From Bacteroidales bacterium (GTDB lineage: Bacteria; Bacteroidota; Bacteroidia; Bacteroidales; UBA12077), in NCBI GenBank assembly GCA_046545795.1, contig JBKGZD010000003.1, positions 1 through 47,770 of the forward strand: a DNA stretch of 47,770 nt, given 5' to 3'. This document shows positions 1 to 47,770 of the stretch, one piece after another. The number at the start of each line of letters is the position of its first letter. Position 1 is the first letter of the stretch. The notes under the pieces were generated by a model. The model was not told the origin of the DNA and made no database searches. It saw only the letters and a list, made by a program, of their open reading frames with translations. The position numbers and the translations under genes were made by a program.

Positions 1-1
1 A

Positions 2-2026
2 CTGCCTTCCAAATTGATGGAATTTCTTAAATACAGTCCGGTAATTGATCAAAAAACCGATGTTTATGATGAAAATAAAAGCAATCTATCAAAAATCTTT
101 ATTCTCTTGCGGAAGCAAACCGGACATGATTTTTCATTGTATAAAAGAAGTACCCTATATCGCCGCATCGAAAGACGAATGAATGTTCATCAAATTGATA
201 AAATTTCCGGTTATGTCCGGTTTCTGCAGGAAAATCCAAAAGAATTGGATATCCTTTTCAAAGAATTGTTAATAGGAGTAACCAACTTTTTCCGTAATGC
301 AGTGGTATGGGAGAAACTCAAGGAAACCATTTTACCAGGTTTGTTTGAGGAATTACCCGATGACTATACCCTGAGGGCATGGATTGTCGGTTGTTCTACT
401 GGTGAAGAGGCGTATTCACTGGCCATTGTTTTTAAAGAAGCCTATGAAAAAGTGAAAACTGAAAAGAATGTCAGCTTACAAATATTTGCCACTGATATCG
501 ATAGTGATGCTATTGATAGAGCAAGAAAAGGGTCTTTCCCGCCAAATATTGTTGCTGATGTTTCACCTGAACGAATCAATAAATATTTTACCAAAGAAGG
601 AAGTGGCTTTCGGGTAAAAACGTCCATACGCGAAATGGTTGTGTTTGCACCGCACAATGTAATTAAAGATCCTCCATTCACCAATTTAGACTTTTTACTG
701 TGCCGGAATTTATTAATCTACATGGAACCCGAATTACAAAACAAACTAATGAATTTGTTTCAATACAGTTTAAATACCGGGGGAATAATGACACTTGGTA
801 CATCCGAAAATGTACACGGAGAAAGAGGTTTATTCACGCTGGTTGATTCAAAACTGAAAATTTATAAACGAACTGCAGCTCCGGTAGACACAGGATTATT
901 TGATTTTCCGGATTCATTAATGCATACAAGGAAACAATCATCAGGCAACATAAAACCGGCAAAAGTTACTGAAAATATTCAAACACTTACAGAACAACTT
1001 ATACTGCAACGCTTTGCCCCTGCCAGTGTGCTGATAAATCCGGAAGGCGATATTTTATATATAACAGGTCACACCGGTAAATACTTAGAACCTGCTGCGG
1101 GAAAAGCAAATTGGAATATTCACGCTATGTCGCGCGAAGGTTTGAGCAGCGAATTGCCGGGCGCAATCCGAAAAGCAAAACAAAATTACGAACCTCTGAA
1201 ATTGCATCATGTAAAAGTTGGAACAAACGGAGGCACGCAACTTGTAGACGTCACACTTCAACAAATTGAAAAGCCCGAGGCAATAAAAGGAACAATCATA
1301 ATCGTATTCTCTGATGTTGCCAACGTATCGGAAATAGCCAAGAAAGAACCCAAAAAAGGAAACAAAAGTTCAACCTCCCGGGAACAAGAGTTAGAGCTTG
1401 AATTGCAACGTGCCTATGAAGAACTTCAAAGCACGCGTGAAGACATGCAAACAACCTACGAAGAACTCAAAACAACCAACGAAGAATTACAGTCAACAAA
1501 CGAAGAATTGCAATCGACCAACGAAGAACTTACAACATCAAAAGAGGAGATGCAAAGCCTCAACGAAGAGCTGCAAACTGTAAATGCTGAGTTGCAAAGC
1601 AAGATAAACGATTATATTGAGGCCAATAACGACATGAAAAACCTGTTGAACAGCACCGACATCGCAACCTTGTTTCTCGATAAAGAATTAAACATACGCC
1701 GCTTTACCGAACAATTAACAAAACTATTCAAATTGCGGGAAACCGATATAGGCAGACCTTTTACGGAGGTAGTGACCAAATTGCAATACCCAGAAATGAC
1801 CGACCATGCCAAAGAAGTATTACGAACCCTTGTGTACAAGGAATCGGCCATTTCAACCAACGACCAACAGTGGTTTAAGGTTCGTATTATGCCATACCGG
1901 ACGGTCGATGACCACATTGACGGGCTGGTCATAACATTTATTGACATCACCGAGGCCAAAAGATTAGAAAGCGAGCTAAATAAAGCGCATGAAGTACTTC
2001 GTAAACACAATATAAATGAGTTATGA
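2..2026 (+). CDS. CheR-type methyltransferase with coiled coil and PAS domain; probably the C-terminal part of a CheB/CheR fusion whose 5' end lies outside the window
   Basis: The frame is open from base 2 (LPSKLMEF). CheR motifs: HDFSLYK, LLIGVTNFFR, RAWIVGCSTGEEAYS, IFATDID, DPPF, CRNLLIY. An EELQSTNEEL coiled coil and a C-terminal PAS (PYRT..DGLVITF.DIT) follow. Confidence 0.88.
   Translation: MPSKLMEFLKYSPVIDQKTDVYDENKSNLSKIFILLRKQTGHDFSLYKRSTLYRRIERRMNVHQIDKISGYVRFLQENPKELDILFKELLIGVTNFFRNAVVWEKLKETILPGLFEELPDDYTLRAWIVGCSTGEEAYSLAIVFKEAYEKVKTEKNVSLQIFATDIDSDAIDRARKGSFPPNIVADVSPERINKYFTKEGSGFRVKTSIREMVVFAPHNVIKDPPFTNLDFLLCRNLLIYMEPELQNKLMNLFQYSLNTGGIMTLGTSENVHGERGLFTLVDSKLKIYKRTAAPVDTGLFDFPDSLMHTRKQSSGNIKPAKVTENIQTLTEQLILQRFAPASVLINPEGDILYITGHTGKYLEPAAGKANWNIHAMSREGLSSELPGAIRKAKQNYEPLKLHHVKVGTNGGTQLVDVTLQQIEKPEAIKGTIIIVFSDVANVSEIAKKEPKKGNKSSTSREQELELELQRAYEELQSTREDMQTTYEELKTTNEELQSTNEELQSTNEELTTSKEEMQSLNEELQTVNAELQSKINDYIEANNDMKNLLNSTDIATLFLDKELNIRRFTEQLTKLFKLRETDIGRPFTEVVTKLQYPEMTDHAKEVLRTLVYKESAISTNDQQWFKVRIMPYRTVDDHIDGLVITFIDITEAKRLESELNKAHEVLRKHNINEL
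1458..1541 (+). repeat. 4 x 21-bp imperfect tandem repeat encoding heptads (EELKTTN/EELQSTN/EELQSTN/EELTTSK)
   Basis: ACGAAGAA recurs at 1458, 1479, 1500 and 1521, inside the CheR fusion. Confidence 0.85.
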
Positions 2027-3759
2027 AAAAAAGAAAGAACATTTCACAAGATGCCAAGAAGCTGAGACAAAAGGCAGAAGAGGAACTAAAAAAGCAACAA
2101 GCTAAAACAAGTTCATCCTCGTCTGAAAGCGAGTTGCAGAAACTCATTCACGAACTGGAAGTGCATCAGATAGAACTGGAAATGCAAAACGAAGAACTAA
2201 TTATAGCCAAAGAACAGGCCGAACAGGCTGAAGAAAAATATGCCGAATTGTATGATTATGCTCCATCAGGCTACCTTACACTTTCTAAAAAAGGCGAAAT
2301 TACAGAACTAAATTTTGCAGCCGCCCGATTACTTGGAAAAAACCGATCACAATTGATAAAAAGAAATTTTGCATTTTTTTTATCCGAAGATTCACGGGCG
2401 GATTTTAATCTCTTTTTTCAAAAAGTTTTTGCCGGGAAAGAAAAACAGTCCTGCGAATTAACCATAATCCCGGAAGGCAATTCCGAGTCGGCAAAAAAAG
2501 ATGCTCCCATACATGTAAATATTGATGGTGTCCTTAACCAGGACAATGACTTATGCCATTTAACAATGGTTGATATTACAGAAAAAATTAAAAGAAATCA
2601 AGAACTTATTAAAGCAAAAGAAAAAGCCGAAGAAACCGACCGTCTGAAATCCATTTTTCTCGCTAATATGAGTCACGAGATCCGTACCCCAATGAATGGT
2701 ATTCTTGGCTTTGCTGAGTTATTGAAAAACCCCGATATTACTTATGATCAGAAACAACATTATACCAATATAATTAAGCAAAGTGGGACACGCTTACTCA
2801 ATATCATAGATAACTTAATTGATGTTTCAAAAATAGAAGCCGGTCTGATGAAATTAGAGATGACACAGACCAATATAAACGAGCAAATCGAATACATTTA
2901 TTCCTTTTTCAAACCTGAAGTTGAAGCTAAGGGAATGGAGTTATCCTTCAGTAACACCCTTCCCTCCAAAGAAGCCATCATTAACACCGATCGCGAAAAA
3001 GTATATGCCATTCTTACCAATCTTGTAAAAAATGCCATTAAATACAGCAGAAAAGGTACGATAGTGATCGGTTATACCAAAAAGGACAAGACCATTGAAT
3101 TTTATGTAAAAGACACCGGCATTGGAATTCCTGAAGAAAGACAGAATGAAATATTTGAGCGTTTTATACAGGCTGACATCAAAGACAAGAAAACACGCCA
3201 GGGAGCAGGGTTGGGTTTAACCATTACAAAAGCATATGTGGAAATGCTTGGTGGTAAAATCTGGGTAGAAAGCCAGGAAGGTATTGGGTCAACATTTTAT
3301 TTCACCCTACCCTATCTTGTTGAATCAGAATCACAAAACACAGATAAACAAGCTATTCCCGGCGAAAATAAATTACAACAGACCAAAAACCTGAAAATCC
3401 TGATTGCAGAAGATGATATAACATCAGAAATGTTGCTCTCAGAATATGTCAACGAGTTTGCTGAAGAAATTATAGAAGCAAAGACCGGTCATGAAACTAT
3501 TGAAATTTGTCGCAACAATCCGGATATTGATTTGATTCTAATGGATATTCAAATGCCTGATTTGAACGGTTATGAGGCCACAAAAAGAATCCGTCAATTT
3601 AACCAGGATGTTGTCATTATAGCCCAAACAGCATTTGTATTATCCGGAGACAAGGAAGCAGCCATTGAAGCCGGATGCAATGATTATATAGCCAAACCCA
3701 TTGACAAAGCCGAATTAAAAGAATTAATTCAAATGTATTTCCAGCCCATAAGCGAATAG
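2023..3759 (+). CDS. Cytoplasmic PAS-domain hybrid sensor histidine kinase/response regulator
   Basis: N-terminal ELEVHQIELEMQNEEL coil, PAS domain, H-box FLANMSHEIRTPMN, N-box NLVKNAIKY, G1 DTGIG, G2 GAGLGL, receiver (AEDD, LMDIQMP, KP). ATGA overlap with the upstream gene. Confidence 0.93.
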   Translation: MKKRKNISQDAKKLRQKAEEELKKQQAKTSSSSSESELQKLIHELEVHQIELEMQNEELIIAKEQAEQAEEKYAELYDYAPSGYLTLSKKGEITELNFAAARLLGKNRSQLIKRNFAFFLSEDSRADFNLFFQKVFAGKEKQSCELTIIPEGNSESAKKDAPIHVNIDGVLNQDNDLCHLTMVDITEKIKRNQELIKAKEKAEETDRLKSIFLANMSHEIRTPMNGILGFAELLKNPDITYDQKQHYTNIIKQSGTRLLNIIDNLIDVSKIEAGLMKLEMTQTNINEQIEYIYSFFKPEVEAKGMELSFSNTLPSKEAIINTDREKVYAILTNLVKNAIKYSRKGTIVIGYTKKDKTIEFYVKDTGIGIPEERQNEIFERFIQADIKDKKTRQGAGLGLTITKAYVEMLGGKIWVESQEGIGSTFYFTLPYLVESESQNTDKQAIPGENKLQQTKNLKILIAEDDITSEMLLSEYVNEFAEEIIEAKTGHETIEICRNNPDIDLILMDIQMPDLNGYEATKRIRQFNQDVVIIAQTAFVLSGDKEAAIEAGCNDYIAKPIDKAELKELIQMYFQPISE

Positions 3760-3804
3760 AAACTATTTGGCTGGAAGGATTCCAGTATCAGCAGTAATCT
3801 GAAT

Positions 3805-4272
3805 ATGAAAATATCAGATTTTATTAACGTGCCGGAATATGGGTGCTTGATAGATAAACGAACCAGAAAAATATACGACCGGGAACATTGTATTAAAAAA
3901 ATATGGAGTATTGGTGGAAAGAATGGTTGGTATTACGGAAATTGGTTATGGGAAGTGCGTGGATTTCTTGATAAAATAGCCGGAGGTGTTGGATTACGAA
4001 GGGGCCGAACAAACCAGGAAGTAATCGAGGCAGGTGATACACTGGATTTTTGGAGGGTATTATATGCAAATCGGCAGGAAGGACGTTTATTGTTGTTTGC
4101 TGAAATGAAATTACCAGGAGAAGCATGGCTCGAATTCAAAATTACCGGTGACACGCTGGTTCAAACAGCTACCTTCCGTCCATTGGGTTTAACCGGCAGA
4201 CTATACTGGTATGCCGTATATCCTTTACATGGTTTAATTTTCAATGGTTTAATCAAAAAATTAACAGAATAA
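3805..4272 (+). CDS. DUF2867-domain protein; probably the 5'-truncated C-terminal half of an SDR/epimerase-DUF2867 (YbjT-like) gene
   Basis: IGG.NGWY, GGVGLRRGR, LDFWRV, AEMKLPGEAWLEF, F.PLGL.GRLYWY motifs. Similarity to the longer family appears to continue upstream of the ATG (GWKDS). Confidence 0.8.
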   Translation: MKISDFINVPEYGCLIDKRTRKIYDREHCIKKIWSIGGKNGWYYGNWLWEVRGFLDKIAGGVGLRRGRTNQEVIEAGDTLDFWRVLYANRQEGRLLLFAEMKLPGEAWLEFKITGDTLVQTATFRPLGLTGRLYWYAVYPLHGLIFNGLIKKLTE

Positions 4273-4274
4273 AA

Positions 4275-4651
4275 GCCAAAGTAGACAGCATTAGTGTTAC
4301 TTCCTGTGAAATTATAATAAATGGAACATCTTATGGTAAATTTGGACTATGGGAATTGATAAAAGGTAAAGTTTACTTATCCTGGGAGCCTGCCAATCCT
4401 ATGAACCAGAAGATTGTGGATTGAGAACTGGTCGAAAGAAACCAGGACAGACTCGTTACCGGTGTATCCAATCTTATTATTTTAAAGCCACCCAGAAAAG
4501 CAAGCCGTCAGAACTGGCAGTGGTGGAAACATTCAACCGGGGAGATATACTTACACCTTCCTGTTTCAACAGGGCTACCAGTGGGCATATGAGTCCGGAT
4601 AATGAGGAATGGTTGGGTAATGGACATTTCATAAAACCTTTGATAAATTAA
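4275..4651 (+). pseudogene. Decayed N-terminal fragment of a secreted alpha/beta-hydrolase-domain protein (Abhydrolase_10-like)
   Basis: Manual translation gives AKVDSISVTS...YGKFGLWELIKGKVYLSWEPANPMNQKIVD*ELVERNQDRLV...IILKP, then a frameshift near 4490 into ...LAVVETFNRG...FNRATS...WLGNG. In-frame TGA at 4422-4424. Family recognised from memory of the pattern G.YE...G.VYF..DP..P.N..IVDL / EVSNRG. Confidence 0.6.
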
Positions 4652-4881
4652 AAAATAAACTTATGAAAAAACTATGGAGTAATTGACAATGAAACAGGTT
4701 AAAAATAAAAGCAGGCTTTTGCCTGCTCTAATTCTTTTAACACTCATTATTTGTCATTCAGAGCATGTTAGCCTGGATTATCATATTCAACCAAATGCAT
4801 ATTATAACAAAGACTCTGCAAAAAGATTTACAGCAATTCTCCCCCTGACCCTTAAAAGAAGTTGTGAGTAAAGTTTTCTAT

Positions 4882-5637
4882 TCATAAATTATAGTCAAAA
4901 CTCCCATCAGGCAGCATATTGTCTGGATGATATTGTTTTTTTTCTTCCATTTGAAAGCGTTTGCATGTCTCCCAGTCGCCTTTACAATACCTGTCAATCC
5001 AGTATTTTGTCAGTTTTCCCTGCTCGTAGAATGTTTTTACCGGACAAGAGTTAAACCATTTGCAAGTCTTAGTTACAATATTAATCTTCCTGTAATTTAA
5101 TAACAGCGTCTCATATCGTGCACTTTCATGCACGACGGTTGCGGGATGTCTGAGCGGAAGAATTTTTCTGTTATTGGCAACTAAAAGACTCCCAAAAAGC
5201 TTTGGAAAATTATCACTACATGGAATCTCAAACTTATATTTTTTTAAAATAAATTTTGTGACATGATATCCTAAAGGTATTATAATATCAGGGTCTGCAA
5301 GTTCAATTTCTTCCATCAGGTAAATACTGCATGCTTCTATTTCATCGTTCCTTGGTTTTCTGGAATTTGGAAGGAAACATTTCAGCATGTTTGTCATATA
5401 GAAATTTTCTTTTTTCAACCCTAGTTCATCAAACAACTTATCAAGAACTTTACCCGAGGGACCAATAAACATTTCCCCTGCCCTGTTCTCTTCTCTGCCT
5501 GGCGCCTGTCCGACTATCATTATTTCCGGGTTAAGACAACCTGTCCCCGGAACCACATTTTTACGGGTATCAGACAACCGGCAAAGTGTACATTGTTGTA
5601 TCCGTTTTTTAATTCTATGATAATCTTCTATTAACAT
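4882..5637 (-). CDS. Uracil-DNA glycosylase, family-4-like ([4Fe-4S]), with a C-terminal Cys-rich extension
   Basis: CTLC, VVPG.G, GQAPG..E, MFIGPSG, TN..KC, EIEAC and HPA motifs, plus an extra ~60-aa tail CKW..CP...YC...C..HPD.MLPDG. Confidence 0.87.
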   Translation of the reverse strand: MLIEDYHRIKKRIQQCTLCRLSDTRKNVVPGTGCLNPEIMIVGQAPGREENRAGEMFIGPSGKVLDKLFDELGLKKENFYMTNMLKCFLPNSRKPRNDEIEACSIYLMEEIELADPDIIIPLGYHVTKFILKKYKFEIPCSDNFPKLFGSLLVANNRKILPLRHPATVVHESARYETLLLNYRKINIVTKTCKWFNSCPVKTFYEQGKLTKYWIDRYCKGDWETCKRFQMEEKKQYHPDNMLPDGSFDYNL

Positions 5638-5703
5638 CCTTCAATATCTGAATAATTGCTCAATTTTTTATAAATTTACTTTTTTCGGGATAAAAAGACA
5701 ACA

Positions 5704-7050
5704 ATGAAAAAATTAAAACAACTGGAAGTTTTTTTCAGGGAAAAATTATGGGGCATACGACTGGAAAGTAAATCCGGTCGTCAGAGGATATGGCTTCGCC
5801 TGCTGAGGATTTTAGCGCTGGCAGTTCGCGGATTCCAGGAAGACAAAGTAAGCCTTCGGGCCTCAGCACTTACCGTTTATTCTCTTTTAGCAGTAGTCCC
5901 TGTAGTAGCAATGGCTTTTGGAATTGCAAAGGGTTTTGGATTGCAGAGTTATTTGGAACAACTCAAGACACAACTGGAAGCCAGATTTTTAGTAAATGTA
6001 GAAAGCCAGCAGGAAATAATAGACAGAATTTTTGAATTTGCAGATTCATTTCTTGCAAACACCAAAGGTGGAATAATTGCTGGATTTGGATTGGTAATAT
6101 TACTTTGGTCAGTGCTCAAAGTCTTTTCAAACATTGAAAGTTCATTCAATGCAATTTGGCATATAAGAAAGTCACGTTCATGGTTTAGAAAGTTCAGTGA
6201 TTATTTCTCACTGATGCTTATAGGTCCAATTATTGTAATTCTCTCCAGCAGCGCTACTGTTTACATAACCACTCAGATAGAAGCAATTACTGCAGAAGTT
6301 GAACTTCTCGGATTCATAAGCCCGGTTATTACTTTCCTGGTAAAACTGATACCTTACGTTCTAATATGGTTCTTATTTACGTTTCTTTACATGTTCATGC
6401 CAAATACAAAAGTTCAATTCAGATCAGCGTTGATTGGAGGTATTGTTGCCGGAACATTATTTGTTGCAACACAATGGGCGTATATACACTTCCAGGTAGG
6501 TGTTTCAAGATATAATGCCATCTACGGTAGTTTTGCCGCATTACCATTGTTTATAATATGGATACAGATAAGCTGGCTGCTTGTGTTGCTTGGGGGAGAA
6601 ATTTCATTTGCAGAGCAAAACTTAAAAAAATATGAATTTGTTACCGATGTTGAAAACATTAGTTTATATGCCAAAAAAATTCTCGCTTTAACAATAACAC
6701 ATCTCCTTGTAAAGAATTTCATGAAGGCAGAAAAACCTTTCACAGCGGAAAAAATAAGCCAGGACTTGAAAATTCCAATCAGACTGGTGCGAATTATCTT
6801 ATACGAACTTGTAGAATGCCGGATTCTCTCAGAAAGCATAAGTCCTAACACAAAAGAAAGAGCATACCAGCCAGCACAAGATATTAATAATCTTTCGGTT
6901 ACGTATGTCTTAAAGTCACTTGAACATTTAGGTAAAGACAAAATCCTTTCTCTTCAGAAAAAAGAGCAGGAACAAATTAAAAAAATTGTCGATGATCAAT
7001 GGGTGACTATGGGAAAAACAGATGGAGCAACGCTTTTAAAAAATATATAA
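5704..7050 (+). CDS. YihY/virulence factor BrkB family membrane protein with a C-terminal HTH-like extension
   Basis: RASALT..SLLAVVP, IE.SFN.IW, MPNTKV and YNAIYGSFAALP motifs; about 6 TM segments. Confidence 0.88.
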   Translation: MKKLKQLEVFFREKLWGIRLESKSGRQRIWLRLLRILALAVRGFQEDKVSLRASALTVYSLLAVVPVVAMAFGIAKGFGLQSYLEQLKTQLEARFLVNVESQQEIIDRIFEFADSFLANTKGGIIAGFGLVILLWSVLKVFSNIESSFNAIWHIRKSRSWFRKFSDYFSLMLIGPIIVILSSSATVYITTQIEAITAEVELLGFISPVITFLVKLIPYVLIWFLFTFLYMFMPNTKVQFRSALIGGIVAGTLFVATQWAYIHFQVGVSRYNAIYGSFAALPLFIIWIQISWLLVLLGGEISFAEQNLKKYEFVTDVENISLYAKKILALTITHLLVKNFMKAEKPFTAEKISQDLKIPIRLVRIILYELVECRILSESISPNTKERAYQPAQDINNLSVTYVLKSLEHLGKDKILSLQKKEQEQIKKIVDDQWVTMGKTDGATLLKNI

Positions 7051-7113
7051 TTCTCGTGATGATGTTCCGATATCAACAGAAAAGAGTAAAAGTAAACCTT
7101 CAGAGTGTTTGTG

Positions 7114-7698
7114 CTAATTTCCATTTTGTTGCTTTGCGTAATAAGCATTTGCCGTTTCTTCCAGTTCATTATACCATTTTTCCCCATACCGTCTGACAAG
7201 TGCTTCTTTTAAGAATTTATATACAGGAACTCCCTCTATATTTCCCTTATTAACCGCTGCCCTGCATATCTCCCATTCATGGTAATTCAGCGCTTCCAGA
7301 CCGCCTACGTCCGAAATTCTTATAGGATATAAATGACAGGAAATCGGTTTTCTGAAATTAATTTTTCCATCAAAATAGGCATTCTCAATAGCACATTTTG
7401 CAATTCCATCTTCAAAAACTGCATAAGCGCATTCCTCGCCACGAACAAGCGGTGTAACCATATCTCCATCGTTATCTTTAACAACAGCTCCATGTTTTTT
7501 GACAGCTTTCAGTCCTTCTTTCCGCATATATGGTTTAACTTTCTCCAATATGGATTCCAACAGAATCCCTTCCGTGTCCTCCACTGGCGCTCCCGCTACA
7601 CCTTCAACACAACAATTTCCTTTACACTGCTGTATATCACAAATAAATCTTTGCTCAAATACATCAAGGCTAACAAGCGCCTCACCTATCAATACCAT
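7114..7698 (-). CDS. DUF3109 family Cys-rich protein
   Basis: F.CD...CKG.CCVEG..GAP, C.IE.A, KPISCHLYPIR, W.IC, FLKE.L.R.YG..WY. Confidence 0.85.
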   Translation of the reverse strand: MVLIGEALVSLDVFEQRFICDIQQCKGNCCVEGVAGAPVEDTEGILLESILEKVKPYMRKEGLKAVKKHGAVVKDNDGDMVTPLVRGEECAYAVFEDGIAKCAIENAYFDGKINFRKPISCHLYPIRISDVGGLEALNYHEWEICRAAVNKGNIEGVPVYKFLKEALVRRYGEKWYNELEETANAYYAKQQNGN

Positions 7699-7717
7699 AA
7701 ATTCATATTTTTAAAGT

Positions 7718-9244
7718 TCAATCTATCAATGATTTACCTGTCATCTCTTCAGGTGCAGATAAATCCATTATTTCAAGAAGTGTAGGAGCAACATCTGCTA
7801 ATATTCCTTCCCTAATCTTCTTAAAATCTTCAGTCACCAATACAGAAGGTACCGGATTCATTGAATGAGCTGTATTTGGAGTTCCATCAGGGTTCACTGC
7901 ATTATCAGCATTTCCATGGTCGGCAATAATCAAAGCATTATAGGCATTCTCCTTAGCAGCTTCAACAACTTCTTTCAGACAACTATCTACTGCTTCAATA
8001 GCTTTTATAATTGCCTCATATATTCCTGTATGACCTACCATATCACCATTAGCAAAATTAAGGCAAATAAAATCATGTTCCTGTTTCTTCAACTCCTCAA
8101 CCACAGCATCTTTAACTTTATATGCACTCATCTCAGGTTTTTCGTCATAAGTTCTCACTTCTTGCGGTGAAGGAATCAGAATTCTTGATTCATTTTTAAA
8201 CTTTTCTTCGCGTCCCCCGGAGAAGAAAAAGGTTACATGCGCATATTTTTCAGTTTCAGCAATTCTCAATTGCTTCCTGCCTTCTTTGGCAAGTACTTCC
8301 CCCATCGTATTCTTGATATTTTCCTTATCATATATAATCTTAACATCCCTGAAAGATTCATCATAACGAGTCATTGTCAGATAATACAAGGGAATGGTTT
8401 TCATTCCATGCTCCGGCATATCTTTTTGTGTAAGAGCTATGGTAATTTCCCTTAGGCGGTCAGTTCGAAAATTAAAACAAATTACCACATCTCCTTTGTT
8501 TATATTTCCTACAGGTTTATCTTCATCATCAACCATAACAATTGGCTCAATGAATTCATCAGTCAGTTTATTATTATAAGATTCCTGCATGGATTGCAGT
8601 ATATCTTTCGATTTTTTCCCTTTTCCATTAACAAAAAGGTCATATGCCTTCTTGATTCTGTCCCATCTTTTATCCCTGTCCATACCGTAAAAACGGCCAA
8701 CCAGGGAAGCTAATTTTCCATTTGAATTGTCCAGGTGGTTTAGTAGATTTTTTATGTATCCTTTGCCGCTTTGGGGGTCTGTATCTCGACCATCTGTAAG
8801 TGCGTGTATATAAACATTATCCAGTCCATAATCTTTGGTCATATCACACAGCTTATATAAATGCTTGTCAGAGCTGTGCACTCCCCCATCTGACACCAAT
8901 CCTATAAAGTGAACAGCTTTGCCGTTTTCTTTTGCATATTGAAAAGCATCAGTCAGAACTTCATTTTTGTCAAAAGTACCTTCTTCAATAGCTTTGTTGA
9001 TTTTTACCAAGTCCTGGTAGACAATTCTTCCTGCCCCAATGTTAAGGTGCCCTACTTCCGAGTTACCCATTTGTCCTTCCGGCAAGCCAACATTTTCACC
9101 TGAGGTATGCAAAACAGAATTCGGATATTCTTTTAATAATTGATCCATATATGGAGTTTTTGCATTATATACAGCATTTTTCTCTGTATGATCTCCAACA
9201 CCCCATCCGTCTAATATAATCAGTATTGATTTTTTTCCTGCCAT
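7718..9244 (-). CDS. gpmI: 2,3-bisphosphoglycerate-independent phosphoglycerate mutase
   Basis: [51 protein letters not shown]. Start placed at ATG 9244 rather than TTG 9253. Confidence 0.97.
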
Positions 9245-9275
9245 AGTACTCAAATTTAATTATTATTTGTGTATG

Positions 9276-9283
9276 CAAAATTA
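9276..9283 (-). promoter_or_regulatory. Bacteroidota sigma-A -7 element (TAATTTTG) for gpmI
   Basis: Exact TAnnTTTG match about 30 bp upstream of the ATG; no clean -33 TTTG. Confidence 0.5.
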
Positions 9284-9293
9284 ATAAAAACCC

Positions 9294-9392
9294 TTTATGA
9301 AACGTCCATGATAATAAACATGATTATCACAAAAGGAAATGTTTATTTTATCATGGTAAGTTCCATATGACCTTTAGAAATTAAATAATCAT
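9294..9392. repeat. Dispersed palindromic element, copy A (near-intact)
   Basis: Arms 9296-9321 and 9339-9367 are imperfect inverted repeats around a 17-bp spacer. About 90% identical to the reverse complement of 21431-21513. Confidence 0.9.
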
Positions 9393-9404
9393 CTTATGAA
9401 AATA

Positions 9405-9435
9405 AAAAATCACCAGCAAGGTGCCGGTGATTTTT
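9405..9435 (-). terminator. Intrinsic terminator after the betaine ABC operon
   Basis: AAAAATCACC-AGCAAGGTGCC-GGTGATTTTT stem-loop with A/T tracts on both sides, about 25 bp past the stop codon. Confidence 0.7.
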
Positions 9436-9461
9436 CAGATATAAGTGAGTTTTCTTCTGAA

Positions 9462-10349
9462 TTACTTCATCTCTTCAGGATACCATTCTTTCACAACATC
9501 TTTATTTTCTTCATACCATTTCTTTGCAGCTTCATATTCGTCATCCGATTTATCAACTGCTTCCATGAGCTCATAAAGATCATCTTCTTCTAAATTAAAG
9601 TTGCTAAAGAAATCAGCAAGTACAGGATGATCTTCTTTAAATCCTTTACGTGCAATAATTGCACAAACATCTTTTGGATAAATTTCTTCTGGATCTTCAA
9701 GATATTTCAGATCATAATCCGCCCACATTTGATGAGGCTTCCATCCTGTTACTACAACAGGTTCTTCTTTGTCATAATTACGCTTCAAAGAAGCCATCAT
9801 TGCAGATTCACTTGAAGTTACCTGTTTAAAATCAAGATCATATTCTTCAATAACTTTTTCGGTATTTCTGTGGATTCCTGCTCCACTACCAATACCGATA
9901 ATTTCACCGTCATAATCATCTACATGATCGTTCAGGTCTTCAATTGATTCGATATCAACATATTCAGGAACAACTAATCCAGTAGTACCATCACTAAAGG
10001 ATTCCCCTAACTTGTCAATATCGTCACCATATTTTTCCCAATAGTCTTCATGGGTATGCGGTAACCAGGCATCAAGCATCAGTTCTGCATCACCTTTAGC
10101 GATCGCTGCATAAATCGGACCTGGCTCAAGCGGAGTAATTTTTATATCATATCCTTTATCATCAAGAATTGCCTTAGCTAAATTTGTAAAAGCAATCCCC
10201 TCTGCCCAGTTAGGATATAAAATTTCAACCTGTTCTTTTTCTTTCTTGTCACCTTTTTTAGCTTCCTGTTTACATGCAGTAGTACCAAGTACTACAACAC
10301 TTACAAGAACTACCATTAAAGTTCTTAAATTCATTGTTAGTTTTTGCAT
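9462..10349 (-). CDS. proX: Glycine betaine ABC transporter substrate-binding lipoprotein (OpuAC/ProX type)
   Basis: Lipobox TTAC; NWAEG, DAWLP.TH, GLVVP.Y and GWKPH.MW motifs (Trp residues of the OpuAC-type binding cage). Confidence 0.9.
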   Translation of the reverse strand: MQKLTMNLRTLMVVLVSVVVLGTTACKQEAKKGDKKEKEQVEILYPNWAEGIAFTNLAKAILDDKGYDIKITPLEPGPIYAAIAKGDAELMLDAWLPHTHEDYWEKYGDDIDKLGESFSDGTTGLVVPEYVDIESIEDLNDHVDDYDGEIIGIGSGAGIHRNTEKVIEEYDLDFKQVTSSESAMMASLKRNYDKEEPVVVTGWKPHQMWADYDLKYLEDPEEIYPKDVCAIIARKGFKEDHPVLADFFSNFNLEEDDLYELMEAVDKSDDEYEAAKKWYEENKDVVKEWYPEEMK

Positions 10350-10403
10350 AGTTATTTCTCCTTTTTTTTGGTTAGTAAATTGGTCATATTATTTTTAAAA
10401 ATT

Positions 10404-11288
10404 TTATTCTTCTTCAGAGGACTGCGATCTAGAAACGCCTAAAGCTTGTGTCAGTCTATCCAGGAATATGGCAAGTATTACAATTCCCAAACCAGCTTCA
10501 AAACCCAGCGCCATATCTGCTTTAAGAATACCGCGGTAAACGGCCTGACCTAGTCCCCCTGCTCCTACCATCGAAGCAATAACCACCATTGATAGTGCAA
10601 GCATAATAACCTGGTTCACACCGGCTAATATTGTTGGCATTGCAAGTGGTATTTGTACTTTGTATAACAACTGCCTCTGTGTACATCCAAAAGCAAGTGA
10701 AGCTTCCACCACATCTTTCTGAACATTACGAATACCCAGATTAGTAAGTCGAACAGCCGGTGGCAGAGAAAACACAATTGTAGCAATTACTCCTGGTACA
10801 TTGCCTACACTAAAAAAGATAATAGCGGGAATAAGATAAACGAATGGAGGCAGTGTTTGCATAAAATCGAGAATCGGCCTGATAACTTGTTCCCCTGTAT
10901 CATGTCTTGAAGCATATATTCCCACTGGAATACCAATAACAAGAGCTATAAAAGCAGCAACAATAGTTAAAGCAATTGTTTGCATTGTTTCTTCCCAATA
11001 CCCCATAGCTAAAAGCAGCCATAAACCTAAAATAGTAAATATAAACATTCCTCCCCCAGCTTTCCAGCCAGATTTGGAAAAAGGTTTAAGTCCTTTAGAA
11101 TTCAGAGCATAAGAAATTATGGCAAAAATAATGATAACAACATATGGATTAGGGAACATTAAAGTATTTTCAAGTGCATCAACCATGGCATCAACACCTA
11201 CGGTAATTGCATCAAAAAAACCACCCGCACTGGCAGAAAGCCAATCAACACCTTGTTCCACCCATTTGCCTAATGGTATATTTATCAT
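10404..11288 (-). CDS. proW: Glycine betaine/proline ABC transporter permease (ProW/OpuAB)
   Basis: PILDFMQTLPPFVYLIP, RLTNLGIR, EAA-like loop VVEASLAFG, GVNQ.IMLALSMVVIASMVGAGGLG. Confidence 0.93.
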   Translation of the reverse strand: MINIPLGKWVEQGVDWLSASAGGFFDAITVGVDAMVDALENTLMFPNPYVVIIIFAIISYALNSKGLKPFSKSGWKAGGGMFIFTILGLWLLLAMGYWEETMQTIALTIVAAFIALVIGIPVGIYASRHDTGEQVIRPILDFMQTLPPFVYLIPAIIFFSVGNVPGVIATIVFSLPPAVRLTNLGIRNVQKDVVEASLAFGCTQRQLLYKVQIPLAMPTILAGVNQVIMLALSMVVIASMVGAGGLGQAVYRGILKADMALGFEAGLGIVILAIFLDRLTQALGVSRSQSSEEE

Positions 11289-12523
11289 AGGTCAATTCCT
11301 CCTTCTTTCTTTATTTGTTTAACTTCATTTCTTTCTATGCCTATCATTTCAGCTATCACGGAAGAATGAACAACGACTCCAATCAGTTTCCTGGTATCAT
11401 CTACAACCGCCAGGTTCAGGTCAGTGTCGAGGAATAGTGGCAGGAGTTCATTAATGGGTGTATCAGCAGTAACTGCTTTTACCTCTTCTTTTGTATACAT
11501 GTGTTCTTTAATATCTCTCATTCCCTTATCTTCCATCTCTTTCATATCGCTGTCTTTCACAAACCCCATAAATTTTCCATTCTCATCAATAACAGGCAAA
11601 GATGTAACCCCTGTATTGCTCATCTTTCTAATTGCAGCTCTTGGACCATCTTGTTTAATTCTCACACTTGCAGGATTTTTAAACATTATTGTGCCGGCGG
11701 TTACGATACCTCCTCTGTCAACATTCTCAACAAAGGCGCGTACATAATCATCTGCAGGATTTGTTAAAATTTCTTCCGGAGTTCCTACCTGAACGATGAA
11801 ACCATCTTTCATAATAGCAATTCTGTCACCCAGTTTAAGAGCCTCGTCAAGATCGTGGGTAATGAAAAGAATTGTTTTCTGCACTTTTTCCTGAAGCTGT
11901 AAAAGTTCATCCTGCATGTTATTTCGAATCAAGGGGTCAAGTGCACTGAAGGCCTCATCCATAAGCAGAATTTCAGGGTCTGTAGCTAAAGCTCTTGCCA
12001 GTCCTACTCTTTGTTGCATTCCACCGCTAAGCTGGCCGGTCATTTTTTCTTCATAACCTTCTAAACCAACTGTCTTAATGACATCATAAGCTTTATTTAT
12101 TCTTGTTTCCTGGTCTACTCCCTGAATTTCAAGGCCAAAAGCCACATTTGAGCTAACAGTTCTGTGAGGTAAAAGACCAAAGTGTTGAAATACCATGGTC
12201 ATCTTTTTCCTTCGGATATTGGTTCTTAAATCTTTGTCACTTGAATGAAGTATGTTGATTCCATCCACTTTAATATTTCCACTGGTAGGTTCAATCAACC
12301 TATTAAAGCATCTCAGTAAGGTTGACTTACCGCTTCCGGATAATCCCATCACCACAAATACTTCACCTTCCTCAATCTCAAGGCTGGCATTATTAACCCC
12401 TACAGTACATCCTGTCTTATGCAATATGTCGGTTTTGCTTTTACCTTGCTCAAGAAGTTTCTGTGCCTCTTTTACTCTCTTTCCAAAGATGACACTTAAA
12501 TTTTCAACTTGTATTTTACTCAT
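11285..12523 (-). CDS. proV: Glycine betaine/proline ABC transporter ATPase with CBS pair (ProV/OpuAA)
   Basis: Walker A GLSGSGKS, signature LSGGMQQR, LMDEAFSALDPLIR, THDLDEA and C-terminal CBS domains. Confidence 0.94.
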   Translation of the reverse strand: MSKIQVENLSVIFGKRVKEAQKLLEQGKSKTDILHKTGCTVGVNNASLEIEEGEVFVVMGLSGSGKSTLLRCFNRLIEPTSGNIKVDGINILHSSDKDLRTNIRRKKMTMVFQHFGLLPHRTVSSNVAFGLEIQGVDQETRINKAYDVIKTVGLEGYEEKMTGQLSGGMQQRVGLARALATDPEILLMDEAFSALDPLIRNNMQDELLQLQEKVQKTILFITHDLDEALKLGDRIAIMKDGFIVQVGTPEEILTNPADDYVRAFVENVDRGGIVTAGTIMFKNPASVRIKQDGPRAAIRKMSNTGVTSLPVIDENGKFMGFVKDSDMKEMEDKGMRDIKEHMYTKEEVKAVTADTPINELLPLFLDTDLNLAVVDDTRKLIGVVVHSSVIAEMIGIERNEVKQIKKEGGIDL

Positions 12524-12620
12524 AGGTAATTATTCTAATATGAACGATCATCAAATTTAGAGAAAATTTTTAATAATTAAAAAATAATTGGTATTGAAAT
12601 TATTATACTATCTATACTTC

Positions 12621-12660
12621 AAATGCTCCCCTACTGCATTTGGCAATTAGAGGAGCATTT
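12621..12660 (-). terminator. Intercistronic stem-loop between the porin gene and proV (partial terminator or mRNA stabiliser)
   Basis: AAATGCTCC...GGAGCATTT stem with further inner pairing, about 20 bp after the porin stop; no strong U-tract. Confidence 0.5.
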
Positions 12661-12678
12661 CAAAGATGTTATTTCTGT

Positions 12679-13980
12679 TTAAAAGTAATAACCTAAGTTG
12701 ATATTGAAACGAAGGTTCCAGTCCATATCATCTGTTGGTACTGGCGTGTTGATTTTTTCTGGTTCATCAGTGTAATAAGCAGCATCCTCATCCTCTCCCT
12801 GATAAAGTTGTCCTGCTCCAAAACCTGTTCCAAAATTATCCGTTAACCAGGCATGGTTTTTACCCATTGCAAAATCAACATAAGTATATACGCTACCTGC
12901 AGTTATCATAAAACCAGGAACTAACATATGTGAATCAGCAAAGTCATAGCTTTCCCCACCTAATTCAAGCTCACCATCTTTTGTCATTAGTGAATAATCA
13001 ATATATGGCTGAATATTGGTAATTGGTCCAATTTCAACAGGGATACTATAGGCAATTCCTGCTGAAAGTATATTTGCTCTTGCTGCTACACCATCACCAT
13101 AATATGGATCACCATAAGCTCCCATTTGGACTCTGTCGAGTGTTTCACCATCATCATTCTTGGCTGCATAATCGTAATTCACATATTGCAGTTTAAGGTT
13201 AAAATCGCTGAAATCTGAATTCATGTGAGCACCAATAGCATGTCCATATTCAGTTTCATCTAAATCTGAGTTATGGATTCCTTGCATTTGTCCTGAAAAA
13301 CCAATTTCAGTTCCTTCTGTTACCATATAGGCTATGCGCACATTGAATTGATTTAATTCACGAATTGAAGCTGGAGCATCTGATAATACACCATCCGCAT
13401 CTGGTATAATGTTATATGAATATGTTCCAGCGCCTGGACCACCAAATGATGCTTGACCATATGCAGGCCCTGTTGGCTCAGCTTGACGGAAATATGCAGC
13501 TTTAATGTTTAAATTGTCGCTTGCATTATAATCAAATTTAAATCCCATGTCGTAGTCATCCTCCAGTCCAACATAGTAAGGAGTAAGGAACCACCAACTG
13601 TGGGAGTTAAAGGTTAAATTACCAAAAGGTACCTGGGTTACCCCAAGTTGCAAGTTTAAGTCATCAGAAAAATCATAGCCTAAATAGCCGTGATGGATGA
13701 AATGCGTGTTGAAGGTTGGGTAGAAACGGTATTCAAAACTCAAATCAACTCCCCCCATAGTTCCATCTACGTTTAATCTCCAGGTATCCCACGTTGCATT
13801 GGTATTTAAGGTTGTGGGATCGGATTCGTACGAGGTGCTTAAAATATTGTAACGCATCGCTCCACCAAAAGTAAAACCATCTTCCTCTTCTTCCTCCTGC
13901 GCTAAAGAAGTAATAGGATTTAAGAAGAGTATAAGAACTAAAATTGAAAGTAAAGTCTTAAAAGAGTTTGTTGTTTTCAT
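12679..13980 (-). CDS. Putative outer-membrane beta-barrel (porin-like) protein, acidic
   Basis: Sec signal peptide (...ITSLA|QEEEEEDG), alternating amphipathic strands, C-terminal RFNINLGYYF beta-signal. Confidence 0.75.
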   Translation of the reverse strand: MKTTNSFKTLLSILVLILFLNPITSLAQEEEEEDGFTFGGAMRYNILSTSYESDPTTLNTNATWDTWRLNVDGTMGGVDLSFEYRFYPTFNTHFIHHGYLGYDFSDDLNLQLGVTQVPFGNLTFNSHSWWFLTPYYVGLEDDYDMGFKFDYNASDNLNIKAAYFRQAEPTGPAYGQASFGGPGAGTYSYNIIPDADGVLSDAPASIRELNQFNVRIAYMVTEGTEIGFSGQMQGIHNSDLDETEYGHAIGAHMNSDFSDFNLKLQYVNYDYAAKNDDGETLDRVQMGAYGDPYYGDGVAARANILSAGIAYSIPVEIGPITNIQPYIDYSLMTKDGELELGGESYDFADSHMLVPGFMITAGSVYTYVDFAMGKNHAWLTDNFGTGFGAGQLYQGEDEDAAYYTDEPEKINTPVPTDDMDWNLRFNINLGYYF

Positions 13981-14448
13981 AAGTTATAAATTTTAAAGGT
14001 TAGAATTTCAAAAAAAGTATTAAAATGTAAAAATTATATCTTCTGTACAAAACATATAATCAAAATCGATTTCAAATTTAACTAATATACAAAAAATTAA
14101 TTAACTCATTTTTAAAAGATTGTAATTTTCGAATTTACAAAATATAACTTTTATGTTAAATAATATTTGTTTCCCAAAAAGAAAAGCCACTCTTAAGGTC
14201 TTTACACAACATCGATATAATATAATTTCAAAATTAAGAGAAAATATGTTCTGTAAAACCTTCAGCATTTAGATACAAAAAAGACAAAATATTGTTCAAA
14301 GGAATAAAAACAGAAGAAGTTTAAACAGATTAAAGATATTTTTCTATTTCCAATAGCAACTCATTAGACAAATCATTCAGGAGGATATAGTGTAAAATAT
14401 AAATTACCAGGGAAGAATTATTAATAATCCCATTTCAAGGTACATATT

Positions 14449-14477
14449 AAAAAGAAAAACCCCGCGTTTGCGGGGTT
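14449..14477 (-). terminator. Intrinsic terminator of tRNA-Phe
   Basis: AACCCCGC-loop-GCGGGGTT stem followed on the minus strand by TTTCTTTT, immediately 3' of the tRNA. Confidence 0.8.
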
Positions 14478-14478
14478 G

Positions 14479-14551
<73 letters not shown>

Positions 14552-14570
14552 ATTTCTTAGTAAGCGATTG

Positions 14571-14600
14571 CAAAAGTAGTGAAAAAATTCATTCTACAAA
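14571..14600 (-). promoter_or_regulatory. Bacteroidota sigma-A promoter for tRNA-Phe
   Basis: TTTG-N18-TACTTTTG ending 19 bp before the mature tRNA. Confidence 0.7.
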
Positions 14601-14736
14601 ATTTTTTTCAATAAATCTTCTTTTTTGCTATTCATAGTGTTATTCGTATAATTATAACCAAATGTATATCAAAAAATTATTTTTGTTAAAACAATTTTTG
14701 CAGAAAAAAAATCAAAAGCAAAGTCACAAGTTTTTA

Positions 14737-14744
14737 TAATTTTG
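14737..14744 (+). promoter_or_regulatory. Possible -7 element (TAATTTTG) for the M16 peptidase/O-methyltransferase pair
   Basis: TAnnTTTG match, divergent from the tRNA promoter; AT-rich context makes a chance match possible. Confidence 0.35.
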
Positions 14745-14778
14745 CTCGATTTTAGCACTCAATTCAATATTTATTAAT

Positions 14779-14880
14779 ATGTTTATCTGAATTTTTCAAA
14801 GGTCATATGAAACCAACATTTAAACAAATAATTATTAAAATTTGTGGTTTTATAAATGATTTTTTACATGCAGGTATCGT
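14779..14880. repeat. Dispersed palindromic element, copy E (decayed)
   Basis: ATGTTTATCTGAATTTTTCAAAGGTCATATGAAAC matches the element tail. TTTGTG (spacer) and CATGCAGGTATCGT (vs CATGGACGTTTCAT) occur at the expected distances. Confidence 0.65.
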
Positions 14881-14916
14881 TCAATATATACAAATAAAAC
14901 CACAGGTTTTCATTTT

Positions 14917-16137
14917 ATGAATTACAACACACATATTTTAAGTAATGGACTCAAAGTCATCCATATTCCATCAGAGTCAGGCGTTGCACATTGCGGGTTA
15001 CTTATAAATGCAGGATCAAGGGATGAAAAGGATGAGGAGCAAGGTATTGCTCATTTTATTGAACACTTGATTTTTAAGGGAACCAGGAAAAGAAAAGCTT
15101 TCCATATTCTCTCCAGGATGGATGATGTAGGAGGTGAAATTAATGCATACACCAGTAAGGAAGAAACCTGTATATACACATCGTTTATTAAAGAGGAGTA
15201 CGCAAGAGCATTAGAATTGCTATCCGATATCGTATCAAACTCTGTCTTTCCTGTCAATGAAATGGATAAAGAACGTAATGTAATCATAGATGAGATTAAT
15301 TCATACCTGGATAATCCAGCAGAAGCAATATATGATGATTTTGAAGAACTTATTTTCAAGAATCAGCCTTTGGGTAAGAACATCCTTGGCACTCCTTCAA
15401 ACCTTAAAAAATTTACAAAAGCTGATATAGAAAATTTTATATCAAAAAATTATACTCCGGATCAAATGATTGTGGGTTTTGTGGGTAACATAAATTTCAC
15501 GAAGTTGATCCGCCTTGTGGAAAAATATTTTGGAGCGTTTAAAACGAATCATTCAGAAAAAACAAGAATACCATTCAAAGGTTATACTCCTTTAAATCAC
15601 ATAATCAAAAAAAATACCAATCAAGCACATTGCATGATTGGCACCATCGCTCATGATATGTATAGTCCTGAAACATATACAATGGCATTACTCGATAATT
15701 TAATAGGCGGACCGGGATTTAATAACCGTTTGAACATGCTGCTCCGCGAAAAACTGGGCTATGTTTACCATGTGGAATCGAACTACACCGCTTACTCTGA
15801 TGTAGGTTTATTTTCTGTTTATTTTGCTACAGAACACCAGAAGCTGGAAAAAACAATTGAGTATGTCATGAAAGAATTTAAAAACCTGAGGGAGAAAAAA
15901 CTCGGAACAATACAGCTAAGTAAAGCAAAAAAACAACTCTACGGCCAAATAGCAATTACAGCGGAAAATAAATCAGCATTAATGCTTTCAGCAAGTAAGA
16001 GTTTCCTGATGAAAAACAAAGTTGAATCATTAAAAAATATTCATGATAAAATTGAATCCATTACAGCGGAAAATATATTGGAAACAGCAAATAAAGTGCT
16101 TTATCCTGAGAATCTATCACAATTAATATATAAATAA
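14917..16137 (+). CDS. M16 family (pitrilysin/insulinase-like) zinc peptidase
   Basis: GSRDE, G.AHFIEH..FKGT (HxxEH), INAYTS.E.T, LREK.G.VY. Confidence 0.93.
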   Translation: MNYNTHILSNGLKVIHIPSESGVAHCGLLINAGSRDEKDEEQGIAHFIEHLIFKGTRKRKAFHILSRMDDVGGEINAYTSKEETCIYTSFIKEEYARALELLSDIVSNSVFPVNEMDKERNVIIDEINSYLDNPAEAIYDDFEELIFKNQPLGKNILGTPSNLKKFTKADIENFISKNYTPDQMIVGFVGNINFTKLIRLVEKYFGAFKTNHSEKTRIPFKGYTPLNHIIKKNTNQAHCMIGTIAHDMYSPETYTMALLDNLIGGPGFNNRLNMLLREKLGYVYHVESNYTAYSDVGLFSVYFATEHQKLEKTIEYVMKEFKNLREKKLGTIQLSKAKKQLYGQIAITAENKSALMLSASKSFLMKNKVESLKNIHDKIESITAENILETANKVLYPENLSQLIYK

Positions 16138-16785
16138 ATGTTACAATTGCCAGAAGAACTTGAAAGTTACCTCATTAATTATTCTGATAAAGAAGATAAG
16201 CTTTTATACGAGTTATACCGGGAAACCAATAAGAAAATACTTCACCCCAGAATGTTAAGTGGATATCTCCAGGGGAAGCTTATAGAAATGATTACTAAAA
16301 TGGTAAATCCTGAAAATGTTCTGGAAATAGGCACATATACAGGTTACTCAGCCATTTGTATTGCAAGAGGCTTAAGTAACAAAGGGAAACTATATACAAT
16401 AGAAATTAATGATGAGCTTGAAGATTTCATAAGACACTATTTTCGAAAATCCGGACTGGGAGAGAAAATATCGCTTCACATTGGAGATGCCAGGAAGATA
16501 ATTGAAGATTTTCATTTTAACTTTGATTTGATATTTATTGACGGAGATAAAAGAGAATACCCGGAATATTTAATAAAATGCAAGAATAAGCTTAATGCCG
16601 GTGGTTTTATAATTGCAGACAATGTCTTTTGGGACGGAAAAGTTTTAAATGAAAAACAAAACTCTGATCAACATACAAAAGGGATTAAAAAATTTAATGA
16701 TTTAGTGAATAAAGATGAATCGTTAGAAAATATAATTCTTCCATTGAGAGACGGTTTAAACATTATAAGAAAAAAGCCAGTGTGA
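16138..16785 (+). CDS. Class I SAM-dependent O-methyltransferase (Methyltransf_3)
   Basis: LEIGTYTGYS, FIDGDK..Y, IIADNV.W.G, LP.RDG. Abuts the upstream stop (TAAATG). Confidence 0.92.
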   Translation: MLQLPEELESYLINYSDKEDKLLYELYRETNKKILHPRMLSGYLQGKLIEMITKMVNPENVLEIGTYTGYSAICIARGLSNKGKLYTIEINDELEDFIRHYFRKSGLGEKISLHIGDARKIIEDFHFNFDLIFIDGDKREYPEYLIKCKNKLNAGGFIIADNVFWDGKVLNEKQNSDQHTKGIKKFNDLVNKDESLENIILPLRDGLNIIRKKPV

Positions 16786-17013
16786 ATGAATGAAAAACCA
16801 GGGAATACTATTTCAGCTTTTCATTCATCCCGGAAAACCTTATAAAATTACGTTTTCACTTCCCTTTCCAGATTTTCTCTTCCGGTCTGAAGGTTTTATC
16901 CGCTATGTTAATTGTTCCTCTAAAATCTGTAAGATATAAAATGAGTACCAACTTTTGCCCCATTTTCAATAAGGACAAAAACCAACCACTAAAAAAGAGC
17001 TGCCTGGTTTAAT

Positions 17014-17568
17014 TTACAGACCAATCCTTTCGCCAATTGATTTCATAGCGCCGAGTGAGATCTCAACAAACTCCTCCAAAGGTATCCCAATCTTTTCACA
17101 TTCTCTGATTGTATCCCTGTTAACAGAAGCAGCAAAAGCTTTTTCTTTCATCCTTTTCTTCACAGATTTGGGCTTTACGCTTTGAATCTTTTTATCAGGA
17201 TAAACCAATGCTGTTGCATAGATTAATCCTGTTATTGTTTCCCCTGCAGCAAGAGCGTGCTGAAATTCTGTTTTTCTTTCCTGCCCAGTGGCTTCTTCGT
17301 TATGCATTTTAATGGCATCAATACTTTCCTCATCAAGCCCTTTCTCTCTTAGGATATCGACAGCTACTAATGCATGACGTTGTGGATCTTTTTCGGTTAT
17401 CTCGGCATCTATGTCATGCAATAAACCTGCTATTGCCCATTGCTCTATATCCCTGTCTAAACGTTTTGCAAGGGCCTCCATCACGACTTCTGTTGCATAA
17501 CAATGGTATTTCATTTTCTCGTCTTTAATGTACTCATCTAAAAGTTTGTATGCCTCTTCTCTCGTCAT
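17014..17568 (-). CDS. HD/HDIG-domain metal-dependent phosphohydrolase
   Basis: H...TE..M, GLLHDID, HN, ETITGLI, SVKKRMKEKAFAASVNR. Start placed at ATG 17568. Confidence 0.88.
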   Translation of the reverse strand: MTREEAYKLLDEYIKDEKMKYHCYATEVVMEALAKRLDRDIEQWAIAGLLHDIDAEITEKDPQRHALVAVDILREKGLDEESIDAIKMHNEEATGQERKTEFQHALAAGETITGLIYATALVYPDKKIQSVKPKSVKKRMKEKAFAASVNRDTIRECEKIGIPLEEFVEISLGAMKSIGERIGL

Positions 17569-17589
17569 AACCAAAAAATTTTATTTGTT

Positions 17590-18600
17590 TTACTGAATTT
17601 GAAATATCCGAAAACCATAATGTTTCGAAAATAAAGAATTTCTCTGATATGTTCCATACAAATAATTGTCTTCAACGAGTAAAGTTTGATAACTCCTCTT
17701 ATTATCAGAAAAATCACTGATTTTAAATATATTCTCCTTATCTTCAACAGAAAAAATTTCTATTCCTCTCGTAGTTGCAACAAAAAGGTTATTTTCCTGT
17801 AGAAATAATCCATTGCACCTTCCTTCAGTCTCAATCTTTACATGAGTTCCAGGGTGTTCGGGCAAGTCCAGGCTTAACACCAATAAGGATTTCTTTCCGT
17901 TCGCCACAAAAGCATAGTCTTCATCTATAATCAAATCCTTAACCTCTCCTTCAGGAAAATATGTTCTTATAAAACCATCGCTTTTAAAATCTGTTATGGG
18001 CTTTTTATATGGTATAATTCTTATCCCGTCTTTTCCACATGCTGCATATAAATATCTGTTATGAAGGTCTAGTTTATTTACATAGATTCCACCCATATTT
18101 TTACGTGAAACCAGGGAGATATCTTTCAAATCTGAATAATCCACAGCTTCTACACCATTTCCCCATAGACCCAAAAAAGCATAATCCTTATATAGTAAAA
18201 ATTCATTAACGGGGATATGTCTATAGTAGACACCTTTTGTTACGGGTTTTACAGGATCGGAGAAGTCAATTATTTTAAATCCTAAATCTCCATGGGCAAT
18301 GTAGGCTGTATTGCCATCAAGCTGTACACTATTGACACTTCCATAAACTTTCCTGTAACTCCTCAGTTCATATTCTTTAAAAAGGTTTACTCTTTCAATA
18401 TTCAGGGGATTGGAAACATCAAAAATCAGCATACCTTTCTCTCCTAAGGGCCAAAAGAGTAAACTATCGGTAATATCCATCCGCCCATGGTTTATTTCCC
18501 CTGTATTTTGATAGAAATTCAAAGGCGTTAAATTCTGGGCTTCACTTATTTGAAACCCAAATAAAAAAACAAATAAAAGTAACCTGCTGCAAGATTTCAT
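17590..18600 (-). CDS. Secreted LVIVD-repeat (beta-propeller-like) protein
   Basis: Signal peptide; repeats LIFDVSNP, AYIA.G..GFKIIDFSDP, AFVANG...LLVL. Confidence 0.65.
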   Translation of the reverse strand: MKSCSRLLLFVFLFGFQISEAQNLTPLNFYQNTGEINHGRMDITDSLLFWPLGEKGMLIFDVSNPLNIERVNLFKEYELRSYRKVYGSVNSVQLDGNTAYIAHGDLGFKIIDFSDPVKPVTKGVYYRHIPVNEFLLYKDYAFLGLWGNGVEAVDYSDLKDISLVSRKNMGGIYVNKLDLHNRYLYAACGKDGIRIIPYKKPITDFKSDGFIRTYFPEGEVKDLIIDEDYAFVANGKKSLLVLSLDLPEHPGTHVKIETEGRCNGLFLQENNLFVATTRGIEIFSVEDKENIFKISDFSDNKRSYQTLLVEDNYLYGTYQRNSLFSKHYGFRIFQIQ

Positions 18601-18795
18601 TTCCTCAAGTTAAGTTTCGTAGAGGTTGTTATTAAAACTCGAATAATTCTGAATTATCCCTATCTCCGATAGCTTTTAATTCATAATTATAAAAATTGAT
18701 GACTAATGCAGACTAAAATAATCAATTTTCATGAGATTCCTATATCTTATTCAGCATTAATATGGTTTGAATTGTTTCTCAACTTTCCTCGAAAA

Positions 18796-19980
18796 TCAAT
18801 AAACCTGAAGTACTAATCCTTTTAAATACTCTCCTTCAGGGTGGAAAATACTTATGGGATGATCTGGTGGCTGAGTCATTTGATGCAGAATTTTGACATT
18901 TCGACCAGCCGATGCACTGGCAGCAAAAACCATTTTCCTGAAATTCTCTGTACTAACCACTTGTGAACAAGAAAATGTAAAAAGTACTCCTCCGCTTCTA
19001 ATTTTTTCTATAGCCAGCCTGTTTAACCTCTTGTATCCTTGTAAAGCATTGGATAGCACATTATTATGTTTTGCAAAGGCCGGAGGATCAAGTACAATCA
19101 GATCATATACTTTTTCCATCTCTTTTAAATAAGAAAAAGCATCTGCAGTAATCCCTCTGTGATTATCGCCTGGATAATTTAATTTTACATTATGATCAGC
19201 CAAATCAATTGCTTTTGATGAACTATCAACCGTGTCTACAGATTCACAGTTTCCTGCAATAGCATATACTGAAAAACCACCTGTATATCCAAATAAATTC
19301 AATACATTTTTATCCTCCGCATATTTTTTCAGCAAAAGCCTGTTTTCACGCTGATCGATATAAAACCCGGTCTTCTGCCCTTCTTCCCAATTGATCTTAA
19401 ATTGAAGTTCGTGTTCTTTCACATTATTCTCTGCTCCCTCGCCATAAAGGTAATAATTGTCTTTTTCTATATCAGCTTTATAAGGAAGGGTAGAAACACT
19501 TTTATTAAATATTCCAGTTAATTTCTTGTCCAGAATTTCCTTAAGTCCTTCTGCTATTAATTTAATGTTACGGTACATTCCAACTGAATGAAGCTGAACA
19601 ACAGCAAAACCATTATAATAATCAACAATTAAGCCGGGTAATCCATCTCCCTCAGCATTAATTAACCTAAAAACACTGGTTGTAGAACTATCCAACAGAC
19701 CAATCATTTTGCGCAGATCACATGCCTTTTCTATTTTTGATTTCCAGAATGTATCATCTATGGGAATATCCTGAAAGGTAAGTATCCGAACAGCAATCGT
19801 TCCCATTTGATAATGTCCCTTACCAAGAAATTCATCTTTATTGTCATATACACTAACAACATCTCCTTCCACTGGTGTATCGCCTTTAATCTTTTTTATA
19901 GCCCCGGAAAACACCCATGGATGGTATCTTCGTAACGATTGGTCTTTCCCTGATTTAAGAATAACTCGTATTTCTTTCAT
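18796..19980 (-). CDS. rlmI: RlmI/RlmK-family 23S rRNA methyltransferase (PUA plus SAM domain)
   Basis: HPWVFSGAI, EGDGLPGLIVD, GQKTGFYIDQRENR, VLNLF.YTGGFS, LDPPAF, TFSCS. True start taken as ATG 19980 (MKEIRV). Confidence 0.88.
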   Translation of the reverse strand: MKEIRVILKSGKDQSLRRYHPWVFSGAIKKIKGDTPVEGDVVSVYDNKDEFLGKGHYQMGTIAVRILTFQDIPIDDTFWKSKIEKACDLRKMIGLLDSSTTSVFRLINAEGDGLPGLIVDYYNGFAVVQLHSVGMYRNIKLIAEGLKEILDKKLTGIFNKSVSTLPYKADIEKDNYYLYGEGAENNVKEHELQFKINWEEGQKTGFYIDQRENRLLLKKYAEDKNVLNLFGYTGGFSVYAIAGNCESVDTVDSSSKAIDLADHNVKLNYPGDNHRGITADAFSYLKEMEKVYDLIVLDPPAFAKHNNVLSNALQGYKRLNRLAIEKIRSGGVLFTFSCSQVVSTENFRKMVFAASASAGRNVKILHQMTQPPDHPISIFHPEGEYLKGLVLQVY

Positions 19981-20080
19981 GTGGTTATTTTGAATTTTTT
20001 TAAAGTCATATGGAATTCGCAAGTAAAAAATAAAAATTACGGCTTGTATATCAGATGATTATTTTTTACATGTTTGTTTA
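19981..20080. repeat. Dispersed palindromic element, copy D (decayed; fills the whole intergenic gap)
   Basis: GTGGTTATTTTGAATTTTTTTAAAGTCATATGGAA matches the tail and arm. AAAATAAAAATT, TTGTATA and ATGATTATTTTTTACATG align collinearly with copy B. Confidence 0.65.
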
Positions 20081-20082
20081 TT

Positions 20083-20664
20083 TTAATTACTCTCTGTTAA
20101 TTTATTATAAAGTTCATAGCAAATCCAGGCATCAGTTGCTGCATATTTAAGCTGGGCAGGGGTTAAAATATTATTTTCCCAGTTTGAAAGTCGCTGAGAT
20201 TTAGAAATTCTACCCTCTAAAACAATAGCAGATAATTTTTTCAGGCCTGTATTCTGAATGTCCAAATCCTGTGCTAAATCCTGGAGGTCAATAAAATTTC
20301 CAGGTTTAAAAGGTTTGGCTTTTTTTAGGTCCTTTAGATCATCCTTAATAGCTACTCCTATTTTCAGAATTGAATTATCTGACAGAATATTTACTAACTC
20401 GTCAGGGAAACCAATATGATTAAGTCTGAATAAAAATGCTTTATCGTTTGTTGCAAGTTGCAATAAGGCAGTTTTGTTCACTTTTCCTTTCTTAAAGCTG
20501 GGTTTTGCTTCTGTATCGAATCCCAGCTTATCATACTTTTTGATTAAAGGGATGGCAATATCCAACTTTTTTTGGTTGTCTATCAAAAAAATATCTCCGT
20601 CAAATACTTTTCGGGGTAATTTTTTAATTTCTTCGTTTGTAATTGATTTTTTAAATTTCATCAT
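20083..20664 (-). CDS. 3'-5' exonuclease (DEDDy; RNase D/WRN-like)
   Basis: GFDTE, LLQLA, K.GV.I.DD, LSNWE...L...Q..YAATDA. Start at 20664 or 20661; the longer ORF-track N-terminus is an overlap artefact. Confidence 0.9.
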   Translation of the reverse strand: MMKFKKSITNEEIKKLPRKVFDGDIFLIDNQKKLDIAIPLIKKYDKLGFDTEAKPSFKKGKVNKTALLQLATNDKAFLFRLNHIGFPDELVNILSDNSILKIGVAIKDDLKDLKKAKPFKPGNFIDLQDLAQDLDIQNTGLKKLSAIVLEGRISKSQRLSNWENNILTPAQLKYAATDAWICYELYNKLTESN

Positions 20665-21271
20665 CCCTCTCTTTTGACTGTCTTTTCTTTTCATCAAAAA
20701 GCCAATTACGCTGCTCATCCGTATTATTTTCCCCGGAATCCTCCTGTTCATCCAGTTGTTCATCACTATAATACAAACGATGTAAAATCCGTAATGCATT
20801 CAGTAGCTTGATACCCCAATATTCCTGGAAATTATATATCAATTCCCAGAGGGAGCTCATCATTAAATCTTCATTCCCCAATCCATATGCAACGATAAAA
20901 TTTTTCAGGTCCTGGTATATATCTGCAAAATTATCAGACAGGCTCATAATGCTAACTTCTCCCTCTTCCTTTGAAACTGGATCAAAAACATCTAAATATT
21001 CATCGTGATACCCTAATTTCATTTTTACTTTGTTGTATATATCATTCCACTCCATCTCAGTTACAAACTTCTCAGCAGGTTCAAATCCAGTATCTTCGGG
21101 GTGAGGAATTTGAGAAGCATGGAAATAAAGTGATGATAAAAGCCGGAGAGCTTTATTTATAAAAGCAACCTTATCAAAATTTTGAGTGTTTTCTGCAAAA
21201 GTACAGTAATTTCCAGCTATACTCACAAATTCTGTAATATTTTCATTTTCCAGAAACTTATTAGCATCCAT
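20651..21271 (-). CDS. DUF5063 family protein
   Basis: EFV..A..YC.F.E, FVTE..W, D.YLDVF, S.SD..ADIYQDLKNF, F..YWG..L.NALR.LH. Confidence 0.82.
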   Translation of the reverse strand: MDANKFLENENITEFVSIAGNYCTFAENTQNFDKVAFINKALRLLSSLYFHASQIPHPEDTGFEPAEKFVTEMEWNDIYNKVKMKLGYHDEYLDVFDPVSKEEGEVSIMSLSDNFADIYQDLKNFIVAYGLGNEDLMMSSLWELIYNFQEYWGIKLLNALRILHRLYYSDEQLDEQEDSGENNTDEQRNWLFDEKKRQSKERDDEI

Positions 21272-21292
21272 AACACGAAATTATTTTAGGGG

Positions 21293-21300
21293 CAAAAGTA
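21293..21300 (-). promoter_or_regulatory. Bacteroidota -7 element (TACTTTTG) for the DUF5063-exonuclease-rlmI run
   Basis: Exact TAnnTTTG, 21 bp upstream of the ATG. Confidence 0.5.
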
Positions 21301-21417
21301 AGAAAATTTCCGCATTATAACTGACGGTTCACCGCAGCGGAAGTCTTTTTGTTATATTGCTGAAAGGCGAGGCTAAAGCTGAGGAAGCAAAAGATGCTTC
21401 TCTAATATCTATTCATA

Positions 21418-21513
21418 ATGGTTATTTTTTAAGGTCAGATGGAACTTACCATGATAAAATAAACATTGTCTTTTGTGATAATCATGTTTCTTTTATCATA
21501 GACGTTTCATAAA
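21418..21513. repeat. Dispersed palindromic element, copy B (near-intact, inverted relative to A)
   Basis: AAGGTCAGATGGAACTTACCATGATAAAATAAACAT-TGTCTTTTGTGATAATC-ATGTTTCTTTTATCATAGACGTTTCATAAA; lies 6 bp from the recQ stop. Confidence 0.9.
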
Positions 21514-21519
21514 TATAAA

Positions 21520-23427
21520 CTATTTATTCCATGTATAGAGATCACCATCCGCTTTCACAATTTTCTTATGTTCAAGTAACCAGTTGAAAACTTTCAATAC
21601 TTTCTCTTTGTCATAGTCTACTTGTTCTATAAGTTGCTCAATGGTAACCTGGGAGTCCAGTAAATTCCCTTTTAACTGTTTTAAAATGCTATCAAACTGA
21701 TATGAACTTAGCTGGAGTTCATTTTTCTGGAGGCAAACATCACAATGTCCACACCTGTATGCATCTTTCTCGCCAAAATATTTAAGAAGCTGAATACTTC
21801 TGCATATTCTGTCATTCTCAGCATATTCAAGTACTGCATTTAGTTTGTTAACATATTGTTTCTTACGGTCTTTATAATTTTCAGGAGAAATATATAAATT
21901 CTTTCTTTTAAGCCTTTCTTCTGTATAAACAATCATAGGTGTTTTCTTATACGGGATATAATCTATAATTTTAAAATATTTAAGCCGATTCAATATTTTG
22001 TATATTGTCTCAACCTCAGCATTAAGTTTTTTGGCAATTGCCTTTTCTTCTATCTTAACATAATTGGTAAAAACGCCAGTATAGGAGCGTAGTAAAAGTT
22101 TTATAAAGATGTCATATCGTTCGTTAGAAAGCTGGAAATTATAAAGGTCATCCCGGGAAACTATAAAATGTATTTTCGATTTATTAGACAATTCATCTGT
22201 TAACTCTATGTATCCTTCCTTTTGAAGGAATTTAAGACTGCTGTATACATTCATCAGGTTAAACTTATAATTCGATATGAAATTGTAAATGTTAAAATCA
22301 TATGCTTGATTTTTACCACCCTCATAAGGCACGTGAAGATAATTCCCCAGTGCTTCATATACATCTTTAATTTCATTTATTGGCGGGAAATTTTGTTCTT
22401 TTCGTTGTTCAGCTTTCACCCTGTCAGTGTTATTATAAAGCAATACAGCAAAAGCTCTTTTTTCGTCCCTGCCAGCTCTCCCAGCCTCCTGGAAATAAGC
22501 TTCAAGGGTGTCAGGTAAATCAAAATGTATTACAAATCTAACATCCGGCTTATCAATACCCATCCCAAAAGCATTAGTAGCCACCATTATTTTTATATGT
22601 CCCTTTTGCCATTCATCTTGTTTTTTATTTCGTATATCGGGGTCAAGACCTGCATGGTAAAAATCGCTTGAAAAACCCGTTTTTGCCAATAGCTCCGAAA
22701 TCTTTTCAGTTCTGGCACGACTTCGTGTATAAACAATACCAGTACCCTGAATCTTTTTAAGACTCTGCGTAATATATCCTATCTTGTTTTCCACATTTCT
22801 CACTAAGTAAACCAGGTTTTTCCGTTCAAAGCTTTTTTTAAGCACATTATTCTTGCGGAATTTTAATTTTTCCTGGATATCTTTCACAACATCAGGAGTA
22901 GCAGTTGCCGTAAGTGCAAGAAAGGGCGGGTTGTCTTTCAGATGTTCTCTTAAGTTTGCAATATTGAGATAAGAAGGGCGAAAATCATATCCCCATTGGG
23001 AAATACAATGAGACTCATCAATAGCAACAAAATTAACGGTCATTTTTTCAACCCTTGCTTTAAATAAGTCGGTAGCGAGTCTCTCCGGTGAAAGGTATAA
23101 AAATTTATAACCACCAAAAATACAATTATCCAGCGCTAAATCAATTTCATGCTTAGACATTCCTGAATGAACAGCAATCGCTTTGATACCCCGTCTGTTC
23201 AAATTATCAACCTGGTCTCTCATCAGGGCAATTAAAGGAGTAATAACCAAACAAATACCTTCCTTCGCTAAGGCCGGAACCTGGAAAGTAATAGATTTAC
23301 CACCCCCGGTTGGCATTAAGGCTAAGGTATCATTCCCTTCCATCACAGAGTGAATAATCTCCTCCTGCAAAGGTCGAAAACCATCATACCCCCAATATTT
23401 AACCAATATTTGCCTGTAAGTATCCAA
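21520..23427 (-). CDS. recQ: RecQ family ATP-dependent DNA helicase
   Basis: MPTGGGKS, DESHCISQWG.DFRP, ALTATA, ATNAFGMGIDK, QEAGRAGRD, Zn-binding CR..YFGE...CG.CD.C. TTG start. Confidence 0.93.
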   Translation of the reverse strand: MDTYRQILVKYWGYDGFRPLQEEIIHSVMEGNDTLALMPTGGGKSITFQVPALAKEGICLVITPLIALMRDQVDNLNRRGIKAIAVHSGMSKHEIDLALDNCIFGGYKFLYLSPERLATDLFKARVEKMTVNFVAIDESHCISQWGYDFRPSYLNIANLREHLKDNPPFLALTATATPDVVKDIQEKLKFRKNNVLKKSFERKNLVYLVRNVENKIGYITQSLKKIQGTGIVYTRSRARTEKISELLAKTGFSSDFYHAGLDPDIRNKKQDEWQKGHIKIMVATNAFGMGIDKPDVRFVIHFDLPDTLEAYFQEAGRAGRDEKRAFAVLLYNNTDRVKAEQRKEQNFPPINEIKDVYEALGNYLHVPYEGGKNQAYDFNIYNFISNYKFNLMNVYSSLKFLQKEGYIELTDELSNKSKIHFIVSRDDLYNFQLSNERYDIFIKLLLRSYTGVFTNYVKIEEKAIAKKLNAEVETIYKILNRLKYFKIIDYIPYKKTPMIVYTEERLKRKNLYISPENYKDRKKQYVNKLNAVLEYAENDRICRSIQLLKYFGEKDAYRCGHCDVCLQKNELQLSSYQFDSILKQLKGNLLDSQVTIEQLIEQVDYDKEKVLKVFNWLLEHKKIVKADGDLYTWNK

Positions 23428-23570
23428 TGCCAGATTAATATTAATTTTCAGGACAAAATAATAAAAAAAGACTTGAAAAGCTTTTTAAATATTTTAAGAA
23501 TTTATTCGCTATTGTTTACTGATTTTTTTGTATTTTGGCACGATTTAAAATTAATCAAAATATAATATAA

Positions 23571-25040
23571 ATGGGCTTTGAAAAGGATAAAATTCAACTG
23601 GACGGATATACTTTTGATGACGTTCTTTTGATACCAAAATATTCTGAAATATTACCACACGAAGTTAACCTTTCCACAAGGTTTTCAAGAAATATTGATT
23701 TGAATATACCACTTGTGTCTGCTGCAATGGACACAGTAACTGAGGCCGAACTGGCAATTGCAATTTCCAGGCAGGGAGGTATAGGTGTTATTCATAAAAA
23801 TATGTCAATTGAGGAACAGGCCAAACACGTAAAGACAGTAAAAAGGGCTGAAAATGGAATGATATACGACCCAATAACCATTGAAAAAAATGCAACCATC
23901 GGGAAAGCATTAAATCTTATGACAGAATATCAAATTGGTGGTATTCCGGTAGTTGACAAGGATGGTTATCTAATTGGTATTGTAACGAACAGAGATTTAA
24001 GATTTGAAAAAGATTATACACGGCCTGTGGATGATGTAATGAGCAAGGAAAGTATAATAACCACCTCTCAATCGATAGATTTAGAAGAAGCAACTGATAT
24101 TCTGAAACAACATAAAATAGAAAAACTTCCTGTAGTAGACAGCCAAAACAAATTGGTGGGATTACTTACCTATAAAGACATTACAAAAGTCAAAGACAAC
24201 CCAAACGCATGTAAAGATAACAAGGGACGTCTGCGGGTTGCAGCGGCAATTGGTGTAACGCATGATGCGTTAAATAGAGCAGAAGCGCTGGTCAAAGAAA
24301 ATGTTGATGCCATAGTCATTGACACTGCACACGCTCATTCCAAAGGAGTTTTTACTACACTGGAAAAAATTAAAAAGACATTTACCGGGATTGATGTTAT
24401 TGTGGGAAATGTAGGAACAGCAGAGGCAGCAAAAGACTTTGTAAAAGCAGGAGCTGATGCAATCAAAGTAGGAATTGGCCCGGGGTCTATCTGTACAACC
24501 AGAGTTGTCGCAGGTGTTGGTTTACCTCAATTATCAGCAATTTATGAAGTTGCAAGGAACTGTAGTGAAGAAAATATTCCAGTTATTGCAGATGGCGGGG
24601 TGAGATATTCCGGCGATTTGGCAAAAGCCATAGCCGCAGGAGCTGATTCTATAATGGCAGGTTCTCTTTTTGCAGGCGTTGAAGAGTCACCCGGTGATAC
24701 GATCATATACCAGGGAAGAAAATTTAAAACATACAGGGGAATGGGCTCTGTAGAAGCTATGCAAAGAGGTTCCAAGGACAGATATTTTCAAGATTTAGAA
24801 GAAGATGTTAAAAAACTGGTACCTGAAGGCATCAGTGGACGTATACCATATAAAGGCACCCTGGAAGAAGTTGTATATCAACTTATAGGTGGATTAAAGG
24901 CTGGGATGGGCTATTGTGGTGCTCCTGATATAAACAGTTTAAAGAAAGCTGAATTTGTCAAAATAACAAGTGCTGCTGTCATAGAAAGCCACCCTCACGA
25001 TGTGGCTATTACAAGAGAAGCACCTAATTATAGTAGATAA
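23571..25040 (+). CDS. guaB: IMP dehydrogenase
   Basis: [18 protein letters not shown] pair, [27 protein letters not shown]. Confidence 0.98.
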
Positions 25041-25068
25041 AAATTGCTTGAATTAAATCATTTTAGTT

Positions 25069-27045
25069 ATGAAGAAAATTACGGTTCTGATTTTCCTTTT
25101 TACCTTGTTGGTTAATACTATTGAAGCTCAGAAAAATAATGATATTTTCTTATCTATAGATGGTAAGGAAATAACTAAAGAAGAGTTTGTCAGAATATAC
25201 AAGAAAAACAACAGAAACCTGGATTCCGGGAAGAAAACATCAGTTGATGAATACCTGGATATGTTTATAAACTTAAAACTGAAGGTTGCAGAAGCTGAGA
25301 ACATGGGCATAGATACTATCACTTCAGTTAAGGAAGAAATAAAGAAACATAAAGACGAACTTGCAAAACCATACCTTATTGACAGCCAGAAGTTTAAAAA
25401 TATGGCGAAAGAAGCTTATGAGAAAAGTCAAAAAGAAATCAAAGCCAGTCACATTTTGGTAAAATTCCCCCAGAAGAAATCATACGAAGATACCCTTAGA
25501 GCATATGAAAAAACAAAAAATATAAGAAAAAGAATTATTAAGAAAGATGAGGATTTTAAAGAGGTAGCTGTAGCCACATCTGATGACCCATCAGTAAAGA
25601 CTAATGAAGGCGATGTTGGGTACTTTTCCGTATTTAAAATGGTTTACCCCTTTGAAAACGCTGTTTATCAAATGGATCCAGATGAAATATCAAAACCTGT
25701 ACGAACACAATATGGTTATCATATCATAAAAAAAACTGATGAAAGAGAAGCAAAAGGTAGGATTAAAGTTGCACATATTTTGTTTCTTGCCCCTGAATCA
25801 ATGGAAAAATCAAAGAGAGAAGCGAAAAAAGAAGAAATCAATGATATTTACCATAAATTAATGTCAGGAGAGAATTTTGAAGAGCTTGCCAGGGAACATT
25901 CGGAAGATAAAGGCTCTGCAAGAAATGGTGGAGAACTACCCTGGTTTAGTGTTGGCAGAATGGTGCCAGAATTTGAAGAAGCGGCATTTTCACTTGAAAA
26001 TAAAGGAGATATAACAAGACCCGTAAAAACAAGAATTGGATGGCACATAATAAAACTTTTAGACAGAGAAGAAATCGGCTCTTTCGAAGAAGCAAAGAAA
26101 ACCATAGAAAATAAAATTCAAAACGACGAAAGATACCAAATTGCAAGAGATTCACTAATTGAAGATTTAAAAAAGAAATATGATTTTGAATTAAAAAAGG
26201 AAAATTTAGCTAACATAAAAGATAAACTCTTAAATGAAGAGGACGAACTTTTAACTTCGAAAATTTCATCTTTAACAAACAATAAAGAAATTCTTTTCAA
26301 TTTTAACGAAACAGACTATAAAGTCAGCGATTTCGCTTCTTATCTGAATGAACTACCAGATGACCTTAAAAATAATTACAAAGACAAATACCTTTTTGAT
26401 AAAGCCCTGGAAAGATTTATCTCAAGCAAAATTATTGACTACGAAAAATCGTTATTAAAAGACAAATACAAAAATTATAAATATGCCTTAAGAGAGTATT
26501 ATGATGGTATCCTGCTTTTCGAGATTATGGACAGAAAAGTTTGGGAGAAGGCATCAGAGGATACGGCCGGTTTGGAAAAGTTCTATCAAAAGAATAAAAA
26601 TAAATATATGTGGCCCCAGCAATACGAGGGAAAAATCTATTTGTGTGATGATGAATCAACCTTAAAGAAAGTTAAAAAAATGAAGAAGGGGGGGTTATTC
26701 AAAAAATCCCATTCAGATGAAAAAATTATAGAAGAACTAAACACTGATGAAAAAACAAAAGTTGAAATCAAAAAGGGAACTTTCCAAAAAGGAGATAATC
26801 CAATTATTGATTATCAGGTATGGAATATTGGAAATGACAAGGATTTACCTCAGGATAAATATTTTATGGTACAAGGAGAGATTATCCAGGAAAGAATAAA
26901 AACGCTTAAAGAGGCACGAGGTGAAGTAATTGCGGACTACCAGGAACAGTTGGAAGAGGAATGGATAAACGAACTTAGGGAAAAATACCAGGTTGATATA
27001 AACCAGGAAATTTTGGAAGAAGTAAAGCAAGAACTTTCTAAATAA
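25069..27045 (+). CDS. Periplasmic parvulin-type peptidyl-prolyl isomerase (two rotamase domains)
   Basis: Signal peptide; ASHIL...SDDPS...GD.GYF...MVYPFE...GYHII and VAHIL...GGELPWF...MVPEFE...GWHII. Confidence 0.9.
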   Translation: MKKITVLIFLFTLLVNTIEAQKNNDIFLSIDGKEITKEEFVRIYKKNNRNLDSGKKTSVDEYLDMFINLKLKVAEAENMGIDTITSVKEEIKKHKDELAKPYLIDSQKFKNMAKEAYEKSQKEIKASHILVKFPQKKSYEDTLRAYEKTKNIRKRIIKKDEDFKEVAVATSDDPSVKTNEGDVGYFSVFKMVYPFENAVYQMDPDEISKPVRTQYGYHIIKKTDEREAKGRIKVAHILFLAPESMEKSKREAKKEEINDIYHKLMSGENFEELAREHSEDKGSARNGGELPWFSVGRMVPEFEEAAFSLENKGDITRPVKTRIGWHIIKLLDREEIGSFEEAKKTIENKIQNDERYQIARDSLIEDLKKKYDFELKKENLANIKDKLLNEEDELLTSKISSLTNNKEILFNFNETDYKVSDFASYLNELPDDLKNNYKDKYLFDKALERFISSKIIDYEKSLLKDKYKNYKYALREYYDGILLFEIMDRKVWEKASEDTAGLEKFYQKNKNKYMWPQQYEGKIYLCDDESTLKKVKKMKKGGLFKKSHSDEKIIEELNTDEKTKVEIKKGTFQKGDNPIIDYQVWNIGNDKDLPQDKYFMVQGEIIQERIKTLKEARGEVIADYQEQLEEEWINELREKYQVDINQEILEEVKQELSK

Positions 27046-27147
27046 AGATTTCTTATAATAGATTAAAGTGTTGTTAAGGAAATAAAGGCTCCACTGGGGT
27101 TGGAAATAGGGTTTAAATGAGGCATTAAAATAAAAAAGGGAATATAG

Positions 27148-27990
27148 ATGAAAAATTGGGTAATCATAATAGCAATATTATTAGCATTTGTAAGTTGTGA
27201 TCAGAAACCAGAGGAAGGGAAAAAACCTATTGCCAAAATTTATGACAAATACTTATACATGTCTGACCTGAAAAGAGTTATTCCAGAAAGCAAAACAGAA
27301 GAAGACAGTGTCCAAATGGCTAAAAAGTATATTGATAAGTGGATAAAAAAACAATTGTTACTTAGGAAGGCAGAAGAAAATCTATCGGATGAAAGTAAGG
27401 ATATCCAAAAACAAATAGATGAGTATAAAACCTCCCTTTTAATATACAAATATCACCAGCAATTAATTGATCAAAAACTGGACACTACAATTAAACAAGA
27501 GGAAATCGAAACATATTATGAGAAAAATAAATCTAACTTTGTTTTGGATAAAAACCTGGTAAAGGCATTATTTATAAAGTTACCTTCAAATACACCCAAT
27601 CTTGACAATATAAAGAGATGGTATAAATCCGACGAACAGGAGGATGTTTCCCGGTTACAGGACTATTGTTACAGATATGCTGAAAAATTTGATGACTTTA
27701 ATGATAACTGGATTATTTTCGATAACCTATTGAATAAAATTGACCATAAAATTGATGATCCTTCTCAATTTTTAAAGAACAATGAATTTTTGGAAGTCGA
27801 AGATTCAAAAAATCAATATTTAATCAGAATTTACGAATACAAATTAAAAGGAGAAACAGCTCCTGTATCTTATGTGAAAGATAAAATAGAAACCCTGCTA
27901 ATTAACAAACGCAAATATCAATTACTGGAAAAATTAGAAAAAGACCTATATAACGAAGCACTAAACAAAAATGAATTTGAGATCTATTAA
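27148..27990 (+). CDS. Conserved lipoprotein of the SurA/PPIase cluster (degenerate PPIase-like)
   Basis: Lipobox FVSC; IAK..D.YLY.SDL and EI..YYE.N..NF motifs; sits between two PPIase genes. Confidence 0.7.
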   Translation: MKNWVIIIAILLAFVSCDQKPEEGKKPIAKIYDKYLYMSDLKRVIPESKTEEDSVQMAKKYIDKWIKKQLLLRKAEENLSDESKDIQKQIDEYKTSLLIYKYHQQLIDQKLDTTIKQEEIETYYEKNKSNFVLDKNLVKALFIKLPSNTPNLDNIKRWYKSDEQEDVSRLQDYCYRYAEKFDDFNDNWIIFDNLLNKIDHKIDDPSQFLKNNEFLEVEDSKNQYLIRIYEYKLKGETAPVSYVKDKIETLLINKRKYQLLEKLEKDLYNEALNKNEFEIY

Positions 27991-27994
27991 AAAT

Positions 27995-29344
27995 ATGAAA
28001 ACTATGTTATTAAACGTAAAGCATTTAATCTTAACAACTATCGTAATTCTATCTTTTTCACTCCCAAACCAAGCACAGGATAAAAAGTTAATTGAACAGA
28101 TAGCAGCAACTGTAGGAGATAAAAAAATCCTGCAATCAGATATAGAAAATCAGCGCCTGCAAGTACAAGCTCAAAGCTATAAAGCACCAACTAAATGTGA
28201 AATTTTAAATGACCTGGTAGCTCAAAAAATGCTACTAATCCAGGCTCAAGAAGACAGTATTACTGTAAGTAACAACCAGGTTGAAGCTGAATTAGAGCAA
28301 AGATTGAGATATTTTATAAGAGAAATTGGCTCGGAAGAAGAATTGGAAAACTATTACAATAAAAATATCCAGGAGATTAGACAAGATCTTCGCAGTTCAC
28401 TCAAAGAGCAGATATTAACCCAGCAAATGCAAAATCAACTTATTGATGATGTTGAAGTTACACCAGAAGAAGTTGAAAAATACTATAAAAACTTACCTAA
28501 AGATAGTATACCAACTATAAATGAAAAAGTTAAAATTAACCAAATCGTTAAATACCCAGGGGAAAATGAAGAAGCGGAAACGAAAGCGCGTGAGCGTTTA
28601 CTGGATCTCCGTAAAAGGATCATTGATGGCCAGCGATTCTCAACCCTTGCAAGGCTTTATTCAGATGACCCCGAAACAGCAAGTAAAGGAGGTGAACTGG
28701 GATACAGAACAGAAGAGGAGCTGGATCCTGCCTTTGCAGATGCAGCATTTGGCTTAAAAAAAGAAGAAATAAGTGGCATAGTTGAATCAGCTTATGGATT
28801 TCACTTAATACAGTTAATCGATCGAAACGATGATGAAGTAAACGTAAGACACTTACTTATTACCCCAGATGTAAGTTATGAGCAAAAACAGGCCGTAAGA
28901 AACAAACTCGATTCAATTTCAACTGAAATAAAAGCCGGAAACATAAGTTTCGAAGAAGCTGCCAGAAAATTTTCTGATGATGATAAATACAGGATGAATG
29001 GAGGTCTTATGGTTAATCCTCAAACCTCAAGCAATACATTTGAATTAGACCAGCTTCCAAGTGCTGACTATGAAACAATTGAAGATCTGGAGAAGGGTGA
29101 TATCTCGGAACCATATGAAGCCCAGGATGAAAATGGAAAATCAGTATTTAAAATTGTACGGATAAAAGACAAAACAGAAAAACACAAAGCCAACCTTAAA
29201 GAGGATTATAGTGAAATAAAAGAGATGGCTCTGGAAAAAAAGAAACAAAAATATATTAGTAGATGGCTGAAAAAGAAAAAGAAAGATACGTATATAAAAA
29301 TTGACAAATCATTTCAAGATTGTGATTTAAAGCTTAGTTTTTAG
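27995..29344 (+). CDS. surA: SurA-like chaperone/peptidyl-prolyl isomerase
   Basis: Signal peptide, SurA N-domain (A.VG...IL.SDIE), rotamase motifs (LARLYSDDP, GGELGY, YGFHLIQL, RHLL). Start at 27995 or 28004. Confidence 0.85.
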   Translation: MKTMLLNVKHLILTTIVILSFSLPNQAQDKKLIEQIAATVGDKKILQSDIENQRLQVQAQSYKAPTKCEILNDLVAQKMLLIQAQEDSITVSNNQVEAELEQRLRYFIREIGSEEELENYYNKNIQEIRQDLRSSLKEQILTQQMQNQLIDDVEVTPEEVEKYYKNLPKDSIPTINEKVKINQIVKYPGENEEAETKARERLLDLRKRIIDGQRFSTLARLYSDDPETASKGGELGYRTEEELDPAFADAAFGLKKEEISGIVESAYGFHLIQLIDRNDDEVNVRHLLITPDVSYEQKQAVRNKLDSISTEIKAGNISFEEAARKFSDDDKYRMNGGLMVNPQTSSNTFELDQLPSADYETIEDLEKGDISEPYEAQDENGKSVFKIVRIKDKTEKHKANLKEDYSEIKEMALEKKKQKYISRWLKKKKKDTYIKIDKSFQDCDLKLSF

Positions 29345-29430
29345 AACCGTGTTGGATTCTGCCTGAAAACTTAAATATCAGAGCCTGGTCCCAAAAATTT
29401 TCATTTTAATACATAATTCCATAAAAAAGA

Positions 29431-30966
29431 ATGATAATCAGGGAATTATTCAGATTTATCAGTATAAGCAGCAACAATAAACTGCTGCTTATACTACTTT
29501 TGATTATTCCATTATATTCATGGTCACAGGAAAAACCCCAGAAAATTAACATTTTAAATGCCAATTCTTTAGAATATGACGAGAATCTCAGACCCAATGC
29601 CAGGAGATTTATAGGTGATGTTATTTTTGAGCACAATGACTTTACAATGTATTGCGATAGTGCCTACTCATATCCCAGGGAAAATAAGATAGACGCTTTT
29701 GGGAATGTGCATATTGAGCGAGGTGACACACTCCATCTATATGGAGATTTTTTAAGCTATAACGGCAATAAAAACTTTGGGAAAATAAGAAATAATGTCC
29801 GGTTAAAAGACCAGAAAGCAGAAGTTTACACAGATTCACTTGATTTTTACACAGAAGAAAACTATGCTTATTATTTTGATGGGGGAAAAATCATTAATGA
29901 AGACAATACAATAACCAGCATAACAGGCCATTATTACAGCAGTGAAAAAATGGCTTACTTCAAAGAGGATGTAACAATTAAAAACCCTGATTATACTGTC
30001 GACACAGATACACTGGATTATGATACAGAGGAAGAGATAGCCTACTTTATTGGCCCGACAAATATAAACAATGATTCAAGTTATCTTTACTGTGAAAAAG
30101 GATGGTACAAAACCAAATCCAATCAGTTCCTTTTCACAAAAAATGCACTCTATCAGAAGGAAGAACGAATCATCAAAGGCGATACCCTCTACTATGACAG
30201 AGATAATAATTTTGGACAGATCAAACAATCAGCAGAAATTATTGATACCGCACAAAATATTATCCTAAGAGGAAATTATTCCGAATACTCTGAAAACCCT
30301 CAAACAGCATTTTTAACAGACGAAACCTTAATGATACAGGTAGATAACGAAAATGATTCATTGTTTTTACATGCTGATACTATAAAATCTCATTACGATA
30401 GCTCCGAAACACATCAGATATTCAAGGCCTATTACAAAGTTAAGTTTTACAAAACCGATTTACAGGGAAAGTGTGACTCTCTGTCATATTACAGAGGAGA
30501 TTCAACACTAAGAATGTATTATAACCCTGTTATGTGGTCGGATAGCAACCAGATATCGGCAGATAATATTTCCATAAAATTAAAAGACAATGATGTTGAA
30601 AGCTTTTTTTTAGACAGGAATGCTTTTATTGTAAGTCAACAAGCAGAAGATAAATTTAACCAGATAAAAGGAAAAGAAATGACAGGTTATGTCAAAGACA
30701 AAGAAATTCGTCGTGTTGATGTTGATGGCAACGGGGAAACAATTTATTATACAATGGACAAAAATGAAATTGTTGGGGTTAACAAAGCCATATGCAGCAA
30801 TCTCATTATAAAACTAAGAGAGAATCAAGTTGAAAGAATAAATTTAATTAATGATCCTGATGGTACTCTCTATCCATTAAAAGATCTTGAAGAAACAAAA
30901 TTAAAGGGATTTCAATGGTGGGACCAACATCGTCCCCGGAATAAAAACGATATTTTTGTATGGTAA
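29431..30966 (+). CDS. OstA-like (LptA/LptD N-terminal beta-jellyroll) protein
   Basis: G.V.FEH....YCDSAY, AFGNV.I..GDT, LHADT, QGKCDSL, NQIKG..M, V.GNGE.IYY. Confidence 0.85.
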   Translation: MIIRELFRFISISSNNKLLLILLLIIPLYSWSQEKPQKINILNANSLEYDENLRPNARRFIGDVIFEHNDFTMYCDSAYSYPRENKIDAFGNVHIERGDTLHLYGDFLSYNGNKNFGKIRNNVRLKDQKAEVYTDSLDFYTEENYAYYFDGGKIINEDNTITSITGHYYSSEKMAYFKEDVTIKNPDYTVDTDTLDYDTEEEIAYFIGPTNINNDSSYLYCEKGWYKTKSNQFLFTKNALYQKEERIIKGDTLYYDRDNNFGQIKQSAEIIDTAQNIILRGNYSEYSENPQTAFLTDETLMIQVDNENDSLFLHADTIKSHYDSSETHQIFKAYYKVKFYKTDLQGKCDSLSYYRGDSTLRMYYNPVMWSDSNQISADNISIKLKDNDVESFFLDRNAFIVSQQAEDKFNQIKGKEMTGYVKDKEIRRVDVDGNGETIYYTMDKNEIVGVNKAICSNLIIKLRENQVERINLINDPDGTLYPLKDLEETKLKGFQWWDQHRPRNKNDIFVW

Positions 30967-30968
30967 AG

Positions 30969-30992
30969 AAGGCTCCATGTTTTTGGAGCCTT
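30969..30992. terminator. Hairpin between the convergent OstA-like and DUF2795 genes (likely bidirectional terminator)
   Basis: AAGGCTCCA-TGTTTT-TGGAGCCTT within a 34-bp gap. Confidence 0.7.
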
Positions 30993-31000
30993 TGGTTAAT

Positions 31001-31222
31001 TTAGTATTCATCTTCATTAAAGAAAAAATCATCTTTGCTCGGGTAATCCGGCCAAATATCTTCTATACTTTCATAAACTTCTCCTTCATCTTCTATCTCT
31101 TGTAAATTCTCAATAACTTCCATTGGCGCACCGGAGCGAATAGCATAATCAATTAATTCCTCCTTGGTAGCTGGCCAGGGTGCATCTTCAAGTTTTGATG
31201 CTAATTCTAAAGTCCAGTACAT
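31001..31222 (-). CDS. DUF2795 family protein
   Basis: MYWTLELAS.LEDAPWPATK.ELIDYA.RSGAP, a highly conserved Bacteroidota small protein. Confidence 0.93.
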   Translation of the reverse strand: MYWTLELASKLEDAPWPATKEELIDYAIRSGAPMEVIENLQEIEDEGEVYESIEDIWPDYPSKDDFFFNEDEY

Positions 31223-31268
31223 ATTCTATATTTTGTTTGGTTATGAACTAAAATTATGTAAAATTTTG

Positions 31269-31298
31269 CAAATATAAAATTATTACGTTAAAAGCAAA
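31269..31298 (-). promoter_or_regulatory. Bacteroidota sigma-A promoter for DUF2795
   Basis: TTTG-N18-TATATTTG. Confidence 0.6.
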
Positions 31299-31301
31299 AT
31301 T

Positions 31302-31853
31302 TTATTTTTGCAAGGGTTTCCAAATTATTTCTTCTCCATTCAATTTTTGTAATAATAATCTTGCTAGCATAAATAGATAATCGGATAAACGATTTAAATA
31401 TTGTATTACTATTTCCGGAAATTTATCATCTTCATATAGCCGAATTGCATTTCTCTCTGCCCTCCTGCATACATTACGGGCAATATGTACAAAAGAAACT
31501 GTTGGATGGCCTCCTGGTAAAACAAATGAGTTTAATTCAGGCAATTCTTTCTCCATATTATCAATTAACTCTTCAAGAGTGGTAATATCCTCTTGCCTGA
31601 TTATTGGCAATTCGACAGCGCAATCCTTAGAATCAGCGGCAAGAATTGAAGCACACACCATTAAACGATCCTGGACTGTCAACAACTCATCTTTTAAATT
31701 CCTCGTAATTTGCTGATCTCTTATCAGCCCTATGTATGAAATCAATTCATCCACGGTGCCATAAGCTTCAATACGAATATCGTATTTCGGAACTCTTCTG
31801 CCACCTATTAAAGAAGTCTGACCTGTATCTCCCGTTTTTGTATAAATATGCAT
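31302..31853 (-). CDS. PduO-type ATP:cob(I)alamin adenosyltransferase
   Basis: IYTKTGD.G.TSL, EAYGTVDEL, F.LPGG, AR.VCRRAER, YLNRLSDYLF. Confidence 0.94.
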   Translation of the reverse strand: MHIYTKTGDTGQTSLIGGRRVPKYDIRIEAYGTVDELISYIGLIRDQQITRNLKDELLTVQDRLMVCASILAADSKDCAVELPIIRQEDITTLEELIDNMEKELPELNSFVLPGGHPTVSFVHIARNVCRRAERNAIRLYEDDKFPEIVIQYLNRLSDYLFMLARLLLQKLNGEEIIWKPLQK

Positions 31854-31948
31854 GACTCTGAATTTTTAGGCTCTAACGCTGCCTTTAGTAAATTGTTCAC
31901 CTTTTTTAAGTACATTGATAATTAAAACACACAGAGCCCTGAAAAATT

Positions 31949-32647
31949 TTAATGATTCTGCCCTGTATCTTCTTCTATGCTTCCATCTTTAAGACGAATA
32001 ATTCGTTCAGCGCGTTGTGCAATATCTTGTTCATGTGTTACAAGAATAATTGTATTCCCTTGTTTTTGAATTTCATCAAATAGACTTAGAATATCCATAG
32101 AGGTTTTTGAATCAAGATTGCCGGTTGGTTCGTCAGCAAGAATAATTGAAGGAGAATTGATTAACGCACGTGCAAGCGCCACTCTTTGCCGCTGTCCTCC
32201 TGATAATTCATTGGGTTTGTGATACATCCTGTCGGACAATCCAACGCTTTGGAGAACCTCTTCACCCTTCCTTTTCCTTTCCTGTTTATTGACACCTGCG
32301 TAAACCAAAGGCAAGCAAACATTATCAAGCGCTGTGTATCTGGGCAGTAAGTTAAAGGTCTGAAAAACAAATCCAATTTCCTGGTTTCTTATTTCAGCTA
32401 ATTGGTTGTCACCTAATGTGCTAACATCTTTCTGGTTTAATAAATATCGCCCTCCGGATGGCGTATCTAAACATCCCAGAATATTCATCATTGTAGATTT
32501 TCCTGAACCTGACGGCCCCATGATAGCAACATATCCATTTCTTTCTATGGTCAGGTCAATAGAACGGACTGCCTTAATGACCTCTGCTCCTACGTAATAA
32601 TATTTCTGTATTCCATAAAATTCAATAACAGAATTCATACCCGTCAT
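31949..32647 (-). CDS. ABC transporter ATP-binding protein (LolD/MacB-like)
   Basis: [42 protein letters not shown]. Confidence 0.92.
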
Positions 32648-32689
32648 TCATTAAATTTTCACGAATTTAATAATTATTGTCAATTCTCA

Positions 32690-33499
32690 TCAAAATTTTA
32701 TGACAAAGTTCTCCTTTGATAATTCTTTTTTAAAAAACACAATTCCCAATCTAAACAAATCAATAGTAACACGTACCTCTGAGTGTTGTTTAATCTGTTC
32801 CCATGCACTTTCCATCCCCGGTGACCAGTGTATATCGTCTAAAATTACGATGCTATCGTTATGACAGTTTTGAGTAATCATGTTAAAATAATTCAATGTG
32901 CTGCTATAATTGTGATTCCCATCGATAAAAACAAGGTCTAGATGTTGTATCTCATCTAAAATTTTTGGCAATTCTTCTCCAAATTCCCCATTTCGCGCCT
33001 GAATATTCTTAAAACCCTCTTCCTTAAACTTTTTCTTAGCATATTCAAGTTTCTCCTGGCATCCTTCCACGGTTTTTATAATGCATCCAGGATTTCCCAT
33101 AGCCATGTATATTGTACTTAAACCCAAACCCGTTCCCAATTCCAGGATGTTACCCTGTTTGAAATAACCGGCAATATTGTACAAAACTTTTCCAGTCCAT
33201 GCATTTACAGATGAATGTTTTATGAAATTTTTAACTTTGACTTCGTTTGATGCTTTATAAACCGAACCTGCACCAAATAAGGGACAATGTATTAAGCTTT
33301 CATCCTTTTTATAACCGGATATCACATTTTTAAGTCTTACTTTGTCAGGCTCATTTATAGGTGGCTTTAGCACAGACCGGTAAAATGAGAAAATGAAAGG
33401 TGAATGAATCCCATGGCCGTTCCACCTGGCTGTCAATAAATATTTAAAATATTTCAGAACGTAACTGGTATGGATTATACACTTTTTAAAAAAATACAT
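32690..33499 (-). CDS. Class I SAM-dependent methyltransferase (Methyltransf_24-like)
   Basis: GHGIHSPF, LELGT.LG.ST, FIDGNH, DDIHWS.GM..AW. Start uncertain; ATG 33499 chosen. Confidence 0.85.
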   Translation of the reverse strand: MYFFKKCIIHTSYVLKYFKYLLTARWNGHGIHSPFIFSFYRSVLKPPINEPDKVRLKNVISGYKKDESLIHCPLFGAGSVYKASNEVKVKNFIKHSSVNAWTGKVLYNIAGYFKQGNILELGTGLGLSTIYMAMGNPGCIIKTVEGCQEKLEYAKKKFKEEGFKNIQARNGEFGEELPKILDEIQHLDLVFIDGNHNYSSTLNYFNMITQNCHNDSIVILDDIHWSPGMESAWEQIKQHSEVRVTIDLFRLGIVFFKKELSKENFVIKF

Positions 33500-33564
33500 A
33501 GAATAATGAAAATTTCTTCTAATGAATATTAATTTTATACTGAAATTTAAACACAATTGCTGTA

Positions 33565-35670
33565 ATGAGCAATCCTCTTAACAAAGATATTAAATATCTG
33601 CCGGGAGTTGGTCCAAAAAGAGCAGAGTTACTCAAAAAAGAGTTAGGTATTGAATCATTTGAGGATCTACTCTACTATTTCCCATATAAATACATTGATC
33701 GTTCAAAATTTTATAAAATCAGTGAAATCACATCCAACCTCCAACATATTCAGTTAAAAGGAAAAATCACAAAATTTGAGTTAACAGGAAAACCTAATAA
33801 AAAGAGACTTGTCGGGTATTTTTATGATGGCACGGATTTTATTGAACTTGTATGGTTTAGGAAGGCTGGCTGGATTAAGCAATCACTGGAAGTTAATAAA
33901 GAATATATTGTGTTTGGGAAACCAACTATTTTCAACAGAAAAATTAACATAGTTCACCCGGAAATAGAATCTGTGGAAAAATTTGAAGCAAAGATACAAG
34001 CAAATTTACAGGCTTTCTATAATACAACTGAAAACTTGAAAAAGAATTACATCAATTCAAAATTGATACATAAACTTGAGAACAACCTCCTTCAAGCACA
34101 TAAAGACGAACTCTCAGAAACACTTCCTGCTTTTCTCGTAGAACAACTTAAACTTATGCCCCTTAAAAAAGCTCTACTGAATGTTCATTTCCCTGAAAAC
34201 CATCTGGAGCTAAAAAAAGCAAGATACAGGTTGAAATTTGAAGAACTATTTTACATACAGCTTAATATTCTGAAGTTAAGGTACAACCGAATCAAGAAGT
34301 TCAAAGGATTTGTATTTCAGCAGGTAGGACAATTATTCAATAAATTTTACAAGGAAAATCTTCCCTTTGAGCTCACAAATGCCCAAAAGAAAGTATTAAA
34401 GGAGATTCGACAGGATATGAAATCCGGTCAGCAAATGAACAGGCTTTTACAGGGAGATGTGGGCAGCGGAAAAACGCTTGTGGGATTAATGAGTGTATTG
34501 CTGGCTATTGACAATGGGTTTCAGACCTGTTTTATGGCGCCTACGGAAATACTGGCAAGGCAGCATTATGAAAGCATTACGGAATTTTTAAAATCTCTTC
34601 CGATAACTGTAAGAATTCTTACGGGCTCAACAAAAAACAAAGAAAGAAATGAGATTTATGAAGAATTAAAAAATGGTGAAATTGATTTAATCATAGGAAC
34701 CCACGCACTTATCGAAGAAACCGTTCAATTTAAAAACCTGGGGTTTGTAATTATTGATGAACAGCATCGTTTTGGTGTAGCTCAAAGGGCAAAGCTATGG
34801 AAAAAGAACATTCAGCCACCTCATGTTCTTGTAATGACCGCCACTCCCATTCCCCGAACATTAGCAATGACAGTTTATGGAGATTTAGATGTTTCAGTAA
34901 TTGACGAATTACCGCCCGGACGAAAACCAGTAAAAACTGTCCATTTCTATGAATCCAAACGCCTCAGACTTTATAAATTCATGGAAAAAATGATTGCTGA
35001 AGGCAGGCAGATTTATATTGTGTATCCCCTTATCAAAGAATCAGAAAAACTGGATTTGCGCGACCTTGAATATGGTTACGAATGCATTGTCCGGAACTTC
35101 CCTCCTCCAAAATATGCAGTTAGTGTTGTTCATGGCCAGATGAAGCACGAAGAGAAAGAAAAGTCAATGTCATTTTTCGTCAAAGGACAAACACACATAA
35201 TGGTTGCCACAACAGTTATTGAAGTGGGCGTTGATGTACCCAATGCCTCTGTGATGGTTATAGAAAATGCCGAAAGATTTGGGCTTTCACAACTTCACCA
35301 ATTGAGAGGAAGAGTAGGAAGGGGAGCACATCAGTCATATTGTGTATTAATGACATCAGGGAATTTATCTGAAGAAGCGAAAAAAAGAATCGAGACGATG
35401 GTACATTCTAACAATGGCTTTGAAATAGCAGAACAAGACTTAAAACTAAGGGGGCCGGGTGATATAGAAGGAACTCAACAAAGTGGCATACCTTTTGATT
35501 TTAAAATAGCAAATTTAAGTCAGGACAGCGAAATTTTAAAACACGCTCGACAAGTGGCAACAGAAATCCTGGAAAAAGACCCGGAGCTGAAAGATGAAAA
35601 AAATCAAATACTTAGTCAGCAATTAAAACAATTAAATAACAAGAAAGCCAATTATAGCGTTGTTAGTTAA
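33565..35670 (+). CDS. recG: ATP-dependent DNA helicase RecG
   Basis: RLLQGDVGSGKT, APTEILA.QH, IDEQHRFGV, MTATPIPRTL, LHQLRGRVGRG, DL.LRGPG. Confidence 0.98.
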   Translation: MSNPLNKDIKYLPGVGPKRAELLKKELGIESFEDLLYYFPYKYIDRSKFYKISEITSNLQHIQLKGKITKFELTGKPNKKRLVGYFYDGTDFIELVWFRKAGWIKQSLEVNKEYIVFGKPTIFNRKINIVHPEIESVEKFEAKIQANLQAFYNTTENLKKNYINSKLIHKLENNLLQAHKDELSETLPAFLVEQLKLMPLKKALLNVHFPENHLELKKARYRLKFEELFYIQLNILKLRYNRIKKFKGFVFQQVGQLFNKFYKENLPFELTNAQKKVLKEIRQDMKSGQQMNRLLQGDVGSGKTLVGLMSVLLAIDNGFQTCFMAPTEILARQHYESITEFLKSLPITVRILTGSTKNKERNEIYEELKNGEIDLIIGTHALIEETVQFKNLGFVIIDEQHRFGVAQRAKLWKKNIQPPHVLVMTATPIPRTLAMTVYGDLDVSVIDELPPGRKPVKTVHFYESKRLRLYKFMEKMIAEGRQIYIVYPLIKESEKLDLRDLEYGYECIVRNFPPPKYAVSVVHGQMKHEEKEKSMSFFVKGQTHIMVATTVIEVGVDVPNASVMVIENAERFGLSQLHQLRGRVGRGAHQSYCVLMTSGNLSEEAKKRIETMVHSNNGFEIAEQDLKLRGPGDIEGTQQSGIPFDFKIANLSQDSEILKHARQVATEILEKDPELKDEKNQILSQQLKQLNNKKANYSVVS

Positions 35671-35747
35671 TAAATATTTTAACCAAAGAAGTCCTGGTTT
35701 AGTAAACAAAACTATAGGACAAACTAAATGTAGTTAAACGATTATAT

Positions 35748-36578
35748 ATGAAACAAATAAAAGTGATATTTTTTGCAAGTATCTTTAGCTTTATAAGTTT
35801 CCCTGGATACTCACAGAATGAAGAAGGAATATGCACAAACAATAAAGAAGTGTTCCAACCCGGAGAAAAAGTACGGTATGTTCTGACATATAATTGGTTT
35901 CTTGCCTGGACTGACGTAGGTGAAGTTACCTTTGAAGTCATGAATGATAATATTTTTGGACAGGAGGCCTATCACCTTCAGGGAAAAGGAAAAACATACC
36001 GTTTTTATGATTGGTTTTACCAGGTAAGAGACACCTATGAATCATGGGTAGATCCAAGCACACTTCAGCCTCTCTATTATAAAAGAGATGTAAATAATGA
36101 TGGATACAAAATAGATATTAAATATCGATACAACTGGAAAGATAGCCTTGCTTATATGGAATCGGAAAAAACAAGAAAGCCATTTAGCAGAGATACTCTA
36201 AAGATTCCTCAATGTACCAATGATGTGATGTCTCTCATCTATTATGCAAGAAATATAGATTTTTCCCAATATGACATCAATGAGAAAATCCCACTAAACC
36301 TTTTACTTGATACGGAACTTGAAAAGGTATATATCCGATATAAAGGCAAGGAAGTAAAAAAGGTAAGAAAATTAGGAAAATTTAAATGTATAAAATTTAC
36401 AGGCTACCTTGTAAAAGGTGATATTTTTGATGGAGGGGAAGACCTTGAGGTATGGGTGACAGATGATGAAAACAGGATTCCGGTATGGATTGAAAGCCCA
36501 ATAAAAGTTGGAAAAATAAAGGCCAGGCTAATTGAACACGAAGGGCTTAAATACGATATAAAATCAAAAGTAGATTAG
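35748..36578 (+). CDS. DUF3108 family exported protein
   Basis: Signal peptide; F.PGE...Y...Y.W, VRD.YES, VWVTDD.NRIP..IES.I.VG.IKA.L. Confidence 0.8.
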   Translation: MKQIKVIFFASIFSFISFPGYSQNEEGICTNNKEVFQPGEKVRYVLTYNWFLAWTDVGEVTFEVMNDNIFGQEAYHLQGKGKTYRFYDWFYQVRDTYESWVDPSTLQPLYYKRDVNNDGYKIDIKYRYNWKDSLAYMESEKTRKPFSRDTLKIPQCTNDVMSLIYYARNIDFSQYDINEKIPLNLLLDTELEKVYIRYKGKEVKKVRKLGKFKCIKFTGYLVKGDIFDGGEDLEVWVTDDENRIPVWIESPIKVGKIKARLIEHEGLKYDIKSKVD

Positions 36579-36703
36579 GCAAATTAAGGAGATAAAACGT
36601 GGAAAGCTTCAAATTTCTTGAGAATTCCCGGTTGGCAGATGGTGAGATTCAAGGGTGAAATAGCGTGGGAAAGAGTAGGAGAAGAAGAGTTGCGACTGGT
36701 CAA

Positions 36704-36793
36704 AGGGGCAAAGCCCCAAAAATCAATAACACAGGGTGAAGCATCGCGGAACCCTGTGAAAAAAAATCAACTCCATTAAGCTCTGAAAGAGCG
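36704..36793. repeat. Cluster of three GC-rich hairpins (REP/IS200-IS605-end-like, no transposase)
   Basis: GGGGC-AAA-GCCCC; CACAGGGT-N13-ACCCTGTG (36730-36758); GCTCT-GAA-AGAGC (36780-36792). Confidence 0.55.
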
Positions 36794-36859
36794 ATATCTA
36801 TCGTGGCAAAAGAGGTTGACCATCACGTTAAAAACTTATCTATCACTTGGTTAATAAAA

Positions 36860-38110
36860 CTATACCCTCTTTGTAAAATCATCAAAATAATAGAAAAGGG
36901 CACTTATAAAAAAGCTAAAAAACAATACTCCATTTAACCGCCCCATCATAGATTCAAACAGAAAATGAATAAACAATAAGATTACCAGATTTAAGAGTAG
37001 CGTGTTTTTTTCAATAAAAGCCCTGTTAATAGCAATTACAAAAATCCCCACCAGCGATAAAAAACCAAAAACACCGGTTGCAGCGAAAGTTGATAAGAAC
37101 TGGTTATGGGGATTATAAATTCTATCCATCTTAAAATTATAAGTATTTTCAATCTTATCTTCTAATTCCTCTCTAACATCTCCCGTCCCCACACCCAACA
37201 ACACATTATCTTTAATTACGTCGAAGGATGCTTTCCACAATACTAAGCGTATAGCACTGTGTTGTTTTATTGTCTTTTCATCAAAATCCTCTTTATTAGC
37301 TATTTCGTCTATTATTCCCAGACTATCTATAAAACGTTTATTGGTAAATATCACCAATGACAAGAGAATTAATACACTATACAGTATTATGCGAATTTTA
37401 ATTTGTGTAAAGTTCTGGTAAGCAATAACAAAAGCAATAACCACCAATCCAATTAAACCTGCACGTGAAGAAATTAAAAAAGTCAAAAGGGCAAAAACAA
37501 AAATGAAAAAAATAGCAACAATTTTTATCTGCGGTTTATAATTAGAGTTTAAAAAAATATTGTCCTTCAATAATCCTGATAGAATAATAATTGAAAAAAC
37601 AAGGTAGGCAGCATAATAAGAACTGTGATCAAAGATGTAAAAAGTAGAGTAAAATTGTCCTAAAGGCTGATCATAAAAACCCTGGGCAAAACTATTATCT
37701 GAGAGTAGTTGGTATATGAAATTTCCAAAACAAATAACACTTGCAACAAATACCCCAGCTACAAAGGCAAAAAAGATAATATTTTTATGACGCTTTCTTA
37801 GTGGAATAACAGCAAATACCAAAGGAAAGAAAAACAGGGTCAGCCTTTTTTGAATATGGAAAAAAGCAATCTCCTTGTTTTGAGAATATAAGACACTTAT
37901 GAGATAAAGCAGGAATAAAACACTGGTCAATATCAAAAAAATATTCTTCCTGCTTAATAAGTTTCTAAAATTTTGCAACCCGCTTAAAAGGCCAGAAATA
38001 ATAAACACTGCAAGAATATAACGATTTATGACCAGTCCAAAAGGCAATAAAAAACTAAAAACAAGCCCAGTAAAATAATTTAGCCGAATAAGTAAATTGT
38101 AATAAGTCAT
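36860..38110 (-). CDS. O-antigen ligase/Wzy_C family membrane protein
   Basis: About 12 TM segments; SSRAG, R..LW, GVGTGD and NPHNQFL motifs. Confidence 0.85.
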   Translation of the reverse strand: MTYYNLLIRLNYFTGLVFSFLLPFGLVINRYILAVFIISGLLSGLQNFRNLLSRKNIFLILTSVLFLLYLISVLYSQNKEIAFFHIQKRLTLFFFPLVFAVIPLRKRHKNIIFFAFVAGVFVASVICFGNFIYQLLSDNSFAQGFYDQPLGQFYSTFYIFDHSSYYAAYLVFSIIILSGLLKDNIFLNSNYKPQIKIVAIFFIFVFALLTFLISSRAGLIGLVVIAFVIAYQNFTQIKIRIILYSVLILLSLVIFTNKRFIDSLGIIDEIANKEDFDEKTIKQHSAIRLVLWKASFDVIKDNVLLGVGTGDVREELEDKIENTYNFKMDRIYNPHNQFLSTFAATGVFGFLSLVGIFVIAINRAFIEKNTLLLNLVILLFIHFLFESMMGRLNGVLFFSFFISALFYYFDDFTKRV

Positions 38111-38145
38111 TAGAGTTTTGTTATCAAAATTAAAGTTTTGTGCAC

Positions 38146-39165
38146 CTATTCTGCTTTAACTTTTGACGGTTTATTGTTTTTAAATAAATGTTTAACTGAA
38201 AATAAACCTACCAGAGAACCTGTTCCGTAGGAAAAGTGAAGAACAATGAATGACCACAGTATCAACGGGGTTTCCCATCTCCTGCCGGATAAATACAGGC
38301 TTCTCCAAAGCATTAAAATTAAATATATCGCAAATACTACTATTGCTATCCATGCAAAGACAGGTAAGACAATAGCAGCCACCAATGGTAAAACAATACT
38401 CAGAATAAAAAGCAGTGGAATAAAATGCCGTAAACTTAAAGAAGCAACATTCTTTGTAATGTAAGTAGTCAAAACATTCCAACAGCCGTTTTTAAAGCCG
38501 GAACGAGCCAGATGTATTAAATTGCTTCGAAAATAATAATAACATTTAATAGAGGGTACCAGGTAGAGGTTACCTGCAGTCTTCAGAACCCTCTTAGACC
38601 ATTCAATATCCTGGTTGCGAATGAGCCTTTCATTGTAAAGGCCTGCTTTGTTATAAACTGACTTATGGTATATTCCAAAGGGCAATGTATCAACCTTAAC
38701 AGAAACTCTTGAGCCAATCCTAAAAAGAGAGTTACCAACTCCAAAATTATCAGACAATACTTTTTGGATATGTTGACTGGCTGAAGAGTCTTCACTAACT
38801 GTTTTCATAATACCACCTGCACCAGCCGCATCAGGGTGTTCTCCCAGGAAATTAATCAAACCGGAGATGTAACCTGGCGGAAATGAAGAATGCGCTCCGG
38901 CAATCATAATATAATCACCTGTAGCATTCTTAACTCCTGTGTTCATTGAAACAGGTGTGATTTTGCGTGTATTCGTGTATATACGGATATTGTTGTATCG
39001 TTGTTGATAGGACTCTAGAATTTCCCTGGTTCCATCTTCACTAGCGCCATCAACAACAATAATTTCAATTGATTCATATTTATTATTCAGAATTGAATCA
39101 AGGCACCTGCTAATATATTTTTTTTCATTCCTGCAGGGAATTATAACAGACACTTTTTGTTGCAT
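38146..39165 (-). CDS. GT2 family glycosyltransferase (ExoA-like)
   Basis: VSVIIPCRNE, IIVVDG.S.DGT, RNQD.E..R, and C-terminal TM segments with HFSYG.G. Confidence 0.9.
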   Translation of the reverse strand: MQQKVSVIIPCRNEKKYISRCLDSILNNKYESIEIIVVDGASEDGTREILESYQQRYNNIRIYTNTRKITPVSMNTGVKNATGDYIMIAGAHSSFPPGYISGLINFLGEHPDAAGAGGIMKTVSEDSSASQHIQKVLSDNFGVGNSLFRIGSRVSVKVDTLPFGIYHKSVYNKAGLYNERLIRNQDIEWSKRVLKTAGNLYLVPSIKCYYYFRSNLIHLARSGFKNGCWNVLTTYITKNVASLSLRHFIPLLFILSIVLPLVAAIVLPVFAWIAIVVFAIYLILMLWRSLYLSGRRWETPLILWSFIVLHFSYGTGSLVGLFSVKHLFKNNKPSKVKAE

Positions 39166-39237
39166 TGATATTTCTTATAAATAAAACTACATAGCTTACT
39201 CCATCCAGCATAGTAATCGGCATAACATATAAAACTG

Positions 39238-40371
39238 TCAGCTTATTACTTTTTCAAAGACATTGTGTAAGGTTTTACTAATTCTATAACGATCTTCATC
39301 AGTCATACCAGAACCAGAGGGTAAACACAGACCCTTGTTAAAAATATTTTCAGCAACTCCATTTAAATACGCGGGGTAATCTTTAAAGATTGGCTGAAGA
39401 TGCATTGGCTTCCATATATGGCGGGCCTCAATATTTGCATTCTCCAGCTCTAATCTTACCATATTTGGGTTAAGTTGCCCCGTATCAAAAAGCATAGTAG
39501 CTATCCAATAGTTAGAAAAAGCCCCCTCCGGTTCGCACAGGAAATTTATAAAATCATATTTACCAAACTCTTCCAAATAAAATTCAAAATTTTTCCTGCG
39601 TTGTTTAATTCTTTGATCCAGTGTTTCCACTTGCCCTCTCCCAATTCCAGCCAGTATATTGCTCATCCGGTAATTATAACCAATCTCCGAATGCTGATAA
39701 TAAGGTACATCATCTCTCGCCTGTGTACTTAAATACAACGTCCTCTCAGCAATTTCCTTTTCTGCTGTCACCAAGGCTCCTCCGCTCGAAGTAGTAATTA
39801 TTTTATTTCCATTAAATGATAAAACTCCAATATCTCCAAATGTTCCCAATACTCTATCCTGGTATCTGCTGCCCAATGCTTCCGCTGCATCTTCAATCAC
39901 AGGTATTTCATATTTTTGAGCAATATGCTTTATATCGTTAATTTTTGCCGGCATCCCATATAAATGAACCAGGATTAATGCTTTTGGTTTCTTCCCTTTT
40001 TGGATTCTGTCAGCTATAACCTCTTCCAGAAGCTGTGGATCCATATTCCAAGTTTCTTTTTCACTGTCCACAAATATTGGAATTGCTGATTGATAAATAA
40101 TAGGATTCACACTTGCACAAAATGTCAAAGAAGGTACTATAACCTCATCTCCGGTGCCTACCCCAAGGTTAATAAGTGCCAGATGAAGGGCTGCGGTACC
40201 ACTGCTTAACGCCACTGCATGCCCGATATCCAGGTATTGCTCTATTGCATATTCAAATTGATCAACATTTTCTCCCAGTGGAGCTACCCAGTTCTTATCA
40301 AATGCATCCTTCACATATTCTAGTTCAGAACCTGCCATGTGAGGAGGAGATAAATAGATTCGTTTGGCCAT
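39238..40371 (-). CDS. DegT/DnrJ/EryC1/StrS sugar aminotransferase (PglE/EpsN-like)
   Basis: IYLSPPHM, SSGTAALHLAL, IEDAAEALG, SFNGNKIITTS.GG, GYNYRMSN, CLPSGS. Confidence 0.93.
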   Translation of the reverse strand: MAKRIYLSPPHMAGSELEYVKDAFDKNWVAPLGENVDQFEYAIEQYLDIGHAVALSSGTAALHLALINLGVGTGDEVIVPSLTFCASVNPIIYQSAIPIFVDSEKETWNMDPQLLEEVIADRIQKGKKPKALILVHLYGMPAKINDIKHIAQKYEIPVIEDAAEALGSRYQDRVLGTFGDIGVLSFNGNKIITTSSGGALVTAEKEIAERTLYLSTQARDDVPYYQHSEIGYNYRMSNILAGIGRGQVETLDQRIKQRRKNFEFYLEEFGKYDFINFLCEPEGAFSNYWIATMLFDTGQLNPNMVRLELENANIEARHIWKPMHLQPIFKDYPAYLNGVAENIFNKGLCLPSGSGMTDEDRYRISKTLHNVFEKVIS

Positions 40372-40970
40372 TACCTTCTCTTTATAAAAATTGCCTTAAT
40401 TGTCATCACAATAATAGCAAAATCAGTTGCTAAATTTTGATTCTGTTGGTATTTTTTATCTAGTTTAACTTTTTGTGGAATTGTTTTCTGTAAATAAACT
40501 TGCTCAGGATCACTTACATCTTCGTATATTTTGCTCTCATATAAAAAATATAATGAAGAAAATGAAGTAATGCCGGGTTTCATTGTATAATATCCCGGCA
40601 TATGCCTGAGGTAATAATTCTTATAATCAGGAACATCAGGCCGGGGCCCTACAAAACTCATTTCTCCTGTTAGGACATTAATTAACTGGGGTATTTCATC
40701 CAACTTATATTTTCTCAGCCAGCACCCGGCTTTTGTTATTCTTGGATCTCTATCTCCTACTGTAATACTTGACGTTTCTGAATCGGGATACATGGTTCGG
40801 AATTTATATATACGAAAATTCCTCTGATGCCTGCCCACCCTTATTCCACGGTAAAAAACAGATCCTCGTGAATCCATTAAAATAACAAGTGTTATAACAA
40901 GAAATAAAGGTGATAATACTATCAAACCAATCACACTGAAAATAATATCAAATATTCTCTTAACGACCAT
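40371..40970 (-). CDS. Small polyprenyl-phosphate sugar phosphotransferase (Bac_transf; PglC-like)
   Basis: KRIFDI, F.IYKFRTM, LRKYKLDEIPQL.NVL.GEMSFVGPRP, KPGIT. Confidence 0.92.
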   Translation of the reverse strand: MVVKRIFDIIFSVIGLIVLSPLFLVITLVILMDSRGSVFYRGIRVGRHQRNFRIYKFRTMYPDSETSSITVGDRDPRITKAGCWLRKYKLDEIPQLINVLTGEMSFVGPRPDVPDYKNYYLRHMPGYYTMKPGITSFSSLYFLYESKIYEDVSDPEQVYLQKTIPQKVKLDKKYQQNQNLATDFAIIVMTIKAIFIKRR

Positions 40971-41021
40971 TAAAAACCCTGTTTAATAAATGCTTTTTGC
41001 TATTTTCCATTTTGATTAATA

Positions 41022-42143
41022 CTATATTTTCTTCGAATAAGCTTCCTGGGTAGCTTTTTTATAGATTCCCAGCATCTTGTTTACGCTTTCTTCAAGGCTA
41101 TAAAAATCTTCTACCTGCTTTCTTGCATTCCTGCCCATGCTTTCACGGAAAGTTTTATTAATTATAAGCTTCTCCAATGCATCTGCTGCTGCCCTGGCGT
41201 TTTTCCCGGGAACAACAAAGCCTGTTTCACCATCCCTGACAATTTCTTTAAAGCCCGGCACATCTGATACTACCGAAGGTAAGCCACAAGCACCTGCTTC
41301 CAGTACAGAAACTCCAAAACTTTCATCCATTACAGAAAGTGCTGAAAAAATATCCATCTTGTTCAGATAATACGGAATATTCCCAGGTTCTTGATATCCG
41401 GCAAATTCTACATGATCAGACAGACCAAGTTTCTCAGCCAACCTCTCAAGATTTCTCCTCTCCGGCCCATCTCCTACGATCAGCAAGTGTAAATCCATTC
41501 CCTCATTTCTCTTCAGGACAATATTAAATGCCCTTATTAAAATGTCAACCCCATATATTTTTTTTAAAAGTTTGACCGTACCAATCCTTACTTTATGTCC
41601 CGTATCAGTTTTCCCTGGTTTAAAGAAATCAGTATCTACTCCAAAGGGAGTAACCAAAACATCCTTATGTGAATATTGGTGAATATTTTCTACCATTGCT
41701 TTACTGGTTGATAAAACCCAATCGGCTTTTTTCAATGAATATTTTATCAACCACTTGTGTAAAAATGATTTTTCAGGAATCCTGTAGATATCAGAGCCCC
41801 AAACAGACAAAACAAATGGATGGAAACCAGTTAAGGCTCCAAGCAAACCGTAACTACTGGCATAGTGAGAATGAATAACATCAGGGTGAAAATTTCTAAT
41901 TGCTTTTCTTATTGCCGATAGTAATTTTAAATATCTCACCTTTGACAAACTTCCCGGTTTTCTCGAAACAGATTTACTGGTAAAACCAATATTTACTGTT
42001 TGTAATAAAGCAGGATTATTAAAAGCTTTCTCACCGGCAGGATTTAAACTAACAAGACATATTTCCACACCCTTTTCAGTGAGGGCATTGACCCACTTGA
42101 TTGTATGTGAACTTACCGGATTTGATAGCAACAAAATCTTCAT
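41022..42143 (-). CDS. GT4 family glycosyltransferase
   Basis: HSHYASSYG, SVWGSDI, ESFGVSVLEA.ACGLP.VVS. Confidence 0.9.
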   Translation of the reverse strand: MKILLLSNPVSSHTIKWVNALTEKGVEICLVSLNPAGEKAFNNPALLQTVNIGFTSKSVSRKPGSLSKVRYLKLLSAIRKAIRNFHPDVIHSHYASSYGLLGALTGFHPFVLSVWGSDIYRIPEKSFLHKWLIKYSLKKADWVLSTSKAMVENIHQYSHKDVLVTPFGVDTDFFKPGKTDTGHKVRIGTVKLLKKIYGVDILIRAFNIVLKRNEGMDLHLLIVGDGPERRNLERLAEKLGLSDHVEFAGYQEPGNIPYYLNKMDIFSALSVMDESFGVSVLEAGACGLPSVVSDVPGFKEIVRDGETGFVVPGKNARAAADALEKLIINKTFRESMGRNARKQVEDFYSLEESVNKMLGIYKKATQEAYSKKI

Positions 42144-43273
42144 GAATTTATCAATTGTATCAATAAAGTTGACCAGTCGAAAATAAAATGTTTTTTTCTT
42201 TCAATGCATTTCTGACGGATATTTTCCAGCTGTTTACCGGTTATAATTTTCTCTATTTTTGATTTAAGACTCAGAACATCAGGCTCAAATAACAATTCCG
42301 GATATTTAAGGACTTCAGGAATTCCCCCCCTGTTGGAACCTATCACAGGGATTTGCAAAAACAGCCCTTCTAAAATTACATTTGGACATGAATCAGCAAA
42401 AGAAGGCACAACAAGTAGATCCGCATGTGAAATAAATTCAAGCGGATTCTGCTGATATCCCAAAAAATCGATATTGTCAAAAACATTATATTTTTGCTCG
42501 TAAATTCTCCTGTACTTCCCATCACCCAGTAGAGACAGTCTAACAGAGAAGCCCTCCTGCAGCAATTGCTTAACCGCTTCAAGGATTACCTCTCCCCCTT
42601 TACGCCGTGTATCCATAGAACCGGAAAAAACCAAATGTAATTCATCTTTAGGCTCAACAGGTTTTTGTCTGATTAAGTGCCTGGAAGACGTCATCCACGA
42701 GGCATTAACATTATTGGACAATATTAGTATTTTCTTTTCAATAGAATCGCTTATGTTTTTATGCCTTGAAAGCAAATTATATTTGTCATAGTCACTCTGA
42801 AGAATGATTGTAGCGACACGTTTAACCACAATTCTTTCAACAAATTTATAGAAAAAGAGCCTGAGATTGAAAAGCTTATCCTTTTTTTCACTGTAGTATG
42901 AGTTATATTCCAGCAAATCCTCCCTCAAAAGCAATACTATTCTTCGAAATCCTGCTAAAACTCCCTGAATACCGTAAGGAATCGAAAACAAGATTGTCCT
43001 GTCCACGGAAAGCTTTTTTGCTTTACGGAAAGTCTTCATATTCATCAGTAAATTCAGCAATGAGTCAGGAACAAATCTCGAATGATAAGTACGTATAGAC
43101 AATACCCGACATTTATTCTTTGATGGAATGTTTATATTTTTGGGAGCAATAAGATAAACCTTATTCCCAGTCTCCAGTAGAGACTCAAGCAGCTCATAAA
43201 ATCTCTTTGTTCCACCTGTAACAGGTGTTTCAATGTAGTCCCCTGCTGTATATAACAAATAAGTCTTTGACAT
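42140..43273 (-). CDS. GT4 family glycosyltransferase
   Basis: GG near the N-terminus, RRKG, DLLVVPS..DSCPNVILE, GS.RGGIPE. Confidence 0.82.
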   Translation of the reverse strand: MSKTYLLYTAGDYIETPVTGGTKRFYELLESLLETGNKVYLIAPKNINIPSKNKCRVLSIRTYHSRFVPDSLLNLLMNMKTFRKAKKLSVDRTILFSIPYGIQGVLAGFRRIVLLLREDLLEYNSYYSEKKDKLFNLRLFFYKFVERIVVKRVATIILQSDYDKYNLLSRHKNISDSIEKKILILSNNVNASWMTSSRHLIRQKPVEPKDELHLVFSGSMDTRRKGGEVILEAVKQLLQEGFSVRLSLLGDGKYRRIYEQKYNVFDNIDFLGYQQNPLEFISHADLLVVPSFADSCPNVILEGLFLQIPVIGSNRGGIPEVLKYPELLFEPDVLSLKSKIEKIITGKQLENIRQKCIERKKHFIFDWSTLLIQLINS

Positions 43274-43343
43274 AATAATATTTTATTCAACAAACAACCT
43301 GAGTGATAAAGTATCAGAGTTATATTTAACTTCGCACAATTGG

Positions 43344-44432
43344 TCAGGAGAATAAACCATCTATAACCTCCTCCCACTTTTCAGCAATTGTAATTATATT
43401 GTTGGTTTTCATCACCTCAGTCGCATTTTTGCCTATTTCCTTTCGCCTGCCTGGGTTTTCTGCTAAATCATCAATAGCACTTGCTAATTGACTAACATTA
43501 CCCGGTTCAACCAAAATCCCGTTTATATTATTTTTTATCAATTCCTGCGGACCAAAATCACAATTAAAACTAATACATGGCAGTCCACTTCCCATTGCTT
43601 CTGCAAGAGCATTGGGATACCCTTCATAACGAGAACTCAGTACAAATATAGATGCTCTTGAATACAAACCCGTTATATCTTTTTGTATTCCAGGCAAATG
43701 TATCTTTGAAGTCAGTTTATATTCTGTAATTTTACGCTCAAGGTTCACGCGTTCATTTCCTTCTCCGGCTATAATTAACTGCCAGTTATTTTTTGCACGG
43801 CTTTTTGCAAATGCTTCAAGCAGTAAGTCAAAACCTTTGGCGTATTCCAGTCTTCCAACAGCTAAAATTAGTTTTTCCTTACTTACTTTTTCAGATGGCG
43901 TCATATTATTTAAAGGATTAGGAATAATTTCAATCTTTGACTTTGGCAGGAATGAAAAAAAACGGCTCACCCTGTGCGTTTGTAATACAACCTTATCAGC
44001 AAACCTATACAATAAACGTGAAGCAATTTTCCATCTGGCTGGAATTCTGTATTGAAATGGATTCGTTCTTACAGAAATAATCACAGGGATATCAGTTAAA
44101 AGGCAAGCAAGTACCGTCAGGACATTAACATCAGTAATAAAACCAATAGCAATATCTGCTTTGATTCTGACAAGTTTATTTCGTAATTTGACCACTCTTT
44201 CTATGGTATTCAATAAGCCTGAAAAAAAATGTTTTGAACCTCGGTTATAAATTACCTGATGCTTTTCAATTTTATCATCCAGGGAGTAAAAATCCTTTTT
44301 ATCATCAAGATATACAACGGAAACCCTATAACCACGATTTACAAAATAATTGGCAAGCATTGATATAACCCTTTCAGCACCACCGGCTCTGAGGTAACCG
44401 GTAATAAATGCGATATGTTTGTCTTGCCTCAT
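43344..44432 (-). CDS. GT4 family glycosyltransferase (AmsD/PglH-J-like)
   Basis: GGAERV, IPNP, VGRL...KGFD.L, FVLSSRYEGYPNALAEAM..GLP. Confidence 0.9.
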   Translation of the reverse strand: MRQDKHIAFITGYLRAGGAERVISMLANYFVNRGYRVSVVYLDDKKDFYSLDDKIEKHQVIYNRGSKHFFSGLLNTIERVVKLRNKLVRIKADIAIGFITDVNVLTVLACLLTDIPVIISVRTNPFQYRIPARWKIASRLLYRFADKVVLQTHRVSRFFSFLPKSKIEIIPNPLNNMTPSEKVSKEKLILAVGRLEYAKGFDLLLEAFAKSRAKNNWQLIIAGEGNERVNLERKITEYKLTSKIHLPGIQKDITGLYSRASIFVLSSRYEGYPNALAEAMGSGLPCISFNCDFGPQELIKNNINGILVEPGNVSQLASAIDDLAENPGRRKEIGKNATEVMKTNNIITIAEKWEEVIDGLFS

Positions 44433-44486
44433 ATGGTTATTTTGACTTTTTCAAAGGTCATATAGAGCTTATTAAGGACGTTTCAT
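44433..44486. repeat. Dispersed palindromic element, copy C (internally deleted)
   Basis: ATGGTTATTTTGACTTTTTCAAAGGTCATATAGAGCTTATTAAGGACGTTTCAT keeps the tail and both outer arm ends; the centre is missing. Confidence 0.75.
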
Positions 44487-44542
44487 GGCGTTTTCAATTA
44501 TTAGTTGTCCGGTTACGTAACATTTATGTGTTTGTTAATAAA

Positions 44543-45514
44543 TCAATTCTTCTGTATCCATATTTTTTTAAGTTTATAATAAATCCATGGGAAATATTTA
44601 GCCGCCAAGTACTTAATAAGAAACAATAATACCATTTTGACTTTGATAAAATACTGAACGAAATTACGTGGTTGCCTGTTGCTCCTCACATAATTGTATT
44701 CCTTCAGTTCTCGTTTTAAACATGTTTCGAGTATACTAATTTCCAGACTACTTAATTCTTCCTGCCAGCCAGTTTTCCTTGAAGATAAAACATCATAGTT
44801 TATGTTGTCGTGTAAATATCGTTGTTTTTCTGGTATTCTTTCAAAATAACCAGAAGTCCCTTTAGTACGGTCTGCTAGCTGAATAAAATCTAAAATGCTG
44901 TCAATAATTTCCTCTTTCTTGTCAATAATCTCTTCATAGAAAACCACTTTGAAAGATTTATTTTCTGCTTGTTTACGAACTATTTCACTCATATTCCTGT
45001 AATTCAATGCAAATGCTACAACACTTGTTTCCATTGGCTTACCGGTAATACTGTCTTTTGAATTTTTCTGAGAATTAAACAAAGCTCTCGGATCCCGAAT
45101 TATATGGATAAATTTAGCTCCCGGGAAAGAAGCTTTAACGGAATCAACTTTAAGGTAATAGCGTCCCTTTTTATGCAAAATAATCTCGGGATTGGTTTCT
45201 GAAAAATACAGGTCATAAATACTTCTATACAATGAATCCAGCCTGACAGGATAGCGATAATTATTTTCCAGTTTAGCAAAAAGCTTTTCAGGGCTTATTT
45301 TCCATTCCCGGAATTTTTTACCCTCACATATTTTATCTATAAAAATTTCAAGTTCTTCACTATTTTGAATATAAACCTCCTCCCCTTTCAAAATTCCATC
45401 AGGGATATCATCTTCAATAGTAACACCTGTCCTTCTGTAGTGATCCAGTTCTTTTGCGAGTAAAGTGGAGCCGGATCTTGCCATATATGTCAAAAAACAG
45501 ATATCAAATTTCAT
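44543..45514 (-). CDS. PAPS-dependent sulfotransferase family protein
   Basis: 5'-PSB-like MARSGSTLL, 3'-PB-like FIHIIRDPRA..NS, YEE, W..ELS. Confidence 0.82.
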   Translation of the reverse strand: MKFDICFLTYMARSGSTLLAKELDHYRRTGVTIEDDIPDGILKGEEVYIQNSEELEIFIDKICEGKKFREWKISPEKLFAKLENNYRYPVRLDSLYRSIYDLYFSETNPEIILHKKGRYYLKVDSVKASFPGAKFIHIIRDPRALFNSQKNSKDSITGKPMETSVVAFALNYRNMSEIVRKQAENKSFKVVFYEEIIDKKEEIIDSILDFIQLADRTKGTSGYFERIPEKQRYLHDNINYDVLSSRKTGWQEELSSLEISILETCLKRELKEYNYVRSNRQPRNFVQYFIKVKMVLLFLIKYLAAKYFPWIYYKLKKIWIQKN

Positions 45515-45516
45515 GT

Positions 45517-46965
45517 TCAGTTCTTTCTTTGCTGAAAAAATATACCATAATGTATTTGTTTCAGCTCTTTAAATAAAAAACTTTTTTCCTCAGATGACAA
45601 AAAAATAAAGAAACAATAAAATGCATAGCCCAGTATTAGCAACTCCTTTATCCAAATATACGGAATGAGGCTTCCCACACCTATCAATGTAATTGCCAGG
45701 ACAAGGTTTGTCAGAATGCGCAATACGGGAAATTGTATATTAAGGTGCTTTATCAGCATCAGAATAATAAACACAGGCTGTCCAAGAAATGAAACACTTG
45801 TTGCAATTGCTGCTCCATATAATCCCAAAACCGGGATTAGTAGTATATTCAGAACAATGTTAACGCTAACCATTATCCAGTTAATCTTTGCTGTTATTGC
45901 TGGCATACCTTTGGCTGTAAAGAGTGTTCCAATAGATGAAAAGACTGCCTTGGGCAGAATACCTATAAAAAGAACAGGCAAAAAAGGTATTACTTGTAAA
46001 TAATATTCGGGTAAAAGTGCCTGAATGATATACCGGGCATTGAACAAAAATAATAAAGTCAGCAGGCTCAAACCCAAAAAGGCAAAATCCAGAGAGAAAT
46101 TCATTATTTTTCTTACATATTGTAAATCACCAGAGGTAAAAGCATTCGTAAGTTTTGGATAAGTAACTTTAGACATGCTGTTTCCCGCTAACAAAAACAA
46201 TAGCGAAAATTTAAGGGCATAATTATAAACGGCAACATCCGCACTCTCAAGAAAATAAGAAACAAATAATACATCAATTCTTCTATCCAGAATAAGAGCA
46301 AATGAACCAATAAAAATCAAACTGCTAAACCGAATAAGCCGGAAAGAAGACTGAAGTGCCTCTGTCGATAAAACCAAAGAATATTTCCCATAAACAGAAA
46401 ATAGCAATAAAACAAAAGCAACAATTCCACCTGCATATAATCCGTAAAACACCCCTCTAAGATTCATTTCATAATAATAAACCAGGAGTAGGGTAACGAG
46501 AATTTGTGTTAAAACTGAGGAAAGATTGTATAGAGTTAATTTTTTAAACTTAACATTTGCCTGCAGTATATGGCTAAAATATTCCCGGAAAATATTCAAA
46601 GGAATCAACCATACAACCATTTTTGATACACCAGGGGAAACCTGTAAATCAAATAATTCAAAAATAAAATCATGAAGACTCAGAAAAAGCAGGCAGCCTA
46701 TGCCAGATAAAAAAACCAACAATACTATCCCTGCGGAAAAATAATGGTTGTGTAAACTTACTTCCCTGGTATCATTAAGCTTTTGTACAAGGCTTTGTCC
46801 TATTCCAAAAGAAAAAACAGACACCAGGTAAGAAATAACCAGCAATACAGTTACAAAAACACCTAAATCACCTGGTAAAAGGAGGTTTCCCAGGATAATT
46901 GAAAAAACAAATGAAAACCCCTTAGACAAAAAGGTATTAAAAAAGCTCCATGCAAAATTTTTCAT
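45517..46965 (-). CDS. Wzx-type oligosaccharide flippase (MOP family)
   Basis: About 14 TM segments; KNFAWS, RID..FV, V.VY..A, N..LN.LLIP..G..GAAIAT. Confidence 0.88.
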   Translation of the reverse strand: MKNFAWSFFNTFLSKGFSFVFSIILGNLLLPGDLGVFVTVLLVISYLVSVFSFGIGQSLVQKLNDTREVSLHNHYFSAGIVLLVFLSGIGCLLFLSLHDFIFELFDLQVSPGVSKMVVWLIPLNIFREYFSHILQANVKFKKLTLYNLSSVLTQILVTLLLVYYYEMNLRGVFYGLYAGGIVAFVLLLFSVYGKYSLVLSTEALQSSFRLIRFSSLIFIGSFALILDRRIDVLFVSYFLESADVAVYNYALKFSLLFLLAGNSMSKVTYPKLTNAFTSGDLQYVRKIMNFSLDFAFLGLSLLTLLFLFNARYIIQALLPEYYLQVIPFLPVLFIGILPKAVFSSIGTLFTAKGMPAITAKINWIMVSVNIVLNILLIPVLGLYGAAIATSVSFLGQPVFIILMLIKHLNIQFPVLRILTNLVLAITLIGVGSLIPYIWIKELLILGYAFYCFFIFLSSEEKSFLFKELKQIHYGIFFQQRKN

Positions 46966-46967
46966 AG

Positions 46968-47768
46968 CTAACTCTTTAGTCCCTCTAACTTCTCTATCAG
47001 CTCATCAATGCGGGATTCCCAATGTATATATTTATCAGCCCATTCAACAGCGCTATAGCTCAACCGGTAAAATTCTTCTTTGGTCATACCAGCCAATTTT
47101 TCCATCTGCATCAATATTTGTTTATCTGAGAATGCTGGCATCAAAGGACATCCCTCCCCATAACTTTCCGTAAACTCTTTTGTATGTACATCAGTACTAG
47201 AAACTATTATGCTTCCCAAAGCAAGGGCCTCCCTTTGTATACCGCCAAGGGTGTTTAAATTAATCGTAAACTGATCAAAAGTCACAACATTATCCAGGCT
47301 CATATACGCATGTAACTCCGGCAATGATAAATGCCCGGTGTAATCTACGTATTCTTTTAAGTTGCAGGAGTCAACCATCTTTTTAAACATCTCAGCATGT
47401 TCACCTTGCAACCCTGCAATCATTTTTACATTTCTTTTTGTCTGCACCTGGAATTTTTTGAATGCCTCCAGTAATTTTTCAGAGCCTTTGTAGTCAACTT
47501 TACCCTTTTCCATGTTTTTACGGGTGGGATTAAAGAATAACAAATCGTATTTCCCGTATTTCATTTTCAACTTTTCAAGAAGGCCATAATTGATATTGTT
47601 CTTAATATTTTTTGTATCAACAAGAAATGGAAATAAATCTATCTTATTCCCCTGTCCCAGGATACGGGCAGACCAAATACAATCACTTTGTACTGTAAAA
47701 ATCCGGCTCACATTGTTAATTCTTCTTCTGTAGAGATAGGAATAAATTTCATTTATCAATGGATTGCT
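46968..47768 (-). CDS. Probable GT-B glycosyltransferase, 5' part outside the window
   Basis: The frame stays open to the window edge. FNPTR, KGSE.L.EAF and DQF....LGGI.REALALG resemble a GT-B C-terminal domain; polysaccharide-locus context. Confidence 0.6.
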   Translation of the reverse strand, partial: SNPLINEIYSYLYRRRINNVSRIFTVQSDCIWSARILGQGNKIDLFPFLVDTKNIKNNINYGLLEKLKMKYGKYDLLFFNPTRKNMEKGKVDYKGSEKLLEAFKKFQVQTKRNVKMIAGLQGEHAEMFKKMVDSCNLKEYVDYTGHLSLPELHAYMSLDNVVTFDQFTINLNTLGGIQREALALGSIIVSSTDVHTKEFTESYGEGCPLMPAFSDKQILMQMEKLAGMTKEEFYRLSYSAVEWADKYIHWESRIDELIEKLEGLKS

Positions 47769-47770
47769 CT

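Follow-up and report, generated by a model that had tools for sequence, protein, structure and literature searches.

A short repeat beside unrelated genes

The window, that is, the whole 47,770-nt stretch of DNA analysed here, carries six copies of a short repeat, lying near genes that include those for an RlmI-like methyltransferase, a RecQ-like helicase, a DUF5063 protein and a GT4 glycosyltransferase. The copies, with their matches to an nhmmer profile made from 46 genomic copies of the source draft genome (G000), are as follows.

4620-4668, minus strand: sixth copy, tail-only or short form (E 1.6e-4 in the window)
9294-9403, minus strand: copy A, full length (match 9297-9401, E 1.7e-27, window-only search)
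9296-9367: long hairpin of copy A
9361-9372: central pairing segment of copy A
9396-9401, plus strand: ATGAAA end of copy A
14774-14880, plus strand: copy E, of which only the tail part scores (14777-14814, E 0.0056, window search only)
19975-20081, plus strand: copy D, decayed full-length copy (match 19975-20063, E 3.4e-7)
21411-21511, plus strand: copy B, full length with a shortened tail (match 21419-21510, E 4.2e-23)
44427-44486, plus strand: copy C, short form in register with other short forms (match 44429-44471, E 3.8e-6)

A first-pass annotation had listed five of these; A and B are real and C and D significant, E is marginal, and the copy at 4620-4668 had been missed. The repeat arms of A and B (9313-9381 and 21424-21492, 69 nt) are 91% complementary. 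Only C and D abut the ATG of a gene: the glycosyltransferase gene (43344-44432, minus strand; Pfam assignment) starts at the CAT at 44430-44432 of copy C, which has lost the inner palindrome and retains its tail, its central segment and its right end, and copy D has inserted precisely at CAT 19978-19980, the start codon from which the RlmI-like methyltransferase gene (18796-19980, minus strand) is read, between that gene and an upstream gene with a 3'-5' exonuclease domain. Copy A faces the terminator of a convergent gene, with no gene starting at its ATGAAA end; copy B follows the stop codon of the RecQ-like helicase gene (21520-23427) at a distance of 9 nt and is ∼140 nt upstream of the gene for the DUF5063 protein (20651-21271); and the ATGAAA of the copy at 4620-4668 opens just seven codons. 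Copy E, 68% identical to the tail of D and not among genome-wide matches at E ≤ 0.01, is probably an old, heavily decayed copy.

Family size and host range

Profile search of the contigs of the 2.68-Mb source genome, a metagenome-assembled genome (MAG; 94.6% complete, 251 contigs), identified 114 non-overlapping loci (55 full copies, 48 short forms and 11 fragments), a lower bound since several copies lie at contig ends. The family is present in 10 of 15 congeneric genomes and hardly anywhere else, its hosts being uncultured salt-lake Bacteroidales of one genus. The repeat is thus a gene-less family of mobile DNA, ∼105 nt long and restricted to a single genus. The expectation that it would be abundant genome-wide is borne out. 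An Rfam search of the window at gathering thresholds returned only a tRNA, and a permissive search of 9250-9450, around copy A, gave a best E-value of 0.19 with all matches far below gathering scores, so that the Rfam check proposed in the first-pass annotation leaves the repeat without a matching family.

Anatomy of the element

Along the antisense strand of the neighbouring gene, a full copy comprises, in order, TTTCAT, an AT-rich stretch of ∼25 nt, a central C-N-N-ATGGAAC, an inner hairpin and a terminal GTTTCAT(A). The inner hairpin has an 18-bp perfect stem and a conserved 16-17-nt loop, which may resemble rolling-circle nick sites; as DNA, both strands of the element fold about equally well. 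The one-sided tail and ∼28-nt arms described earlier stand, with a spacer of 16-17 nt. The arms are internal and not terminal: conservation and empty sites place the left boundary ∼35 nt beyond the left arm, at a TTTCAT that recurs at the right end, in keeping with the earlier remark that an asymmetric tail is atypical of a miniature inverted-repeat element (MITE) bounded by terminal inverted repeats. In an alignment of 46 copies, those with no adjoining gene included, the left-end T-T-C-A-T is shared column by column by at least 90%, and the base preceding TTCAT is variable at that end (T in 54 and A in 21 of 85), being nearly fixed as T at the right. The flanking direct repeat is always (T)TTCAT, with no site-dependent target duplication; left and right hexamers can differ within one element. 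Copies are dispersed, and the rare tandem copies have one hexamer in common (C99, C12, C26, C115, C13). Short forms arise by loss of the inner palindrome between short direct repeats (CATG, ATGGA).

A classical MITE would treat the 73-nt palindrome alone as the transposon, with 28-nt terminal inverted repeats and a TA duplication, moved by an IS630/Tc1-type or other DDE enzyme, the tail being merely the landing site. Such a reading gains from the TA...TA that borders the palindrome, from the presence of the inner part in both orientations relative to the tail (3/46 copies of the source genome, and L079), and from the unrelated sequence that replaces the tail in a few relatives' copies (L062, L065, L068, L071). 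It is nevertheless improbable, as tail and palindrome keep the same relative orientation in 43 of the 46 copies, conservation begins ∼35 nt outside the palindrome, the tail is also absent at empty sites, and searches of the source genome found no DDE_3 or rve, a single unrelated DDE_Tnp_1 and no half copy beside a transposase.

Mobility and empty sites

Copy A is absent from contigs of three metagenome runs of near-identical strains (X4, X5, X6), where position 9293 is joined to 9404 with 12 other letters between; in X4 the flanks of the empty site show 2 differences in 1631 letters. This empty allele has six unrelated letters at the expected hexamer junction, 104 nt replacing 6 nt, and so departs from the element-free form that the model predicts. 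The A site is also empty in the sister species G007 and in five other congeners. Copy B is present in X5 and X6 and absent from the syntenic stretches of G007 and G013, in which all six window loci are without a copy (G007:C2, G013:C7); copy E likewise has no counterpart in either genome. At the D locus the flanking genes of G007 overlap in ATGA and ∼100 nt are absent, G013 being similarly empty, and in the source genome ∼100 nt are inserted at TTTCAT. For 34 of 95 source-genome loci the two flanks are collinear with sequence in 1.21 Mb of G007, and not one of these 34 is filled in that genome. Searches of JGI metagenome contigs for closer strains with exact empty sites returned no loci with a first pattern and ten with a second, all from more distant organisms.

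The repeat family is mobile. Copy number, a genus-restricted range, empty orthologous sites and the polymorphism of copy A all support the earlier proposal of a lineage-specific non-autonomous mobile unit, and the comparison of filled and empty loci which that proposal called for both finds the sites empty in the sister species and places the left end at TTTCAT.

Insertion at ATGAA and at start codons

The left-end TTTCAT is the reverse of ATGAAA, and at 66 of the 103 full and short copies it contains a real start codon (of an ORF of at least 100 codons), compared with 22% of non-genic ATGAA sites that qualify as crude gene starts (p 9e-20). Divided by form, 35/55 full and 31/48 short copies have the ATG of such an ORF directly at their tail end, so that the earlier description of copies in both orientations relative to transcription is misleading as a summary. 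The remaining 37 of the 103 copies precede no gene, the genes that do lie next to copies are functionally unrelated, and orientation relative to local GC skew (45/62, p 0.17) shows no bias beyond that of genes themselves.

Comparison with G007 indicates that the target predates the element. At 15 resolvable junctions the aligned G007 site has CAT in 14 and TTCAT in 10, and 10 of 14 G007 orthologues have AA* as their second codon, where the background is 30% (p 0.002). At the five junctions lacking TTCAT, four of them gene starts whose second codon is AGG, AGC, CGA or GTA in G007 and AAA in the source genome, overwriting is indistinguishable from drift given the ∼22% divergence of the two genomes. 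Insertion occurs in a single orientation at a (T)TCAT already present at the site, which reads ATGAA on the opposite strand, and the far end of the element repeats the hexamer; this choice of target places two thirds of copies exactly at a Met-Lys/Asn start codon. The gene retains its ATGAA start after a new A-rich leader, its former upstream DNA being displaced by ∼100 nt. A subfamily with CAC in place of CAT abuts ORFs in 3/16 copies, compared with 8/13 for CAT copies; the link to start codons therefore follows from the letters of the target.

Insertion at start codons, together with the splitting by copy D of a gene pair that overlaps in ATGA in G007, is also what would be seen were the element MIRU-like, with a mini-ORF whose stop overlaps the start codon of the gene, and in the CATATG subfamily a 10-codon ORF does end in a TGA overlapping the ATG of the gene. 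Such an ORF occurs in only 27 of 100 copies examined, 21 of them of 10 codons, and mostly not at all in the CATAAG subfamily; a feature of a minority of copies is best regarded as a by-product of the letters, and this reading merits almost no credence. A portable promoter was considered and rejected: a near match to the consensus of the Bacteroidetes −7 box lies in the tail of the commonest subfamily of the source genome, and the CATAAG subfamily and relatives are without it.

Internal pairing, covariation and decay

The internal ATGGAA can pair with either end of the element, and compensatory changes preserve the pairing across species. Among 85 unique full copies, left-end/centre positions 7-37 are TA in 67 and CG in 15, and 9-35 are TA in 36 and AT in 30; within the inner stem, 53-93 are TA in 50 and CG in 25, and 61-85 are AT in 50 and TA in 30. 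When 31 copies are aligned with MAFFT without regard to structure, pairing is seen in 92% of cells, falling to 27-50% when the partner is slid, and the observed covariation score was reached by none of 500 shuffles. The covarying variants are few and common to related copies, and an excess of G-T over A-C pairs (340 vs 81) rests on four fixed positions.

The two ends behave differently when the centre changes. A central segment with G in place of A goes with a left hexamer that has CAC in place of CAT, and in copies with the central G the left partner is C in 15/15, the right partner being C in six and U in eight. This asymmetry, like that of the base preceding TTCAT, which varies at the left and is nearly fixed at the right, is expected if the left hexamer is the target and the right hexamer travels with the element.

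Within a single genome, changes in the stem mostly go uncompensated. The inner stem within the source genome has 91 one-sided breaks against four compensated changes, and among relatives the counts are 20 one-sided vs 14 compensated for the inner stem and 8 vs 30 for the left/centre helix. Copies decay neutrally after insertion. The long dyad protein-binding site offered earlier as an alternative, implying a regulon, finds no support in this uncompensated decay or in the unrelated neighbouring genes.

The same observations bear on whether the element is a cis-regulatory leader RNA, in which the start codon would be masked by the central segment, or that segment would pair with an upstream decoy ATGAAAC, a translational switch having been spread by duplication. 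Two mutually exclusive helices, one of them over the start codon, are both among the best folds, the pairing of the start-codon hexamer covaries, and orientation ahead of genes is fixed. A switch is difficult to reconcile, however, with the copies that precede no gene and with downstream genes of unrelated function, with decay that goes uncompensated within a genome, or with a CAC subfamily that pairs and seldom abuts ORFs; the wobble positions, moreover, are A-C mismatches on the sense strand, no Rfam family matches and no −7 promoter box is common to all subfamilies. A leader RNA is thus very improbable.

Search for a mobilising enzyme

The Y1 HUH transposase family PF01797 has no match in the copy-rich genomes G000, G005, G007 and G012 and is present in G001, G004 and G009, which have no copies; across 16 congeners none of PF01797, PF04986 and PF01548 (Y1, Y2/IS91 and IS110) tracks the element. 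PF00239, PF00665, PF13358 and PF04754 are unmatched in the source genome, whose detected recombinases comprise two Xer-like tyrosine recombinases (∼300 aa) and one split DDE insertion sequence with unrelated ends (C198). None of the half copies in this genome flanks a transposase, element pairs on C22 and C109 enclose only housekeeping genes, and the multi-copy ORFs are four housekeeping pairs with no transposase among them. The autonomous transposase with matching ends that had been suggested as a check was accordingly not found in this incomplete genome, and as the genomes are MAGs such absence is weak evidence. Two tandem GxxExxY-type genes on C113 were rejected as a partner, having no element copy within 1.5 kb.

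That the only site-specific recombinases detected in the source genome are tyrosine recombinases, and that the same hexamer stands on both sides of the element and is common to tandem copies, would suit a site-specific recombination module in which the hexamer is the crossover core for a host enzyme of Xer type or for an integron-type integrase that works on a folded hairpin. Models are provided by integron attC cassettes, CTX-type elements that exploit Xer, and transposons whose integration site is a fixed heptamer. With its outer stem, small internal loop and inner stem, the element may loosely resemble an attC fold, and the hexamer motifs may resemble Xer-binding arms. Mimicry of Xer/dif was nevertheless rejected, regex scans and a genus-wide pattern search having found no conserved dif-like site, only sporadic matches or matches within genes (chance or coding). 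Copies are dispersed, with no integron-like array seen, the core is missing from the empty allele of A, and the CAC copies, with C at the left in 15/15 and U at the right in eight, are awkward for homology-dependent strand exchange. The participation of a tyrosine recombinase is hence unlikely.

A proposed mechanism

The repeat is probably a selfish, non-autonomous mobile element that inserts at ATGAA and whose ends may be picked by base pairing. A family that is mobile, gene-less and placed in one orientation beside ATGAA points to selfish DNA, and probably not to a regulatory switch; no host role is necessary, selfish DNA that rebuilds a usable start region being tolerable to its host.

A tentative route for such movement, somewhat less likely than not, can be outlined. 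The element would move as a folded single strand; the central segment, acting as a guide, would pair with one of two partners, TTTCAT-N-N-G at the left or GTTTCATA at the right, thereby marking the two points of cleavage or joining; target and ends would be chosen by pairing in the same way as in IS200/IS605 elements; and the mobilising enzyme would act in trans. It is more doubtful, and on balance rather unlikely, that the family represents an undescribed Bacteroidales transposition system combining a single-hairpin DNA, an internal guide that can be retargeted (ATG- and GTG-type subfamilies) and an enzyme that belongs to none of the known Y1, Y2, IS110, serine and common DDE families. If so, ATGAAA being the commonest start context of the host, the system would be a built-in generator of new 5' leaders.

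Significance and comparison with known systems

Of the many small intergenic repeats, few are known to have a definite target, and those aimed at start codons are rarer still. About 100 insertions in a 2.7-Mb genome have given ∼60 genes a new sequence immediately before the start codon, and are relevant to operon structure (copy D split a gene pair that overlaps in the sister species), the annotation of gene starts and, as contigs break at copies, MAG assembly. Were targets indeed chosen by internal pairing without a known HUH transposase, an unrecognised mobilising enzyme and a naturally reprogrammable insertion system would be implied. A literature search found no description of a Bacteroidales class of such start-codon-seeking hairpin elements.

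REPs are palindromes of 20-40 nt with a GTAG or CGTC head. Likeness to REP/REPIN-RAYT systems lies in abundant extragenic palindromes whose movement is attributed to a single-copy enzyme acting in trans, and likeness to CGTC-tagged REPs in a CGTC just 5' of the inner stem on the sense strand of the element. For REPs, PMC3733652 gives 8-9-bp stems and 4-5-nt loops, whereas the element has 18+8-bp stems and a 16-17-nt loop, no RAYT (no PF01797) and no head-to-head dimers, and its copies are found at gene starts, not downstream of genes.

A long hairpin and guide-like pairing are not known as features of MIRUs (mycobacterial interspersed repetitive units). The review PMC12548453 describes these as short mobile repeats whose insertion at a start codon does the gene little harm; the present element shares insertion at start codons and differs in belonging to another phylum and in its ORF, coupled at a −4 spacing in MIRUs and present in 27/100 copies here.

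The ends of IS200/IS605 elements have two hairpins and a guide pairing of about 4 bp, the internal guide lying 5' of the hairpin foot, and a change of guide alters the target. Unlike these, the element has one hairpin, a single guide that would serve both ends, 8-12 bp of pairing and a right end that repeats the target hexamer, and its copy-rich genomes have no Y1 HUH transposase. It is like IS200/IS605 (IS608) and their gene-less derivatives, PATEs, in its single orientation, short fixed target, lack of variable target duplication and subterminal hairpin, the empty allele of A being the exception to fixed-target insertion without duplication. In IS608, according to PMC3201880 and PMC5934647, a short internal sequence recognises the cleavage sites by base pairing, and the guide-like internal pairing predicted for the element from its letters would resemble that recognition.

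Copy number and distribution

The G000 draft genome, from an uncultured Bacteroidales bacterium, comprises 2.68 Mb in 251 contigs at 36% G+C, the window being contig C3; its relatives and the metagenome runs with matching contigs point to hypersaline lakes and microbial mats as the habitat. The window carries the following copies of a gene-less hairpin repeat of ~105 nt:

4620–4668, sixth copy
9294–9403, minus strand, copy A
14774–14880, plus strand, copy E
19975–20081, plus strand, copy D
21411–21511, plus strand, copy B
44427–44486, plus strand, copy C

A repeat search of the window paired A and B as inverted copies over 69 nt at 91% identity, agreeing with the first-pass annotation on inversion and identity (~90%), and found a tail common to C, D and E (repeat family D2). 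With copy A as BLAST query, dozens of G000 matches were obtained (105–113 nt, 80–92% identity), and an alignment of 46 of these genomic copies served as a profile. Restricted to the window, the profile recovered A, B, C, D and the copy at 4620–4668, with a weak match to E (E 0.0056); the repeat itself is thus confirmed, and the earlier count of five holds for A–D, weakly for E, and omits the sixth. Across G000 (E ≤ 0.01), the profile gave 137 matches, which reduce to 114 loci: 55 are full length, 48 left-end-only and 11 other fragments. This is a lower bound, since contig ends truncate several copies, and the suggested genome-wide abundance is borne out.

Element matches occur in 10 of 15 congeneric genomes, several with at least 20, and among 25 genomes outside the genus only two weak matches were found. 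When 185,579 species genomes were scanned for an exact pattern, 29 loci turned up in seven assemblies, all labelled as Bacteroidales or Bacteroidetes MAGs.

Anatomy and base pairing

The anatomy is given for the strand antisense to the adjacent gene. Conservation in the 46-copy alignment sets in sharply at TTTCAT and stops with GTTTCAT(A). Inward from the left TTTCAT come an AT-rich stretch, which is species-dependent in both length and sequence, and the central segment C-N-N-ATGGAAC. A small internal loop, with TTA facing AC, then leads to a perfect 18-bp inner stem and a hairpin loop of 16–17 nt whose core is kept across species. Either end is a possible partner of the central segment: it may pair with TTTCAT-N-N-G at the left, or with the right end, which extends the long hairpin. 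These pairings are mutually exclusive, and both rank among the best folds computed for individual copies. The inner loop is inverted relative to the tail in 3 of 46 G000 copies and in one further locus (L079). One copy in the congener G013 (L052, G013:C45:24860-25130) carries an extra G+C-rich mini-hairpin of ~21 nt inside its tail, and four loci of the sister species G007 (L062, L065, L068, L071) represent a G007-specific variant that retains the long hairpin and differs in its left part, with a short G+C-rich stem (…GAAGGCA…GCCAAAGG…). The Rfam search proposed earlier returned no match, ruling out a known RNA family.

In a MAFFT alignment of 31 copies, 92% of cells were paired, against 27–50% with slid partners, and 93% for the outer plus inner hairpin; 31 cells were changed on both sides against 14.4 expected, and the covariation score was reached in 0 of 500 shuffles, pairing figures being inflated by the relatedness of the copies and variants being few. 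A set of 85 non-redundant full copies, 51 of them from G000 and 34 from relatives, shows clean double changes at two base pairs each in the left/centre helix and the inner stem. The main pairing variants are CATATG, CATAAG/CTTATG and CACAAG/CTTGTG, with CATCTG/CAGATG and CATACG/CGTATG as single cases. Where the centre is G, the left partner is C in 15/15 copies, and at the right 6 copies have C and 8 have U; similarly, the base preceding TTCAT varies at the left end and is nearly fixed at the right. Such asymmetries would be expected if the left hexamer were a freshly selected target and the right one carried by the element. In G000 itself the great majority of stem changes lack compensation (91 versus 4 in the inner stem), whereas between species they are often compensated, indicating constraint on spreading copies rather than on individual loci.

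Short forms retain tail, centre and right end and lack the inner palindrome; approximately 23 show this loss, alongside 25 other truncated forms. Independent transposition is one possible source; with breakpoints at CATG or ATGGA direct repeats, we read the short forms as probable hairpin-stimulated deletions.

Mobility

All six window loci are empty in the syntenic regions of both G007 and G013. [quoted passage not shown] More broadly, of 95 G000 loci testable against 1.21 Mb of G007 sequence, 34 are collinear on both flanks, and none of the 34 is filled there. Contigs of near-identical strains from three metagenome runs (X4, X5 and X6; two studies) join position 9293 to 9404 without copy A, the X4 flanks being nearly identical to the window, and B and D are filled in X5 and X6; the insertion of A is therefore a recent event. 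The comparison of filled and empty loci thus sustains, together with genus-restricted spread, the earlier proposal of a lineage-specific non-autonomous mobile unit. In the empty A allele, six unrelated letters occupy the predicted hexamer junction, such that 104 nt replace 6 nt, and G007 has a TTTCAT-like sequence at this site; the six letters may be an excision scar, or may be evidence against simple paste-in.

Insertion target

At the left end TTCAT hardly varies, gene-free copies included. It supplies the start codon for an ORF of 100 or more codons in 35 of 55 full and 31 of 48 short copies; by comparison, gene starts make up only 22% of non-genic ATGAA sites in a crude gene set (excess at copies, p 9e-20). 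Of 15 resolvable G007 junctions, 14 read CAT and 10 read TTCAT at the aligned position, and 10 of 14 G007 orthologues start with ATGAA (30% background, p 0.002), so the target site usually pre-exists. Four gene starts have another second codon in G007 and AAA in G000, a difference that either overwriting or divergence could have produced. Beyond the right-hand hexamer, G000 resumes the old upstream region (e.g. C109:884, C140); in about a quarter of copies another tail follows, marking tandem or repeated insertion with one hexamer in common. Among subfamilies defined by the left hexamer, CAC-type copies precede ORFs in 3 of 16 cases, versus 8 of 13 for CAT-type, so the start-codon link follows from the target letters, not from function.

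The genes beside copies are unrelated, which speaks against a regulon operator and fails to support the dyad protein-binding site offered earlier as an alternative; a promoter box is not retained across subfamilies, excluding a conserved promoter; and an ORF ending in the gene's ATGA occurs in only 27 of 100 copies, excluding a MIRU-type coupled mini-ORF.

In metagenome contigs (L167, L170, L172, L176) and the congener G005 (L064), several copies abut one conserved ~35-nt sequence, which in these more distant relatives opens a 22–28-codon frame (MKPxSxNLHNKDM...), stands twice in tandem in L170 and is missing from G000. This sequence probably represents a second repeat family, one that provides an ATGAAA target.

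Other features of the window

1458–1546, a 21-nt repeat (ACGAAGAA...-type units) standing four times head to tail where the CheR-PAS gene ends
2189–2214, fifth 21-nt unit, 668 nt on, where the next gene, for a histidine kinase, begins
9404–9440, G+C-rich hairpin flanked on either side by T/A runs, lying between the OpuAC gene stop and copy A
14129–14228, intergenic stretch of 99–100 nt, unique in G000, replaced by 100 different letters in X5 and X6
16792–16934, intergenic stretch of 143 nt between O-methyltransferase and HD-domain genes, replaced by 5 other letters in the X5 and X6 strains

The hairpin at 9404–9440, kept in 6/6 congeners aligned, looks like a two-way terminator; the stretch at 16792–16934 is unique in G000 and not a repeat.

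Candidate mobilising enzymes

No Y1 HUH transposase was found in the copy-rich genomes, and the presence of Y2 and IS110 families does not track the element; since all genomes are MAGs, absence is weak evidence. G000 encodes two Xer-sized tyrosine recombinases and one split DDE IS with ends unrelated to the element, and resolvase, rve, DDE_3 and Rpn gave no match in this MAG; the autonomous transposase, RAYT or recombinase gene with the same ends sought on the earlier suggestion was not found there. Searches for a dif-like site lend no support to dif mimicry. The split transposase (G000:C198:2279-3748), the only DDE transposase found in the assembly, is interrupted by a stop codon that leaves frames of 217 and 271 aa, and the contig ends just past it. 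Two identical tandem 130-aa genes, presumably of the GxxExxY/PD-(D/E)XK-like type, lie at G000:C113:5528-6383, with no element copies nearby.

Relation to known systems

The element is mobile and selfish, a novel form within the class of small non-autonomous bacterial repeats, and no description of such an element was found in the open-access papers searched; its start-codon target is unusual, as is its guide-like architecture. IS200/IS605 elements (for IS608, PMC3201880 and PMC5934647) and their gene-less derivatives are closest in logic, sharing a fixed target, one orientation and, as a possible parallel, ends recognised by internal pairing, whereas the element has a single hairpin, longer pairing, a repeated hexamer and no transposase found. 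Insertion at start codons is shared with MIRUs as described in PMC12548453, and the idea of palindromes mobilised in trans with REP/REPIN sequences as presented in PMC3733652.
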